Below, one piece after another: positions 1 to 64,000 of a stretch of DNA of 64,000 bases. Under the pieces are notes generated by a model, which worked only from the letters and a program-made list of their open reading frames with translations, ran no database searches and had not been told where the DNA came from. The DNA is taken from the NCBI GenBank assembly GCA_965223545.1, contig OZ245006.1:1216001-1280000 (forward strand). The letters run 5' to 3'. This DNA is from Planctomycetota bacterium (GTDB taxonomy: Bacteria; Planctomycetota; UBA1135; UBA2386). Position 1 is the stretch's first letter; every line of letters starts with the position of its first letter. A program made the translations under genes and the position numbers.

Positions 1-1991
1 GTCCACTTTGCGAGCGGATTGCCGTGCACATCGCGCACGGTGCCGGTGATCCGACCGCCGGTCATCGATGGGTACCAGGCCTGCGCCGCCCCTCCTTCGA
101 GGTCGAACTTCGCGCCGGCGACGGCTCGGCCATCGACGCGCAGGCGAGCCTCGATGCGCCCCGGCGGTAGGCCGCCGAGGCGGAAGCCGCCGTCGTCACC
201 GAGCCGCACGCTCGACCCCCACCACACGGGCGCGAGGGTGTCCCCGTCGAGCATTGGGTCGCGCGGCGACGCCCCCGACGCGATCGCTACGACGCGGGCG
301 TCGGTGACCCCGCCGCCAAGCGCGGCGCGGCCGTGGAGACTACTGCCGGCGTGGAGGCGGATCGCGATGGTCGCGGTCGCACCTGGCGCCGGCGTGTCGA
401 CGTGACCCGTCCACGGGGCGAAGCCGGGCGCGCGCGCCCAGAGCACGACGCGGCTCGATGCCGGCGCGCTGTCGCACGCGAAGCGGCCATCGGCGGCCGC
501 GCGCAGCACGCGCGGCACCCGCAGTGCCAAGCGCTCCACGCTCTCCGCGGCGACGCGAAACCCGGCGTCGATCTGCAGCACGGCGCCCGCGATGGCGCGG
601 CCGGCGACATCGGTGACGCGGCCGCGGATCGTGGTCGCCGGCCGACCGATGCGCAGGTCCAACCGTTGTTCGCGCAGGTCGGACACCAGGCGCGGTGGAC
701 CCGGCCGGCGGCCACCGGCGACCGCGCACAGGGCTCGCCCCGGCTCGACATCGCGCAGCGCGAAGCGCCCGTCCGCATCGGTGCGCGCGACCTCGAGGCC
801 GCGGTCGAAGCGACCGCGCTCGGAGAGCCAGATCGAAACCGGACCGTCGGCTCCGGCGACCCGGCCGGAGACCGTGTTGCCCACCGGCAGCTGCAGCCGG
901 AGTGCGCGCCACTGGCCCGCGACCAGAGCCACCTCGTGATCCCCCGCCCGGTCGACGCGCAGCGACCAGCGCCCCGGCAGCAGCTCGTCGAGCTCCAGAC
1001 GTCCGTCCGCAGTGGTTCGCTCCCAGCGGTGGTGCAGGTGTGGATTAGCGACCTCGAGCGGCAGCAGGCGCAGCCAAACTCCCGCCGCCCCGACGCCGTC
1101 CGCCCACCGCACTTCGACCGCCAAGCCGGCACGATCGCGTGGCAGTGCCCGCCGCTCCTCGCCCACCGCCCCGACCCCGCGCCGAGGCTGGGCCGGGGCG
1201 CGCTGCGCGGACGCAGAAGCCGTCGATGCGCGCGCGGCGAGCAGCGGCTCGGCGGCGTTCTCGCCATCGTCCCCTCCGAGTCCCGCTGCAATCGCGAGGA
1301 ACGCGATCGCGGAAGCCGCCAACCCGAGACCGACATCGTTCCGCCAACGACCGCCGAGCAACCGCGGTCGCGCGGACCGCGCGGTGTCGACCACGGCCGC
1401 GCGCACCTCGGCCAAGCTGCGCTCGGCGACCACCAAGCCGGCGAGGGACGCGGCGAGTCCCGCTGGCAGGGCCCGCCGCAGCTGCGCCAAGCCCCGCCGC
1501 AACCACGTCTTCACCGTCCCCGGCGGCCGGCCGAGCGCGTGCGCGATCTCGCGAATCGCGAGACCGTGCACCAAGCGCAGCAGCACGACCTGCCGGTGCT
1601 GTTCGCTCAGCGTCTGCACCGCGTCGCGAAACAGCGCGCTGAACTCGGTCATCTCGGCGGCGCTCGGCGGTGCCACCGGATTCCGCACCGGCAGCCGGGT
1701 GGCGTCGACGTCCCGCCGGGCGCGCCGGTGTTCGCGACGGGCCTCGTTGGCCAGGATCGCGAACAGCCACGGCCGCACCGGCCGCGACGGGTCGTAGCTC
1801 TGCGCCGCGCCGATGGCGGCGACGAAGGTGGCCTGCACCAGATCCTCGGCGGTGGCCGCGTCGCTACCGAAGTGGTGCGCGAGCAGCAACAGCTCGGGCG
1901 CGACGAGGTCGAACACCGTCGCCAAGGCGCTGCCATCGCCAGTTCGGCGATAGGCGGCGAAGGCGGCGTCGGCGCGATCTGTGAGCTGCAT
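1..1991 (-). CDS. ECF sigma factor fused to a transmembrane helix and carboxypeptidase-regulatory-like (Ig-like) repeats; 3' end runs off the window
   Basis: Absent from the ORF track because no stop lies in the window. Segments translated by hand from ATG 1991: MQLTDRADAAFAAYRRTGDGSALATVFDLVAPELL...AEDLVQATF...VRPWLFAILANEAR (sigma2); LSEQHRQVVLLRLVHGLAIREIAHALGRPPGTVKTWLRRG (sigma4); VGLGLAASAIAFLAIAAG (TM). ITGTVRDVHGNPLAKW at the window edge is in the same frame. Confidence 0.88.
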   Translation of the reverse strand, partial: MQLTDRADAAFAAYRRTGDGSALATVFDLVAPELLLLAHHFGSDAATAEDLVQATFVAAIGAAQSYDPSRPVRPWLFAILANEARREHRRARRDVDATRLPVRNPVAPPSAAEMTEFSALFRDAVQTLSEQHRQVVLLRLVHGLAIREIAHALGRPPGTVKTWLRRGLAQLRRALPAGLAASLAGLVVAERSLAEVRAAVVDTARSARPRLLGGRWRNDVGLGLAASAIAFLAIAAGLGGDDGENAAEPLLAARASTASASAQRAPAQPRRGVGAVGEERRALPRDRAGLAVEVRWADGVGAAGVWLRLLPLEVANPHLHHRWERTTADGRLELDELLPGRWSLRVDRAGDHEVALVAGQWRALRLQLPVGNTVSGRVAGADGPVSIWLSERGRFDRGLEVARTDADGRFALRDVEPGRALCAVAGGRRPGPPRLVSDLREQRLDLRIGRPATTIRGRVTDVAGRAIAGAVLQIDAGFRVAAESVERLALRVPRVLRAAADGRFACDSAPASSRVVLWARAPGFAPWTGHVDTPAPGATATIAIRLHAGSSLHGRAALGGGVTDARVVAIASGASPRDPMLDGDTLAPVWWGSSVRLGDDGGFRLGGLPPGRIEARLRVDGRAVAGAKFDLEGGAAQAWYPSMTGGRITGTVRDVHGNPLAKW

Positions 1992-1994
1992 ATT

Positions 1995-2028
1995 CTTCCC
2001 GAAGGCGGCGATGGCGAAGGTCGGTCAC
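1995..2028 (-). promoter_or_regulatory. Putative autoregulatory ECF promoter motif GTGAC-N23-GGGAAG
   Basis: Minus strand reads GTGACcgaccttcgccatcgccgccttcGGGAAG and ends 3 nt before the sigma ATG. The same bipartite motif occurs on the + strand at 2078-2111. Confidence 0.5.
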
Positions 2029-2077
2029 CCGATCTATGGACGAGCGCGCCCGCGGGAGTCGGGAGTTTGCTTTTTTT

Positions 2078-2111
2078 GTGACGACAGCCGGCGAAGAGGC
2101 ACCAGGGGAAG
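2078..2111 (+). promoter_or_regulatory. Putative ECF target promoter motif GTGAC-N23-GGGAAG upstream of the FG-GAP gene
   Basis: GTGACgacagccggcgaagaggcaccagGGGAAG, preceded by a T7 run, with the same spacing as the copy facing the sigma gene. Confidence 0.5.
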
Positions 2112-2197
2112 TGGCCCGCCACCCGGTGCCCGCGCTGTGCAACAATTGGCATGCCGTCCAAACCAATGGCCGAACCGATTCCCTCAGGGCGCCACAG

Positions 2198-4828
2198 ATG
2201 ATCCGTCGCATTCACCCTCGGAGCCCGCAGGGGTCGCTGCGCCCGCATCTGGTTGCCGTTGCCGCCGCCCTCGGTGTCGGCGGTCCACTCTCGTCGCAGG
2301 AGTTGATGTCCGCGCTGCCGACGGCCCGCTTGCCGGCGAGCGGCTTCGACAGCCGCGGAATCGCGATGCGCGACGTCGACGGTGACGGGGATGTGGACGT
2401 CCTGTTCAGCACCTCGCGCCGCGGGATGCGGCTACTGCGCAACGTCGGCGCCAGCGGGCACTTTCGCGACGACTCGGCGCTCGCGTTCGCGACGGTGAGC
2501 ACGGCCGCGGGGAGCCGGCTGGCGGTGGACGATCTCGACGGCGACGGAGATGCCGATCTGCTCCGCCCGTGCTACGGCACCCAGGACGAGCTCTACCTCA
2601 ACGACGGCACCGGCACCTTTAGCGCGGCGACCGCTACCGGCCTACCCCCCGACGCCGCCTACTCGCTGGGCATCGCGCTGGGTGACGTCGACGCCGACGG
2701 CGACCTCGACGTCGCCCTCGCCAGCGACTCGGTGATCGGCTCGACGGCGGCGGTCCGGCTGTACTTGAACAGCGGCAACGCCTCGTTCACCGACGTCTCG
2801 CAGGCCCGCCTGCCGGCGCAGCGCGGCGTGGGCCGCGACGTCCGGTTCCTCGACGCCGAGGGGGACGGCGATCTCGACCTGGTCACCGCCGACCCACTCC
2901 AGCTGTGGATCAACGACGGTAGCGGCAGCTTCATGGAGAAGGCGGCTGCGCTGCCCTCGGCAGGTCCGTTCGTACGACTCGCGGTGGGTGACCTGGACGG
3001 CGACGGAGACGAGGACTTGATCGCCGACGACTCGTCCATCGGCGTGGCCCTCGACAACGACGGTGCGGCGACATTCTCCGCGCGCTCGCTGCCGCCGGTG
3101 TTCGGCTACGGCGATTTTGGCGAGACCCGACTCGTGGACGCAGACGGGGACGGCGACCTCGACGTGCTGTACGCGCGCGGCAGTCAGTACACGCCGGGGT
3201 CGCGCGACCGGTTCCTGCGCAACGATGGCAATTGGCAGTTCGTCGACGTCAGCGCGACCGCGCTCCCCCCGCGTGACGGGGTCACCTACGCCGTCGCCGT
3301 CGGTGACGCCGATGGCGACGGCGATGCCGACGTCGTCGTCGGCGGCGTCGCGCGCGACGAGCTGTGGCTCAACGACGGCGCCGGGGTGTTTGCCATGGCG
3401 ACAGGCGGTCGGCTGCCGCCCCCCATGCAAGCGACTGCGCAGACCGCGACGGCCGCTGACCTCGACGGCGACGGTGACCGGGATCTGCTCGTCGCGGGGC
3501 TGTACTTGGAGCCGCAGCTCTGGCTCGGCGATGGCACCGGCCAGTGGAGCGGCGATCCCGCGGCGCGCCTGCCGAGCCTGCGGCAGGTTTTGACGCGGCA
3601 GGCGCGCTCCTTCGACGCCAACGGCGATGGCGCACCGGAGCTGGTTCTGGCCGCCTCTGGCCAGAACCAGCTCTTGCTGAACGACGGCACCGGGCGCTTC
3701 AGCCGCGTCACCAGCATCGCCATGCCGCTCGACAACGATGATTCGTACGACATCGTGCCCGTCGACGTCGACGCGGATGGCGACCTCGATCTGGTGGTCG
3801 CCAACCGCGACCAGAACCGCCTCTACCTGAACTCCGGCGCGGGCTCGTTCACCGACGCCACGGCCGGCCGCCTGCCGGTCAGCTCCGCCACGACCGCCGC
3901 CGTTGCCACCGGGGATGTCGACGCCGACGGCGACGTCGACTTGCTGCTGGCGCACCGCGGCACGGCCAACCAGCTGCTGCTCAACGACGGCCAGGGCTCG
4001 TTCTCCCCAGCGCCGACCTTCCCTGGGTCGAGGCCGAGCGCGGGGGCGTGGTTGGCGGACGTGGATGGCGACGGCGATCTCGACGCGCTGGTGCGCGACA
4101 CGAACGCGATGCGTGTGCTGATCAATGATGGTCTCGGTGGCTTCACCGACGCCACCACGGGCCGGTTTCCCCCACCACCGGCACAGACCACCGTCAGCGC
4201 GGCGGCACCGGCCGACATCGATTCGGACGGCGACATCGACGTCTTGGTCGGCCACCGGCTGACCTCGCCGGGAGCGGTCGACCTCGTGCGGCTCTATCTC
4301 AACGACGGCGGCGGGACCTTCGTCGACGTGACCGGCACGCGATCTCCATCGAATGTCCTCGGCCATGTCAGCGGGGTCCCGATCTTCCCACTCGACATCG
4401 TGCTCGAGGACTTCGACTCCGACCGGGATCCCGACGCGTTGTTGCTGACGTCGACCGCGCCCGTGGTGCTGTTCAACTTGACGCGGCACCTGGACGCGGT
4501 GTGCTGCGCGACGACGGCGGGCGCACTGCGCCTCGACCTGTACGCCCGCTGTTGCCCAGGCACCTCGAGCCTGGGCGCAGTGGCGATCTCCGCCGGCATC
4601 GCCAGGACCACAGTGCCCGGCATCGGCGAACTTCTGCTGCAGCCAGCGTCGATCATCGGCCTGCCCGTGATCCCTATTCCCGGTGCGACTGGACTTGCGC
4701 AAGGGACATTGGCGATCCCGAACGTGCCAAGCCTGGTGGGTGGTGCGTTCGCTAGCCAGGCAATCGTCGTCGGACCGGGCGCGGCGCTGGGATTCACCAA
4801 CGCGCGCTTCGACGTCGTTGTCCGATGA
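2198..4828 (+). CDS. Secreted FG-GAP/VCBS repeat (integrin-like beta-propeller) protein with a C-terminal beta-rich domain
   Basis: About 14 DxDGDGDxD...LxLNDGxGxF repeats and a signal-like N-terminus LVAVAAALGVGGPLSS|Q. Start placed at ATG 2198 within ORF 2036-4828. Confidence 0.9.
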   Translation: MIRRIHPRSPQGSLRPHLVAVAAALGVGGPLSSQELMSALPTARLPASGFDSRGIAMRDVDGDGDVDVLFSTSRRGMRLLRNVGASGHFRDDSALAFATVSTAAGSRLAVDDLDGDGDADLLRPCYGTQDELYLNDGTGTFSAATATGLPPDAAYSLGIALGDVDADGDLDVALASDSVIGSTAAVRLYLNSGNASFTDVSQARLPAQRGVGRDVRFLDAEGDGDLDLVTADPLQLWINDGSGSFMEKAAALPSAGPFVRLAVGDLDGDGDEDLIADDSSIGVALDNDGAATFSARSLPPVFGYGDFGETRLVDADGDGDLDVLYARGSQYTPGSRDRFLRNDGNWQFVDVSATALPPRDGVTYAVAVGDADGDGDADVVVGGVARDELWLNDGAGVFAMATGGRLPPPMQATAQTATAADLDGDGDRDLLVAGLYLEPQLWLGDGTGQWSGDPAARLPSLRQVLTRQARSFDANGDGAPELVLAASGQNQLLLNDGTGRFSRVTSIAMPLDNDDSYDIVPVDVDADGDLDLVVANRDQNRLYLNSGAGSFTDATAGRLPVSSATTAAVATGDVDADGDVDLLLAHRGTANQLLLNDGQGSFSPAPTFPGSRPSAGAWLADVDGDGDLDALVRDTNAMRVLINDGLGGFTDATTGRFPPPPAQTTVSAAAPADIDSDGDIDVLVGHRLTSPGAVDLVRLYLNDGGGTFVDVTGTRSPSNVLGHVSGVPIFPLDIVLEDFDSDRDPDALLLTSTAPVVLFNLTRHLDAVCCATTAGALRLDLYARCCPGTSSLGAVAISAGIARTTVPGIGELLLQPASIIGLPVIPIPGATGLAQGTLAIPNVPSLVGGAFASQAIVVGPGAALGFTNARFDVVVR

Positions 4829-4879
4829 TCCGCGTGGGCATGCCCACAGAAAAGCCAGTGCAGCAACGGTGGGCCGTGG

Positions 4880-6100
4880 CTACAGCAGCGAGCGCGTCTC
4901 CACGACCGTGGTCCAGACCTCGTCGCCGCGCGCGACCTCGACTTCAATGCTCTGTCCGACTCTACAGAACAGCGCTCTCGCCTCTGCCAGACTGTGTCGG
5001 CTCGCATCGACACCGGCAATGCGTCGCAGCACGTCGCCGGCGCGCAGGCCGGCATCGGCCGCAGGCGTCCCAGGGCTGACGAAGAACACTCGGCGCTCGC
5101 CGGCATCGTCGACCCCGGCGACGAGGAACAGCCCACTGGCGTCGACAACCTGCTCTCGATCGAACAGCTCGTTGGGCTTCAACAGCAGACGATCCCGCGC
5201 GTAGTCGAAGACGACGTCGAAGCGGTGTAGGACCTCGCCGCCGAACAGGTTCAGGCGCGCGCCGGTCAATCCGGTACCGAAGGTCACTGTCGGTCGCGGG
5301 ATGGAGAAGGGCCCGATCCGCAGACGGTGCAGGCGAGTGACGAACCGCCGGTGGGCGGTTTCCTCCGGCGAATCCGCCAGCCCGGTGCTGCCCATCACCG
5401 CAACGCGCGGCGCGTCGGCCCCGACCAGTGCCTCGATGGCATCCGCGTCGTGCAATCCGCAGCTGTTGCCGACCCCTCCACCACTGTCGACCAGCATCCG
5501 GACCGACCGGGTCTCGCTCTCCGAAGCGAGCGAGACCTCGGCGAAGGGTAGGTTGCCCCTCCCGGGATTGAACGACACAGCGACTGCGGCACCTCGATCG
5601 CTCCCGTCGAAGCGATCGGGATCGTGGAGCACCATCCGCTCGGCGACGTAGTCGATCTCGCACGTGTAGCGACTGAGGAATGCATGCCCGAGGATGCCGT
5701 GCACGGTCCGTCCGGTCATCCGCCGCGCCAAACCCTCGCACGACGCGACCAGGACCCGTTCGTATTCGGCGGTGACCCCTCCCACGTCGATGGCGACGTC
5801 GCTGGCGAAGCGCATGGTGAACTGACCGCCCTGCGAGGTGCGACCGCCTTTGCGCACCGGCCCCATCTCCAGCCCAAGGCGATCCGCGACGCGACTCTCG
5901 AGCACGACGCCAGACGCCCCTGAATCCAGCAACAGCGTCACTGGCTCTCCTTGGATCTTGGCTTCGACCAAGATCAAGTTCATGTGGCGCTCGACGACCA
6001 CATTGGCGATCTCCGAGCCACCTTGGCTGGCCAGTCGATCGACGAGAGGGACGGCGGCGAGAACTACGGCCAACGGCCGGGCAAAGGGGTGAGTGTTCAT
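4880..6100 (-). CDS. Secreted tandem retropepsin-like aspartyl protease with C-terminal PDZ domain
   Basis: Two D[ST]G motifs (LLLDSGAS, MLVDSGGG), GILGHAFL and LFGGEVL motifs, PDZ signature VSPGTPAADAGLRAGDVLRRI, N-terminal signal peptide. Confidence 0.88.
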   Translation of the reverse strand: MNTHPFARPLAVVLAAVPLVDRLASQGGSEIANVVVERHMNLILVEAKIQGEPVTLLLDSGASGVVLESRVADRLGLEMGPVRKGGRTSQGGQFTMRFASDVAIDVGGVTAEYERVLVASCEGLARRMTGRTVHGILGHAFLSRYTCEIDYVAERMVLHDPDRFDGSDRGAAVAVSFNPGRGNLPFAEVSLASESETRSVRMLVDSGGGVGNSCGLHDADAIEALVGADAPRVAVMGSTGLADSPEETAHRRFVTRLHRLRIGPFSIPRPTVTFGTGLTGARLNLFGGEVLHRFDVVFDYARDRLLLKPNELFDREQVVDASGLFLVAGVDDAGERRVFFVSPGTPAADAGLRAGDVLRRIAGVDASRHSLAEARALFCRVGQSIEVEVARGDEVWTTVVETRSLL

Positions 6101-6140
6101 GGTGATTTTCGGGCCGGCCAGAGGCCACGCCCAGCGGGAT

Positions 6141-6167
6141 GTTGCCGCGACATCACGATCGGACTCG
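6141..6167 (-). promoter_or_regulatory. Putative ECF promoter, copy A (upstream of the PDZ aspartyl protease)
   Basis: Minus strand cGAGTCCGatcgtgatgtcGCGGCAAC; matches the copies at 6212-6238 and 10505-10531 with identical spacing. Confidence 0.65.
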
Positions 6168-6211
6168 ATCCTCTGCCGATCCCGGTCGGGTCAGCCCGTA
6201 CCGGCTGCGGA

Positions 6212-6238
6212 TGAGACCCTTTCCGACCGCGCGGCAAC
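6212..6238 (+). promoter_or_regulatory. Putative ECF promoter, copy B (upstream of the thioredoxin/TPR/TolB protein)
   Basis: tGAGACCCtttccgaccgcGCGGCAAC; 18/27 identical and ungapped against the copy upstream of the sigma gene. Confidence 0.65.
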
Positions 6239-6265
6239 GAAATCGGCAGACCACTGCCAAGAGCC

Positions 6266-8221
6266 ATGATCGGAATCGCCAAGATCCCCCCGCTGTCGTG
6301 CGCAGCCATTGCTTTCCTCGCCGCCCCCCCGTCGATACCGACCGAGATCGACTGGTACCACGGCAGCTTCGACAGTGCCGTGACCCGGGCGCAAGACGAA
6401 GACAAGGACCTCCTGCTCTACTTCTGGTCGGAGCGCAGCGACGCATGCGCCGGCTTCTACCAGGGTCCGCTGCAGGATGCGCGCGTGGCCGCCGCGACGC
6501 GGCCGTTCTTGTGCGTGGGCGTGCAGCTCGAGCCCGAGTCCGGAAAGGCGCTCTTCAACCGATACGCGATCACCACGACGCCGGCTCTTCTGCTGGTCGA
6601 CCCCGCCGACCAGCGCGCGCAAGGTGGAGTCTTCGGCTCCGCCAACGTGCCGACCGTTGTCCGCGAGCTACGGCGCATGGCGGACGACGAGGGAACGCTG
6701 CGCGCCCTCGAACGCGCCACGGCAGCAGACCCCGGCGACCTCGACGTGCGCAGCCGCCTCGCCGACTGCGTCGCCGCCTTGGGTCAAGCCGAGAAGGCAC
6801 GTCATCTGCGGGAGAGCATCACGGCCGACGACCCTGATGGGTCGAGCGACGCGGCCGCATCGATGCTTCTCGAGCAACACATGCGGCGGACGTTCGGTTC
6901 ACTGGCGGAGCTGAGCGCGGATCCGATCCGCGACTTGGTCGAGCACGTCCAGGCGATCAAGCCCCCGGCGACGCGGCAGCGGGGCTGGGACCACGTCGCT
7001 CGCCTGCGCAATGCGATCGGCGACCGGGTCGGAGAGATGGCCGCGTGGCGGCAGGCTTTCCCCTTGGTGCGTGATGGCCGCCTGTTCAACTGGGGTTGGA
7101 ACCAGTGCCTGTGGTGGTGGTCCAACCGCGACGTCCTCACCAAGAAGGACAAGGCGTTCGCCCTCGAAGTCGCGCGCAAGACGGCCGAAGTCTCCGAGCG
7201 ACTCAGCGCCGAAGATCCGGAGTACTACGACCCCCGCCTGTTTCTCACGCGACGCCTCAACGTCCTCGCCATGACCCAGCACATGAATGGGCATCCAGGC
7301 GAGGCGATGCGCGTCATGGAGCGCTGCGTTCGACTCGCACCGGACAACGACGAATATTCTGCCCGGCTCGCGGCGTATCGAGCAGGCGCCGCCGACGAGT
7401 GCTTTCAACCGTACTCCGACTACGATCCCGCGTGGTCACCCGATGGCCGCAAGATCCTGTTCACCTCGACGCGCGACTACAACGCGGAGCTCTACGTCGC
7501 CGACGTGAAGACCGGGGCACAGCGGCGGATCACCCGGTCGTTGGCCGCGGACGACCAGGGAGTCTTCAGACCAACCGGCCGATTCCTGGCATTTCGCTCC
7601 GATCGCTTCCTGACGACTGGCATCTACCGCGCCAAGCTCGACGGCTCTGGCTGCAGCTTGTTGGTATCACTGCGCACCGCCGATGGACAAGTCGTGCCAG
7701 CCGGCATGCCGTCCTACTCGCGAGACGGTCGGCAGCTGGCGATGATCGCGATGTTCGACGGCAGATCTCGAGCAGCGCTCGCCAACGCGGCCGGAGGCTT
7801 GGCAACGCCGATTCTCGGTGCCACGCAAGCCGTCGCCACGGTCACGTGGGCCGACTCACGCTTGCTCTATTCCGCGTCACAGAACCAGCAACAAGATCTC
7901 TTCATCGCCGATGCCTCCGGGGCCGCAGCCCACAACCTTACCCCCGCAGACGATGAGTCCTGGGACGCGGAGGCCTCCGCCGACCGCCGCGGAAAGCGCG
8001 TCGTGTTCGCCCGCTGGCGCGACGGCGACTACGACCTCTGGAGCGTGCTGGTGGACGGATCGCAACTGACCCAGATCACCAGCGGCCCGGCCCGTGACCG
8101 TCGCCCCGCGCTGTCGCCCGACGGCAAGCACGTCGCGTTTGATCGGACCGACGCCTCGGGCAACAGCAGGATCTGGGTGATGCGCGTGGATGGCACCGAG
8201 TCCCGCCCCCTGCTCGATTGA
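6266..8221 (+). CDS. Thioredoxin-like (SxxC) domain, TPR-like helical region and TolB/PD40 beta-propeller
   Basis: IDWYHGSFDSAVTRAQDEDKDLLLYFWSERSDAC...YAITTTPALLLVD (thioredoxin fold); DPAWSPDGRKILFTSTRD, PSYSRDG and RPALSPDGKHVAF (PD40 repeats). Confidence 0.82.
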   Translation: MIGIAKIPPLSCAAIAFLAAPPSIPTEIDWYHGSFDSAVTRAQDEDKDLLLYFWSERSDACAGFYQGPLQDARVAAATRPFLCVGVQLEPESGKALFNRYAITTTPALLLVDPADQRAQGGVFGSANVPTVVRELRRMADDEGTLRALERATAADPGDLDVRSRLADCVAALGQAEKARHLRESITADDPDGSSDAAASMLLEQHMRRTFGSLAELSADPIRDLVEHVQAIKPPATRQRGWDHVARLRNAIGDRVGEMAAWRQAFPLVRDGRLFNWGWNQCLWWWSNRDVLTKKDKAFALEVARKTAEVSERLSAEDPEYYDPRLFLTRRLNVLAMTQHMNGHPGEAMRVMERCVRLAPDNDEYSARLAAYRAGAADECFQPYSDYDPAWSPDGRKILFTSTRDYNAELYVADVKTGAQRRITRSLAADDQGVFRPTGRFLAFRSDRFLTTGIYRAKLDGSGCSLLVSLRTADGQVVPAGMPSYSRDGRQLAMIAMFDGRSRAALANAAGGLATPILGATQAVATVTWADSRLLYSASQNQQQDLFIADASGAAAHNLTPADDESWDAEASADRRGKRVVFARWRDGDYDLWSVLVDGSQLTQITSGPARDRRPALSPDGKHVAFDRTDASGNSRIWVMRVDGTESRPLLD

Positions 8222-8262
8222 AGCCGGCGGTCGCCTACTCGACCGACTCCGCCGTGGAGACT

Positions 8263-10494
8263 TCACCGCGACTGCTCGAGGCCACCGGCGAGGCGAACAC
8301 AATGCAGCGCGCCGAGTCCCAGGGCGATCTCCCGCTTCGCCACCAACGCCCCTTCGCGATACACGACCACTCGGCGCGCCCGCGCACTGACTCTCACGGT
8401 TTCCGAACGGCCGGCGTGCAAGCGGCCTCGCGTCGAAACTTCCCACTGCAAGCCTCGGAAATGGTGCAACGGCAACGGGCACCCATCCTCGGCGAGGATC
8501 GCGAAGCACTCCCCTCCGCGGGGCGCCACCAACTCGATCCGCAGGCGGACCGCGCGCTGCACGACGACGGTCAACGCTCGATCGGCAGAGAGGTCCCGGC
8601 GCAGCGGCAGCACGCCAACGCCGCGGACCTCGAGCACCGGCTGCACACGCGGAACGTCGCGCAACCTGAACGACCCGTCCCGACCGGTCGTGATGCTCGT
8701 GCGCCAACGCGTCGACGCCGCATCGCCGAAGGAAGCAGAGATGTCCGTCCCAACGCGCACTTCAGCCGCAGCGACCGCCCGACCCAGGTCGTCGACCACT
8801 CGCCCGTGCATTTCGCCCAGAACCTCGGTCGGGTCGAGGACCACGGTGAGCACATCTCCGCTGGTCCGCGGCAGCGGCACATTCACCCTCGTCAACGACT
8901 TCGGTTCGATCACCGCGAGCTCACCGGTCGCTGGCGCGAGCTCGCAGATCTCGAACCACCCCCCTGCGGCTGTGATCGCGTCGGCGGACTGCCGAGCGCC
9001 ATCGCGGCGACTCGCAGCACCGACACCCCACACCTCGACTCCCGCCAACCCGCGTCCATCGGGGTCGCAGACCCGACCACGAACTGTTCGTGCCGCGGGG
9101 GGTTTTGGCCCGGGCTCGCCGGCCGCACTCCCCACCAGTGTCACCGGCAGCCGAGGACCGATGGCCTCGACCGCGAACGCCCGCTCGATGAAGCCGGCCT
9201 TCCGAACGCGCACTACCGCACCGGGCACAACCGGAAGCGTCAGCCCGAAACAGCCATCTGCGTCGGCGTCGACGGCTGTGCCCACGGTGCTGGCGGCGTC
9301 CAGTGCGACGGCCAGCCGAGCGCGGAAGTCCGCAGGCAACACGACACGGCATCGGGCGCCGGCAACCGGTTGCCCGCTCGTGTCGAGCACGCGCCCGACG
9401 ACGGCGCGCGGGCGCGCAACCACGACGTTGACTTCACAGGGCCCTTGCGCGGCCGTCTCCCCCGCCAGCACGGTGACCCAAGACTCGGACACAACATCGA
9501 TGCGACCGCCCGGCCAGTATCGGTGAAAGGAGAACCGCCCGTGGGCATCGCTGATGCTCACCAGTTCGCCGTTGGCCCGCGCGGGGGCGTGGGGTCGAAG
9601 CCGTACCACAGCAGCTGCGACCGGCAGGCCGGTGTCTGCCAGCACTCGACCGCGCAGCACGACACCCGGCTCGAGAGTGGCCGCGGAGTTGATGGCGGTG
9701 GGCACGGCGACGGCGGAGGCCTGCGCCCGCGGCTCGAGGGGCGCGGTCGCCGCGCGCGGAGTGGCGCCAGCCCGGTCTTTGCCGGCGGACAGCGCCGCGA
9801 TCGAAACCGCACTCGTCGGCAGCGGGGGCAACGGTCCCGTCCCGCAGCTCCGCCACGCACCGGCCGGCAGCGCGAGGACGAGACCGGCGGCCAGCGCCCA
9901 GCGCGCAAACGCCATCCTACGCCCCATGGGTCGACCGACACACAGCGCGACGAGGGCGGGAAACCAACCGCGACCGTCGTCCCTGGTCCGGCGTCGCAGC
10001 TGTTCGCGAATCGCCGCCTGCGCGCGCGCCAACCTGGTCTTCACCGTCGATACCGGCACACCGAGACGGGCGGCGATCTCCGCAGGCTTGCAGTCGTCGT
10101 AGAACCGCAGCAGAACGACATCTCGGTAGTGGGGAGCGAGCCCATCCACCACGTCGGCCAGCAGCGCCTGGGTCTCCTTGTGCTCGATCGTGTCGAGCGC
10201 GGAAGGCAGACCCTCGGGTTGCGCGCAGGCGCGCTCCCGCCGCTGACGGCGGCAGCGCCGGCGCTGCTCCAGCGCCGCCAGGTTCTTCACCACCCGAGCG
10301 AAGAAGCGGCGCGGCGCACGCGGCGGTCCACCGCCTGCCAAGGCCGCGAGCATCGATTCCTGCACGAGATCGTCGGCTTCGTGGCCATCGCTCACCAACT
10401 TGCGAGCCAGCGAGCGGGCCCAGGTGGCGTCACGCACCCACTCGCTCGAGGGCGGTGTCGCATCGCGGTCACGATCCGATGGACAGTCCATCAC
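8263..10494 (-). CDS. ECF sigma factor fused to a TM segment and carboxypeptidase-regulatory-like repeats
   Basis: ADDLVQESMLAAL (sigma2); LAPHYRDVVLLRFYDDCKPAEIAARLGVPVSTVKTRLARA (sigma4); hydrophobic WALAAGLVLALPAGAW; repeats GRVLADTGLPVAAA, GRVLDTSGQPVAGA, GRVCDPDGRGLAGV and GRVVDDLGRAVAAA. Confidence 0.9.
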   Translation of the reverse strand: MMDCPSDRDRDATPPSSEWVRDATWARSLARKLVSDGHEADDLVQESMLAALAGGGPPRAPRRFFARVVKNLAALEQRRRCRRQRRERACAQPEGLPSALDTIEHKETQALLADVVDGLAPHYRDVVLLRFYDDCKPAEIAARLGVPVSTVKTRLARAQAAIREQLRRRTRDDGRGWFPALVALCVGRPMGRRMAFARWALAAGLVLALPAGAWRSCGTGPLPPLPTSAVSIAALSAGKDRAGATPRAATAPLEPRAQASAVAVPTAINSAATLEPGVVLRGRVLADTGLPVAAAVVRLRPHAPARANGELVSISDAHGRFSFHRYWPGGRIDVVSESWVTVLAGETAAQGPCEVNVVVARPRAVVGRVLDTSGQPVAGARCRVVLPADFRARLAVALDAASTVGTAVDADADGCFGLTLPVVPGAVVRVRKAGFIERAFAVEAIGPRLPVTLVGSAAGEPGPKPPAARTVRGRVCDPDGRGLAGVEVWGVGAASRRDGARQSADAITAAGGWFEICELAPATGELAVIEPKSLTRVNVPLPRTSGDVLTVVLDPTEVLGEMHGRVVDDLGRAVAAAEVRVGTDISASFGDAASTRWRTSITTGRDGSFRLRDVPRVQPVLEVRGVGVLPLRRDLSADRALTVVVQRAVRLRIELVAPRGGECFAILAEDGCPLPLHHFRGLQWEVSTRGRLHAGRSETVRVSARARRVVVYREGALVAKREIALGLGALHCVRLAGGLEQSR

Positions 10495-10504
10495 ATCCCA
10501 CGAA

Positions 10505-10531
10505 GTTGCCGCAACCAGTGAAACGGACTCA
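10505..10531 (-). promoter_or_regulatory. Putative autoregulatory ECF promoter, copy C
   Basis: Minus strand tGAGTCCGtttcactggttGCGGCAAC, ending about 10 nt before the sigma start codon, so the transcript would be nearly leaderless. Confidence 0.65.
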
Positions 10532-10641
10532 CCGAACTCGAGCTTGTGACTCCGGCTGCGTCCCCAGGGCCGAGGAATCCCCTGCGTTGCGGGCCCGGTC
10601 CACGGCGCACTCTCCGAGACGCTATCCTTCGCTGCGCTTTC

Positions 10642-11781
10642 ATGAGAACCCTCCGCATGCTAATCCATCGCACTCGCTTGCCGACCATTGCCGCGGTCTG
10701 CGCCGCCGCGACACCACTGGTGGCGCAGCGCGACTCCACCGCGATCGAGTGGGAATCGTCGCTCGCATCGGCCCTGCGCGCGGCCGCCAAAGACTCCCGC
10801 AAGATTGCGATCTACTTCTGGATCGGCGACAGCGACTACTGCCGGCGCATGTGGGAAGAGACCCTTGGTCGTGACCGGGCGGTGGCCGAGCTGTCACAGT
10901 TCGTCTGCCTCAGCACGCGCGCCGATCAGGAGCACGCCGCGGCTTTGATGCAGCGTTTCGCCGTGACCAAGCTGCCCACGATGCTCTTTGCTGCTTCGGA
11001 TGGGCAAGCGGAGGATGCGATTCGCGGCTTCATCGACCTCGATGCCTTCGTCGCCGAATGTCGTCGCATTCGAACCGGCGACAAGACCGTCAGCGACTGG
11101 CGCCGCCGGTGCCACGCTGCCCCCGATGACCTCGATGCGCGGCTGCAGCTCGCGCTACAGCTGCGGCACGTCGGCGAGCGCGACGAAAGCGCACACCTCA
11201 TCGCATCGATCAAGCGCGCCGACCCCAAGGGCGCTTCCGTGGCGGGCGCCCAACTGCGACTCTACGACGTGTTCGACGAAGTGCGCGCCAGCGCGGCGGA
11301 CGCCAGCGACCCCAGCACCTATGACTTGACCCCGCTGTACGCGCACCTACCGGTGGTGCGACCTCGCGCGGTCCTGCACGAAGCCTGGCGGTGGATTGCC
11401 GATGTCGAGCACCAGCGTGGCGATCGCCCACACGAGCGAACGGCACTGGCGGAGACCTGGCGGCATGCGACCGAGGGCAAGCCACGCGCCGACGCGAGCG
11501 CCACGCTTCTGCAGCGCTACACGGACATGGGCGACGAGCTCAACGAGGCCGAACGCGCACTCGCGTTGGAGGTCGCCCATTGGTTGCGCGATGCAGCCCG
11601 CGCCCACCCCGAGGCTCCCGCGAACTACGTGCACCACGCGCACGCGATGGCGCTGTTCCTCAACCACCGGCTCGACCAAGCCATCGACCAGCTGCAAAAC
11701 GCGATCGAGCTCGCGCCCGATGAGGCCGACCACCGGCAACTCCTCGAACGCGTGCGCCAAGCGCAACGCGCTCGTCGTTGA
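10642..11781 (+). CDS. Secreted thioredoxin-like (SxxC) + TPR protein; paralog of the N-terminal part of 6266-8221
   Basis: IEWESSLASALRAAAKDSRKIAIYFWIGDSDYCRRMW...FAVTKLPTMLF and a C-terminal TPR (QAIDQLQNAIELAPD). Start (ATG 10642 or 10657) is uncertain. Confidence 0.82.
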   Translation: MRTLRMLIHRTRLPTIAAVCAAATPLVAQRDSTAIEWESSLASALRAAAKDSRKIAIYFWIGDSDYCRRMWEETLGRDRAVAELSQFVCLSTRADQEHAAALMQRFAVTKLPTMLFAASDGQAEDAIRGFIDLDAFVAECRRIRTGDKTVSDWRRRCHAAPDDLDARLQLALQLRHVGERDESAHLIASIKRADPKGASVAGAQLRLYDVFDEVRASAADASDPSTYDLTPLYAHLPVVRPRAVLHEAWRWIADVEHQRGDRPHERTALAETWRHATEGKPRADASATLLQRYTDMGDELNEAERALALEVAHWLRDAARAHPEAPANYVHHAHAMALFLNHRLDQAIDQLQNAIELAPDEADHRQLLERVRQAQRARR

Positions 11782-11898
11782 GCCGGGGTCCGTTCCTGGA
11801 GTTGCTCCCGCCGACCGCGGCAGATCACCGCGGGGAACGTCGCCCGAGGGCCGGCCGGCGCGCCGCAACGCGTCGCGAGCGGCGCTAACTTTGACGCC

Positions 11899-12645
11899 AT
11901 GAAGTACTCCCTCCTGCCCGCGATCGCGCTGTGTGTGACCCCAGCGACCGCCCAACTCCAGTCGGTCGTCGGCCCGGTCATCGCGCCGCTCGGGTGCTCC
12001 GTCCGGATCTCGTTTTCCAACGACACCGCACAGAGCTGGAGCCACGGCGTCTGCCCGTACGTCGTGCGCGACGCCGCTGGCCAGCAGATCGCGCCGGGCG
12101 CCTGCACGTTGCAGCTGGCGATCACCGCACCCGGTGGCACGTTCTCGACGAGCTGGCCACAGATCGATGCGCAGGGCAACCAGGTGTTGCCCGGCTCGTA
12201 CGTGGTCGAAGTGATGCTGCCCGATGGCACCAGCCACCAGCATCCAATCACGATCTCGCCGTCGACGACCCCCGCGGTCGCCCCGATCGGCGTGGCGCGC
12301 ACCGGCACGACGCGCAACTACGGGTTGTGCGCACCGTCCCAACCCAACGGCGCCTACCTCATGCTGGCGTCGCTGACCGCGAACCAGGGTTTCGCCACCT
12401 GCAGCGGTCGGTTTCCGCTGGACGCGGACCCCCTTCTGTTCCACTCGGCCACCGGCCAGGCGCCGTTCGTCGGTTTCGCCGGTCCGCTCGACGCCCGCGG
12501 CGAGACCACGGCGCCCGCGCTCGCGCTGCCGCAACTGCCAGCGCTGGTCGGCCTGCCACTGCACTTCGCCTTTGCCGCGGTCGATCCGAGCCAACCGTGC
12601 CCGGTGGCGGCGATCTCCACCGCGCAGCGCATCGTCATCGGTTGA
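11899..12645 (+). CDS. Small secreted protein with an Ig/FlgD-like domain and the shared C-terminal domain
   Basis: Signal peptide MKYSLLPAIALCVTPATA|Q. WPQIDAQGNQVLPGSYVVEV resembles the FlgD-Ig motif. The C-terminus resembles those of the sulfatase and the M14 peptidase. Confidence 0.8.
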   Translation: MKYSLLPAIALCVTPATAQLQSVVGPVIAPLGCSVRISFSNDTAQSWSHGVCPYVVRDAAGQQIAPGACTLQLAITAPGGTFSTSWPQIDAQGNQVLPGSYVVEVMLPDGTSHQHPITISPSTTPAVAPIGVARTGTTRNYGLCAPSQPNGAYLMLASLTANQGFATCSGRFPLDADPLLFHSATGQAPFVGFAGPLDARGETTAPALALPQLPALVGLPLHFAFAAVDPSQPCPVAAISTAQRIVIG

Positions 12646-12666
12646 TGCGCCCGCGCGGCGGCGCCG

Positions 12667-14679
<2,013 letters not shown>

Positions 14680-14694
14680 GCGCGCCGCGCGCGC

Positions 14695-15426
14695 TCACTC
14701 CGCGAACAGGCGCCGGGACAAGTTCCCGTAGTTGCGGTAGGGCACGAGGTCTGGCATCCCGTTGGCATAGCGCCACACCAGATCGCGCACGCTCGTGCGC
14801 GGCACCGCAATCAACGAGCTCGACACGGTGCCGTAGTCGGCGCCGCGCTTGAGCACCGGGTGACGATCGCCGCCGCCCGGATCGACCAGCACTGGCGCGA
14901 GCGCATCCAGGCGCTGGATCGGCGTGAGGCCGGGCGCCCGCGCGGCATCGGTCGCGGCGAACGACAGGATGTCGGGTCCGTGCTCGTTGGTGACCACCAC
15001 CGTTTGGGCCGACAGCTCTGCGACCTGCAGGTCGCCGCCATCGCTGGCCACGCGCCAGCACGAGCCCGCGTCGGCCACCAGCAGCTGGAACGGATTGGAG
15101 GGAGCGCGACCCGCCTCCGCCGCGGCGGCGCGGGCGCCGCTCTCCGCGTCATCGGCGTCGAGTGCGGCGTGCGGCAGGCGGCCGCGCGATGGCGCATCGG
15201 GGCGCAGAGGGCCTAAGGCGTTGGTCAAACCGGCGACGACCCCGCGGTCGTTGACGCCCAACCAAGTGCCGCCGGCGCGGCGATCGCGCGGTGCCAGCGC
15301 ACGGCGCCGGGCGCCGACCCAAAGGCCGGGGGGCGCCGCGCGCCGCTCGCGCTGCTCGTCCCGGTTGTTGGCGATCAGCAGCGACAGCGATGGATCGACA
15401 TCCCGCAGCAGAATCAACAGGCACAT
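14695..15426 (-). CDS. NRDE/TANGO2 family protein
   Basis: MCLL...IANNRDE...R, APRDRRAGGTWLGVN, SRGRL and YGTVSSS. The start is the Met-Cys ATG at 15426. Confidence 0.9.
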   Translation of the reverse strand: MCLLILLRDVDPSLSLLIANNRDEQRERRAAPPGLWVGARRRALAPRDRRAGGTWLGVNDRGVVAGLTNALGPLRPDAPSRGRLPHAALDADDAESGARAAAAEAGRAPSNPFQLLVADAGSCWRVASDGGDLQVAELSAQTVVVTNEHGPDILSFAATDAARAPGLTPIQRLDALAPVLVDPGGGDRHPVLKRGADYGTVSSSLIAVPRTSVRDLVWRYANGMPDLVPYRNYGNLSRRLFAE

Positions 15427-15496
15427 CCGCGGGGCAGCGTGGCGCGCCGGCGCGCGGAGCACAAGAAGGAACACCGCGGCGCTTTGGCGGCGTAGC

Positions 15497-15982
15497 ATGG
15501 CGAGGACCGTGTCCACCGACCTGGAGCTCCGCACCGAGGCGCGCGACCCGGAAGATCGCGCGGTACAGCGCTGCATGCAGGCCTACCTCGACGAGCTGGC
15601 GGCGGCGCTGCCCGGCGGCTTCGATCCGAAGCGATCGGTGAGTGCCGACCCGGACGAGCTGCGGCCACCGGACGGCGGGGTGCTCGTCCTGATGTCCGGC
15701 GAGGCGACAATGGGGTGCGGCGCGTTCAAGCGGCTCGAACCCGGCGTCGCCGAGATCAAGCGCATGTGGTTGGCGCCCCGCGCCCGCGGCCAAGGCCTGG
15801 GGCGCGTGCTGTTGGCGGCACTCGAGAGCGCGTGCCGCGCCGCCGGGCACCGGATCGTCCGCCTCGACACCAACGCGCATCTCGAAGCTGCCATCGGGCT
15901 CTATCGGAGCAGTGGCTATCGCGAACGATCGGCCTACAACGACAACCCCTACGCCGCGCTGTGGTTCGAGAAGGTGCTGTGA
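15497..15982 (+). CDS. GNAT family N-acetyltransferase
   Basis: GCGAFKRL...AEIKRMWLAPRARGQGLGRVLL...VRLDTN...AIGLYRSSGY...YNDNPYA. Confidence 0.9.
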   Translation: MARTVSTDLELRTEARDPEDRAVQRCMQAYLDELAAALPGGFDPKRSVSADPDELRPPDGGVLVLMSGEATMGCGAFKRLEPGVAEIKRMWLAPRARGQGLGRVLLAALESACRAAGHRIVRLDTNAHLEAAIGLYRSSGYRERSAYNDNPYAALWFEKVL

Positions 15983-16138
15983 ACGTGGTCTGCACGCGCA
16001 TTGCGATCGAGAAGAGGAGAAGCGTGGCGAGAAAATCGAGTCTGACACCGTACGTATCGTGCGCAGGCCATCGCGACGACACCCGCCGCGACCCACGGCC
16101 TGCGGCTGGCGTTGGCCCCGTGACGCTGTGGCCCGACG

Positions 16139-18982
16139 CTATTCGACGACGAACACCTGTACGCTGCGCGGTGGCATGAAGCCCGGCGCCGCGGCGTCGT
16201 GGTGCTGCAGCTTGATGTCGGTGGTGCCCAGGCCCCAGCCGAAGGTGCTGTCCCCGTTGCCCTGACCGACGAGGTACTCCACCACGCCCGCGCCCGCGGG
16301 GCGCAGCCCCTTGACGACGAAGTCTTGGTCGATGCCGTCATAGTGGGCCGGGTCGAACGACCCGGTCCACGCCGAGGGGAAGTCGGACCAGTTGACGAAG
16401 ACGATGCCGACCCGATCTTCACCCGGAGTGCGCCAAACGCCGTGCATCACGGTCGCCACCGGGTACTGCTGGATGGTCAGGGAGTCCTCGTTGAAGTGCA
16501 GCACGCCCGGCGTCGCCGGCGAGGTCAGCGTCGCCACCGCGGTCGACGGGTTGGGCACCGAAGTCACCACCAGTGGCGGGTAGCCCAGCGGGCCACGCGG
16601 CGGCAGCCGCAGCGGCCGCTCGGCAATGCCACCGCACAGGTACTGGCCGGCCTCGTCGGTGCACGACGTGGCGGCATGCACCCGCTGCAGGAACGCGATC
16701 ACGTCATTCTGCTGCGGCACGCTCGGATCCCGCGCCTCGACCACGCCGTTGCGATTCACGAACAAGGTGAAGTCCTTGTAGTCGTAGAAGAACGGGTACA
16801 CCTGCGGCTTCATGCCCTGCACCAACCGCAGTGCCGTGACCATGCGTGTGTAGTCGGCCCACTGCTGCCAGGTGAGGCCCAAGCCCGGCGGCTGGCCGCC
16901 ACCGAGATCGGCGCGCACGCCGGTCGTGTGCAGCATCACACCGATCGCGTCGGCGCGCGAGTACTCGTGATACACCGGGTTCCACAGCGGCGGGTTGGGG
17001 TTGGCGGTCTCCACCGGGGTGGGGAACGGATTGCCCGCGATCAGATCCAGGACGGTCATCTGCTGCGTCTGCAGCGGCACCGGCTTGATGCCGTGCTGGC
17101 CGAAGTCGTAGTGGCCGGCGTAGAACTCCTGGGCGGCCTCGGTGAGCACGAACGGGATCTCGGGGTGCTGCGCCCCGGTCTTGTCCCGGCCCACTCGCGC
17201 ACGGATTACGTCGAACGCGCGGTTGCCGCCCTCGACGAAGGCGGTGCCGCCGTGGTGGCGGAAGTTGAACGGCAAGGGCCCGTTGGGCGACGGGTAGCGC
17301 AAGAAGCTGCCCTGGCCGCCGAGCGTATCGAGGAACACGCCGCCGAGCTGCGGGGTGGTGTTCATGATGTCGTCGTAGAGCTCGGTACCCATCCACCCCG
17401 GCACTGCGACGGTGTGGCCGAAGTCGACGATCATGCCGCCGGTCGGCAGCGGTGGCGGCTGGGTGCCGTCGCGCAGATAGACGAACCAGTCGGGATCGAA
17501 GCTGGGCCAATCGGCGTCGTTGACGTACAGCGGCAAGGTGTACATCGACATGTTGATGCCGGCGGCGTGGGCGCGCGCGATCTCGTTGCGCGCCTCGGTC
17601 GTCGGCTCCTGGAACGCACCCGCTGCCGCGGTGAACGGCCGTGGATTGTAGCCGGGCCCGATCGGGTCCTCGACGCCATCGCCCTTCAGCCATTTCTGCC
17701 ACTCCATGAACACCGGCGTCGCCGAGCCGTCCGGCTCGCGAAAGACCTGTTGGAAGTCCAGCGCCGTGTCCGTGAAGGTCTGGAACATGGCCGGCAGGTC
17801 GGCGTTGACCTTGTTGAAGACTGAGGTCGCCACCATGACCGAGCTGCGCGGGTAGTCGGGATTGAGCGCGTAGGCCGGATCGGCGACCCCGACCAATCCC
17901 ATCTCGCTGCGCACGAACTCGCGATAGTGGCTGGTGACGTCGTACCAGAACGTGTCGTCAGCCGCTTCGAGCGCGCACAGCACGGCGGGATATCCGCTCT
18001 GGAAGTAGTTGAGCCAGGGTGAGGGCCCGTACTCGGGGAAGTACACCGGCGCCCACCGGTAGTACTCCAGCCCCAGCGGATCGGGCACGCAGTCGTGTTG
18101 GAAGCGCTTGTAGTAGCCCTCGTGGTCCTCGGTCGAGAAGTAGAGGATCTTGCGGAATGCGGTGAACAGCTCGTTGCCGAGCGGAATCGATGTCGGGTCG
18201 CCACCGTACAACGCGCTGAACTGCATCTGCTGCCCGCGCGCCGGGTGCTCCACATCGGCGGACAAGCCGAACAGCCGCCAGAGCGACATCGGCAAGTTGG
18301 TCGCCGGCAGCACGAAGTTGGTCGACAGCGGGATCAGAATTCGTGCCTGCGCGGCGCTGCCAGGCTGGCGTGCGTAGACGATCGGTGCGTGCACCTCATC
18401 CACGGTGTGCTGCTCGGTGCCGCCCGGAATCTGCAGCCGGATCACGCGGCTGTTCCACTCGGCGCGGTTGGGCGACGTCGCGGGGATCTTGACCTCCAGC
18501 TCGACCAACAACACCGACGCCGGGCTCTGGCACGGAATCGCGCAACCCATCCAGCTGAAGATCGCGTGCGTCGGCGCCGATCGCGAGTCGACCCAGGTCT
18601 CGAAGTTGAGCGCGCTGTCGGGCAGCACTTCGGTCGGCGTCTGACTGGTGAGTGGCCGGGTGACGACTTTCCACAGACCGCGCGGCTGGCCCAGCGGCGG
18701 TGTTGCGGCGTAGGCGAAGCGCGTCACCGTGCCGTCCGCCCGCGTGCCGCGGTGGCCGATCTCGGTGAGCACGGCGCCGACTGAGGCATCCCGGGTGAAC
18801 GTCAACGCGATGCGCCGGTCGCCGCTATCGACCGAGCCGACCTGCAGCTGGTCGCCCGGGTTCCAGCGCAGGCGCGACATGCGCAGCTTGGAGAAGGGGG
18901 CACCTTGACCAAATGCCGCAGTGGGGAGCAGACTGACACTGACTGTCACCAGTGCCGCCAGGAGAGCTGTGGTGCGAAGCAT
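16139..18982 (-). CDS. Large secreted protein, possibly glycoside-hydrolase-like (DUF6259-like)
   Basis: Signal peptide ending AFG|Q. Motifs MQFSALY...LYFSTED...KRF, WYDVTSHYREFV, GGVFLDTLGG and LTEA. The family assignment is tentative. Confidence 0.6.
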   Translation of the reverse strand: MLRTTALLAALVTVSVSLLPTAAFGQGAPFSKLRMSRLRWNPGDQLQVGSVDSGDRRIALTFTRDASVGAVLTEIGHRGTRADGTVTRFAYAATPPLGQPRGLWKVVTRPLTSQTPTEVLPDSALNFETWVDSRSAPTHAIFSWMGCAIPCQSPASVLLVELEVKIPATSPNRAEWNSRVIRLQIPGGTEQHTVDEVHAPIVYARQPGSAAQARILIPLSTNFVLPATNLPMSLWRLFGLSADVEHPARGQQMQFSALYGGDPTSIPLGNELFTAFRKILYFSTEDHEGYYKRFQHDCVPDPLGLEYYRWAPVYFPEYGPSPWLNYFQSGYPAVLCALEAADDTFWYDVTSHYREFVRSEMGLVGVADPAYALNPDYPRSSVMVATSVFNKVNADLPAMFQTFTDTALDFQQVFREPDGSATPVFMEWQKWLKGDGVEDPIGPGYNPRPFTAAAGAFQEPTTEARNEIARAHAAGINMSMYTLPLYVNDADWPSFDPDWFVYLRDGTQPPPLPTGGMIVDFGHTVAVPGWMGTELYDDIMNTTPQLGGVFLDTLGGQGSFLRYPSPNGPLPFNFRHHGGTAFVEGGNRAFDVIRARVGRDKTGAQHPEIPFVLTEAAQEFYAGHYDFGQHGIKPVPLQTQQMTVLDLIAGNPFPTPVETANPNPPLWNPVYHEYSRADAIGVMLHTTGVRADLGGGQPPGLGLTWQQWADYTRMVTALRLVQGMKPQVYPFFYDYKDFTLFVNRNGVVEARDPSVPQQNDVIAFLQRVHAATSCTDEAGQYLCGGIAERPLRLPPRGPLGYPPLVVTSVPNPSTAVATLTSPATPGVLHFNEDSLTIQQYPVATVMHGVWRTPGEDRVGIVFVNWSDFPSAWTGSFDPAHYDGIDQDFVVKGLRPAGAGVVEYLVGQGNGDSTFGWGLGTTDIKLQHHDAAAPGFMPPRSVQVFVVE

Positions 18983-19130
18983 GGGATCCCGAAGCGAAAG
19001 AGCCTTCCCGAGTCTCTACCGGACTGCACCGGGCAACCGCGCCAAGGGGCGAAACCCGATTGACTCGAGGCCCGCCAAAACAGCGGACCGTTCGAGCTTC
19101 GCCCTCGGCCGCCGCGCCAGCAAGTCCGCG

Positions 19131-21014
19131 ATGGCAATCGCCAGACGCGCGTACGGCACACGAGAGGCGCGACAGTTTCTCGCGGGCCCGCCTGGCGCAC
19201 GGTGGTTGGCGACCGCGCTCCCGTTCGTCATCCTCGCCGCAGCGCTACACGGACAGCCAACGAGCCCGAACGTCGTGGTCGTCGTCGCCGACGACTGGTC
19301 GTGGCCACATGCGTCTGCGTTTGGCGACCCGGTAGTGCGTACACCGGCCGTCGATGCGCTCATCGCAGCCGGAGTCCTGTTCCGCCGCGCGTTCGCGCCG
19401 TCCCCCTCATGCACGCCGGCGCGCGGAGCGCTGCTCGCCGGGCAGGAGATCTGGCGTCTGGGCGAGGGCGCCAACCTCTGGAGCACGCTCGACGCGTCGA
19501 TTCCGGTATATCCAGACCTGCTCGAGAGTGCCGGCTATCACGTCGGCTTCGAGGGCAAGGGCTGGGGTCCGGGAGACGACACTGCTGGCGGCCGCACTCG
19601 CAACCCCGCCGGAACATGCTACGCCGACTTCGACGCGTTCCTCGCGGCGCGGCCCGAGGGCGCCCCGTTTTGCTATTGGTCCGGTCCAGAAGAACCGCAC
19701 CGTCCGTACGCGCCGGGGTCGGGGATCGCCGCCGGTCTGGACCCTGCTGCTGTGCGCGTGCCCGGCTTCCTTCCCGACACCCCGGCGGTGCGCTCCGACC
19801 TGCTCGACTACTACGCCGCTGTCGAGCGCTTCGACCGCGGCGTCGGGTGGCTGCTGGCACGTCTCAACGCCACCGGCGAACGGGATGACACCCTTCTCGT
19901 CGTGACGAGTGACAACGGGATGCCGTTCCCGCGGGCAAAGGCCAATCTCTACGACGCGGGCACGCGAGTGCCGCTGATCATCCAGTGGCCCGACGCGTTC
20001 CAGGGGAACCGCGTGATCGACGACTTCGTCACCCTCACTGACATCGCGCCCACGCTGTTGGCCGCCGCGGGGCAAGCGCTGCACCCCGAGATGACCGGCC
20101 GCAGCCTCCTGCCTGCACTGCGCTCCGGTCGGTCGGGGCAAGTGCAAGCCGGTTGGGACCACGTCGCACTCGGCCGGGAGCGGCACAACCCGAGCCGGCA
20201 CTGCGAGCAAGTGGGCTATCCGATGCGCGCGGTGCGCGAGGCCGGCTTCCTCTACGTCGAGAACCTCGCTCCGCAGCGCCCCCCCGCCGGCGTCGACCTG
20301 GCTCTGTGGAGCACGGTGCGGCGCCCCTTCCCGGATGTGGACCACGGGCCCACTAAACGGCTGATGATGCGGCCGGGCGCATGGCCGCTGCAGTTTGCGC
20401 TCGCATTCGAGCGCCGGCCCCCCGTCGAGCTCTACGACCTGAGAACCGATCCCGAACAACTGGTCAACGTCGCCGCCGACCCGCGTTTCGCGGCGGATCG
20501 AGACCGGCTCGCCAGCCAGCTGGCGCGCCATCGCGCCGGCACCGGCGATCCGCGCCGCCGCGGCCGCCCAGCGGCGTTCGACGGCTACCCTTACCGGCAC
20601 CCCGCGTTTTCGCCGCCGACGCTGACGGCATCACCGCTGCATCTGTCGGTGTCGGCCGGCGGAGAGCAGGTCTGGTCGCTCCGCACCGGCACCGCGCACG
20701 CGGGGCGGACGTACATCGTGCTCGGGTCGCTCACCGGCACCGCGCCCGGCATCGTCCTCGGCCGCGTGACGATCCCCTTGGTTGCAGATGCCTACACGGC
20801 CTGGACGGCACAGCCAACCATCCCCCTGCTCTTCCAGCACATCGGCCGCCTCGATGGCAACGGCAACGCCGACGCGGCATTCATCGCCGAGACCGGCGCC
20901 CTGGCACCGGCCATGGCGGGCATGACCCTGTTCCACGCCTTCGCCGTCATCGAGCCGTACCTCGGCCTGCCGGCGATGGCGAGCAACCCGTGCCGGCTGA
21001 TGCTTCGTCGTTGA
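19131..21014 (+). CDS. Sulfatase (Cys-type, formylglycine-dependent) with an added C-terminal domain
   Basis: PNVVVVVADD, SCTPARGALLAG (CxPxR), GKGWGPG, SDNGMPFPRAKANLYDAG, ELYDLRTDP. Start uncertain. Confidence 0.93.
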   Translation: MAIARRAYGTREARQFLAGPPGARWLATALPFVILAAALHGQPTSPNVVVVVADDWSWPHASAFGDPVVRTPAVDALIAAGVLFRRAFAPSPSCTPARGALLAGQEIWRLGEGANLWSTLDASIPVYPDLLESAGYHVGFEGKGWGPGDDTAGGRTRNPAGTCYADFDAFLAARPEGAPFCYWSGPEEPHRPYAPGSGIAAGLDPAAVRVPGFLPDTPAVRSDLLDYYAAVERFDRGVGWLLARLNATGERDDTLLVVTSDNGMPFPRAKANLYDAGTRVPLIIQWPDAFQGNRVIDDFVTLTDIAPTLLAAAGQALHPEMTGRSLLPALRSGRSGQVQAGWDHVALGRERHNPSRHCEQVGYPMRAVREAGFLYVENLAPQRPPAGVDLALWSTVRRPFPDVDHGPTKRLMMRPGAWPLQFALAFERRPPVELYDLRTDPEQLVNVAADPRFAADRDRLASQLARHRAGTGDPRRRGRPAAFDGYPYRHPAFSPPTLTASPLHLSVSAGGEQVWSLRTGTAHAGRTYIVLGSLTGTAPGIVLGRVTIPLVADAYTAWTAQPTIPLLFQHIGRLDGNGNADAAFIAETGALAPAMAGMTLFHAFAVIEPYLGLPAMASNPCRLMLRR

Positions 21015-22218
21015 AGCGACGCCGCCAAATCCAGAGCGCGGCGCACGCGACGGCACCGAGGTGTACGCCGGCGACGGCGAACACTCCGCGCAGCCCGACG
21101 ACCGGAATCAGGGCGTGGCCGACAACCGGACCGCTGGCGATGCCGAGCTGCATGCAACTCTGCACCAGACCGAACGCCAGGGACCGGTGCTCGGTCGAGA
21201 CCCGCCGCGCGACCGCGGCGTACGCCAGCGTCATGATGCCGGCCATCAGCAACGCACCGACACAGCGCAGTGCCAGGTAGCTGCCGGTGGCGCGCACGGT
21301 GCTGGTCGCGATGAGCACGACTGCCAGGCCCGAGGCGACCACCGCCAGACACCGCATCGGCCCGTAGCGATCCGCCCAGCGCCCCCACCGCGTGGTGATC
21401 GCGATCTGCGCCACGGCGAGCACGGTGAAGGCCAGCGCCGCGGTGCGATCCAACGCCAGTGTCGGATCGTCCGGCGCGAGTACCGCGAGGGGGCCGAGCT
21501 GGCGCACCCACAACGCCGTGAAGGGCTCGACCATCTGCAATCCCAAGCGCATGCCGAACGCGACCGCCAGGACCGCGAGCAACTGCGGATTGCGCAGCGC
21601 CAGGCCGACGCCGGAACCGCCTTCGTGCCGGCGGGGCCGCAGCGCGCGCCGGTCCTCGACCGCGAACACGAGTACACACAGAAAGCCGATGCCGGCCGCG
21701 ATGCTGCCGGTGTGAAACACGGCGGCGCGCCCCCAGGCGGCCGCGACCTCGGCGGCGGCCGCCGGCCCGATGGCGAGGCCCAGCGCGAGCGCCAGCTGTA
21801 GCCGTGCGATCACCCGGCCACTGTGCTCGGGCGGCGCCGACGCCGTGACCAGCGCCATGGCCGGGGCGATGAAGCCCGCGAACACACCCTGCAGAACGCG
21901 GAGTGCCACGAGCTGCTCGGGCTGCTCGGCAAATGGCATCAGGCCCAGCGCCACGGCGATCCCGAGCTGCGCCCGCAACAGCATCATCTTGCGGCCGACG
22001 CGATCGCCCAAGACACCCCAGAACGGGCCACACACCGCCGCGCTCAAGGGTGCAGCACCGAACGTCCACGCGGTCCAGAATTCGACGTCGCGGACATCGG
22101 TCAGGCCGAAGCGCTGCTCGATGTAGAACGGCAGCGTCGGCAGCATGCCCATCAAGCCGACGGTCACCGCCAACATCGACGGCCAGACGGCGAGAAAGTT
22201 GCGTTGCCAGAGCTGCAC
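20947..22218 (-). CDS. MFS transporter (DHA1/MdtG-like)
   Basis: WQRNFLAVW, WGVLGDRVGRKMMLLRA (motif A), LRVLQGVFAGF, WGRWADRYG, about 12 hydrophobic segments. GTG start at 22218 is inferred. Confidence 0.9.
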   Translation of the reverse strand: MQLWQRNFLAVWPSMLAVTVGLMGMLPTLPFYIEQRFGLTDVRDVEFWTAWTFGAAPLSAAVCGPFWGVLGDRVGRKMMLLRAQLGIAVALGLMPFAEQPEQLVALRVLQGVFAGFIAPAMALVTASAPPEHSGRVIARLQLALALGLAIGPAAAAEVAAAWGRAAVFHTGSIAAGIGFLCVLVFAVEDRRALRPRRHEGGSGVGLALRNPQLLAVLAVAFGMRLGLQMVEPFTALWVRQLGPLAVLAPDDPTLALDRTAALAFTVLAVAQIAITTRWGRWADRYGPMRCLAVVASGLAVVLIATSTVRATGSYLALRCVGALLMAGIMTLAYAAVARRVSTEHRSLAFGLVQSCMQLGIASGPVVGHALIPVVGLRGVFAVAGVHLGAVACAALWIWRRRFNDEASAGTGCSPSPAGRGTAR

Positions 22219-22434
22219 GCGGGCGGGGGTCGGCGGCGACGGCGGGCTCGGCCCCGTGCCGTGGAGAGAAGACCGCGCACTGTCGCCGCCCGCCCGCGGC
22301 ACCGCAAGCGCCACGCGGCCGCACGGCCGGCCGCGCGACGAGGAAATCGTGGGTACATTTTTGCGCACGGACGATCCATTGGAAGATGGCGGGTGCCGGA
22401 CACCGACTCCCGCGCGACCACCCGCTCCGACCGC

Positions 22435-25400
22435 ATGCACTGCAATCACCGCCGCCGTACCATCCCGCTGCTGGTCCTCGCCGCCGGCGCGCACCTCGCG
22501 GCCCAGTCACCGGCGCCGATCGAGGCGCCGCTCGCCGACCGCCTGCCGGCGCTCGCCGAGCAATCGAGCTGGGCCCAGGACACCCGCTACGAGGGGGAGC
22601 AGCCGGACAAACGCCAGCGCGGCACCTACCCGATCGGCAACGGCTACGTCTTCGCCTACCAAGGGCTCGGCGCCCGGGCCAACACGCTGCAGGCGATCAC
22701 CGGTCCCCGCTACCAGACCGACGCGGTGTTCGAGCCACGCGGCCACTTCGGGGCGTGCAGCCTGGAGCTGTCGCGCGACGGCGCGCCGCTGGCGCTGCCG
22801 CAGCAGCGCGTGCGCCGCGTGCTCGGCGCCGCTGCGGTGGTCAGTGAGGATCGCGGCGACGACGTGGCGCTGCGGGTCCTGACCTTCGCCGCCCCCGAGC
22901 GTCGCCATCTGGTGCGGGTCATCGACGTCGTCAACACCGGCCCGGACGAGCTCGCGGGCCTGCGACTGCGTGTCGCGGTCGAGGGCACCGCGGCCGCGCT
23001 CGGCGAGGACGGCCTCGCGCTGGTCTACGCGTCGGAACGGCGGCCGGCGAGCGCGGTGCTGCGACTCGCAGGCGCGGCGTTTGCCGACGGCGGTCTGACG
23101 ACCGCGCTGCCCACCCTGGCAGCGGGGGAACGCTGGCGCGGCGTGCTCTCGATCCACACCCGGGCCGGCGCCACTCCCGACGCCGACAGCGCGCCCGTGC
23201 TCGACGTCGAAGCCGCCGCGCGCGAAGCCGAGGGCGTGCTCGCCTGGTGGCGCTTCAAGCTGAGGGACACCCTGCAAGTCGATACCGACCACCACAAGCT
23301 GCGCGATCTGGTCACCGACTGGAAGGTCTTGATGCTGACCCAACGCTGCGCCACGTCGGGCGCGGTGTCACCGATGATCAACTACCGCGGGGCGTGGGTG
23401 CGCGACAGCGTCGGCCCGATGCTGTGGTTCCTGCGCACCAATCTGTGGGCCGAGGCGCGCGGCATCCTGTCCTACCTCTACCGCGCCACGCGCCTGCACA
23501 ATCGGGTCCCCAACCACGTGCCGCTCGACCTGGACTTCGCCCCGCTCGCCGAGCGCGAGACCGATTGGACCACCGTCGCCGTGCCGGAGAGCGAGGTGCC
23601 GTCGTGGATCATCCTGATGCACTACTGGTACTGGCGCGCGACCCGCGACGCCGCGCTGATCCGCGACCACTGGTCGTTGCTCGAGGTGTGCCTCAAGCGG
23701 CAGCAGCGCGGCGAGGGCGGCGTGATGCCGTTCCACGGCGACGAGACCTACCTGCACGGGGCTCTCTACAGCCTGTACCCCGACCGGGTCGGCGCCGGCA
23801 GCGGCTTCATCGCGGAGGATCGCTGGCGCGGCCGCAAGACCCACTCGCTGGCGAGCGGGGTGCAGTTCCTGCTCGCGGTGCTGGCGATGGGCGAGCTGCG
23901 CGACGCGGTGGACGCCCTGCTGCGTCCCGACGCATGGGCCCGCGGCCGGCCCGACGACGCGCCGGGTCAGCCCTACCTGGAGCAGCGCGTCCCGGTGCAG
24001 CGCGCGCTCGAGGACGCGTTTTGGCTCGAGGAGGAGGGCTTCTTCGCGCCGGCCTTGTCGCCGGTCAACCGCGAGCCGCACCGGCTGCCGTTCGCCAACG
24101 TCAACTTGATGCCACTGTGGCTCGGCTGGACGTTTCCCAGCGGCGAACGCAGCCGCGACAACCTGCGCAACACGCTGGCCGGGTTGTGGCGGGACGGTGT
24201 TCGGATCGGCACCACGCCGACGGTCGGCTACGCCACCGGACACGCGCAGGGAATGCTGCTGGCGGGCCTCAGCGAGCGCGACGCGGCATCGCGCCTCGAC
24301 TGCCTGGACGCCTTGCTCGAGATGGCGGAGCCGGCGGGGGAATGGGGCGAGATCCACGACCCCGACGGCCGGCCGGTGGCCGCTTACCACGCCGAGTGGC
24401 CCAACCGCTGCCGGCCGTGGGAGGGTGGCATCAACATGGACGCGATCCTGTTCTCGCTCTGCGGTTCGCGCTACGCGTCACTGCCCAACTGGGACCTCGA
24501 CGACATCCGCCTCGAGCCACGGCTGCCGCACGGCGGGACGTTCGTCACCTTCAAGCACATGCGCAAGGACGCGCGCGACCTGCACTTGTTCGTCTACGAA
24601 CACACCGCGCCGCTCAGCGAGGAAGAACGCGCCGAGAACCTGCGGCTCCCCGCCGACCAGCGGCGCGACCCGCGCGCCGCGCACCGGCGGCTGGCGTTTC
24701 GCCTCGAACAGCTGTCGGCAGACCCGCCCGCGGGGTTCCGGCATCTGGCGGCCAACAGCGTCGGCACGCTGTTCACCGAGTTCGTCCGCCGCGGCGTGCC
24801 GATCGAGAAGAGCGAGTTCTGGGGTGCGGACCACCTGCAGTTCATGCCGGCGCCCGACACTCCGCCACGGCCGCCAAAGGTCGCGCCACCGTCGGTCGCC
24901 GCCGGCACCGAGCGCATCGTGCTCACCAGCCGGCAGCGCGGCGCCGACATCGGCGGCAAGGGAGCCGTGCCGATCGACACCGGGTTGCCCTGCGATCCGG
25001 GACAGATCGGGTCCGCGTTGTTGCGCGACGGCGCGCCGGCGGCGCGCGAGCTGCTCTTGGACTGGGGCTGGAACGACCCCGGGCGCACCACGTTCAAGCC
25101 GGAAGCGTTCTGGCAAGATCCCGCGTGGCTGCGGGCACTCGACGCCTTCCGCGCCGGCGGCGGAGTCGTGCACACCCCCGGCTTCGTCTCGAGCTACGTC
25201 GTCGAGGGGCAAAGCCCGACCGTCACCCCGGCGCCCGGTGGGCGGCTCGAGCTCGCCGCCGACGTTCCGCGCCCGGTGCGCGTGCGGGCGCGCTGGCACG
25301 CGGACCGCGCCGGCGAGGCGCTGCTCTGGATCGGATCGGGATGCGGCCTGCAAGCCCGCTTCAACGGCGACGCCCTCTACGAGCACAGCGGCGGCCGCCA

Positions 25401-25551
25401 CCCGCTGCCCGACCTGGATCGGGTCCTGGTCCAGCTCCGCGAGGGCGACAACGAGCTCGAGATCACGCTGCGCGAGGGCGGCAACGCGGTGCTCTACGCG
25501 CGCTGTACGGACCTCGAGGGCCGGCCGCTCACCCCCACGGCCCAGCCCTGA
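22435..25551 (+). CDS. Large secreted protein with a probable six-hairpin (alpha/alpha)6 glycosidase-like core
   Basis: Signal peptide ending HLAA|Q; YPIGNG, YRGAWVRDS, EWGEIH...RPWEGG; C-terminal beta-sandwich LVQLREGDNELEITL. Confidence 0.65.
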   Translation: MHCNHRRRTIPLLVLAAGAHLAAQSPAPIEAPLADRLPALAEQSSWAQDTRYEGEQPDKRQRGTYPIGNGYVFAYQGLGARANTLQAITGPRYQTDAVFEPRGHFGACSLELSRDGAPLALPQQRVRRVLGAAAVVSEDRGDDVALRVLTFAAPERRHLVRVIDVVNTGPDELAGLRLRVAVEGTAAALGEDGLALVYASERRPASAVLRLAGAAFADGGLTTALPTLAAGERWRGVLSIHTRAGATPDADSAPVLDVEAAAREAEGVLAWWRFKLRDTLQVDTDHHKLRDLVTDWKVLMLTQRCATSGAVSPMINYRGAWVRDSVGPMLWFLRTNLWAEARGILSYLYRATRLHNRVPNHVPLDLDFAPLAERETDWTTVAVPESEVPSWIILMHYWYWRATRDAALIRDHWSLLEVCLKRQQRGEGGVMPFHGDETYLHGALYSLYPDRVGAGSGFIAEDRWRGRKTHSLASGVQFLLAVLAMGELRDAVDALLRPDAWARGRPDDAPGQPYLEQRVPVQRALEDAFWLEEEGFFAPALSPVNREPHRLPFANVNLMPLWLGWTFPSGERSRDNLRNTLAGLWRDGVRIGTTPTVGYATGHAQGMLLAGLSERDAASRLDCLDALLEMAEPAGEWGEIHDPDGRPVAAYHAEWPNRCRPWEGGINMDAILFSLCGSRYASLPNWDLDDIRLEPRLPHGGTFVTFKHMRKDARDLHLFVYEHTAPLSEEERAENLRLPADQRRDPRAAHRRLAFRLEQLSADPPAGFRHLAANSVGTLFTEFVRRGVPIEKSEFWGADHLQFMPAPDTPPRPPKVAPPSVAAGTERIVLTSRQRGADIGGKGAVPIDTGLPCDPGQIGSALLRDGAPAARELLLDWGWNDPGRTTFKPEAFWQDPAWLRALDAFRAGGGVVHTPGFVSSYVVEGQSPTVTPAPGGRLELAADVPRPVRVRARWHADRAGEALLWIGSGCGLQARFNGDALYEHSGGRHPLPDLDRVLVQLREGDNELEITLREGGNAVLYARCTDLEGRPLTPTAQP

Positions 25552-25557
25552 AGCCGG

Positions 25558-27057
25558 TCACCGCTTTTCGCGCTGCCCGCCCTCGTCGGCGGGGGGCGCC
25601 TGCGTGGGCCGCAGGATCAGCCAGGCGCGGGACGGCGTCGACACGGGCGGCGCCGGCGCCGCCGCCGCCCCAGGCCGTGGCGTTTCGGACCGTGGCGTTT
25701 CGGGCGGTGGCGTTTCGGGCGGTGGCGTCTTCGGCGGGGACGGCGCCGGGGCGGCGCGGGCATCGGCATCGTCGAACGCCCGCTGCTGCGCGCTGAAACT
25801 CAGCAGCTCCGCGTGCCCGAGTTGGCGGCGCACCGCGGTGAGATAGTTCTGCAGCGCATCGCGGCTGCCGGACACCTCGAAGGCCCAATCGCCAGGGCGC
25901 ACCGTGCTCCGCCACCGTTCGACGAAGGCACGCTCGACATCGAGGCCTACCGTCGCCGGTGGCGCCGGGAGCTGCGCATCGAGTTCGTTGTCGAAGCGCA
26001 GCACGCGCAACGCGTCGCGACCCGCGGGCACTTGCAGCGGGGACACCGAGACCCCCGCTCCGGCCAGCTGCTGCAGGCGAGGCAACCACCCGCCACCGCC
26101 ACCGACGCCGACGGTCTCGCCGAGCTTCAGCTTGAGTCCGATGCCTTGCTGTTCGTCTTGCGGTTCGCTCTGTTCCGATGGAGCCCTCAGAAACGCGCCC
26201 AAGACGTCGACGACGACGATCTCCGGCGCCTCGGGGACCGGGGGCGTTCCCGCTGGGCGCAGGTCCTTGCCCTGTTCGCCGGCATCACCGACGGGGGCGA
26301 CCCGCGCGCGGCGCCTCGCACCTCCCACGAAGAACTCGTCGCTGCTGGGTGCGGCGCCCTCCGGCTCGGACTCGGCCGCCGTCACGCCGACCGGCTGCGG
26401 CTCCTCCATCTCGGCCGGAACGGCCGGGGCCTCGGGCGCCGCGGGGCTCTCCAGTCGCAACTGGCGCTGCGCCAGCGTCTGCGTCTGCGCGCGCCCGCCC
26501 TCGGCCTGCTTGCGCTCCGCCTGCTCGCGAAAGCGCGCGACGCGTTCCTCGGCAGCCGCCAGCTCTTCGCGGACGGAGGCCCCGGCCGTCGGGCTCTCGC
26601 CGGCGCGCCCGAGCGACCTGGCCAGGTCCTCGCTCCGGTCGGCCAGCTCGCCGAAGCCGCGCTCGGCCTTGTCGAGATTCGCCACCCCCGCCTCGGGCGC
26701 GCGCGCCGTCTCGCGCGAGTCCGCCGGGACGAGCGGATCACGCCACACCCCCCAGAGCGCGATGGCCAGCAGCCCCGTCGCGGCCACCGCCCCCCACCCG
26801 GTCCATCGCGACCAGGCGTGCACGGTGCCGCCGGAACCGGTCCCGGCGTTTGCCATCACCACGTCGGCGAGATCGAGCGGGGCCCGCGCCGCCAGGCTCG
26901 GACGGATGAGGGCCACCGTGCGCCGGTAGTCTGCGAAGCGCTGCGCCAACTCCGGGTCCGCGGCCAGCGTCGCCTCCAACTCCGCACGCTCCTCGTCCGT
27001 CAAGCGGTCATCGAGGTAGTCGGCAAAGCGCTCGTCGAGCTGTTCTGGCGGCGGCAT
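25558..27057 (-). CDS. Anti-sigma-factor-like membrane protein with a low-complexity C-terminus
   Basis: FADYLDDRLTDEERAELEATLAADPELAQRFADYRRT (anti-sigma domain-like) and TM WGAVAATGLLAIALWGVW. Confidence 0.72.
   Translation of the reverse strand: MPPPEQLDERFADYLDDRLTDEERAELEATLAADPELAQRFADYRRTVALIRPSLAARAPLDLADVVMANAGTGSGGTVHAWSRWTGWGAVAATGLLAIALWGVWRDPLVPADSRETARAPEAGVANLDKAERGFGELADRSEDLARSLGRAGESPTAGASVREELAAAEERVARFREQAERKQAEGGRAQTQTLAQRQLRLESPAAPEAPAVPAEMEEPQPVGVTAAESEPEGAAPSSDEFFVGGARRRARVAPVGDAGEQGKDLRPAGTPPVPEAPEIVVVDVLGAFLRAPSEQSEPQDEQQGIGLKLKLGETVGVGGGGGWLPRLQQLAGAGVSVSPLQVPAGRDALRVLRFDNELDAQLPAPPATVGLDVERAFVERWRSTVRPGDWAFEVSGSRDALQNYLTAVRRQLGHAELLSFSAQQRAFDDADARAAPAPSPPKTPPPETPPPETPRSETPRPGAAAAPAPPVSTPSRAWLILRPTQAPPADEGGQREKR
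25677..25736. repeat. 15-nt tandem repeat, 4 copies, encoding PPKTP/PPETP/PPETP/RSETP
   Basis: gtggcgtttcggacc gtggcgtttcgggcg gtggcgtttcgggcg gtggcgtcttcggcg. Confidence 0.85.
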
Positions 27058-27241
27058 GGTCGAATCGAGTCAGTCGACGCGTTCAAAGGGTGGCGCCTGC
27101 GCGCCGCCGGGACAACGGCGCGCCGGCGTTCCCCCCACAAAACCCGCAATTCCGGGGCGGGGTTCCCACCAACAGCCATTTCGGCCGCGGCCGGGGCCGA
27201 CAAAAGGCTCTGTCTCTCCGAGCCTCCGGCCCGCAGGCCGA

Positions 27242-28077
27242 TCAGGGGAGCACCTCGTTGAGGGCCCCGCTGCGGTAACCCCGCAGATCGAGGGCGGCGT
27301 GGACGTAGCCGACCTCGCGCAGGGCCTCGCAGATCGCCAATCGCTCCCGCAGCGCCGTCTCCAGCTCTTCCGGCAACAGCTCCACGCGCGCCACTTCGCC
27401 GTGGTGGCGCACGCGGCACTGGGAGAAGCCCATCGCCCGCAAGGCCGACTCGGCGGCCTCGATCTTGGCCAGCATCGCGGCGTCGATGGAGGTGCCGTAC
27501 GGAACCCGCGACGCCAGGCACGCCATCGCCGGCTTGGACGCGGTCGGCAACCCGTGCGCGCGGCTGTAGCGCCGCACCTCTTCCTTGCCGATTCCGGCAG
27601 CTGCCAGCGGCGCCAGCACGCCGCGCTCGGCGGCCGCGCGCGCCCCGGGCCGGTGGTCGCCCAGGTCATCGGCGATGGCGCCGAAGAGCACCGGCCACGC
27701 CGCCTCGACGCGCCCGCCGAGGTGGGCGGCAATCCGCTCGAACAGCTCGCTCTTGCAGTGGTAGCAGCGATCGGGCCCGTTGCGCACGTAGTCGGCAGAC
27801 GCCAGCTCGCCGGTGGCCAACACCACATGCCGGGCGCCGATGCCGACCGCCAACCGCTGCGCATCCGCCAGCTCGGCGCGGGGTAGCGACGGCGAATCGG
27901 CGGTCACTGCCAGCACATCGTCGCCGAGCACTCGAACGCACGCGTGCAACAGCGCCGTCGAATCGACCCCGCCGGAGAAGGCGACCACCGCTCCCGGCAG
28001 CGCCGCCAGCTGCGCGTCGACCGGCGCCCAGGCCGCGCTGTGCGCCGCGCCAGAGGGCGCCGGATCTCCGCGCGCGA

Positions 28078-28081
<4 letters not shown>
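27242..28081 (-). CDS. larE: LarE-family ATP-dependent sulfur transferase (PP-loop)
   Basis: VVAFSGGVDS, NGPDRCYHCK, DDLGDHRPG, KPAMACLASRVPYG, CRVRHHG, GYRSGALN. ATGA overlap with the upstream dipeptidase. Confidence 0.9.
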
Positions 28082-29358
<1,277 letters not shown>

Positions 29359-29454
29359 GGCGTGTTCCAAGGAGCCTGTCGGTGGACGAAGCAGCGTAGG
29401 GGATCCGGGCCGGTGGAAAAGCTCCGGCCAGGTCCCGGTCACCGCCGCTCCGGC

Positions 29455-29976
29455 TCAGAGATACGACCGCGCCCGCTCGACGTAGTGCGCTGCCCGCCAG
29501 TGCATGGCCTCGACCTCGGCATCGGCAACCGGCCGCACCACTCGACCCGGCAGGCCCAAGACCACCGAGCGCGGCGGGATCACGGCGTTCTCCGGCACCA
29601 GCGCTTTGGCGCCGATGATGCAGTGATCGCCGATCCGAGCCCCACTGAGCACACACGCTCCCATTCCGATCAGGCAGTAATCACCGATCTCGATGCCGTG
29701 CAGGATGCAGGCATGGCCGACGGTGACGCCGCGACCGATGCGCAACGGCGCCTCCAGGTCGACGTGCACGACCGTGTTGTCTTGCACGTTGGTGGATTCG
29801 CCGATCTCGATCGCGGCGTCATCGGCGCGGACCGTGACGCCAAACCAGATGCTGCTGTCGCGACCGAGCCGGACGTCGCCGACGACCGTGGCGTTGTCGG
29901 CGATCATCGCTTCGCCGCGACGCCGCAACCGACCGGCCATGTCGGGAAACACCTTGAACTCGCGTTCGTCGCTCAT
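29455..29976 (-). CDS. Gamma carbonic anhydrase family (hexapeptide repeat) protein
   Basis: VVGDVRLG..SSIWFG..VRAD..IEIGESTNVQDNTVVH..VTVGHACILHG. Confidence 0.93.
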   Translation of the reverse strand: MSDEREFKVFPDMAGRLRRRGEAMIADNATVVGDVRLGRDSSIWFGVTVRADDAAIEIGESTNVQDNTVVHVDLEAPLRIGRGVTVGHACILHGIEIGDYCLIGMGACVLSGARIGDHCIIGAKALVPENAVIPPRSVVLGLPGRVVRPVADAEVEAMHWRAAHYVERARSYL

Positions 29977-30641
29977 CGATAGACCCAGTCGAGGGTGTGC
30001 GGATACCACGCGGTGACCGCCACCGTTGTGCTGTTGTGAATCGCGTGCGCCGCGACCGGCGCGGCCAGGCCGGCGGTGCGCTGGAACAACCAACCGAACC
30101 AGGCGCCGAGCAACGCCACGGGAAACGCGTAGTCGAGCCCATGGAACAGCCCGAAGACGACCGAGGCCACGCCGACCGCAGCCCACGGCTGCAACCAGCG
30201 CGCCAACCAACTCTGCAGGAAGCCGCGGAAGACGATCTCCTCGACCAAGGGAGCCAACAGACACACGGTCAACAGGACGACCAACGTCTGTGACAACCCC
30301 GGCGAGTCGGCGAAGAACTCCAACAGCGGCTGTGGCTCGAGCGAGCCGCCCAAGGCCCGCAAGGCCGCCGGATAGCCGATCAACGCGATCGGCACCCATC
30401 CGCAGAGAAACGCGAGGTAGCTGGCGAGCACAACCCTCAAGCGCAGAGCTCCCACGGTCGCCGGCGGAGGAAAGACCAAGAACGCAACCGCGGCGAACGC
30501 CAGCCCGACCGCCTGCGCGGCCCCGATCGCAGCGGGGCTCGGCTTCGCTCCCGGAGCAACGGTCGCGAGCCCGACCCCCGCCAGCATCGACGCCCCCAGG
30601 TAGATGCAGAACGCCGCGAGGACTCGGTGCCCGGTCGACAC
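29973..30641 (-). CDS. CPBP/CAAX (Abi) intramembrane protease
   Basis: APLVEEIVFRGFL, FGLFH and AAHAIHN; multiple TM segments; GTG start inferred. Confidence 0.88.
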   Translation of the reverse strand: MSTGHRVLAAFCIYLGASMLAGVGLATVAPGAKPSPAAIGAAQAVGLAFAAVAFLVFPPPATVGALRLRVVLASYLAFLCGWVPIALIGYPAALRALGGSLEPQPLLEFFADSPGLSQTLVVLLTVCLLAPLVEEIVFRGFLQSWLARWLQPWAAVGVASVVFGLFHGLDYAFPVALLGAWFGWLFQRTAGLAAPVAAHAIHNSTTVAVTAWYPHTLDWVYR

Positions 30642-30643
30642 GT

Positions 30644-31447
30644 CTACTCGCCGGCGACGGCGATCATGCCCTCGGTCGGCGAGGACGCGGAGGCGTAGCG
30701 CCGCTTGGGCATGCGACCCGCCAGGTACGCATCGCGCCCGGCCTCGCACGCGGCGCGCATGGCGCGCGCCATGCGCACCGGATCGCGCGCCAATGCGACA
30801 CCGGTGTTGAGCAGCACTCCGTCGGCGCCGAGCTCCATCGCGATGGCGACGTCGGACGCGGTACCGACACCGGCGTCGATCAGGATCGGCACGGTGGCGC
30901 GTTCCAAGATGATGCTCAGGTTGTTCGCGTTGAGGATGCCCTGGCCCGAGCCGATCGGCGCGCCGGCCGGCATCACCGCGGCGACGCCGACGTCCTGCAA
31001 CCGCGTCGCCAACACCGGGTCGTCGCTGGTGTAGCACAGCACGGTAAAGCCCTCGCGGACCAAGACCTCCGCCGCTTGCAGCGTGCCGACCGGGTCGGGC
31101 AGCAGGGTCTGACGGTCACCGAGCACCTCGAGCTTGACCAGCTCCGACATGCCGGCCTCGCGCCCCAGCCGGGCGGTGCGCACGGCGTCGTCGGCGTCGA
31201 AGCATCCGGCGGTGTTGGGCAACAGCACGTAGCGCTCGCGGTCGAGGTAGTCGAGCAGCGTCTTGCCCTCCGGCACCCCGAGCTGCATGCGGCGCACGGC
31301 CACCGTCACGCACTGCGTGCCGGATTCGGCCAACGCCTCGCGCATGACCTCGAGGTCCTCGTACTTGCCCGTGCCCAAGAACAACCGCGAGCCGAACGTG
31401 TGCGGCCCGATCTTCAGCGGACGGTCGGTCGGCAGCGCGTCCGACAT
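30644..31447 (-). CDS. thiG: Thiazole synthase
   Basis: [56 protein letters not shown]. Confidence 0.97.
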
Positions 31448-31450
31448 GGC

Positions 31451-31672
31451 TCACCCACCTCCGACGAAGGTGACGATCTCGAGGCGGTCGCCGTCGGCGA
31501 GCTCGGTCGAAGCCAAGCGGGCGCGCGGCACCAGCTCGCGGTTGCGCTCGACCGCCACTTGGCGGCGATCCACGCCCAGGTGCTCGAGCAGGCCGTCGAC
31601 CGTCATCGGTCCGACGACGCGGACCGCGTCACCGTTGACGGTCAGGTCGAGGCTGGGTTCGGCGGAAGACAT
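31451..31672 (-). CDS. thiS: Sulfur carrier protein ThiS
   Basis: VNG...VAVERN...[13 protein letters not shown] with the C-terminal GG; adjacent to thiG. Confidence 0.96.
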
Positions 31673-31766
31673 CGAAGAGTGGCGCTAGGCCGGACATCGT
31701 GCCAGAGCAACTCTCTTCGCGCCACGGTCGCCACCGGAACCGAGCGCCTCTCGGGACCGACCGGCG

Positions 31767-31918
31767 CGTCCCCCATGCTGAACGATGGTCTTGGAGTCAC
31801 GAGCCCCGCGTAGCAACCGGTGCCCGGCAGTGGCGCGATGCCCAACTCGACATGGGCCTGCCCTCCAGCGTGGACATGCCGGTCAGACTGGGCTGCGCCA
31901 CGGCGCCCTGGGGCGACG
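31767..31918 (+). ncRNA. Candidate structured RNA (long irregular rod, possibly 6S-like)
   Basis: Nested pairings found by eye: 31767-75 with 31909-18, 31808-14 with 31892-98, 31817-21 with 31887-91, 31824-29 with 31877-82, and 31840-44 with 31853-57. G-U pairs favour the + strand. Confidence 0.4.
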
Positions 31919-32070
31919 AGCAGGACCAGAACTGGTGCGAAAAAGAGCGACCGCAACCGGAGGGGCCGGCGCCGAAAAAGCACCCGGCGGAAGATCGCAT
32001 GCCGACCGACACGTCGATCCCGTCGCATAATTCGATGCCCCTACCTGGGCCGAGTTGCCCCCAACGACCG

Positions 32071-32934
32071 ATGCACCGACCGCCGCCCGACGACGCGCAC
32101 CCCCACCGCCTGGTCGCGCTGGACCGCGACCACCCCGGCTTTCGCGACGCGGCCTATCGCGCTCGCCGCGATGCCATCGCCGCGAGCGCGCTCGCCTACC
32201 GCAGCGGGCCGGTACCGGCGGTGCCGTATACCGAGGCCGAGCACGGTGTCTGGCAACAGATCTGGCGCGCCCTCGATCCGCTCCATCAGAGTTGGGCTCC
32301 GCGCGGCTTCTTGGTGCTGCACCGCCGGCTGGCGCTCTCTCGGGACCGCATCCCACAGCTGGAAGAGGTCAACCGGCGGTTGGTCGACGTCTGCGGCTTC
32401 CGCATGCAGCCGGTGGCCGGTCTGATCGAGCCGCGCGCCTTCCTGTCCCGGCTGGCCGACGACCACTTCTTGGCGACCCAGTACATCCGCCACCACTCGA
32501 CGCCGCTGTACACACCGGAACCCGACGTCGTGCACGAGCTCATCGGCCACGCGGCGAGCTTCACCCACCCGATGATCGTCGAGCTCAACCGGGCCTTCGG
32601 CCGCGCCGCGCGCGTCGCGACGGACGCGGCGGTGCAACGCCTGGAGCGGGTCTACTGGTGGACCATGGAGTTCGGCGCGCTGCGCGAGAACGGCGCGCTG
32701 AAGGCGTTCGGCGCCGGCCTGCTGTCGAGCTTCGGCGAGCTCGGCAGCTTCGCCGAGCGGGCGGCGCTGCGGCCGTTCGACGTCGATGCCATGGCGCGCA
32801 CCGACTACGACCCCACCGACTACCAGCCGCAGATCTTCGTCGCCGACTCGTGGGAGGAGATGTACTACGAGTTGGCCGAGTGGCTCGGCGCGGCGACCAG
32901 GGTCAGTCGAGGCGGCCCACCACACACCCCTTGA
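32071..32934 (+). CDS. phhA: Phenylalanine 4-monooxygenase (biopterin-dependent aromatic amino acid hydroxylase)
   Basis: TQYIRH..TPLYTPEPDVVHELIGH (Fe-binding His residues), YWWTMEFG (Glu ligand), GAGLLSSFGEL. Start uncertain. Confidence 0.92.
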   Translation: MHRPPPDDAHPHRLVALDRDHPGFRDAAYRARRDAIAASALAYRSGPVPAVPYTEAEHGVWQQIWRALDPLHQSWAPRGFLVLHRRLALSRDRIPQLEEVNRRLVDVCGFRMQPVAGLIEPRAFLSRLADDHFLATQYIRHHSTPLYTPEPDVVHELIGHAASFTHPMIVELNRAFGRAARVATDAAVQRLERVYWWTMEFGALRENGALKAFGAGLLSSFGELGSFAERAALRPFDVDAMARTDYDPTDYQPQIFVADSWEEMYYELAEWLGAATRVSRGGPPHTP

Positions 32935-34084
32935 GGTACTCGGACTCGCGGTGACCCAGCCACACGGGATGGTCGGCGCCGGCCGCCAACCGCTCGCGCA
33001 GCACCGCGCGCCACGGCAGGCCGCCCGCCGCCTGCCGGAGCACGTCCTCGAAGTCCGCGCGGCTCAGATGGTGGCTGCAGGAGAACGTCAGCAACAGGCC
33101 ACCCGGCGCCAGCAGCCGCAGCGCCTGCCGGTTGAGGTCGCGATAGCCGCGTTCGGCGCCGCCGCGCTCGCGCCGGCGTTTGGCGAACGCGGGTGGGTCG
33201 ACGACGATCAAATCGAAGTTCTCCTTGCGCCCGCGGAGCTCGCGCAGCGTGTCGAACGCGTTGGCCTCGGCGGTGGTCAGGCCTGCCAACCCGTTGCGCT
33301 CGGCATCCGACCGGGCCCGCGCCAGCGCGGCGGCCGACTGGTCGACGGCGAGAGCGGTGCGCGCACCGCCGGCCAGCGCGGCGAGTGAGAACGCCCCCTG
33401 ATAGGCAAACAGATCGAGCACCCGACGGTCCTGCGCCAACTCCGCGACCCGGCTCCGGGCGGGACGCTGATCGAGATAGAAGCCGGTCTTGTGGCCGCCC
33501 CAGGGATCGACCTGGTACTGCAGCGCACCTTCGCGGATCACCGCCTCTTCCCGACGCCGGCCACACAACAGCCGCACCTCGCGCGGCAGCCCCTCGCGGG
33601 CGCGGACCGCGGCATCGTTGCGCGCGATCACGCACGCGCAGCCGGTGACTTCCGCCAGCGCGCTGGCGATGCAGTCGAGCGCCGCCTCGACGACGGCGTG
33701 GGTCGACTGCAAGACGACGCATTCGCCGTACTCGTCGACCACCAAGCCGGGCAGGCCATCGGCTTCGCCGTGCACCAGCCGGACTCCCCGCTGCGGACCG
33801 CGCAAGCCGGAGCGGCGCGCCACCGCCGCGGCGATCCGCGCACCGAAGTGGGCCGCCGGACCCAACGCGTCATCGCCCGGCCCCGCCAGCCGCAGCCGCA
33901 TGTTCGAAGCCGCCGAGTACAGGCCGACGCCATAGCCCCGACCGGCGCCGTCGGTGACCCGGACCAGCGCCTGCGCCGGCGCCTCCACGCGGGCGAGGTC
34001 ATCGGCGAAGAACCACAACCGCCCGCGGCGCGCCAGCTCGCCGGCCCGCGGCGTCAACACGACGACCGGGTCGGGGGCGCTCAT
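32903..34084 (-). CDS. rlmI: RlmI-like class I SAM-dependent rRNA (m5C) methyltransferase
   Basis: LVHGEADGLPGLVVD, GHKTGFYLDQR, VLDLFAYQGAF, VDPPAF, TFSCS, DHP...EYLK. Confidence 0.85.
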   Translation of the reverse strand: MSAPDPVVVLTPRAGELARRGRLWFFADDLARVEAPAQALVRVTDGAGRGYGVGLYSAASNMRLRLAGPGDDALGPAAHFGARIAAAVARRSGLRGPQRGVRLVHGEADGLPGLVVDEYGECVVLQSTHAVVEAALDCIASALAEVTGCACVIARNDAAVRAREGLPREVRLLCGRRREEAVIREGALQYQVDPWGGHKTGFYLDQRPARSRVAELAQDRRVLDLFAYQGAFSLAALAGGARTALAVDQSAAALARARSDAERNGLAGLTTAEANAFDTLRELRGRKENFDLIVVDPPAFAKRRRERGGAERGYRDLNRQALRLLAPGGLLLTFSCSHHLSRADFEDVLRQAAGGLPWRAVLRERLAAGADHPVWLGHRESEYLKGCVVGRLD

Positions 34085-34836
34085 CGAGCGCGATGGGCGC
34101 GGACCACGCGGAACGCCTCACCGTAGCCGCGGCCCTTGTTGAAGAGCATCGAGCGGTGTGCGTTGAGGCCGAGGACCGGGTGGAGATAGTCGACGTAGGC
34201 CAGCTGGCTCTCGTACTCGCGCATCGCCGCGCGCTTCTCCTCGGCGACCGGCGTGATGTCGACGATGACGTCGGGGACCATCGCGTTCCAGATCTCGTAG
34301 CCGAACACCTGGCCACCGAACCCGATCCGAGCCAAGCCGCGCACCACCGAGCAGTAGAGCGCGCGGTGATCGGAGTTGCCCTCGCCCTCCCAGGGCGCGT
34401 AGACCACGGCCGGCTCGTAGGCACCGACGACCGCGGACACGCGCAGCGAGACCTGTTCGATGTCGTCGTCGGTGATCACGCAGCTGTCGGGGAAGCCCCA
34501 GAACTCGAAGTCGGTGACGTCGAGATGGGCCATGCCGGCGCGCGACTCGGAGCGCCGCCGATCGGTGTAGGTCGCGGCGTCATAGCGCCCGTCGGGATCG
34601 CCGGCGACGCCGTCGGTGGCGAGCACGATCCGCACCGGATCGCCCTGGCGGCGGTGCAGAAGCAGGGTGCCCCCGGGACCGGCGGCCTCGTCGTCCGGGT
34701 GCGGCGCAAAGCACAACACCCGCCCGCGGGGCGGCGCGGTGTAGATCTCCGGCAGCGGCAGCACGGAGTAGGAGTCGTCGTCGGGGAGAAGCACGGTCGT
34801 CGAGCGGCGGGGCGGCGGTGCGTCGGGCGCGCTCAC
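34081..34836 (-). CDS. PIG-L/LmbE family deacetylase
   Basis: FAPHPDDE..GPGG, RRSES, WGFPD, SDHR, VDIT..K..AM..YESQ. GTGA overlap with the upstream GNAT. Confidence 0.9.
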   Translation of the reverse strand: MSAPDAPPPRRSTTVLLPDDDSYSVLPLPEIYTAPPRGRVLCFAPHPDDEAAGPGGTLLLHRRQGDPVRIVLATDGVAGDPDGRYDAATYTDRRRSESRAGMAHLDVTDFEFWGFPDSCVITDDDIEQVSLRVSAVVGAYEPAVVYAPWEGEGNSDHRALYCSVVRGLARIGFGGQVFGYEIWNAMVPDVIVDITPVAEEKRAAMREYESQLAYVDYLHPVLGLNAHRSMLFNKGRGYGEAFRVVRAHRAR

Positions 34837-35864
34837 AGCAGATCGGAGTCGCCCATCGTCATGTACCACTCGTCGCGGTAGTAGATCGTGTCGTACTTGA
34901 AGCTCGCCAGGACCAAGAAATACGTCGTGCCCAGCACCATGAAGCCGATCCGCTGGAACACCAGGAAGCGCGGATCCACCTGGTTGAACAAGCCGGCCAA
35001 CACGTCGACCCCGTCGGCGCGACCGCGCGCCTCGAGCGCGCAGACCATCGACATGGTGGCGTCGGCGTCGTCGACCGGCGCCAGCCAATCGATCATGAAC
35101 CCCGTGTTGGGGACCAGGAAATCGGCGACCGTGTAGACGCAGACCCCGCGCAGCGCACCGTCCGCGTCGCGGCACTCGTACAGCGTGTAGTCGCGATCCG
35201 GACAGTCCGCGTAGCGCCAGTTGAGGTAACGCTGATCGCGGATCAGCGCCAGCCCGAAGGTGGGCCGCAGCGATTGCCAGAGCGCGTCGACATCGGCGCC
35301 GAAGCGGGCGACGGGCTCGGTGCGCAGCCCCGCGGGCCCGCTGCGCGGGCGGGTGGCGGAGAGCTCGCGAAAGACGAGGTCCCAGTTGCGGATGTTCCAA
35401 TAGCCGAGGTAGCGCTGGCCGGCGCGCCACGCCGGCACCGGCCAGCCGTAGGTGAACAGCACCTTGCCGTCGTCGGCGCCGCAGAACAGCTCGTGGAACT
35501 TCCAGCCCAGGTGGATGAACAGACCGGGGCGCGGGCCGTGCCGGCGCCAGCGCGGCAGAACCATCAAGTCCACGCCCTGCGCTGCCAGCTGCTCCCGCCC
35601 CTCGGACCAGATGCGCACCGGGATCCCGGCGTAGGCACCGATCACCCCCTCGGTCGCGTGCTCGGCCACGACGTGCTGGATGCGGCCGGTCGGATTGTCC
35701 TGGAACTTCCAGCGCCAATGCGCGAGCGAGCGCGGCCCGATGCCGGCATCGGGATCGGGGAAGATCCGGTTGTAGCACTCCAGCACCGGCTGCTCGTCGC
35801 CGGGCCGGTAAGCGCGCAGCACGACGGGGTCGGGTGCCGCCTCGCCGGCCGCCCCCTCGCTCAT
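34833..35864 (-). CDS. GNAT-family acyltransferase (extended, two-domain)
   Basis: LRAYRPGDE, WRWKFQDNP, VDLMVLPRWRR, RDQRYLNWRYADCP. Confidence 0.8.
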   Translation of the reverse strand: MSEGAAGEAAPDPVVLRAYRPGDEQPVLECYNRIFPDPDAGIGPRSLAHWRWKFQDNPTGRIQHVVAEHATEGVIGAYAGIPVRIWSEGREQLAAQGVDLMVLPRWRRHGPRPGLFIHLGWKFHELFCGADDGKVLFTYGWPVPAWRAGQRYLGYWNIRNWDLVFRELSATRPRSGPAGLRTEPVARFGADVDALWQSLRPTFGLALIRDQRYLNWRYADCPDRDYTLYECRDADGALRGVCVYTVADFLVPNTGFMIDWLAPVDDADATMSMVCALEARGRADGVDVLAGLFNQVDPRFLVFQRIGFMVLGTTYFLVLASFKYDTIYYRDEWYMTMGDSDLL

Positions 35865-35958
35865 CGTGCCCCCCGCGAGTCACCGCACCGAAGTCCCTGC
35901 GGCAGCACGCCTTTGGAAACACCGTCGCGACGCGAAGGGCCGCGGTTGCGGACGCTCC

Positions 35959-36444
35959 TCAAGGCGCGATCTCGAGCGGCGGCAGCTGCTCGCCGCGGTG
36001 GACGACCCGGGCCAGTGGCACGAACCCCGGCACGCTTCGATCAGTGCTCTCGAAGCCCGCGTCGTCGAAGAAGGCCAGGGCGACGCGGTTGCTCGGTTGC
36101 ACGAGGGCATCGAGCCGGCGCAGACCACGGCGCCGCGCTTCGGCGAGTGCCCGCTCCAACAGCAGCCGGCCGTAGCCGCGCCGGCGGCGATCGGGTGCCA
36201 CCACCAGGGTCACCTCGGCGGTGCGGTCGGGCGCCACATCCAACCGGAAAAAACCGGTGCACCGCCCGTCGGCGGCCTCGCCCACGACACACACGATGCG
36301 GGGATCCTCGCTGAGCCGACGCTCCCAGGCGGCCCCGTCCGCGTCCGCCGGCGGACCCAGCCCGGCGGCGCGCAACCACGGCGCGATCGTCGGCAGATCG
36401 CGAGGCACGGCGGCGCGAAACTCGAGGGCGACGGAGGGCGGCAT
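35959..36444 (-). CDS. GNAT family N-acetyltransferase
   Basis: AEVTLVVAPDRRRRGYGRLLL...VQPSNRVALAFFDDAGF. Confidence 0.85.
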   Translation of the reverse strand: MPPSVALEFRAAVPRDLPTIAPWLRAAGLGPPADADGAAWERRLSEDPRIVCVVGEAADGRCTGFFRLDVAPDRTAEVTLVVAPDRRRRGYGRLLLERALAEARRRGLRRLDALVQPSNRVALAFFDDAGFESTDRSVPGFVPLARVVHRGEQLPPLEIAP

Positions 36445-36494
36445 GGGCGCGCGGATCTTACCCAAGCCACCGAGGGGTTCCTCAAGTGGAATCC

Positions 36495-36522
36495 TTGACC
36501 TGCCTTGCCGCCGAGCTACGAT
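36495..36522 (+). promoter_or_regulatory. Sigma70-type promoter of the nusA-infB operon
   Basis: TTGACC-N16-TACGAT directly upstream of the leader hairpin. Confidence 0.7.
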
Positions 36523-36541
36523 GCTGTCGCACAATCTCTTC

Positions 36542-36590
36542 CTGTGATCCAAATGGAGCGGGGTTCCCGCTCCTTTTCGTTTGGTCGCAG
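36542..36590 (+). terminator. rimP-leader-type attenuator hairpin upstream of nusA
   Basis: GGAGCGGG-gtt-CCCGCTCC-TTTT (36555-36577), flanked by further pairing ctgtga..ccaaa / tttgg.tcgcag. Confidence 0.7.
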
Positions 36591-36775
36591 AGCGGGGAGC
36601 GTCTGTCCGGAGCGACAGCCCCGAGCGACCCGTCGCGCGACGCCTCCCGCCAACCCAAAGCCCCCGATTCGCCCCCTTCACCACCACCGACTTCCAGCGC
36701 ACTGACCTCAGCTGCCGCGGCCCCGGCCGCGAGCCTCTCAGCTCCAAAGACCCCTTCGCCCCTCCAACTGCATCG

Positions 36776-37972
36776 ATGGCCTCCGCCGACATCGTCCGTT
36801 ACATCGACACGATCGCCCGTGACAAGGAGATCGACAAGGAGGAGCTGTACGCGTCGGTCGAGCTCGCGCTGGCCCAGGCTCTGGCCAAGAAGTACGGCAT
36901 CGATGACCTCGAGGTGCGGATCGACCGCGAGTCGGGGCAGTTCGACTGCAACTACGAGGTCGACCTCGAGAACGAGGGGCGCATCCTCGCCCAGTCGGTC
37001 AAGCAAGCGATCATCTCGCGCGTGCGCGAGGCCGAGCGCGACGTGCTCTACGAGGAGTTCGAACGGCGCATCGGCGACATCGTCACCGGCACCGTGCAGC
37101 GCTTCGAGGGCGACGCCGTCATCATCAACCTCGGCCGCAACATGGAGGGCATCCTGCCCCGCACCGAGAAGGTGCGCGGCGAGAGCTACAACATCGGCGA
37201 CCGCATCCGGTCGATGGTCTACGAGGTCAAGAAGGCCGGGCCCCGCGTCAAGATCATCCTGTCGCGCGCCCACAAGGACCTGGTGCGGGCACTCTTCGAG
37301 CTGGAGGTGCCGGAGATTGCCGAGGGCATCATCGAGATCCGGCGGATCGAACGGGAGCCGGGCTACCGCACCAAGCTGGCGGTGCACTCGAGCGACGACA
37401 AGGTCGACTGCGTCGGTGCGTGCGTGGGCGTACGCGGCACGCGCATCAAGTCGATCATCGACGAGCTGAACGGCGAGCGCATCGACATCATCCGCTGGAA
37501 CCAGGATCCGGAGATCCTGATCGCCAACGCGCTGAAGCCGGCCGAGGTCTCGCACATCCAGCTCAGCGACAACATCCGCGAAGCAGTGGTGCTCGTCGAC
37601 GAGGACCAGCTGTCGCTCGCAATCGGCCGCAAGGGACAGAACGTGCGACTCGCCAGCCGGCTGACCGGCTGGGAGATCGACATCATGACCCGCACGGAAC
37701 TCGAGAAGAAGATCGCCGAAGAGGACGCCGAAGAGGCCGCTGTCGCGGAAGGCACCGAAGGCGAAGCGGCGGAGGCGGCACCGACGGAAGAGCCGTCGGC
37801 GGACGGCGCTGTATCGGAGCAACCCTCGAACGGCGCGGGCGCGGAAGCGACCGCCGAGCGCGCGGGGCCAGAGGAACCGGCAAATGGAGACCCGGCCGCC
37901 GTGAACCCGGCGCCTTCCAATGCGCCGGAACCGGGAGCCGACGACGGGTCGCGGCGGGAGCCCGAGGCGTAA
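36776..37972 (+). CDS. nusA: Transcription termination/antitermination factor NusA
   Basis: S1 and KH domains; REPGYRTKLAV, VGACVGVRGTRI, QLSLAIGRKGQNVRLASRLTGWEIDI. Confidence 0.97.
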   Translation: MASADIVRYIDTIARDKEIDKEELYASVELALAQALAKKYGIDDLEVRIDRESGQFDCNYEVDLENEGRILAQSVKQAIISRVREAERDVLYEEFERRIGDIVTGTVQRFEGDAVIINLGRNMEGILPRTEKVRGESYNIGDRIRSMVYEVKKAGPRVKIILSRAHKDLVRALFELEVPEIAEGIIEIRRIEREPGYRTKLAVHSSDDKVDCVGACVGVRGTRIKSIIDELNGERIDIIRWNQDPEILIANALKPAEVSHIQLSDNIREAVVLVDEDQLSLAIGRKGQNVRLASRLTGWEIDIMTRTELEKKIAEEDAEEAAVAEGTEGEAAEAAPTEEPSADGAVSEQPSNGAGAEATAERAGPEEPANGDPAAVNPAPSNAPEPGADDGSRREPEA

Positions 37973-37999
37973 ACGGCAATCGCGGTAGCAGGAGCAAGC

Positions 38000-40801
38000 T
38001 TGACCAAGGTACGCGTCTACGAACTGGCCAAGGAATACGGCATGAAGGGGCCCGAGCTAGCGGACCTCCTTCGCGAGCTGGGCTTTGACCAGATCAAGTC
38101 TCACATGGCCGTCCTGGACGGGCCCGACCAAATGATGGTCGTGGCTCGGCTCGAGGCGCAGGGACTGACACGCTCTGCCGAGGGCGACGGCACCGCGACA
38201 TCTGCCGAGCCGAAGAAGAAGTCGCTGCCCAAGCGGAAGGCGCTGCCCGGCACGAAGAAGTCGTTGCCGCCGCCGGTGGCGAAGGAGCCGCCGCGCAAGA
38301 AGCTGCAGACCAGCGAAGAACCGCCGGCGCTACCCCCCGAGCCGGAGCCCGCCGCTGCGACGGCCGAGCCGGCGCCCGCCACCGACACCGGGACGAAGCC
38401 AGCCGCGCCCGAACCGCCGGCGCCAGAGCCCGCCGCCCAGCCAGCTGCTTCCGCGGCCGAGACACCCGAGCCAGCCCCCGCCACCCCGGAGGTCGCCGAG
38501 CCGGCCGCGCCCGCCGCATCCGCTGGGGTCGAAGCACCCGCCGCCGCCGCGCGCGAGGCTGCTGCGCCCGAGCCTCCTGCACTGGAAGCGGGGACAATGG
38601 AGGCCGGCGCGACCGCCGCCGAACTCGAGACACCGCCCGCCGCCGAGCCCACCACGAGCGCACCTGCCGCGGCCGCGCCGCCGCCCGCCGAGACCGCGGA
38701 GGCCCCCGCGCAGGAGGCCGCCGCCGGAGCCGACAACCCTCAGGTCAAGCGACTGCTCGTGCCGCAGAAGAAGGCTCAGGTCGTGGGCCGCATCGAGCTG
38801 CCGCAAGAGACTATCCGCGACGCCACGCGCCGCTCGGCCCCGATCAGCGAGCGCGACCAGGCCGCGCGCCGTCTGCGCCGGCAGGCGCTGCAAAGCACTC
38901 AGAGCCGGACCGCCGCCCCGCGGGGCGGCGTCCGCCGCGGGCCGGGTGGGCCGGGACGGGGCCGCACACGCGACGGCAGCCGCGGCCGCAAGCAGAAGTC
39001 CAACGTCATCCAACCGGCGATCGACCCGAACAAGGTCGTCGAGATCGAACCGCCGATCTCGGTGAAGAACCTGTCCGAGGCCCTCGGCATCAAGGTGCCG
39101 CAGCTGCTCGCCACACTCGCGTTCAAGCTCGACATCCAAGGCAAGACGATCAACTCGTTCTTGAGCCCCGACGAAGTCGAGCTCGTGGCCCTCGAGCTCG
39201 AGCGCAAGATCAAGATCGTCGAGCAGCGTGAGGCCGAGGAGGAGCTGATCCAGACGATCGTCGACGAGGCCAAGGAAGAAGACGAGTACGAGCGCGCCCC
39301 CGTGCTCACCTTCATGGGTCACGTCGATCACGGCAAGACCACCCTGCTCGACGCTCTGCGTTCGAGCGATGTGACCAAGGGCGAGGCCGGCGGCATCACC
39401 CAGCACATCGGCGCCTACAAAATCCGGCACAGCTCCGGGGCTCGCTTCGTCGTCCTCGACACGCCCGGCCACGCCGCGTTCACGTCGATGCGCGCGCGCG
39501 GTGCCAGCCTGACCGACATCGTCGTCCTCGTGGTCGCCGCCGACGACGGCGTCATGCCGCAGACGGAAGAGGCGATCTCGCACGCGTTGGCAGCCAAGGT
39601 GCCGATCGTCGTTGCGGTGAACAAGTGCGACCGCCCGGGCGCCAACCCGATGCAGGTGCGCCAGCAGCTGTCGGTCAAGGGGCTGCAGCCCGAGGAATGG
39701 GGCGGCAACGTGCAGATGGTCGACGTGTCGGCGACAACCGGCCAGGGCCTCGACGATCTGATCGAGAAGATCCAGCTCGAATCCGAGCTGCTCGAGCTCC
39801 GCGCCCGGCCGTCGGCAGCCGGTGTCGCCGTCGTCGTCGAGTCCAAGCAGACCCCCGAGCAAGGCGTGGTGGTCAACGTGCTGGTCACCAACGGCACGCT
39901 CCGCGTCAAGGACCGCGTACTCTGCGGCGAGAGCTTGTCTCGCGTGCGCAGCATGACGGACGACCACGGCGAGCAGGTCAACGAGGCTGGCCCGTCGACG
40001 CCGGTGATGATCATGGGAATCGACGAGCTGCCGCAGCCCGGCGATCACCTGTACGTCATCAACGACGTCAAGAAGGCCAAGGAAGTCGCCGAGGACCGGC
40101 AACGGCGCGCCCGCGACATGTCGCTCGCCGAGCGCTCGACCGTCACGCTGGAGAACCTGTCCGCGCACCTCGCGGCAGCCGCCGCCGAGGAGATCAAGGT
40201 CATCCTCAAGGCAGACGTGATGGGCTCGCTGGAACCGATCAAGCGGGTGCTCGCCGAGCTCAACACCGACGAAGTCCGCATCAACATCATCCACGCAGCG
40301 CTCGGCGGGATCAGCGAAACCGACGTCTCCCTGGCCGAGGCGTCCGGTGCTCTGATCGTCGGCTTCAACTCGGTCGCGGATTCGGGCGCCCGCCAGGCGG
40401 CGGATCGCGCCGGGGTGCAGATCAAGTTCTACGACGTGATCTACAACCTCATCGACGACATGAAGGCGGCGATGGAGGGCATGCTGGCGCCCGAAGAGGT
40501 CGAGAAGATCATGGGCCACACCGAAGTGCGCGCGCTCTTCAAGTCGAGCAAGGTCGGCACCATCGCAGGCTGCTACGTGCTCGACGGGACCATCGCCCGC
40601 AACCACAAGGCCCGGCTGTCGCGCGACGGCAAGGTGGTCTATCGCGGCCCGATCACCGGCCTGCGGCGGCACAAGGACGAGGCCAAGGAAGTGCGCGCGG
40701 GGTTCGAGTGCGGCGTCACGTTCGACGGCTTCAACGACATCAAGGTCGGCGACCAGATCGAGACCTACGTCATCGAGTTCGTCAAGCGCACTCTGGAGTG
40801 A
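38000..40801 (+). CDS. infB: Translation initiation factor IF-2
   Basis: KVRVYELAKE, MGHVDHGKTTLLD, GEAGGITQHIGAY, DTPGHAAFTSMRARG, NKCD; TTG start. Confidence 0.98.
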   Translation: MTKVRVYELAKEYGMKGPELADLLRELGFDQIKSHMAVLDGPDQMMVVARLEAQGLTRSAEGDGTATSAEPKKKSLPKRKALPGTKKSLPPPVAKEPPRKKLQTSEEPPALPPEPEPAAATAEPAPATDTGTKPAAPEPPAPEPAAQPAASAAETPEPAPATPEVAEPAAPAASAGVEAPAAAAREAAAPEPPALEAGTMEAGATAAELETPPAAEPTTSAPAAAAPPPAETAEAPAQEAAAGADNPQVKRLLVPQKKAQVVGRIELPQETIRDATRRSAPISERDQAARRLRRQALQSTQSRTAAPRGGVRRGPGGPGRGRTRDGSRGRKQKSNVIQPAIDPNKVVEIEPPISVKNLSEALGIKVPQLLATLAFKLDIQGKTINSFLSPDEVELVALELERKIKIVEQREAEEELIQTIVDEAKEEDEYERAPVLTFMGHVDHGKTTLLDALRSSDVTKGEAGGITQHIGAYKIRHSSGARFVVLDTPGHAAFTSMRARGASLTDIVVLVVAADDGVMPQTEEAISHALAAKVPIVVAVNKCDRPGANPMQVRQQLSVKGLQPEEWGGNVQMVDVSATTGQGLDDLIEKIQLESELLELRARPSAAGVAVVVESKQTPEQGVVVNVLVTNGTLRVKDRVLCGESLSRVRSMTDDHGEQVNEAGPSTPVMIMGIDELPQPGDHLYVINDVKKAKEVAEDRQRRARDMSLAERSTVTLENLSAHLAAAAAEEIKVILKADVMGSLEPIKRVLAELNTDEVRINIIHAALGGISETDVSLAEASGALIVGFNSVADSGARQAADRAGVQIKFYDVIYNLIDDMKAAMEGMLAPEEVEKIMGHTEVRALFKSSKVGTIAGCYVLDGTIARNHKARLSRDGKVVYRGPITGLRRHKDEAKEVRAGFECGVTFDGFNDIKVGDQIETYVIEFVKRTLE

Positions 40802-40803
40802 GA

Positions 40804-40840
40804 CAGTCCCTCGGTGCTGCCGCGCACCGGGAGGGGACTG
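40804..40840 (+). other. Intra-operon hairpin after infB (no U-tract)
   Basis: CAGTCCCtcGGTGC-tgccgc-GCACCgggagGGGACTG. Confidence 0.5.
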
Positions 40841-40863
40841 GACCGTGACCGAGGATCCCCGGC

Positions 40864-41157
40864 ATGATGCACATTGGCGTGCTGCAATTCTCGATGGAGA
40901 TCCCCCACTCGACGTCGCTCAAGGACAAGCGCCGGGTCATCAACCGGCTGCGCGACTCGTTGCGGCGCAAATTCAACATCTCGATCGCGGAGATCGACGA
41001 CCTCGACGATCGCTGCACCGCCACGCTCGGGGTAGCGATGGCCGGCAGCGATGTCCCCTACGTCAACGGAGCCCTCGACAAGCTGGTCGCTGTGTTGAGC
41101 GAGGACCGGGACGCCGTGCTCGGTGAGCACCAGCTCGAGATCTTCAGCCCGCAGTGA
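40864..41157 (+). CDS. DUF503 (YlxP-like) protein
   Basis: SLKDKRRVI..L.D.LRRKFNISIAEI; located between infB and rbfA. Confidence 0.92.
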   Translation: MMHIGVLQFSMEIPHSTSLKDKRRVINRLRDSLRRKFNISIAEIDDLDDRCTATLGVAMAGSDVPYVNGALDKLVAVLSEDRDAVLGEHQLEIFSPQ

Positions 41158-41185
41158 TGCGTCTGCCCGGTGTGAGGCTGCCCCG

Positions 41186-41596
41186 ATGAACGAACGGCGA
41201 ATCAAGCGGCTCGAAGCGCAGATCAAGGAGCGCGCGGCCGAGATCGTGTCGCGCGAGCTCGCCGACCCGCGGCGCGGGCTGATCACCATCACTCGCGTCG
41301 AGCTCGACCGCGAGATGGAGCACTGCAAGATCTTCTGGAGCGTGCTCGGCGGTGACCGGGAGCGCGCGCTCAACGAGAAGATGCTCGAGCACGCGACCTC
41401 GTTCCTCCGGCGGGGCATCGCCCAGGTGCTGCACACGCGCACGGCACCGCGCGTGCGCTTCGTCTTCGACGAGAGCATCGAGGGGGCGATCCGCGTCCAG
41501 GGCCTGCTCGATCGGCTGCGCACCGAGCGCGAGGCGCGGGAGACCACCGCCCCCGCCGGCGACGACGCCACCGGGGAAGCTGCCGCGGACGAGTAG
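41186..41596 (+). CDS. rbfA: Ribosome-binding factor A
   Basis: ELADPRRGLITITRVEL...FLRRGIAQVLHTRTAPRVRFVFDESIE. Confidence 0.93.
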   Translation: MNERRIKRLEAQIKERAAEIVSRELADPRRGLITITRVELDREMEHCKIFWSVLGGDRERALNEKMLEHATSFLRRGIAQVLHTRTAPRVRFVFDESIEGAIRVQGLLDRLRTEREARETTAPAGDDATGEAAADE

Positions 41597-41680
41597 AGGG
41601 CCGGCGATTCTACCGATTCGGGAGCAGTGGCCAGCGCCAGCCGTAGCGCCCCGATCTCCCGTCTACCGTCTCGAGCCACC

Positions 41681-42628
41681 ATGCAGATTCCCCCGCTCTC
41701 CCGCGACTCGCTCCTCGCCTTCACCGTTGCTCTGCTGCTCCCGGCTTCCGGCGCGGCGCAGGACGCGGCCACGGACAACAACGACGTTCTCCTCAGCGCT
41801 TGCCAGCGCATGGCCGGCCTCAACGCGGCCGCGTTTCGCACGATCACATTCGAAGACAACGCCCTGACGCGCAGGTTCCGGGGGTCGATGCCCGGCGGAG
41901 ACGACGACGTCGAGGTGGCGGGATCGTGGCTCAACGAGCTGCGCCACTACCGCACCAACTACGACGAGGACGAGATCCTCAGCTATCGCGGCCGGGCGGT
42001 GGCGAGGTCCGGCGGTGACTGGCTCGCCCGCAGCGACACCCTGGTCAGCGGCGGGAGGATGCCCTACCTGTTCGACCCGCACGTGCTGTTCGACACCCTG
42101 GTCGAGCGGGCCGACGGGCTCACCGTCCTGCACCGGGAGCGCCGCGAACTGCGCGACACCGAGGTCCTCGTGCTGGGGATGACTCTCGAGGGTGCGGCGG
42201 CGCGCGACTTCGTGCTGACTGGCTCCGTGCCCAAGTCGAGCGGCGGGCCGCGCATCATGATGAGCGGCATGGGCGGCGGCACTCCTCCCGAGGACGACTT
42301 CACGGTCGATCTCGCCCTCACCGTCGACCCCGCGACCCTGCTGGTACACCGCGTCCGGGTACGCACCTACCAAGAGAGCGCGTTCGCCGGCCAGATCCAG
42401 ATCTCCGGCCCGGGCGGCAATGTCGGTACCGAGGAAGCCGACCAACCCGTGGTCAGCGAGCACGATGAAGCCGGCAACCGGATCTACAAGCACGGTCTCC
42501 CGGTGCGCAACGTCGGCGAGGGCGTGACCTTGATCGATTTCGACGTGTCGTTCTCCGACCACGACCAACCCGCCGACGTCGAGATCGACGACCGCGCGCG
42601 GCGCCTGCTGCGCATGAAGCGAAGCTGA
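41681..42628 (+). CDS. Secreted hypothetical protein
   Basis: Signal peptide LLAFTVALLLPASGAA|Q; plausible beta-rich protein sequence; no family recognised. Confidence 0.75.
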   Translation: MQIPPLSRDSLLAFTVALLLPASGAAQDAATDNNDVLLSACQRMAGLNAAAFRTITFEDNALTRRFRGSMPGGDDDVEVAGSWLNELRHYRTNYDEDEILSYRGRAVARSGGDWLARSDTLVSGGRMPYLFDPHVLFDTLVERADGLTVLHRERRELRDTEVLVLGMTLEGAAARDFVLTGSVPKSSGGPRIMMSGMGGGTPPEDDFTVDLALTVDPATLLVHRVRVRTYQESAFAGQIQISGPGGNVGTEEADQPVVSEHDEAGNRIYKHGLPVRNVGEGVTLIDFDVSFSDHDQPADVEIDDRARRLLRMKRS

Positions 42629-42744
42629 ACGGCCCGCAACCGCCGCGCTCACCGACGGATCGAAGCCGCCAGTGCAGCTGCTGGCGCCGAGTCGCCATCT
42701 CCCGCCAACGGGGTCCGGTATCCTGGTGTACCCGCGCGTTGGCC

Positions 42745-43320
42745 ATGACCGAGATCGACGACCTGAAGCTGGAGCTGCTGCCGGAGATCGGCGAGGGCTC
42801 CGCCGACTGCATCCCGCTCGTCTACGACGAGCTGCGCCGGCTCAGTGGCGCATTGCTCCGGCGCCAGCGCCGAGACCACACCCTGCAGCCGACGGCGCTG
42901 GTGCACGAGACTTGGATCAAGCTCGAGCGGGCCGGCATCTGTGCGTCGACCCCGAGGCCGGTGTTCTTGCGCGTCGCGGCCGTGGCGATGCGGCGCATCC
43001 TGATCAGCTGGGCCGCCGCGCGCAATGCCGCCAAGCGCGGCGACGGCCGCGCGCCCCGATCGCTCGAGGAGGTGCCGGAGCTCACCGTGGAGGTGCCGGG
43101 ATCGCAAATCGACCTGCTGGCGCTCGACGACGCGTTGCGTGCGCTCCGCCAGCACGACGCCAGAATGGCCCGCGTCGTCGAGCTGCGCTTCTTCGCCGGC
43201 TGCGACGTCGCCGAGACCGCCGCGGCCCTCGACGTCTCGACGGCAACAGTCGAGCGCGCCTGGCGTTTCGCACGCGCCTGGCTGCAACGCCGACTGGCCG
43301 GCGAGCAAAGCCGGCCATGA
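42745..43320 (+). CDS. ECF sigma factor, kinase-associated type (TIGR02999/ECF43-like)
   Basis: LVYDELRRL...HTLQPTALVHE...MRRILI..A...AAKRG...LDDAL...VVELRFFAG...TVERAWRFARAWL. Confidence 0.93.
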   Translation: MTEIDDLKLELLPEIGEGSADCIPLVYDELRRLSGALLRRQRRDHTLQPTALVHETWIKLERAGICASTPRPVFLRVAAVAMRRILISWAAARNAAKRGDGRAPRSLEEVPELTVEVPGSQIDLLALDDALRALRQHDARMARVVELRFFAGCDVAETAAALDVSTATVERAWRFARAWLQRRLAGEQSRP

Positions 43321-46300
43321 GCGACGGGGCGACGACTGGCTGGCGCCGCGTCGAGACGCTGTTCGCCGACGCCGTCGCGCTGCCCGTCGAGGCCCGGCCG
43401 GCCTTTCTCGATCGCGCGTGCGCGGGCGATGCGCGCCTTCGCAGCGAGGTCGAAGCCCTGCTGGCGCACGACCGCGGCGGTCCGCTCGACCGCGCGCCGC
43501 TGCGCATCGACATCGTCGATCCCGATCCGCTGCTGCGGGAGGACGCGATGATCGGGCGGTTCCGCCTGACCCGCCCGCTGGCCGAGGGCGGCATGGGCGC
43601 GGTCTGGCTGGCGGAGAGAGCCGACGGCGCGTTTCGGCAAGAGGTCGCGGTCAAGGTGTTGAAGCGCGGTCTCGATACGGCAACCGTTCTGCGCCGCTTC
43701 CACGAGGAGCGCCAGCTGCTGGCCGGTCTCGTCCACCGCAACATCGCGCGCCTCCTCGACGGTGGAGCGACCAGTGACGGACGCCCTTACCTGGTCTTGG
43801 AGCACGTCGACGGCATTCCGATCGACGTCTTCTGCCGCGAGCTGTCGGTCGAAGCCACCCTCCGCCTGTTCGCCAAGGTGTGCGACGCAGTGGGCCACGC
43901 CCACACGAATCTCGTGGTCCACCGAGACCTGAAGCCCTCCAACGTCCTGGTCACCGCGGCCGGCGAGCCCAAGCTGCTGGACTTCGGCATCGCCAAGCTT
44001 CTCGCCGAGAACCACACCGACATCACGCAGTACCAGCAGCACCCGATGACTCCACAGTACGCCAGCCCCGAGCAGATCCGCGGCGGTCAGGTCAGCACTG
44101 CCAGCGACGTCTATGCACTCGGCTTGTTGCTCTACGAACTACTCTCCGGGCAACGCGCGTACGAGCTCGCCGCATGTGACACCGAAGAACGCCGACGCGT
44201 GGTGCTGGAAGTCGTACCACCGGCGGTGAGTCAGGTGGTGCCAAGACCGCGGGCGCAGCTCCTGCGCGGCGACCTCGACGCCATCGTATCCACCGCGCTG
44301 CGCAAAGCGCCCGGGGAACGCTATGCCTCGGCGCGCGAGCTGGGCGCCGACATCTCCCGTTTCCTAGCCGGCCACCCGGTCATCGCCCGCGGCGACACGT
44401 GGGGCTATCGCACGGCCAAGTTCATTCGCCGCCATCGCGTCGCCATCGCCGCCTCCAGTGCGGCCCTCTTGGGGCTGTGCACGACCCTCGTCATGGCTGT
44501 CTGGATGTGGCAACGCGCCGAGACGCACGCCCGCGAATCGAGCTGGCGCGGCTACGCCGCCGCCCTCAATGCCGCCGACGCGGCGCTCGGCCTGCGCCGT
44601 GCCCCGGAGGAGGCGCGCTCGCTGCTAGCCGAGGTCGCGCCGGGCGACCGCGGCTGGGAGTGGCGCCACCTGTGGCAGCGCGCCAACCGCAGCCTGTGGT
44701 CGTCCGCCCTGCCGGGCCGGGGCTTCGCCACCGCGTTTCACCCCACCGATGCGATCCTCGCCGTCGGCGGCGGTTTGTCCAACAGTGCCGTCCTCGAGCT
44801 ACGCGATGGCGGCGACGGCGCGCTGGTCCGGGCCTTCGAGGGCCACGGCGCGCGCGTGCGCGACCTCGAGTTTTCGCCGGATGGCCGTTGGTTGGCGTCC
44901 GCCGCGGAAGACGGCACGGTGCGCGTGTGGGACGTCGGCAGCGGCGTCGAGTTGCGCCGGATCGAGATCGAGAGCCCGCTGGCGCTGGGCTTCGGCGGCG
45001 CGGGCCGGCACCTCGCCGCCGCCGGCGGCAGCGGGGACGCGCCGGTGCTGATGCTGCTGGATCTGGAGCAGGCCGTGCCCCCGCGACAAATCGCGATCGC
45101 CAGCCGGGCGTGGGCTCTGGACGTCGGCGATGCCGGGCAGCGCGTGGCGATCGGCTGTGACGACGGCTGTGTGCGCTTGGCCGACTTCTCCCGAGCGGAT
45201 CCGACCGTGTCCTGCACCGCGGCCGTCGATGGCACCCCAGTGCGCGCCGTCGCCTTCGCGCCGGCGATGGCGCGCCTGTTCGCAACGACCAGCGACGGCC
45301 GCTGCGCCGAGTTCGACCCAGCGACCCTGGCGCAGATCGACGCCTGGACCGGTCCGGCGCAGGCGTGGGGACTCGCCATCGAGCCGCGGCTCGGACTCAT
45401 CGCCTGGAGCTCGCAGGTCACGCAGGGAGGCATCAACGCGGTGTTGCTCACCGGTCTGCGCCGCGGCACCATCCGCGGCAGCTTCGTCGGCCACCGGTAT
45501 CCGGGCGGCGTCTGGGGCCTGGCGCTGTCGCCCGACGGAGAGCGTCTCGCCAGCACGTCGTGGGACCGCGAACTCTGCGTGTGGGACATCGAGGGCACGC
45601 CGGCCGCGTCGACCATCGACCCCGACCTCCCGCCGGCTCGGTGCGTCGCGGCCGGCGGTGACCAGTGGGTCGCAGGGCTCGAGTCGGGAGAGATCGTGGT
45701 CTGGGACGCGGTCACCACCGCCCGGCGGGTACGGCGCGGCCTACACGCTCAATCCGTCGCCGCGGTGTGTGTCACGGCGAACGACGGGATCGTCAGCGCC
45801 AGCGGCAACCGAGTCTGCTTCGGCGTCGAGCGTCCGCGGTGGCACACTCTTGACGCGCCGGTCACGGCTCTGGGCACCGCCAGCGCGCTGGACGGTGTTC
45901 TGGTGGGAATGACCAACGGCACACTGGTGCAGCTGACCGCGGCGGGCGCCGGCCGCGTGCTGCAGAAGCAGCCCGACACGAGCATCACCGCCATCGCGAG
46001 CTCGCCGAGCGTAGAACACGCCCTCATCGCCCGCACCGCGGGACCGAACGGCGGCACGCTCGACCGACTGGCGCTGCCGGCCGCGGGCCTGGAATGGCGC
46101 GTCGGTCTCGAGGACGAGCCTGTCGACGTCGCGCTGTTGACCGGTGCGCCGCCGCGCGTCGCGGTCGCGCTGCGCGGCGACCGGCTGCACTTCTTCGCCA
46201 CCGGCGATGGCGCGTGCATTCGCCGCGTGCCCGACACTCCGGGAAGCTGGCGCCTCAACGCCTTGGCAGTCCTGCCGGCAGGACGCCTGGCGAGCGCGGG

Positions 46301-46625
46301 GACCGAGCTCGCACTGCGCATCTGGGCCCCCACTCGGACCGGCCCGTTGCTCGCGTTGCGCGAGCCCGCGGTGAACATCCGCGCGTTGGCCTTCGACCCC
46401 GAGACACAGGTGCTCATCGGCGCCGTGCGCGACGGAGGACTCGCCCTCTGGCACGCGCGGGTCCCGGCCGCGATGGCCGGCCCGGCGGCGGCACGGCGGG
46501 CCTGGGAAACCGCTCCGGACGCAGAAGCCGCCCTCCAACGACTGCGCGCGCACCGCTGGCTCGACGAGAGCTCCGCGCGCGACGCCGCCGCAACGCTGCT
46601 CCGGCTCTCCTCGCCGGGGCATTGA
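43317..46625 (+). CDS. Ser/Thr protein kinase with TM helix and WD40 repeats
   Basis: EGGMGAVW, VAVK, HRDLKPSN, DFG, TPQYASPEQ, DVYALG; GH...FSPDG..LASA.EDGTVRVWD. ATGA overlap with the sigma gene. Confidence 0.95.
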   Translation: MSDGATTGWRRVETLFADAVALPVEARPAFLDRACAGDARLRSEVEALLAHDRGGPLDRAPLRIDIVDPDPLLREDAMIGRFRLTRPLAEGGMGAVWLAERADGAFRQEVAVKVLKRGLDTATVLRRFHEERQLLAGLVHRNIARLLDGGATSDGRPYLVLEHVDGIPIDVFCRELSVEATLRLFAKVCDAVGHAHTNLVVHRDLKPSNVLVTAAGEPKLLDFGIAKLLAENHTDITQYQQHPMTPQYASPEQIRGGQVSTASDVYALGLLLYELLSGQRAYELAACDTEERRRVVLEVVPPAVSQVVPRPRAQLLRGDLDAIVSTALRKAPGERYASARELGADISRFLAGHPVIARGDTWGYRTAKFIRRHRVAIAASSAALLGLCTTLVMAVWMWQRAETHARESSWRGYAAALNAADAALGLRRAPEEARSLLAEVAPGDRGWEWRHLWQRANRSLWSSALPGRGFATAFHPTDAILAVGGGLSNSAVLELRDGGDGALVRAFEGHGARVRDLEFSPDGRWLASAAEDGTVRVWDVGSGVELRRIEIESPLALGFGGAGRHLAAAGGSGDAPVLMLLDLEQAVPPRQIAIASRAWALDVGDAGQRVAIGCDDGCVRLADFSRADPTVSCTAAVDGTPVRAVAFAPAMARLFATTSDGRCAEFDPATLAQIDAWTGPAQAWGLAIEPRLGLIAWSSQVTQGGINAVLLTGLRRGTIRGSFVGHRYPGGVWGLALSPDGERLASTSWDRELCVWDIEGTPAASTIDPDLPPARCVAAGGDQWVAGLESGEIVVWDAVTTARRVRRGLHAQSVAAVCVTANDGIVSASGNRVCFGVERPRWHTLDAPVTALGTASALDGVLVGMTNGTLVQLTAAGAGRVLQKQPDTSITAIASSPSVEHALIARTAGPNGGTLDRLALPAAGLEWRVGLEDEPVDVALLTGAPPRVAVALRGDRLHFFATGDGACIRRVPDTPGSWRLNALAVLPAGRLASAGTELALRIWAPTRTGPLLALREPAVNIRALAFDPETQVLIGAVRDGGLALWHARVPAAMAGPAAARRAWETAPDAEAALQRLRAHRWLDESSARDAAATLLRLSSPGH

Positions 46626-46657
46626 TCCGGCGGAAAGCCTCGGCGCCGGGCCGGTCG

Positions 46658-47746
46658 TCACATGTCGAACTCGACCACCAAGCCCGAGTTCTTCCTCACG
46701 GTTCCGGTCGGCCCCTGCGAGCCCGCGACGTAGACCGTACCGATCGGCGAAGCGGGATGTGGCGCGACGATGTGGTGCCGGGCACCGTCACTGAACACCA
46801 AGCCAAAGCTATTGGCGGTCGCATCGGGTGCCACGACCTGACTGAGGATGGTCAGCCCGCTGAAGTTCGGCGTCACGTTCATGCCGATCGAGAAGGTGAA
46901 GTTTCCAGCCGCGTCGGTGAACGTCGGAATCGTCAGCAGATAGTCGGTCAGCACGGTACACGCGCCAGATGGTGCGCTCTGCGTCCCCGGCAGAACGAAC
47001 GGCAAGGGCAACGGACCGAACGCGGTTTGGCTCGTACCGAGAGCAATCGAGACGAGCGAGCTCTTCGGCAGCCGGAAGCCGTTCAGCCGCAAGCTGATCG
47101 CGTTGCCCGCCCAGTTGCCCGATGCACTCGGTTGGATCTCCACCGGCAACGTCGATCCCGTCGTGATGCAGCCGGTGCCATAGCGAGCGAACGCCGGGGC
47201 CGGGTTGGGGTTGGCGCCCCCGGTGTTGTCGAACCAGATCGCGGATGGCTGAGTACGAGAGTGGACGACGATCTCGACACACAGCGGTCCCCCACCGCCG
47301 AAGGCGAATGGGGTCGAGAACGGCAACCGGTAGTCGAAGGGCTCGGCGAATCCAGTGGGCACGGTCTGTGGGAAGCTGACCAACGCGAACCGCGCCGCGG
47401 CCGCTCGGTCGGAGCCATGGTTGGCCGCCAGCGTCGCCGACGGGTTGCTCGCCGTCGTCTGCGCCGTCGACAGGAAGACACTGACCAACATCGAAGACGC
47501 GGGCAGCGTGGTGTTCGCCGCGACTGCGTCGCGGCGAAACGCGACCCCCTTGATGACACCGGCGCGACCCGCCATCTCGTCGTACACCGCAAGGTGGACC
47601 GCCGGAGTCGCCGTACCGCCGATCGCGAAGGTTTCGAAGAACGGTCCCTCGGTCGTCGCGAAGCTGGAGGGACTGACAAACGGCTGTGCGGCCGCTGGGA
47701 CGCAGAGGACGAGCCCGGCGAGGGCGAAGAACGGAGGATGCTGCAT
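46658..47746 (-). CDS. Secreted hypothetical protein with a variant of the shared C-terminal domain
   Basis: Signal peptide ALAGLVLCVPAAA|Q; YGTGC; TDAAGN...PNFSGLTILSQ...ANSFGLVFSDG. Confidence 0.78.
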   Translation of the reverse strand: MQHPPFFALAGLVLCVPAAAQPFVSPSSFATTEGPFFETFAIGGTATPAVHLAVYDEMAGRAGVIKGVAFRRDAVAANTTLPASSMLVSVFLSTAQTTASNPSATLAANHGSDRAAAARFALVSFPQTVPTGFAEPFDYRLPFSTPFAFGGGGPLCVEIVVHSRTQPSAIWFDNTGGANPNPAPAFARYGTGCITTGSTLPVEIQPSASGNWAGNAISLRLNGFRLPKSSLVSIALGTSQTAFGPLPLPFVLPGTQSAPSGACTVLTDYLLTIPTFTDAAGNFTFSIGMNVTPNFSGLTILSQVVAPDATANSFGLVFSDGARHHIVAPHPASPIGTVYVAGSQGPTGTVRKNSGLVVEFDM

Positions 47747-47895
47747 TGGTTCGGGGAACAAGGCTCGGAGAGACGACCGGGCACCCACCGGCGTCGAAAC
47801 CACGTACGCCGACCGGCCCTACCCCCGTCGACCGCGAACCAGCCGCTCGACCGTCAAGATTTTGCGACTCCCGCCGCCGCCTCCGGCGTGGATCG

Positions 47896-48951
47896 CTATT
47901 CCTCCAGCCGCACCGCGTGTTCGCCCGCGGCGACGACTTCACCGATCGATGCCGCGGTCGCGCCCGCCTCGCGCAACCGGCGAAGGGCAACCTCTTCCTC
48001 CGCCGCGGGCAAGGTCACCAGCAGTCCGCCGGAGGTCTCGGCGTCATGGCAAAGGCGCACCAGGTCGACATCGACCCCAGCCCCCGCCACGGCCACACCA
48101 GCCAAGGTCGCCTGGCCGCGCTTTGCCGCGCCGGTGATGACCCCGTCCCGCACCAAGTCGAGCGCACCGCTGAACACGGGCAAGCGCGACGCCGCGAGCC
48201 GCAGCGTCACGCCGGCGCCCCGCGCCATCTCCGCGCCGTGCCCCATCAGCCCGAAACCGGTGACATCGGTGCAGCCGGAGACGTTCGACTCGGCCAGCGC
48301 CTCCGCCGCGGCCTTGTTGAGGGTCGCCATCTGCTGCATGGCACTCTCCTGCATCTCGTCGCTCGCGCGACCACGCTTGATCGCCGCCGACACCGGCCCC
48401 ATGCCCAAGGGCTTGGTCAGCAGCACGACGTCGCCGACCCGCGCCCCACTGTTGCGCCAGAACCGGTCGGGATGAACCAGACCGGTCACCGACAGGCCGA
48501 ACTTGATCTCGGAGTCGACCACCGAGTGTCCCCCGCACAGCGCGGCGCCCGCCTCCCGCACCTTCTCCAACCCGCCGGCGAGAATCTCGCCGAGCACCGA
48601 TACGTCGACTTCCTTCGGCCAACAAACCAGGTTGAGCGCGGTGAGCGCGCGTCCCCCCATCGCGTAGACGTCGGACAGCGCGTTGGCCGCCGCGATGCGG
48701 CCGAACCACCGCGGGTCGTCGACGACGGGCGGGAAGAAGTCGACGGTCTGCACCAGCGCGCGCTCGGCATCGAGCCGGAACACACCGGCGTCCTCCAGCC
48801 CCTCGGTGCCGGCCAGCAGGTCGGGGTGGTTCAGCGGACCCAGAGAATCGAGAACCTGCCCGAGGCTCCCGGAAGGCAGCTTGGCCGCTCAACCACCGCC
48901 CGAGGCGAACTCGGTCAAGCGATGCGAACGCTGCGGCTGGCAATCGGACAT
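47896..48951 (-). CDS. selD: Selenide, water dikinase (selenophosphate synthetase), selenocysteine-containing
   Basis: MSDCQPQRSHRLTEFASGGG-TGA(48891-48889)-AAKL...EDAGVFRL...QTVDFFPPVVDDP..FGRIAAANALSDVYAMGG...DVTGFGL..H...DAETSGGLL, all in one frame. The ORF track splits it at the TGA. Confidence 0.95.
48853..48888 (-). promoter_or_regulatory. Candidate SECIS hairpin immediately 3' of the selD UGA
   Basis: UGA-gcggccaag-CUGCCU-uccgggagccuc-GGGCAG; the stem begins about 10 nt after the UGA and has a G-containing loop. Confidence 0.5.
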
Positions 48952-48979
48952 GTCAGACAAACTCCAGTCGGGAGAAACC

Positions 48980-50368
48980 TCAGCGCAACCGTTGCCGCAC
49001 CAGACCTGCGACCGTGTCCAGGGACTCGAGCTCCAGGCTGCGCAGATCGAGGAGCACTTGGCCGCGCTCGACGCGGGCGAAGATCGGCGGGCCATCGACC
49101 GGCGCACGCAGCGCGTCGGCCGCTGCGGCCCCACCGTCGACCGCCACCGCGAAGGAGGGCAACGGTCGCGCCGGGTTGGCGCCGCTGCCAGCGAACGACT
49201 CGGTCGGCACCACGGTGGCGCCCAGCGGCGCGAGTGCCCCGGCAAGCGTTTTGGCGCGGCTCTCGAGGTGGTCCGGCGACACCGTCAGCATGCGCAGAGT
49301 GGGAATCTCTCGCAGCGGATCACCGTCGCGGTAGATCGCCAGCGTCGCTTCCAGAGCGGCCAGGGTGAGCTTGTCGCACCGAAACGCCCGGTACAGCGGA
49401 TGCGCGCGCACACGCGCGACCAGCGCGCGATCGCCGACGATCAACCCACACTGGGGTCCGCCCATCAGCTTGTCGCCGGAGAAACAACAGAGGTGCACGC
49501 CACTGGCGACCACGTCGGCGACGCGCGGCTCACCCACGCCCGGCACCGGCTCGCGCGCCAGCAAGCCGGAACCCAGATCGTCGATCACGCACAGACCGCG
49601 CTCTCGGCCGAGCACGGCGATCTCCTCGCGCGCCGGGAACGCGGTGAAGCCCAAGACGAGGAAGTTGCTCGGATGCACCAAGAGGAGCGCCGCCGTGCGC
49701 TCGCCGATCGCGCCGGCGAAGTCGCGCAGATGCGTGCGGTTGGTGGTCCCCACCTCGACCATCTGACAGCCCGCCTGCGCCATGACGTCGGGCATCCGGA
49801 AACCACCGCCGATCTCCACCAGCTGCCCGCGCGACACCACGACCTCGCTGCCCGCCGCAATCGCCGCCAGCACCAACGTCGTCGCCGCCGCGTTGTTGTT
49901 GACCACCAACGCACCCGTGGCCCCGGTCAGGTCACACAGCATGGCCGCCACCGCCTCCTCGCGCTCGTTGCGCTGACCGGTGCGCGGATCGAGCTCGACC
50001 ACCGCGTAGCCACCCGCATCCTGGGCCGCGCGCCGTGCGGCGTCGGCCAGCGGGGCGCGGCCGATGCCGGTGTGCAGCACCACGCCAGTGGCGTTGATCA
50101 CGGCCCGGTGCCGCGCCGCCAGGGCCTGGCGACCGCGGCGCTGCAGCTCGTCAGAAACTGCGGCATCGCCGAAACACCGCTGCACGGCGGCGGCGTCCAG
50201 CCGGCTGGCCCGCACCGCCTCGCGCACCTCGTCGAGGTACTCGCGCGCGACGCGCACCGCGACCGATCGCGGCAGCTCCGCCAGAGCCACGCGCCGCAGC
50301 AGCGCATCCAGCGACGGAATCCGGCGCAGCGCATCGGCGGCCTGCGAGCTCGGATGCGAAGTGGTCAT
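48980..50368 (-). CDS. selA: L-seryl-tRNA(Sec) selenium transferase
   Basis: VINATGVVLHT.IGRAPL, VVNNNAAA, SRGQLVEIGGGFRMPDVM, EVGTTNRTH, DDLGSG, FSGDKLMGGPQCG. Confidence 0.96.
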   Translation of the reverse strand: MTTSHPSSQAADALRRIPSLDALLRRVALAELPRSVAVRVAREYLDEVREAVRASRLDAAAVQRCFGDAAVSDELQRRGRQALAARHRAVINATGVVLHTGIGRAPLADAARRAAQDAGGYAVVELDPRTGQRNEREEAVAAMLCDLTGATGALVVNNNAAATTLVLAAIAAGSEVVVSRGQLVEIGGGFRMPDVMAQAGCQMVEVGTTNRTHLRDFAGAIGERTAALLLVHPSNFLVLGFTAFPAREEIAVLGRERGLCVIDDLGSGLLAREPVPGVGEPRVADVVASGVHLCCFSGDKLMGGPQCGLIVGDRALVARVRAHPLYRAFRCDKLTLAALEATLAIYRDGDPLREIPTLRMLTVSPDHLESRAKTLAGALAPLGATVVPTESFAGSGANPARPLPSFAVAVDGGAAAADALRAPVDGPPIFARVERGQVLLDLRSLELESLDTVAGLVRQRLR

Positions 50369-50471
50369 GCAGCAGCAAAGATACGCCCCGCACCGCGGTT
50401 GTGACCCCAAAAGACCAAGGCGTTCGCCGCCGAGTTGATGTCGCCGCGCGCAGTCCTAAGCTCGGCCGCCG

Positions 50472-52238
50472 ATGCCGCGCCCAACCCGTCCACCCGACCC
50501 CGCGACATCATCAGCCCCGCGGCTCGTCGACCTCCCGCCCCGGGATCCGCGCGCCGGCGCCCTGGCGCGCACCGTCGGCGTGCCCGATCTGCTCGCGCGC
50601 GTGCTGCTGGCGCGCGGAGTCGACGACCCCGGCCTGGTGCGCCAACACCTGCGGCCCGAGCTCGATGCACTGCACGATCCGTTCGAGTTCGACGCGATGC
50701 AGCCCGCGGTCGACCGGGTGCGGCGCGCCGTCGCCGACGGCGAGACCATCCTGGTGCACGGCGACTACGACGTCGACGGCATTTCCGGCACGGTGCTCTT
50801 GCTCAAGCTGTTCGCCGTGATGCAGGCCAAGGCGGTGCCGTTCATCCCCCAGCGGAGCGACGGCTACTCCTTCAGCCAGGCGTCGTTCGACGCGGTGCGG
50901 GCCGCCGGCGCGACGCTGTGCATCTCGGTGGACAACGGCACCAACGCCATCGAGTGGATCGACCGCATCCAGCGCGCCGGCTGCGACGTCATCGTCACCG
51001 ACCATCACGGCACCACCGAGAACGTGGCCGACGCCCACTGCGTGCTCAACCCCCGGCTGCCCGACTCCGGCTATCCGGACCGCGACCTGGCCGGCGTCGG
51101 CGTGGCGTTCAGTCTGGCCAGCGCGGTGGCGAGGTCATTCTCCCGCGGACGCACGATCAGCAGTGAGTTTCAGAGCTTCCTGGTCGACGCGATGACCTAC
51201 GTCGCGCTGGGCACGATCGCCGACGTGGCGCCGCTGCGCGGCGAGAACCGGATCCTCGTGTTCCACGGCCTGCGCGCCCTGGCGATGAGTCGCAACCCCG
51301 GCATCCGCGCCCTGCTCGACTCCGCCAACTTGAGCAATCGGTCACCGACCACCGAGGACGTCGCCTTTCGCATCGCTCCGCTGATCAACGCCGCCGGCCG
51401 CATGGGCAGCGCGGTGCAAGCCGTCGAGCTGTTGATGGCGCGCGGCTACCAGGAGGCACAGGAAGCCGCCAAGGTGCTCGAGCAGCACAACAAGCACCGC
51501 CGCCAGGTCGAACGCGATCTGGTCGACGCAGTGCTGGAGGAGGCCGCCGGCATGGACGACCGGATTCTGGTGCTGGGTGGCGAAGGCTGGCACCCCGGTG
51601 TGCTCGGCATCGTCGCCTCCCGCGTCGCCGAATCCCTGCACAAGCCGACGGTGCTGGTGGCGTTCGATGGTGAGCGCGGCCGCGGCTCGGGCCGATCGGG
51701 CGGCACGCTCCACTTGCGCGACGCGCTGCTGGCCTGCTCGGACTGCCTGCTCGCGCACGGCGGTCACGCCGCCGCCGTCGGCCTCGAGATCGAGCGCCAA
51801 CGCATGCAGGAGTTTCGCGCCAACATCAACGCGCGCTGCGGCAGCCAGGTCGCGCCCATGCCACTCCCCCAGCCCGACGGCCAAGCCACCTTCGACGAGC
51901 TCGACGCGCGCAGTGTGCGCAAGCTGGACCTGCTCGGCCCGTTCGGCGCGGGCTGTCCGCGGCCGACCTTCGTGACCGACGGCGTGCGCGTCGTCGGCCG
52001 CCCCCAGGTCGACGGCCGCGGCGTGGACCTGCGCCTCAAGTTGGCGCAGGGCGGCTGCGTCCTGCCCGCGCGGCTGACCCGCGGCGCGGGCCGCTTCGAG
52101 GAGCTGCGCGCGGTGCGAGGCCCGGTGCGGATCGCCTACTCACCCCGCCTGGCCACCCGCGCCGAAGAGGGACCGGTGCACCTGCAGCTGTTTGACCTCA
52201 CCGTCCTGGATTCTCCCGCCAAAGAGCCCCGACCTTGA
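50472..52238 (+). CDS. recJ: Single-stranded-DNA-specific exonuclease RecJ
   Basis: HGDYDVDG, VDNG, TDHH, LGTIADVAPLRGENR, APLINAAGRM, GSGRS, GGHAAAVG. Confidence 0.96.
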   Translation: MPRPTRPPDPATSSAPRLVDLPPRDPRAGALARTVGVPDLLARVLLARGVDDPGLVRQHLRPELDALHDPFEFDAMQPAVDRVRRAVADGETILVHGDYDVDGISGTVLLLKLFAVMQAKAVPFIPQRSDGYSFSQASFDAVRAAGATLCISVDNGTNAIEWIDRIQRAGCDVIVTDHHGTTENVADAHCVLNPRLPDSGYPDRDLAGVGVAFSLASAVARSFSRGRTISSEFQSFLVDAMTYVALGTIADVAPLRGENRILVFHGLRALAMSRNPGIRALLDSANLSNRSPTTEDVAFRIAPLINAAGRMGSAVQAVELLMARGYQEAQEAAKVLEQHNKHRRQVERDLVDAVLEEAAGMDDRILVLGGEGWHPGVLGIVASRVAESLHKPTVLVAFDGERGRGSGRSGGTLHLRDALLACSDCLLAHGGHAAAVGLEIERQRMQEFRANINARCGSQVAPMPLPQPDGQATFDELDARSVRKLDLLGPFGAGCPRPTFVTDGVRVVGRPQVDGRGVDLRLKLAQGGCVLPARLTRGAGRFEELRAVRGPVRIAYSPRLATRAEEGPVHLQLFDLTVLDSPAKEPRP

Positions 52239-53203
52239 GCAACTCCAAGACCTCACCCTCCACCATGCCCTGGTGGGGTATCACGCTGCGCGGCATGGCG
52301 ATGGGCGCCGCCGACGTCGTGCCAGGCGTCTCCGGTGGCACGATGGCGCTGATCCTCGGCATCTACAGCCGGTTGGTGCACGCCATCAAGAACATCGACT
52401 TCGGCCTCGTGCGATCGGCGCTCGGCGTGTTCCGCGGTGGCTGGCGCGCGTTCTCCGCCGAGCTGTCCCGCCGCGATCTCTGGTTCCTCGTCCAGCTGAT
52501 GGCCGGCATCGCGATCGCGATCCTCAGCTTCGCCAAGCTGATTCCGACGATGATGGACCGCTACCCCGAGCACACGCGGGGGCTGTTCTTCGGCATGATC
52601 CTGGCATCCATCGCGGTGCCGTACTCGCTGATGCAGCGCCGCGGACTGGTCGAGTTCTGCGCGTTTGCCGCGATGACCGTGTTCGCGTACTGGTTCAGCA
52701 ACCTGCAGGCGCTCGACGTCCGCGCCAGCACGTGGTTCCTGTTCCTCTGCGGTGCGATCGCGATCTGCGCGATGATCCTGCCGGGCATCTCCGGCGCCTT
52801 TCTTCTGCTGATCCTGGGCCAGTACCGCACTCTGCTCGACGCCATCCACGAGCTGGACGTGGTCACCATCGGCGTCTTCGGCCTCGGAGCCGTGCTCGGC
52901 ATCACGTCGTTCTCCCGCCTGCTCAGCTGGCTGCTCGACCACGTCCATTCGCCCACCATGGCCGCGCTGTGCGGCCTGATGGTTGGCTCGCTGGCCAAGA
53001 TCTGGCCCTTCAAGAGCGGCGACGCCATCGTGCTCGAGGGCAAGACGATCTCCGCCGGTGCGAACGTCCTGCCGTTCGGCGAGGAGTACGGCGGCCCCGT
53101 CGCCGGGCCGATCGTCGCCGCCGCCGTCGGCTTGGGGCTCGTCGTCGTGCTCACCATGGTGGGCAACCGACAGGCACCGGTGAGTACATCGCAGACCGGG
53201 TAG
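52235..53203 (+). CDS. DUF368 family integral membrane protein
   Basis: GMAMGAADVVPGVSGGTMALILGIY and AICAMILPGISGAFLLLILG. Confidence 0.93.
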   Translation: MSNSKTSPSTMPWWGITLRGMAMGAADVVPGVSGGTMALILGIYSRLVHAIKNIDFGLVRSALGVFRGGWRAFSAELSRRDLWFLVQLMAGIAIAILSFAKLIPTMMDRYPEHTRGLFFGMILASIAVPYSLMQRRGLVEFCAFAAMTVFAYWFSNLQALDVRASTWFLFLCGAIAICAMILPGISGAFLLLILGQYRTLLDAIHELDVVTIGVFGLGAVLGITSFSRLLSWLLDHVHSPTMAALCGLMVGSLAKIWPFKSGDAIVLEGKTISAGANVLPFGEEYGGPVAGPIVAAAVGLGLVVVLTMVGNRQAPVSTSQTG

Positions 53204-53240
53204 GGCAACTTCGCCGGCGACGAGGTAGGCTCGTCACGCC

Positions 53241-55931
53241 GTGAAGCGCCTGTTCTTGATCGATGGCACCGCGCTCGCATATCGAGCGCATTTCGCCTTC
53301 TCCACCAGCCCGCGCGGTGGGTTGACGACCGCCGACGGCCGGCCCACCTCGGCGGTGTACGGGGTCTTGACGACGCTGATCTCGCTGTTCGAGGCCGAGC
53401 AGCCCGACGCCGTGGTCATCGCTTTCGACGGGGCGCGCCAGGACCTGCAGCGCACCAAGGTGTTCGCCGAGTACAAGTCGACGCGCGACAAGATGCCCGA
53501 CGAGTTGGTCGGCCAACTCTCGCTGATCGAGCGCGCGGTCACCGCATACGGCCTGCCGATCGTGCGCAGCACCGAGCACGAGGCCGACGACGTCATCGGC
53601 ACGCTCGCGGTCGCCGGCCGGGAGGCCGGCATGGCGGTGTTCATCGTCACCAGCGACAAGGACTTCATGCAGATCGTCGGGCCGCGCATCCGCCTGTGGA
53701 ATCTGCGCGCCTCGACCCGCGCCCCCGACGTCATCGGCCCCGCCGAAGTCGAGGCCAAGTTCGGCGTCAAGCCGGAGCAGATGGTCGACTTGTTGGCGCT
53801 GATGGGCGACAGCTCCGACAACATCCCCGGCGTGCCCAAGGTCGGCGCCAAGACCGCCGCCCAGCTGCTCGTCGACTACGGTGACCTGGACACGGTGCTC
53901 GAACGGGCCGAGGAGGTCTCTCGACCGGCGCTGCGCGCGTCGTTGTTGCAGCATCGCGAGCAAGCGCTCCTGTCGCGCGACCTTGTTCGCCTGCGCACCG
54001 ATCTGCAGCTGGGCATTCGACCGGAAGAGCTGCAGCCCCCCAGTCCGGACCGAGCAACGCTGGAGGATCTGTTTCGCGAGCTCGAGTTCGAGTCGCTGTT
54101 GAAGAGCCTGCCGACCCAATCGGACACAGCCCAGCTGCCGACCGACTATTCCGTGGTGACGACCCCGGCCGCGACCGCGGCGCTGGTCGCCGAGCTGAGC
54201 GCGGCGGAACGCTTCTCCTGCCACGCGGAGATGGCGGGCAGCGCGGTGCTCGGACTCGCGTTCTCGCCGACCCCCGGCCGCGCCGCGTACGTGCCGCTGC
54301 CGGCGCGCGGCAGCGCGGACCAGAGTTTGGACGCCGACCTGCGCGACTTGCTGCGCGCCGGCGGCGACCGGATCGTCGCGCACGACTCCAAGACGCTGCG
54401 CCGCACGCTGTCCCGCCTCGAGCTCGACCCCGGGCCGCTGGCCGCCGACGTACAGCTGGCGTCGTACTGCCTCGCCGCCAACCAGTCGTCGCACGATTTG
54501 CAGGCACTGACCTTGCGCCATTTCGGCTACAAGCGCGCCCAGGACGAGCCGGCCAAGGGCAAGAAGAAGAAGCAGAAGACGTTTGCCGACATCGACCCGC
54601 ACGTCGTCGGCGAGCTCGCGGCGGCCGACGCCGACTACGTGCTGCGCCTCCACGAGCTGCTCGAGCCGCGGCTCGCCGAAGAGTCGGTCGACGGCGTGCT
54701 GCGGGACATCGAGCTCCCGCTCGTCGACGTGCTGTTGTCGATGGAGAGCGAGGGCATCGCCATCGACAGCGAGCACCTACAGCGCCTGTCGAAGGAGCTC
54801 GAGGAACGCTGCCAGAAGCTCGAGGAGCGCGTCTTCGACCTGGTCGGCGAACCCTTCAACCTCAACTCACCCGCGCAGGTCGGCCAGGCGTTCTTCGACC
54901 GCCTCGAGCTACACAAGGTCGCCGGCATCGCGCGGCCGAAGCGCACGCGCACCGGCCAGTACAAGACCGACGCGGCGACACTGGAGACGCTGGCCCGCGC
55001 GCACGAGGCACCGCGCCTGCTGCTCGAGCACCGCCAGCTCACCAAGCTGAAGGGGACCTACGTCGACAGCCTGCCGGCGCTGGTCAGCGAGCACACCGGC
55101 CGCGTGCACACCACGTTCAATCAAGCCGTCGCCGCCACCGGCCGGCTGTCCTCCGACCACCCCAATCTGCAGAACATCCCGATCCGCACCGAGGAGGGGC
55201 GCAAAGTCCGGCGCGCGTTCGTCGCCCGGGCTCGAGACTGGGTCCTTTTGTCAGCGGACTACAGCCAGATCGAACTGCGCATCCTGGCACACATGTCCGG
55301 CGACGAGACCTTGATCGAGTCCTTCCGCAACCACGAGGACATCCACGCCCGCACCGCGGCCCTGGTCCACGGCCTCGCCCCCGACGAGGTGACCAGCGAG
55401 CTGCGCACCCAAGCCAAGGCGATCAACTACGGCCTGATGTACGGCATGGGCGCCTCGCGACTGGCCCGCGAGACCGGTATGAGCCCCCCCGAGGCCAAGC
55501 GCTTCATCAAGGCCTACTTCGTCGCCCTGCCGGGGGTCAAGGCGCTGCTCGACCGCACGCTCGAGCACGCCCGCGCCGAGCGCGAGGTGCGCACCCTGTT
55601 CGGCCGCCGCCGGCCGCTGCCGGAGATCGAGTCGGCCAACGCCATGCAGCGCGTCGCCGCCGAGAACATGGCGGTCAACACGCCGATCCAAGGCACCGCC
55701 GCCGACATCATCAAGCGCGCGATGCTCGACACGGAAGCCCGCCTGCGCGATGCCGGTCACGAAGCTCGCCTGCTGCTACAAGTGCACGACGAGCTGGTGC
55801 TCGACGTGCCCCGCGGCGAGCTCGACGCGGTGCAGGCCCTGGTGCGCACCGCGATGGAAGGCGCCGCCGATCTCGCCGTGCCGCTCGAGGTGACCATGGG
55901 CTCTGGCGACAATTGGCTGGAAGCCCATTAG
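53241..55931 (+). CDS. polA: DNA polymerase I
   Basis: LFLIDG, EADDVIGTL, GDSSDNIPGV, TGRLSS..PNLQNIP, DYSQIELRILAH, KAINYG, QVHDEL. Confidence 0.98.
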   Translation: MKRLFLIDGTALAYRAHFAFSTSPRGGLTTADGRPTSAVYGVLTTLISLFEAEQPDAVVIAFDGARQDLQRTKVFAEYKSTRDKMPDELVGQLSLIERAVTAYGLPIVRSTEHEADDVIGTLAVAGREAGMAVFIVTSDKDFMQIVGPRIRLWNLRASTRAPDVIGPAEVEAKFGVKPEQMVDLLALMGDSSDNIPGVPKVGAKTAAQLLVDYGDLDTVLERAEEVSRPALRASLLQHREQALLSRDLVRLRTDLQLGIRPEELQPPSPDRATLEDLFRELEFESLLKSLPTQSDTAQLPTDYSVVTTPAATAALVAELSAAERFSCHAEMAGSAVLGLAFSPTPGRAAYVPLPARGSADQSLDADLRDLLRAGGDRIVAHDSKTLRRTLSRLELDPGPLAADVQLASYCLAANQSSHDLQALTLRHFGYKRAQDEPAKGKKKKQKTFADIDPHVVGELAAADADYVLRLHELLEPRLAEESVDGVLRDIELPLVDVLLSMESEGIAIDSEHLQRLSKELEERCQKLEERVFDLVGEPFNLNSPAQVGQAFFDRLELHKVAGIARPKRTRTGQYKTDAATLETLARAHEAPRLLLEHRQLTKLKGTYVDSLPALVSEHTGRVHTTFNQAVAATGRLSSDHPNLQNIPIRTEEGRKVRRAFVARARDWVLLSADYSQIELRILAHMSGDETLIESFRNHEDIHARTAALVHGLAPDEVTSELRTQAKAINYGLMYGMGASRLARETGMSPPEAKRFIKAYFVALPGVKALLDRTLEHARAEREVRTLFGRRRPLPEIESANAMQRVAAENMAVNTPIQGTAADIIKRAMLDTEARLRDAGHEARLLLQVHDELVLDVPRGELDAVQALVRTAMEGAADLAVPLEVTMGSGDNWLEAH

Positions 55932-55952
55932 TCGGTGGATCCGGCGTTTCGG

Positions 55953-57509
55953 CTACCAGTGCAGCCGAAGCCAGTGGGCCCCGTCAGCATCCAGCACCAC
56001 GCAGAACAAGTCGTCGTAGTCCTCTTCGGTCAACTCCGGCGGGTCGGTAGCCCCGAGCGCCGCGAGGATCTCCGGCAACGTGTTGGAGTGGCCGGCGACG
56101 ACGACCACTTCACCGGCGTGACCGCTGCGCAGCGCCGCCGCCAGCTCTTGCGGCTGTCGCGCCGGCACGATCACCGGTGAGAGATCCTTCACCCCGCACA
56201 GCGGCGCCAGAGTCGCTTGCGTGCGGCGGAACTCGGTGGCGTAGGCGGCCGCCACCGGAACGTCGGCCAGCACCTGCGCGAGCTGGCGAGCACGCCGCTG
56301 GCCGACGTCCGACAGCGGCGGATCCGGATCACCCTCGACCTCTGCCTTCGGCGTGTGGCGGACCAGCAGCACGATGGTCGGCGACAGCGCCCGCCCGCTG
56401 TGGAACGCGCGGATGCGCGCAGCCACGCCGGCCATGAGGTCGTTGGGCACCGGCACGGTCAGGTTGTACTGGGCGACCCGCCACTCGCCGTCGATCCGTC
56501 GCAGCGCGCCACTGCCGCGACACTCGCCCAACCGGTCGTGCCAGAGGGACTCGTCGAACCACGCCACCTCGCCCCCGGGAGCCAGCTGCACGTGGCGTTG
56601 CTGCGGCACGTAGATCCACGCCGACGGCCGCTCGAAGTAGGGCAGCGCAAAGGCGCGAAACTCGGCCAGCGTCCAGCGCTCGGTGGCATCGGTGCCCAGG
56701 AACACACCCTCGGGCGCGAACCGCTCGAAGTAGCGCTGCTCGTCACCCTTCGCCGCGGCGTCGTGGAAGTCGTCCAGCGCCGCACCGGCCCCTTCCCAAG
56801 CGCTCGGCGGTTGGCCACCGGCATGCACCTCCACCAAATGCCGCATGAGCGCACCGCCATCCAAGCTCGGCGGCACGTGGCCTTCGCCATCGAAGATGGT
56901 CAGACTGACGTCGACCCCCGCCGCCACCAGACTGGCCGCCGCGTCGCGGGAGCGCTCGACCCACTCCCCGTCATCACCGCCGACGAACATGGAAACCGGC
57001 ACGCCGCGCAGCTCGGCGAGCCGGGCCGCATCGGACGCGGCGGGCGGATACCCGGGCAGTACCGTCAGGCTGAGAAAGTGCCCCCGGTGCCGGAGGGCAG
57101 TGCGGAACGCGCCGCGGCCGCCGTTGCTGGCGCCGGCGAGATGCAGCCGGCCCCGGGCGATGCGGAAGGTCTCCCGCACGCGCTGCAGCAACGGCCCCAG
57201 CGCGACCTCACCACCGTCCCAGAACTGTCCTGACCGCGGCGCGACCGGACTGATCACCACCCAACCGGCCCGCCGCGCCGGCTCGCCCCAATAGCGCGCG
57301 AAGCCGGCGCGCACCATTGCCTCGTCTTGCGCACCGGGCGGCAGTGCCAACAACACCGGGAAGGTCTCCTCGGCGTCGTAGTCGTCGGGCAAACCGACCG
57401 CGTAGCGCAAGACCTCGCCATCGGGCAGCTGCAGCTCCTCGAAGGTCGGCTGGCATGGCGCGATCGAGGTCAGCGTCCACAGCAGGCCACTCAACACCGG
57501 TGTCTTCAT
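55953..57509 (-). CDS. Secreted three-domain fusion: alpha/beta hydrolase, SnoaL/NTF2-like and histidine-phosphatase-like
   Basis: GASNGG...VGGDD...GEGH (esterase); LDDFHDAAA..YF...FLGTDATERW...VAWFDESL...RGSG...QYNL (NTF2-like); LVRH...DPPLS..G..RA...RRTQAT...VAGHSNT (phosphatase). Confidence 0.85.
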   Translation of the reverse strand: MKTPVLSGLLWTLTSIAPCQPTFEELQLPDGEVLRYAVGLPDDYDAEETFPVLLALPPGAQDEAMVRAGFARYWGEPARRAGWVVISPVAPRSGQFWDGGEVALGPLLQRVRETFRIARGRLHLAGASNGGRGAFRTALRHRGHFLSLTVLPGYPPAASDAARLAELRGVPVSMFVGGDDGEWVERSRDAAASLVAAGVDVSLTIFDGEGHVPPSLDGGALMRHLVEVHAGGQPPSAWEGAGAALDDFHDAAAKGDEQRYFERFAPEGVFLGTDATERWTLAEFRAFALPYFERPSAWIYVPQQRHVQLAPGGEVAWFDESLWHDRLGECRGSGALRRIDGEWRVAQYNLTVPVPNDLMAGVAARIRAFHSGRALSPTIVLLVRHTPKAEVEGDPDPPLSDVGQRRARQLAQVLADVPVAAAYATEFRRTQATLAPLCGVKDLSPVIVPARQPQELAAALRSGHAGEVVVVAGHSNTLPEILAALGATDPPELTEEDYDDLFCVVLDADGAHWLRLHW

Positions 57510-57569
57510 CGCTCAACTCCTGGGTCCGGCACAACGGGACTCGGCAGCAGAGCTCGATACCATAGGTGC

Positions 57570-60083
57570 ATGCGCGCTCTCCTCCCAGTTGCCCTCACCC
57601 TCCTCCTGGCCCATCCCGGGTACGGGCAAGACTCGCAGCGCACGATGCTGGTCCGCGTCACCACCGGGACGTTCGCCGAGGAGGCCGCGGTCCGGCGCGC
57701 GCTCCCCGACCTCGACATCGTGCGTCGCACTTCCCCACTCTCGCTCGAGGCGCTGGTCCACCAGCAAGAGCTGGAGGAGCTGCGCTCGGCGGGGTTCTCG
57801 GTCGAGGTCGTGCACCGAGACCTGGCACAGTTCTATGCCCAGCGCCTGCAGCCGGTGGAGTTCGATGCCTCGCCGACCGCCCGCACCGGCTTGCCGCTCG
57901 GCAGCATGGGCGGCTACCTGACCTACGACGAGATCAACGCGCTGCTCGACACGTGGCGCCAGCAGTACCCCAACCTGATCACCGCGCGCCAATCGATCGG
58001 CAAGTCGGTCGAGGGCCGCGATCAGTGGATCGTCAAAGTGTCGGCGAACGCCGACGCCGACGAGGCGGAGCCGGAGATCTTCTGGGAGACGTTGATCCAC
58101 GCCCGCGAGCCCGGCGGAATGATGTCGGCGATGCGCACCGTCGAGTATCTGCTGTCCAACTACGGCACCGACCCCGAAGTCACCGACCTGCTCGACAACC
58201 GCGAGCTCTGGTACCTGCCGGTGATGAACGTCGACGGCTACGAGTACAACCGGCAGACCAACCCCGGTGGCGGCGGGCTGTGGCGCAAGAACCGGCAGCT
58301 GGTCGCCGCCAACACCTACGGCGTCGACCTCAACCGCAACTTCGGCTACCAGTGGGGCTACGACAACCGCGGCAGCTCGGGAACGCCGACCAGCGAGACC
58401 TACCGCGGTCCCTCTGCATTCAGCGAGCCCGAGGCCCGCAACGTGCGTGACTTCATCACTGCGCGCACACCGCTCGGCATGACCTCGGGCTGGGATCTCC
58501 ATGCCTTCGGCCAGCTCTGCATGTGGCCGTGGGGCTACAGCGCGGCGCTGTCACCGCGGCATTTGGCCTACCAGGAGATGACCCGCGAGATGACGCGGGA
58601 GAGCCGCAGCGTCATCGGCACGATCTTCGCCGCGCTGTACGCCATCAACGGTGGCGCGGCGGACTGGTTCGAAGGCGGCCAGGGACTCTGGGGCTGGCTG
58701 CCGGAGATCGGTGAGGACTTCTGGCCGATCACCTCGCGCATCCTCGCCCTGGCCGAGGAGAACGTGCACATGCTGGTGACTTCGATCAAGTACGCCGGCC
58801 CCTACCTGGAAGAGCAGCGCACCGACTGGATCGAGGTCGGCGACGGCGACGGGGTCCTGGAGCCCGGAGAACGCGTGCAGATCGTGTCCTTCGCGCGCAA
58901 TCTCGGCGTGCAGACCGCCAACAACGTGCGCTTCGAGCTGCGCAGCCCGAACCCGTTCGCGCGCGTCGAGATCGGCAGCTCCCCGCTGGGCAACACACCG
59001 ATGCACACCGATGTCGACAACAGCCAATCGCCGCTACAGGCGCTGGTGCCGAGCTACACGGCGCCCGGCACGCGGCTGCCGCTCGAGCTGACCTACCGCT
59101 TCGACGGGCACGTGCTGCGCCACACGGTCGATCTCGTGGTCGGGCAGCGGGCGCTGCTGGTGCGCGACCCGTGCGAGACGCGCAGCTGGACCACCGGCCT
59201 ACCCGGTGACACCGCGGTCCGCGGCCAGTGGACCTGGGGTGACCCCAACCCGACGTTCTCGCACCCCGCCGTCCGCTACGCAGTCCAATCTGGCAACGAC
59301 CACACCCCCGACGGCGGCGTCAACTGCTACATCACCGGCAATCAGCAGACGACGCTCGCATCCGCCGACGACGTCGACGGCGGGCACACCACGCTGCTGT
59401 CGCCGGTGTTCGACCTGTCGACAGCGCGCAATCCGTACATCCAGCTGTGGTATTGGTTCGTCGACCACGGCCGCGTACCGCAAGACGACGTCTTGGAGAT
59501 CGCGGTCACCAGCGATGGGCAGAGCTGGGTGCCGGTTCTGCAGGAGACCCGCTCCCGTCCCGAGTGGCAGCGGCTGTTCTTCCGCCTGCGCGATTACGTG
59601 ACGCCGAGCGCCACCGTGCAGCTCCGCGTGATCGCAGCGGATGCGCCGGACAACAGCGACTGCGAGGCGGCGATCGACGATCTGCGCATCACGGACTACG
59701 ACGACGGTGTCCGGCTGACCGCGGGCGGCCCGGCGCGCATCGGGCAGACCGTCGCGCTCCAGCTGCAGGCAACTCGATCGGCCAACCAGCCATACGCAAC
59801 CGCAGTCGCCCTCGGCACGAGCCCGGGCATCGCGCTGCCGAGCGGACGCGTGATCCCGCTAAACCCCGACCCCCTCTTCGCCACGGTCGCCTCCGTGCCC
59901 GCCGTGTTTCAGAACTTCGTCGGCCAACTCGACGCAGCCGGCAACGCGACCGCAGGCATCGCGATCCCGGCATCACCGAGCTTGATCGGCACCACACTGT
60001 TCGCAGCGTTCGTCACCGGCAGCCCGGGCGCGCCGGAGGGGATCGCCGACATCAGTCCGGCGCTGCCACTCACGATCCAGTAG
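57570..60083 (+). CDS. Secreted M14 zinc carboxypeptidase with accessory beta domains and the shared C-terminal domain
   Basis: IHAREP, NVDGY, WRKNR, GVDLNRNF, YRGPSAFSEPE, DLHAFG, PEIG; signal peptide ending GYG|Q. Confidence 0.93.
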   Translation: MRALLPVALTLLLAHPGYGQDSQRTMLVRVTTGTFAEEAAVRRALPDLDIVRRTSPLSLEALVHQQELEELRSAGFSVEVVHRDLAQFYAQRLQPVEFDASPTARTGLPLGSMGGYLTYDEINALLDTWRQQYPNLITARQSIGKSVEGRDQWIVKVSANADADEAEPEIFWETLIHAREPGGMMSAMRTVEYLLSNYGTDPEVTDLLDNRELWYLPVMNVDGYEYNRQTNPGGGGLWRKNRQLVAANTYGVDLNRNFGYQWGYDNRGSSGTPTSETYRGPSAFSEPEARNVRDFITARTPLGMTSGWDLHAFGQLCMWPWGYSAALSPRHLAYQEMTREMTRESRSVIGTIFAALYAINGGAADWFEGGQGLWGWLPEIGEDFWPITSRILALAEENVHMLVTSIKYAGPYLEEQRTDWIEVGDGDGVLEPGERVQIVSFARNLGVQTANNVRFELRSPNPFARVEIGSSPLGNTPMHTDVDNSQSPLQALVPSYTAPGTRLPLELTYRFDGHVLRHTVDLVVGQRALLVRDPCETRSWTTGLPGDTAVRGQWTWGDPNPTFSHPAVRYAVQSGNDHTPDGGVNCYITGNQQTTLASADDVDGGHTTLLSPVFDLSTARNPYIQLWYWFVDHGRVPQDDVLEIAVTSDGQSWVPVLQETRSRPEWQRLFFRLRDYVTPSATVQLRVIAADAPDNSDCEAAIDDLRITDYDDGVRLTAGGPARIGQTVALQLQATRSANQPYATAVALGTSPGIALPSGRVIPLNPDPLFATVASVPAVFQNFVGQLDAAGNATAGIAIPASPSLIGTTLFAAFVTGSPGAPEGIADISPALPLTIQ

Positions 60084-60210
60084 CGCCGGCGCCGACCGGT
60101 CGCTGGTGAACTCCGCACCGCGATTTCGGTGGTTGGCCGGAGGTGCGGGACCGCCGCGGTGGCCTAGGGTCGGGCTCCTTCAACCTCTCCCTGCAAACGG
60201 AGCCCTGACT

Positions 60211-60507
60211 GTGGAACAGATCGTCCCCTGGATCGTGCGGATCATCGGCGGTGCGCTCGGCGGCAACATCGCCGGCGGCATCCTCAAGAACCTGAGCCTC
60301 GGCAAGCTCGGCAACTCACTCGCCGGCATTCTCGGCGGCGGCCTCGGTGCTCAGCTGCTCAGCATGCTGGGCATCCTCGGCGGCGGTGAGGCAGCGGGCG
60401 GCGGCCTCGACCTCGGCAGCATCCTCGGCAACCTCGGCGCCTCCGGCGCCGGCGGTGGCGTGCTGATGGCGATCGTCGGCGCGCTGAAGAAGATGTTCGG
60501 CAAGTAG
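60211..60507 (+). CDS. Small glycine-rich (glycine-zipper) membrane protein
   Basis: GGALGGNIAGGILKNLSLGKLGNSLAGILGGGLG...GGGVLMAIVGALKK; GTG start after a GGAG-like RBS. Confidence 0.8.
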   Translation: MEQIVPWIVRIIGGALGGNIAGGILKNLSLGKLGNSLAGILGGGLGAQLLSMLGILGGGEAAGGGLDLGSILGNLGASGAGGGVLMAIVGALKKMFGK

Positions 60508-60530
60508 CCGCAAGGCGCGGGCGCGGCTGT

Positions 60531-62957
<2,427 letters not shown>

Positions 62958-62996
62958 GCTGCGGCCTGCGCGCTATCGATGGGACCCAGCCACCCG

Positions 62997-63407
62997 TCAG
63001 TGGGTGATCTTCGGCTCCATCTCCTTGGCCTGCGTGATCCAGTCGGTCACGGTCGCCAGAGCTGGCGTGGCCTTGGCCAACTGCTTCTCGTCGTTGACCT
63101 CCTTCATCTTGGCCGTCAGGTTCTCGGCGTTGCGCGTCCGCAACTCCTTGACGGTGTCCACGCCCGCGCACTCGAGCATCTCGGCGTACTGCTTGCCGAC
63201 GCCGGAGATCCGCATCAGGTCGGCCATGTTGGCCCACTTGAGCAGCAGGGTCTCGCTGATGCCGGTGGCGTCGGCCGACGCCTTGCGGCCGGCCTTGTCG
63301 CAGCACTTCTCGAGAAAGTCGTCCGTCGTGTTGAAGCCGGCTTCCTTCAGCTTGGCGCCGTAGGCGGGACCGATGCCTTCGACTTCTTCAATGGGGTAGC
63401 TGGGCAT
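62997..63407 (-). CDS. DUF4332 / helix-hairpin-helix protein
   Basis: IEEVEGIGPAY..KL, WANMADLMRISGVG.QYAEMLECAGVDTVKELRTRN. Confidence 0.88.
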   Translation of the reverse strand: MPSYPIEEVEGIGPAYGAKLKEAGFNTTDDFLEKCCDKAGRKASADATGISETLLLKWANMADLMRISGVGKQYAEMLECAGVDTVKELRTRNAENLTAKMKEVNDEKQLAKATPALATVTDWITQAKEMEPKITH

Positions 63408-63508
63408 GGATTCCTCGTCGATTCAGGGGCGGTTGGGAGCCGCGTCGGTGCCCGGAATATAGCCAGGCGATGGCCGATTGCGACACTCCGAACGATTAGC
63501 ATGCGCGC

Positions 63509-64000
63509 ATGCCGACCGACAACGAAATCGCACGCTCCGCAAACGTGCGCCCGATCGCCGAGGTCGCCGCAGACCTCGGCCTGGCGCCGGGCGACTGGCG
63601 GCCGTACGGGCACGACATCGCCAAGGTCGACCCCGGTGTGTTGCGTCGCCCGCGCTCGCGCGACGGCGACTGCCGGCTGATCCTGGTCTCCGCGATCACT
63701 CCGACCCCGGCCGGAGAAGGCAAGACCACGACCAGCATCGGCCTCGCGCAGGGCCTGAACCGGATCGGCAAGCACGCCTGTCTCGCGCTGCGCGAACCGT
63801 CGCTCGGACCGTCGTTCGGCATGAAAGGTGGAGCGACGGGCGGCGGCTACAGCCAGGTCGTGCCGCGCGAACGCATCAACCTGCACTTCACCGGCGACTT
63901 CCACGCCGTCACCTCCGCCCACAATCTGCTCGCCGCCATCCTCGACAACCAGATCTACTTCGGCAACCAGCTGCGTATCGACCCGCGCCGCATCCTCTGG
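63509..64000 (+). CDS. fhs: Formate--tetrahydrofolate ligase (5' part; runs off the window)
   Basis: Not in the ORF track. Manual translation: MPTDNEIAR...PYGHDIAK...[18 protein letters not shown]...[23 protein letters not shown]...[10 protein letters not shown]. Confidence 0.96.

Follow-up and report, generated by a model that had tools for sequence, protein, structure and literature searches.

Five exported proteins encoded in one 64,000-nucleotide stretch of a Planctomycetota chromosome (the window; G000:C1:1216001-1280000, from the 8.1-Mb, 91% complete genome G000) carry copies of a single domain family of 110-125 residues. Judged from sequence, this family is real, very large and uncatalogued, and lies outside the T9SS CTD, PEP-CTERM, dockerin and catalogued CBM families. 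The interpretation we prefer, at a probability of roughly 45%, is that the domain would serve as a retained, non-covalent surface anchor in one large branch of Planctomycetota, on proteins whose export via the periplasm would probably depend on a type II system. The five copies and their carriers lie in the window as follows.

About 2198-4828, plus strand: gene of an FG-GAP repeat protein, with signal-peptide-like start, propeller and divergent domain copy
2198-4480, plus strand: its signal-peptide-like start and FG-GAP beta-propeller passenger (PF13517, 13 stretches)
4481-4828, plus strand: its divergent, terminal domain copy (A6 profile, E 2.8e-7)
11899-12267, plus strand: signal peptide and small N-terminal domain of a 248-aa protein (weak FlgD match, E 0.07)
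12268-12645, plus strand: domain copy of the 248-aa protein, Cys-free subtype (window-free profile, E 3e-20)
19206-20621, plus strand: signal peptide followed by the sulfatase passenger; the gene may start at 19131 or at 19206
20622-21014, plus strand: terminal domain copy of the sulfatase, Cys-free subtype (E 9e-13)
46658-47746, minus strand: entire 362-aa exported protein, without Pfam or NCBIfam match
46777-47182, minus strand: its domain copy with an upstream GxGC motif (E 3e-12), followed by a C-terminal extension of ~38 aa
57570-59705, plus strand: M14 zinc carboxypeptidase passenger with its signal peptide and additional beta domains
59706-60083, plus strand: terminal domain copy of the M14 peptidase, Cys-free subtype (predicted Ig-like sandwich, pLDDT 93)

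The sequence-only reading had proposed that three unrelated secreted proteins end in alignable tails and that two further proteins hold weaker variants, and the motifs it quoted were all found in frame where it had placed them. Pairwise phmmer comparison aligned the three main tails (small protein/M14, E 3.8e-15; sulfatase/M14, 1.9e-10; small protein/sulfatase, 1.6e-7). The two weaker variants were marginal in pairwise comparison (best E 0.004 for the FG-GAP protein and 1.5e-4 for 46658-47746) and clearly belong when scored with the A6 profile, built without the window proteins (2.8e-7 and 3e-12, respectively). The A5 profile, stripped of its window rows, likewise returned the M14 peptidase (3e-30), the small protein (3e-20) and the sulfatase (9e-13), so that window-free profiles recovered 5/5 tails and none of the other 37 among the 42 window genes. 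The three main tails lack Cys and represent a subtype that hhalign joins to the main subtype with a probability of 97% (E 4.8e-11). All five carriers have a signal-peptide-like start followed by Gln, both by our rules and by eye, in keeping with the claim of unrelated secreted proteins. The description as a C-terminal tail holds for four copies and fails for 46658-47746, where ~38 residues follow the domain.

Elsewhere in the window, a 947-aa exported protein (16139-18982), which has no domain copy and no Pfam or NCBIfam match, adjoins the sulfatase gene divergently. Two exported proteins that each combine thioredoxin-like and TPR parts (6266-8221 and 10546-11781), the first additionally with a TolB-like propeller, are encoded on either side of a gene at 8263-10494 that by eye resembles an ECF sigma factor. 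SelD-like and SelA-like genes were read by eye at 47896-50368, and tRNA-Sec is present in the genome.

Across G000, 386 of the 5,671 genes called by our own codon-model caller are carriers, defined as the union of ten profiles, and the domain is single-copy in all of them (0/386 with two). It lies no more than 20 residues from the C-terminus in 346 carriers, 87% of which have a predicted signal peptide, so the expected co-occurrence was found. In 25 carriers it ends 21-55 residues from the terminus and in 15 it lies further inside, at least six of these copies standing directly behind the signal peptide, and a strictly C-terminal signal is therefore not supported. The 25 proteins of the 46658-47746 type (domain plus ~40 residues), most of 350-470 aa and without Pfam match, may have a structural role on the surface. 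Searched iteratively, 37,456 six-frame ORFs yielded a plateau of ~331 proteins, and reversed-ORF decoys gave zero hits at E<1e-3 over 11 iterations; chance or compositional artefact is ruled out by these decoys and the window-free profiles. Scanning C-termini at lower stringency brought in another 60 of 4,545 proteins, 49 of them with a signal peptide, compared with 2 reversed and 7/2,830 mid-protein controls, and ~435 domain genes is a fair estimate for G000 when divergent copies are counted. Carriers cluster on the chromosome, 142/386 adjoining another carrier against a shuffled mean of 51. In a sequence library clustered at 50% identity, a 107-row profile matched 34,178 clusters; among the best 150 matches, 147 were terminal and one had two copies, and the source annotations of library matches read hypothetical or were named after the passenger.

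The lineage restriction that had been proposed was borne out by the distribution of the domain. IF2 of G000 is 79% identical to its counterpart in a Planctomycetota MAG. Among relatives within the order, 29/30 had from 23 to 150 or more domain matches. G021, a member of the same order (2.9 Mb, 91% complete), had zero, second subtype profile included. In a phylum sample in which only 23 candidates were scored per genome, 42/201 Planctomycetota genomes matched, 40 with 7 or more matches and two with one, and the 30 families itemised were all-or-none for the domain. Atlas neighbours of the domain were mostly from Planctomycetota. G187 (2.4 Mb), which lies outside the order, has 35 carriers, and in four of these the domain is far from terminal.

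The domain is marked by the conserved positions G12, P83, L88, G90, Q96 and S/T112 and by the end pattern Q...D-P..G...[ST]N[GA]; Lys makes up 0.2% of its residues, conserved aromatics are few, and the ~400 variants in G000 share 16-43% identity. Both subtypes are predicted to fold as a seven-strand Ig-like sandwich (pLDDT 97.9 and 93.0), with an all-beta core, no terminal or transmembrane helix, and a hairpin-and-helix insertion of 25-30 aa behind the third core strand. Strands C and F of the predicted fold are hydrophobic on both faces, and in the model the insertion may bury them, in which case part of the high hydropathy described below would belong to a second core. A Cys in the insertion covaries with a Cys just upstream (both in 170, neither in 125, one only in 51; n=346), from which we infer a disulfide and hence folding in the periplasm.

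The profile search proposed by the sequence-only reading thus uncovered a proteome-wide family, and at E<=0.5 none of 107 domain copies matched Pfam or NCBIfam. PDB sequences gave no match save one cytochrome bd subunit (E 0.009), taken as chance, and the Atlas neighbour clusters had no Pfam family in common; no known family emerged from Pfam, NCBIfam, PDB sequences or the Atlas. Foldseek with the predicted domain returned nothing at E<=0.001. The best wide structural matches were 6tav (Z 9.5, rmsd 3.1 over 104 residues) and 6grq (Z 8.8, rmsd 2.6 over 91), macroglobulin and Ig-like domains that share an overall beta-sandwich topology with the predicted domain but only 10-13% identity; their scores stay within the generic Ig background, so that no function can be read from them. 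The 50 matches listed in either wide structural search contained no T9SS CTD, which does not exclude a likeness. A literature search that reached few subscription papers found no description of the domain, and the words 'secretion' and 'signal peptide' are absent from the available part of the Saltatorellota preprint (10.1101/817700).

Signal peptides and lipoboxes were called with our own rules. A signal peptide was predicted in 302/346 terminal carriers and in 1,925/5,285 other genes (36%), with Gln after the predicted cleavage site in 215/302 and 554/1,925, respectively. When 127 carriers were scanned with Pfam, FG-GAP repeats appeared in 21 and Kelch repeats in 15, many had no match, and further passengers comprised sulfatase, CotH, LamG, MauG-type dihaem, M14, M43, PAD, endonuclease I and DUF7948. 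Compared with other exported proteins, passengers are poor in K+R+E (9.4% vs 16.7%) and rich in S+T+N+G (30.5% vs 20.9%). Within aligned regions, carriers are poorer in K/R/E than their domain-free paralogues in 64/76 pairs (30/37 collapsed); the difference in cost between the same groups, calculated with assumed cost values, is weaker (23/37 collapsed). According to the available part of PMC2932507, extracellular proteins show the same direction of composition as the carriers. Together with the passenger composition, this direction leads us to infer that carriers probably end up outside the outer membrane. The composition signal says 'outside', not 'anchored'.

Retention is suggested by the domain itself. 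Median GRAVY is +0.55 over the last 110 aa of carriers, -0.07 over passengers and -0.18 over the C-termini of other exported proteins; the corresponding shares of charged residues are 8%, 17% and 24%. In 285/289 cases the domain is more hydrophobic than its own passenger. A lipobox occurs in 2/327 carriers but in 184/1,546 other exported proteins (OR 0.046). These properties, together with placement at either end, count in favour of a surface anchor, as do two families in which the domain replaces a lipid anchor. In one, a module comes after a signal peptide and the domain in 4938098/4934992, and after a lipoprotein signal in the domain-free 354937 and 357581; in the other, the same relation holds between 8009385 and the domain-free 4277167, 5777335 and 7167276. 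The lipid-swap argument comes from these two families, and lipoproteins are not over-represented among domain-free paralogues as a whole (7/74 vs a 12% background). A Kelch family with the domain at the mature N-terminus is conserved in G187.

A mechanism consistent with these properties would begin with passage of the inner membrane by Sec and cleavage by signal peptidase I, after which Gln would often be the N-terminal residue. Carriers would then fold in the periplasm, as suggested by the covarying Cys pair and the c-type haem passengers, and would cross the outer membrane folded, probably via a type II-like secretin system of G000. The domain would stay uncleaved, its hydrophobic insertion binding the outer membrane or a surface glycolipid, and would thereby do the job of the lipid anchor in surface lipoproteins; the secretion machine may also recognise it.

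To identify machinery, G000 was compared with 2.30 Mb of G187, yielding 1,032 reciprocal best hits (347 envelope-like); 171 of 216 filtered hits and extra candidates were Pfam-scanned, the remainder being already recognised or domain carriers. Of the six secretins in G000, a PilM-Q-like operon and a type II operon each contain one, two short ones are neighbours of a GspK-like gene, and the remaining two lie on either side of ExbB/ExbD-like genes. The GspD/E/F/G-J-like operon of G000 occupies C1:690-698 kb, with E, F and pilins assigned by eye, and the GspK-like gene sits at C1:1170 kb. Secretin, ATPase, platform and pseudopilins are all present, and G000 could thus offer the carriers a plausible type II route. 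The secretin/pseudopilin loci are conserved in G187. Four candidates were profiled across 80 genomes (41 positive and 36 negative for the domain, plus G021, G135 and G197). The giant GspK-like pseudopilin occurred in 40/41 positives and 15/36 negatives (57/80 genomes overall, mostly single-copy), the short secretin in 40/41 positives and about 8-10/36 negatives, the GspK-like gene in 40/41 positives and, among negatives, 1/36 strongly and 6 weakly, and a YVTN lipoprotein in 37/41 positives, with 0/36 strong and 7 weak matches in negatives. As G021 holds all four despite being domain-negative, and scores fall with distance, none of them is shown to be specific to the domain; all appear to track the clade. 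The dedicated, uncharacterised pathway suggested by the sequence-only reading was not found among these candidates. With its few FG-GAP repeats (7 matches, compared with 27-73 in three small positive genomes), G021 seems to have shed its cargo along with the domain yet to have kept the systems.

Several of these loci deserve description in their own right. A second pseudopilin operon (G000:C1:1834389-1851821, L174 and L175; L068 in G187) encodes a GspK-like protein of ~1,740 aa without Pfam match, a 904-aa TPR protein, PilM-like genes and a PPIase. At G000:C1:7076990-7090901 (L176; L058 in G187), secretins of 830-880 aa lie on either side of ExbB/ExbD-like and TPR genes, possibly forming a motor-driven secretin system; an actin-like gene adjoins this secretin pair in G000 (by eye), and a MamK-like identity is a guess from the available part of 10.1101/817700. 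At G000:C1:1170056-1174692 (L177; L124 in G187), one or more short secretins of 420-490 aa with a lipoprotein-like start lie directly upstream of the GspK-like gene, a pairing repeated in many genomes of the clade. The YVTN lipoprotein of ~1000 aa (L088:14581-17526; G000:C1:764101-767112 and 5152003-5155248), which has a RuvB-like neighbour in both genomes, is a near-perfect clade marker. Three tandem lipoproteins of 1,150-1,310 aa with YRF-like ends and paralogues elsewhere (G000:C1:377897-389478) are candidate surface scaffolds.

One carrier is a membrane protein: an 11-helix arabinofuranosyltransferase-like GT-C enzyme that ends in the domain (L027:3953-5968; G000:C1:2680994-2683012). The fusion is common to the 7 closest of 120 homologues, and in homologues of other bacteria unrelated accessory modules fill the slot. 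This copy cannot serve its own carrier as an export tag, and by placing the domain on an inner-membrane protein it also counts against the surface anchor. The GT-C copies have about twice the charge of typical copies, which suggests that they have been repurposed.

It is possible, if less probable than anchoring, that the domain is mainly an export signal like the T9SS CTD, read by a clade-specific outer-membrane translocon (modified type II or other) and then maybe removed. The 346/386 terminal copies (90%, single-copy) and the 147 of the best 150 library matches are what an export signal would lead one to expect and weigh against an anchor, and the exclusion of lipoproteins fits either. The passengers resemble T9SS cargo (FG-GAP 21 and Kelch 15 of 127; CotH, LamG, M14, M43, PAD, DUF7948), the predicted seven-strand Ig-like fold resembles the RgpB CTD as given in the available part of PMC4804311, and both the all-or-none distribution and the scarcity of FG-GAP matches in domain-free G021 point the same way. 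Such a signal is harder to reconcile with the N-terminal and internal copies, the 25 copies with a ~40-aa extension and the membrane-enzyme fusion; nor was a C25 peptidase found in G000, G011 or G023, and the four machinery candidates are all in G021, two of them in many other negatives. For the proposed 'export or surface attachment', surface attachment thus fits better than an export signal, and the two readings can both hold.

Docking onto a protein scaffold in dockerin-cohesin style, for instance onto large Ig/YVTN surface lipoproteins or an S-layer, appears unlikely. One copy per protein, at either end, would suit it, and the YVTN-propeller lipoprotein (E<=5e-15 in 37/41 positives and none below 4e-10 in the 36 negatives) belongs to a family with the same 'outside' composition, but it is present in domain-negative G021 too. 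Moreover, ~400 variants would face a handful of candidate scaffolds, no large repeated cognate-module family stood out among exported non-carriers, and the calcium-binding Asp/Asn repeat of dockerins is absent from the domain. Still more doubtful is an accessory module that binds the envelope from the periplasmic side, or carbohydrates in general, and whose carriers stay periplasmic. The GT-C fusion, in a slot elsewhere filled by unrelated accessory domains, and the frequency of Ig-like folds among CBMs lend it some appeal, while Pfam gives no CBM match, the domain is almost never repeated (0/386; 1 of the best 150 library matches), conserved aromatics are few, and composition is of the extracellular type relative to the carriers' own paralogues.

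Of the original sorting or anchoring idea, what stands is a lineage-restricted, uncatalogued module that probably determines where its exported carriers are located; a strictly C-terminal T9SS- or PEP-CTERM-like signal, as first proposed, is not supported. If the surface anchor is the right reading, a folded, non-covalent outer-membrane anchor would be a new mode of display in Gram-negative bacteria and possibly a portable display tag. In a clade that is widespread and poorly studied, the domain profile would identify the sulfatases, peptidases, propeller adhesins and redox enzymes of the probable surface proteome, using a domain for which the Pfam and NCBIfam copies searched hold no model. 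A bolder version, which we advance only as speculation, is that in a large branch of Planctomycetota 7-8% of the proteome would be surface-displayed by a new route. A hydrophobic Ig-like domain would both be recognised by a divergent machine of type II-like kind (short secretin, GspK and giant pseudopilin) and act as a sortase-free, lipid-free outer-membrane anchor interchangeable with a lipoprotein anchor, and the whole would be a functional counterpart of T9SS of independent origin.

Among known systems, the T9SS type A CTD (TIGR04183; RgpB/PorZ) is one Ig-like sandwich at the end of many unrelated Sec/signal peptidase I proteins, an arrangement that the domain is predicted to resemble, and T9SS cargo includes passengers of similar kinds. 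None of the 107 domain copies matches the T9SS type A CTD models (TIGR04183 and the Pfam equivalent), and the domain is longer (110-125 aa), with its 25-30-aa insertion, almost no Lys, and N-terminal and internal copies too. The available parts of PMC4804311 and PMC5445135 describe, respectively, a seven-strand Ig-like fold for the RgpB CTD and, for type A CTDs, PxGxYVV and KxxxK motifs in the last 22 residues; the domain lacks these end motifs. No SprA_N, PorP, GldM, PorU-type or C25 match was found in G000, where the control searches for SprA, PorP and GldM matched nowhere and absence is thus not proven. PorV reached 24 bits against a cut-off of 90, the match being a lone ~370-aa barrel, and a crude barrel-strand heuristic gave no SprA-sized candidate in G000. 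C25 (gingipain-family) peptidases were found in G187 and G039, the former having an 896-aa C25 peptidase (L121:1718-4405) without the domain.

PEP-CTERM/exosortase and GlyGly-CTERM/rhombosortase are also many-to-one, lineage-patchy C-terminal modules on exported proteins. Their signals consist of a short motif, a transmembrane helix and a basic cluster, whereas ours is predicted to be a folded beta domain lacking any helix anchor, and G000 gave no match to PF07589 (PEP-CTERM). Dockerin, SLH and other non-covalent docking modules are position-independent and kept on the mature protein; the domain differs from dockerin and SLH in fold, has no Pfam match and no known partner. Type II-secreted surface lipoproteins such as PulA are also folded proteins carried from periplasm to surface and retained there. 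PulA-type retention depends on an N-terminal lipid, whereas in the carriers, which almost never have a lipobox, a folded hydrophobic domain would take its place.

Follow-up and report, generated by a model that had tools for sequence, protein, structure and literature searches.

A candidate ECF promoter common to membrane-tethered sigma factors and exported SxxC thioredoxin-TPR proteins in Planctomycetota

A gene for an ECF sigma factor with a long C-terminal extension lies close to a PDZ aspartyl protease gene and two thioredoxin-TPR (Trx-TPR) genes in a 64-kb stretch of planctomycetal DNA, referred to here as the window. The original prediction regarded these four genes as a self-contained regulon joined by three copies of one promoter motif. 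The locus raises the question of what reads this motif, which genes it serves and how a tethered sigma factor would be set free. It appears probable that the motif is an ECF promoter read by the window sigma and a paralog, which would switch on scattered genes for exported proteins, likely of envelope quality control. The features of the locus are given in Table 1.

Table 1. Features of the locus, with positions in the window
Position	Strand	Feature	Remarks
4880..6100	-	Two-lobe single-chain aspartyl protease with C-terminal PDZ, predicted sigma target	Signal-peptide-like N-terminus
6141..6166	-	Predicted ECF promoter GAGTCC, 12 nt, GCGGCAAC	End 40 nt from protease ATG 6100
6213..6238	+	Predicted ECF promoter GAGACC, 12 nt, GCGGCAAC	End 27 nt from Trx-TPR-TolB ATG 6266
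6266..8221	+	SxxC thioredoxin-fold, TPR and TolB-like beta-propeller protein, predicted target	Signal-peptide-like N-terminus
8263..10491	-	ECF sigma with C-terminal extension	sigma2-sigma4 followed by a TM segment, a Pro/Ala linker and beta-sandwich repeats of the CarboxypepD_reg type
8290..9666	-	Predicted periplasmic all-beta extension	One repeat fewer than in 11 aligned homologs
9853..9915	-	One transmembrane segment predicted at residues 194-214 of the 743-aa ORF	Hydrophobicity weak in the window copy but clear in homologs
10003..10425	-	sigma2 and sigma4 domains	Pfam
10505..10530	-	Predicted autoregulatory sigma promoter GAGTCC, 12 nt, GCGGCAAC	End 13 nt from sigma ATG 10491
10657..11781	+	SxxC thioredoxin-TPR protein, CnoX/YbbN-like architecture	Signal-peptide-like N-terminus

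The promoter motif in the window and in related genomes

Three exact matches to a dyad motif of the GAG[AT]CC[CG] type occur in the 64-kb window with identical spacing, while 100 dinucleotide shuffles of the window gave no chance match. All three copies were found where they had been predicted and each points at a start codon (Table 1); the spans first given were one base too long, each copy measuring 26 bases. The copies before the protease and Trx-TPR-TolB genes are arranged back to back. Pattern match and matrix scan detected no motif upstream of the second Trx-TPR gene. In the whole genome, the strict pattern with a spacer of 12 is present in 6 copies against 0.86 expected, and each of 12 other spacers gave 0-2. 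The scan of intergenic DNA that had been proposed for the motif was carried out with a relaxed pattern and showed enrichment at spacer 12 (8 copies) with none at the eight other spacers (8-11 and 13-16); this pattern and an eight-site matrix were shaped after the sites had been seen. When a matrix built from the three window sites only was used for ranking, three sites outside the window came first; all of them are co-oriented and lie in intergenic DNA, which makes up about 12% of the genome. Five of the 8 intergenic copies lie outside the window, one before a second tethered sigma (C1:1995530) and the others before two more SxxC Trx-TPR genes and two hydrolase genes, which rules out a self-contained regulon. 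Signal-like N-termini were found in all six non-sigma targets. A one-mismatch version of the motif occurs 18 times, carried by a 210-bp repeat.

Orthologs of the sigma and of its partner genes in related genomes were found to keep the motif. With up to 2 mismatches it precedes 14 of 23 linked sigmas of other genomes, compared with 8 of 150 unlinked sigmas. Among Trx genes of relatives, 9 of 21 divergent ones and 5 of 8 downstream ones have it, compared with 1 of 12 for single-copy Trx orthologs; the reverse-complement control at divergent genes is uninformative because both promoters occupy one short intergenic region. The promoter of the Trx-TPR-TolB fusion recurs in G203, G213 and G244 with 0, 1 and 2 mismatches, respectively, and together with G000 a matching site upstream of a PDZ aspartyl protease is present in three genomes (G000, G009 and G082). 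Across the sigma family the motif has a fixed position, 30-50 nt before the sigma domain, and its variants include the canonical ECF -10 element CGTC. A degenerate pattern gave 57 hits against 23 control hits in five family-f10 genomes and is too loose for defining regulons, and a metagenome scan with close Trx orthologs gave 107 pattern matches, of which none was confirmed.

The two variable -10 bases agree between the sigma and Trx promoters at 24 of 30 positions (15 loci; shuffled mean 14.0, p 5e-5), and the spacer control for this within-locus agreement gave p 0.38. In 71 sigmas, sigma4 residue 148 is the best covariation partner of the -35 bases, and sigma2 residues 74 or 66 are the best partners of four of the five -10 bases. 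The permutation and MI tests treat related sequences as independent, and tree-aware residue-base tests left 1-4 independent pairs, without significance and with none in the wrong direction. The residue table took in 28 of the 62 long ECFs of the genome and none of the short ones. Residue-base covariation of the same kind is reported for ECFs generally in PMC7776599. Conservation before orthologs and covariation with the DNA-reading residues of the sigma, both of them sequence evidence, support the predicted autoregulation: the motif is likely an ECF promoter common to the sigma, protease and Trx-TPR-TolB genes, and the second tethered sigma is predicted to read it also. Promoter, target list and residue code together make a tethered planctomycetal ECF directly testable by heterologous reporter.

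The tethered sigma and its thioredoxin-TPR partners

The sigma ORF opens at GTG 10494 and has 743 aa. Pfam places Sigma70_r2 at 24-79 and r4 at 112-164, TIGR02937 scores 63.9 bits against a cut-off of 42.9, and the protein can be aligned to SigL, SigW and SigE. It possesses sigma2 and sigma4 only, joined by a short linker, as expected of ECF (group 4) factors, and the arrangement GAGTCC, 16 nt, CAAC before its gene and before linked homologs agrees with this class, as judged from sequence. R66, N70, L74 and S148 (numbered from ATG 10491) occupy the promoter-covarying positions. Of the predicted TM helix and Ig-like repeats, the repeats were recovered by Pfam as CarboxypepD_reg; the hydrophobic segment of the window copy is weak (Kyte-Doolittle 1.52 over 19 residues), and therefore the TM call rests on homology, the value being at least 1.6 in 19 of the 23 linked sigmas (three of the 23 rows were mis-parsed). 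The extension was modelled by AlphaFold2 with pLDDT 88.6 and pTM 0.87, and its profile matches NOMO2 (E 3e-9) and SusC N-terminal extensions. Domain search of the neighbouring genes found no adjoining anti-sigma gene, in line with the original prediction. In the tree, window-type sigmas formed a separate long-branched group of three, and a single origin of all Trx-linked sigmas was not rejected (p-AU 0.65).

Pfam agrees with the domain content first assigned to all four proteins. The TolB-like fusion contains Thioredoxin_7, TPR and PD40, with TIGR02800 below cut-off, while the second Trx-TPR gene is the conserved divergent partner of the sigma. The Trx-TPR profile matches YbbN/CnoX (E 2e-10), and YbbN is the top Foldseek match, with a whole-chain TM-score of 0.24. 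In the SxxC motif the serine is conserved in 54/54 and the cysteine in 53/54 members. Cys63 of YbbN aligns to a non-Cys residue, and a different cysteine five columns earlier is kept in 46/54. The N-terminus is hydrophobic and signal-like with the first 28 residues at low confidence, and export was called from hydropathy. One homolog carries the name 'thioredoxin-like negative regulator of GroEL' in its source.

A conserved core, composed of a sigma2-sigma4-TM-CarboxypepD_reg ECF and a signal-peptide-bearing SxxC Trx-TPR protein, was found at 25 loci in Planctomycetota, and the whole four-gene cluster was found again in one other genus. Synteny was thus borne out for the sigma/Trx-TPR pair and not for the protease, which is no constant neighbour. 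Where a phylum is named, the closest loci belong to Planctomycetota MAGs, and Atlas clusters are commonest in Planctomycetota. Planctomycetes possess very many ECFs with long extensions, and PMC7671368 suggests that many of these are fortuitous captures of unknown use. In at least two families the present clade has retained extension, partner genes and promoter, an argument for a signalling module under selection.

Relation to known systems

The nearest precedent is ECF57, planctomycetal ECFs with a TM-bearing C-terminal extension for which membrane release was proposed (PMC7826278 supplement). Both have planctomycete relatives and a sigma fused to a TM-bearing extension without an anti-sigma gene, and CarboxypepD_reg and TPR proteins also occur in the ECF57 gene context (PMC7826278). 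The sigma2/sigma4 cysteine pair of ECF57 is not conserved here (cysteine in both regions in 5/175 family cores, best cysteine column 14/175), and membership is rejected on this ground. About two TM helices are described for ECF57, and hydropathy gave one clear hydrophobic segment in most linked sigmas, a possible difference; part of the ECF57 members carry WD40-like or homeodomain-like extensions in place of CarboxypepD_reg repeats, and its promoter is reported as not conserved, unlike that of this clade.

IutY of Pseudomonas putida, an ECF243 hybrid sigma/anti-sigma, is released by Prc and RseP according to PMC5411451 and PMC8999054. Like IutY, the window sigma would combine sigma domain, one TM (weak in the window copy) and periplasmic domain in a single chain, and homologs of both releasing protease families are present in this genome. 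Unlike IutY, no FecR-type domain was detected by Pfam in the sigma and no TonB-dependent receptor among its neighbours, and the predicted targets are thioredoxin-TPR proteins and hydrolases instead of iron uptake. ECF48, ECF52 and ECF53 of Actinobacteria (e.g. SCO4117) have a TM extension, and activation by proteolysis is expected for them in PMC8999054; their zinc-binding anti-sigma-like and carbohydrate-binding domains were not detected here by Pfam. For ECF214s18, an exported PDZ-fused aspartyl protease near the ECF gene was proposed to be a site-1 protease sensing unfolded proteins. ECF214s18 and RpoE/RseA/DegS/RseP have a separate anti-sigma, and the protease of the present locus is not fixed beside the sigma.

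The Trx-TPR proteins resemble E. coli CnoX/YbbN in having a thioredoxin fold with FW-x3-SxxC, SxxC replacing CxxC, followed by TPR repeats. CnoX works with cytoplasmic GroEL/DnaK, while the proteins described here have a signal-peptide-like N-terminus, paralogs and a TolB-like fusion, and are about 14% identical to YbbN. An exported family of the CnoX type would carry chaperedoxin biology into the envelope.

Tethered ECFs, autoregulation and PDZ proteases each have precedents, which limits the surprise. The original prediction knew of no description of the combination; the literature search likewise found no paper on the module or promoter, while an aspartyl-PDZ site-1 protease and membrane release had already been proposed for ECF214s18 and ECF57. 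A group in Jogler 2012 or Wiegand 2020 may already cover the clade.

Proposed mechanism and alternative readings

GAGTCC would represent the -35 element and (G)CAAC the -10 element. One helix may anchor the sigma in the inner membrane and leave its beta-sandwich extension in the periplasm, where a cue would lead to trimming of the extension and then to cleavage within the membrane; this release is inferred from the IutY precedent. General proteases are the most likely agents, and the genome encodes an RseP-type M50 protease and ten S41 hits. Prc is a periplasmic protease containing a PDZ domain. The freed sigma2-sigma4 part would transcribe both sigma genes, three of the four SxxC Trx-TPR genes, the PDZ aspartyl protease gene and the two exported hydrolase genes. 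By resemblance to CnoX/YbbN, the Trx-TPR proteins would be holdase-like chaperones of the periplasm; alternatively, they may partner the extension. As an output, the protease would degrade misfolded proteins and contribute feedback at most. The envelope protein-folding role first proposed fits the predicted targets. The two hydrolases have no obvious fit with protein folding.

A bolder version of this scheme is doubtful. Here the Trx-TPR proteins would bind the extension and be titrated off by misfolded or oxidised periplasmic proteins, exposing it to proteolysis, in this lineage by the sigma-induced PDZ aspartyl protease, in a planctomycete-specific, anti-sigma-free envelope folding response. 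If true, it would provide the first periplasmic chaperedoxin family and the first regulatory role for the CarboxypepD_reg fold, in a family that has dozens of tethered sigmas in each genome, with promoters obeying a readable residue code.

The original prediction that the co-regulated protease helps to release the sigma survives as far as the common promoter; as a dedicated site-1 protease clipping the periplasmic extension and starting release with positive feedback, the protease is an unlikely candidate. Its Pfam matches are Asp_protease_2, gag-asp_proteas and PDZ. Both catalytic DSG motifs (59-61 and 205-207) are intact and are accompanied by the hydrophobic-hydrophobic-Gly loops ILG and LFG, placing it in clan AA; the TIGR02281 subfamily was rejected as the score is below cut-off. 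The hydrophobic N-terminus predicts export to the compartment of the extension, and the PDZ part is closest to the DegP/DegQ PDZ (E 4e-21). The cluster proteases of G000 and G009 are only 26% identical, suggesting a slot filled twice, all three PDZ-bearing aspartyl proteases found in G009 adjoin a tethered ECF, and the role resembles that proposed for ECF214s18. Against this, of the 19 loci with enough flank only 2 have the protease next to the sigma/Trx pair (1 of 17 in other genomes, where at least 3.5 kb lies downstream, and 1 of 2 in G000), and the second pair of the genome lacks it, so that the protease is likely an output of the sigma and not the general release protease. A single PDZ aspartyl protease was found in a genome with 62 long ECFs, and G083 (88% complete) has the pair with no match to the protease. 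At 20 further protease loci (from 55 rows), a long ECF lies within about 5 kb in 2 clearly and 1 weakly, near the rough background of 10%, and the GAGTCC/CAAC promoter is absent from all of them. A general link of PDZ aspartyl proteases with tethered ECFs was not found outside G000 and G009.

Less probable still is a hierarchy with the paralog C1:1995530 as the real driver, in which the window locus and its fast-evolving sigma would be downstream or partly redundant. Both sigmas have the motif, basic-66, L74 and the VxTVKTRL helix in common, and both types are present in G009 too; the long branch, the missing extension repeat and the weakest TM would suit a subordinate window sigma. However, this sigma is intact, with the conserved residues of sigma2 and sigma4 retained, and has S148, the residue most tied to GAGTCC (15/17 rows); three genomes keep its type, each time with a GGCAAC promoter.

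It is improbable that proteolysis is dispensed with and a membrane-bound sigma recruits RNA polymerase, the extension being a conformational switch, which binding of the divergent Trx-TPR protein might trigger. In the model the extension forms a well-defined unit, the constant neighbour is the Trx-TPR gene and not the protease, and at three window-type loci the divergent Trx gene has no promoter, as a standing regulator might. But IutY, the only characterised tethered ECF, is released by proteases, and the Ala/Gly-rich TM with nearby Pro appears to resemble intramembrane-protease substrates.

It is very improbable that the motif serves another regulator or is a dyad formed by chance from frequent GC-rich words. 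By itself, GCGGCAAC has 1379 occurrences in the genome, giving about 0.9 chance dyads per spacing, and the repeat carries its 18 near-copies, but spacer 12 is exclusive in intergenic DNA, the position before the sigma domain is fixed, CGTC is among the family variants, and the covariation is domain-matched, -35 with sigma4 and -10 with sigma2.

Motif copies in the window and across the genome

The original prediction held that a three-copy motif, read as a bipartite ECF promoter, points at three gene starts of the cluster. Pattern search of the window recovered the three copies while 100 shuffles of the sequence gave no match, and the copies are indeed aimed at the PDZ aspartyl protease, the Trx-TPR-TolB protein and the tethered sigma. 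The domain content proposed for the cluster proteins agrees with Pfam and NCBIfam. The motif was also thought to link the Trx-TPR proteins; this stands for Trx-TPR-TolB and fails for the other Trx-TPR gene of the cluster, which diverges from the window sigma and has no copy upstream in the matrix scan. The inverted repeat holding the -10 half of the sigma promoter makes the plus strand also read GCAAC, without a matching -35.

Motif copies, their targets and other features (window coordinates, or positions on C1, the contig of the source genome)
Feature	Position	Strand	Remark
Motif copy	6141-6166	-	ends 40 bases 5' of protease ATG
Motif copy	6213-6238	+	ends 27 bases 5' of Trx-TPR-TolB ATG
Motif copy	10505-10530	-	ends 13 bases 5' of sigma ATG
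Inverted repeat	10505-10515		perfect, 11 bases
Second tethered sigma	C1:1995530		outside target, motif upstream
SxxC Trx-TPR gene			outside target, motif upstream; divergent from C1:1995530 sigma
Fourth Trx-TPR paralog			outside target, motif upstream
Beta-lactamase-family hydrolase			outside target, motif upstream
Alpha/beta hydrolase			outside target, motif upstream
Second sigma/Trx-TPR pair (L002, L003)	C1:1995530-1999445		motif in both directions
Intergenic repeat, ~210 bp	C1:5783081-5783290		also at many other sites
Aspartyl proteases, two lobes, no PDZ	C1:6859003-6861078; C1:5759893-5761266
Second long tethered-type ECF	1-1991	-	978 aa, runs off window start
Short ECF, then Ser/Thr kinase with WD40 repeats	42745-46625	+
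SelA and AIRS-family gene (likely SelD)	47896-50368	-
Long ORFs, 279-1052 aa	16139-18880; 22393-28081; 34833-35864; 41681-42628; 46658-47746		no Pfam match at E 1e-5

In the source genome (8.1 Mb, G+C 69.7%), GAGWCC-N12-GCGGCAAC occurs six times against 0.86 expected, and 12 other spacers of the same dyad gave 0-2 matches each. A relaxed dyad, set after the sites had been seen, gave eight matches in intergenic DNA (per gene calls made in the present analysis) with spacer 12 and none with spacers 8-11 or 13-16. A matrix built solely from the three window copies ranked three outside sites highest, all intergenic. The regulon is not self-contained as had been supposed, since five motif sites lie outside the window, one of them before a second tethered sigma. 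All six non-sigma targets possess signal-like N-termini, as judged by hydropathy and inspection only. A groEL-groES-groEL group lies ~4 kb from the second sigma/Trx-TPR pair and groEL also follows the pair in locus L081, which may be chance. The ~210-bp repeat, MITE- or REP-like, is matched >60 times in the genome by BLAST. In 18 of its copies there is a dyad that differs from the promoter consensus by a single base, with G in place of the A present in 87 of 89 family promoters.

Probable recognition of the motif by tethered sigmas

Judged from sequence comparison, the motif is very probably the promoter of these sigmas. A family-wide matrix gave related dyads upstream of 89 of 175 sigmas, most of them 30-50 nt 5' of the sigma domain; the reverse strand yielded 29 of 175. 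In 15 loci both the sigma and the Trx gene have a scored upstream site. There the two promoters match at 24 of the 30 variable -10 positions compared (two per locus), where shuffling gave a mean of 14.0 (p 5e-5), and no spacer agreement was found (p 0.38). For the 71 sigmas whose site could be assigned confidently, covariation of the three variable -35 bases was strongest with sigma4 residue 148 (S with GAGTCC, 15/17; K with GAGGTC, 6/8; A with GAATCC, 23/36), and sigma2 residues 74 or 66 are the best partners of four of the five -10 bases; these counts treat kin as independent, and tree-aware tests comprised only 1-4 pairs, none contrary. Among 28 tabulated paralogs of the 62 long ECFs of the source genome, solely the window sigma and the C1:1995530 sigma combine basic 66, L74 and the VxTVKTRL helix, and the motif lies upstream of both. 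Residue 74, four after the conserved Asn, occupies what we take to be the place of RpoE Asn84. Passages of PMC7776599 report that RpoE Asn84 determines -12/-13 specificity. In the wider tethered-ECF family (L080-L288), -35 variants GAATCC, GAGTCC, GAGGTC and GACACC and -10 variants ending in CATG, CATC, CGAC, CGTC, GATG and TGTC were seen, and the ATG often follows the -10 by 8-16 nt, a distance that suggests near-leaderless transcripts.

Distribution of the module and of tethered sigmas

The sigma/Trx-TPR module is real and conserved. The 40 sampled relatives were supplemented by searches in 91 family genomes, 339 order genomes and metagenomes. Among the 40, G009, of another genus of the same family, carries the four-gene cluster too: a Trx-TPR gene diverging from sigma, Trx-TPR-TolB convergent, then a protease that runs in the direction of Trx-TPR-TolB and has only 26% identity to that of the window, the motif being upstream of sigma and protease. 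Of 175 distinct tethered-sigma cores, 25 adjoin a Trx-TPR gene, which is not a frequency as many linked loci were retrieved via the Trx match. A clade of 22 linked sigmas and one unlinked (SH-aLRT 87) was distinguished from a long-branched group of three window-type sigmas (SH-aLRT 95), and a single common clade of Trx-linked sigmas was not rejected (p-AU 0.65). The expected motif upstream of orthologs was recovered: scored against the window consensus at <=2 mismatches, 14 of the 23 linked sigmas from other genomes have a site upstream, versus 8 of 150 unlinked. At this threshold, sites precede 9/21 divergent and 5/8 downstream main-clade Trx genes and 3/4 Trx-TolB fusions, versus 1/12 single-copy Trx orthologs and neither of the two window-type divergent Trx genes. 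Perfect motifs also precede an S9-like hydrolase, a DUF2911 protein and a TPR protein, all exported (L184, L185, L042 in relatives G082, G083, G009). In L332 (G203 C562), a perfect motif lies 191 nt before a protein with signal-like N-terminus, catalase-peroxidase-like by inspection; this single case hints at an oxidative component.

The tethered architecture represents a large family. Iterated profile search found 197 sigma70-family ORFs in the source genome, 62 with >200 residues after sigma4 and 52 of these with a TM-like segment; Atlas clusters of this architecture reach 2,579 members, Planctomycetota being commonest. The closest loci with named phylum are Planctomycetota MAGs. At 1.52, the TM segment of the window sigma is only weakly hydrophobic; values of >=1.6 were obtained for 19 of 23 linked sigmas (three rows mis-parsed). 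The model of the window sigma's C-terminal extension, which is short by one repeat, shows a well-defined unit of all-beta structure (pLDDT 88.6, pTM 0.87), and by profile the extension matches NOMO2 and SusC N-terminal extensions. The 978-aa ECF, 3 kb from the cluster, has no motif upstream.

Partner proteins and possible mechanism

The Trx-TPR proteins match Thermus thioredoxin best (6e-14) and E. coli YbbN/CnoX at E 2e-10 in profile searches. YbbN/CnoX is also the top Foldseek match of the pLDDT-90 model (E 4e-7), but with a TM-score of 0.24. Their SxxC is nearly invariant; in CnoX it marks lost oxidoreductase activity, the TPR part being a holdase, according to PMC8129009. Unlike CnoX, they appear exported by hydropathy and inspection.

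The likeliest mechanism, which we consider somewhat probable, is that general proteases would cleave the tethered sigma in steps after a periplasmic cue, and that the freed sigma would transcribe the two sigma genes along with genes for six exported proteins, including holdase-like Trx-TPR proteins and the protease; the stimulus, the release step and what the partners do are inferred here. The two protease families by which IutY is released (PMC5411451, PMC8999054) are both present in the source genome, M50 with an RseP-type protein and S41 with ten matches.

The aspartyl protease, whose two lobes are intact and whose PDZ is DegP-like, had been proposed as co-regulated and as possibly helping to release the sigma. 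Co-regulation is supported by the promoter upstream of it in the source genome, G009 and G082 (unlinked there). A dedicated release role is doubtful and rather unlikely. Speaking for it, all three PDZ-bearing aspartyl proteases found in G009 adjoin a tethered ECF. Against it, the protease adjoins the pair in only 1 of 17 loci that extend >=3.5 kb downstream in other genomes and at one of the two pairs of the source genome, and 20 further protease loci (from 55 rows) showed two clear and one weak long-ECF neighbour and this promoter in none. Of the PDZ-less proteases, one has C-terminal repeats and the other an N-terminal TPR-like part; neither is a motif target. Control by the C1:1995530 paralog alone is slightly less likely again. 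Activation of the tethered sigma without cleavage is improbable, and a motif that is not a sigma promoter highly so.

Passages of PMC7826278 describe ECF57 as tethered planctomycetal ECFs with proposed membrane release and non-conserved promoters. The present clade differs in its extension and is without the cysteine pair defining ECF57 (5/175 cores have a Cys in both sigma2 and sigma4). For ECF214s18, the supplement of the same paper proposes that the site-1 enzyme is a PDZ aspartyl protease. Literature search, including passages of PMC7671368, PMC8103513 and PMC8567305, gave no description of this module, its promoter or an exported CnoX-like family; planctomycetal ECF classifications may already number the group. 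Elsewhere in the window, the short ECF and kinase share the kinase-linked arrangement of planctomycetal ECF62, and SelA with likely SelD suggests selenocysteine use.
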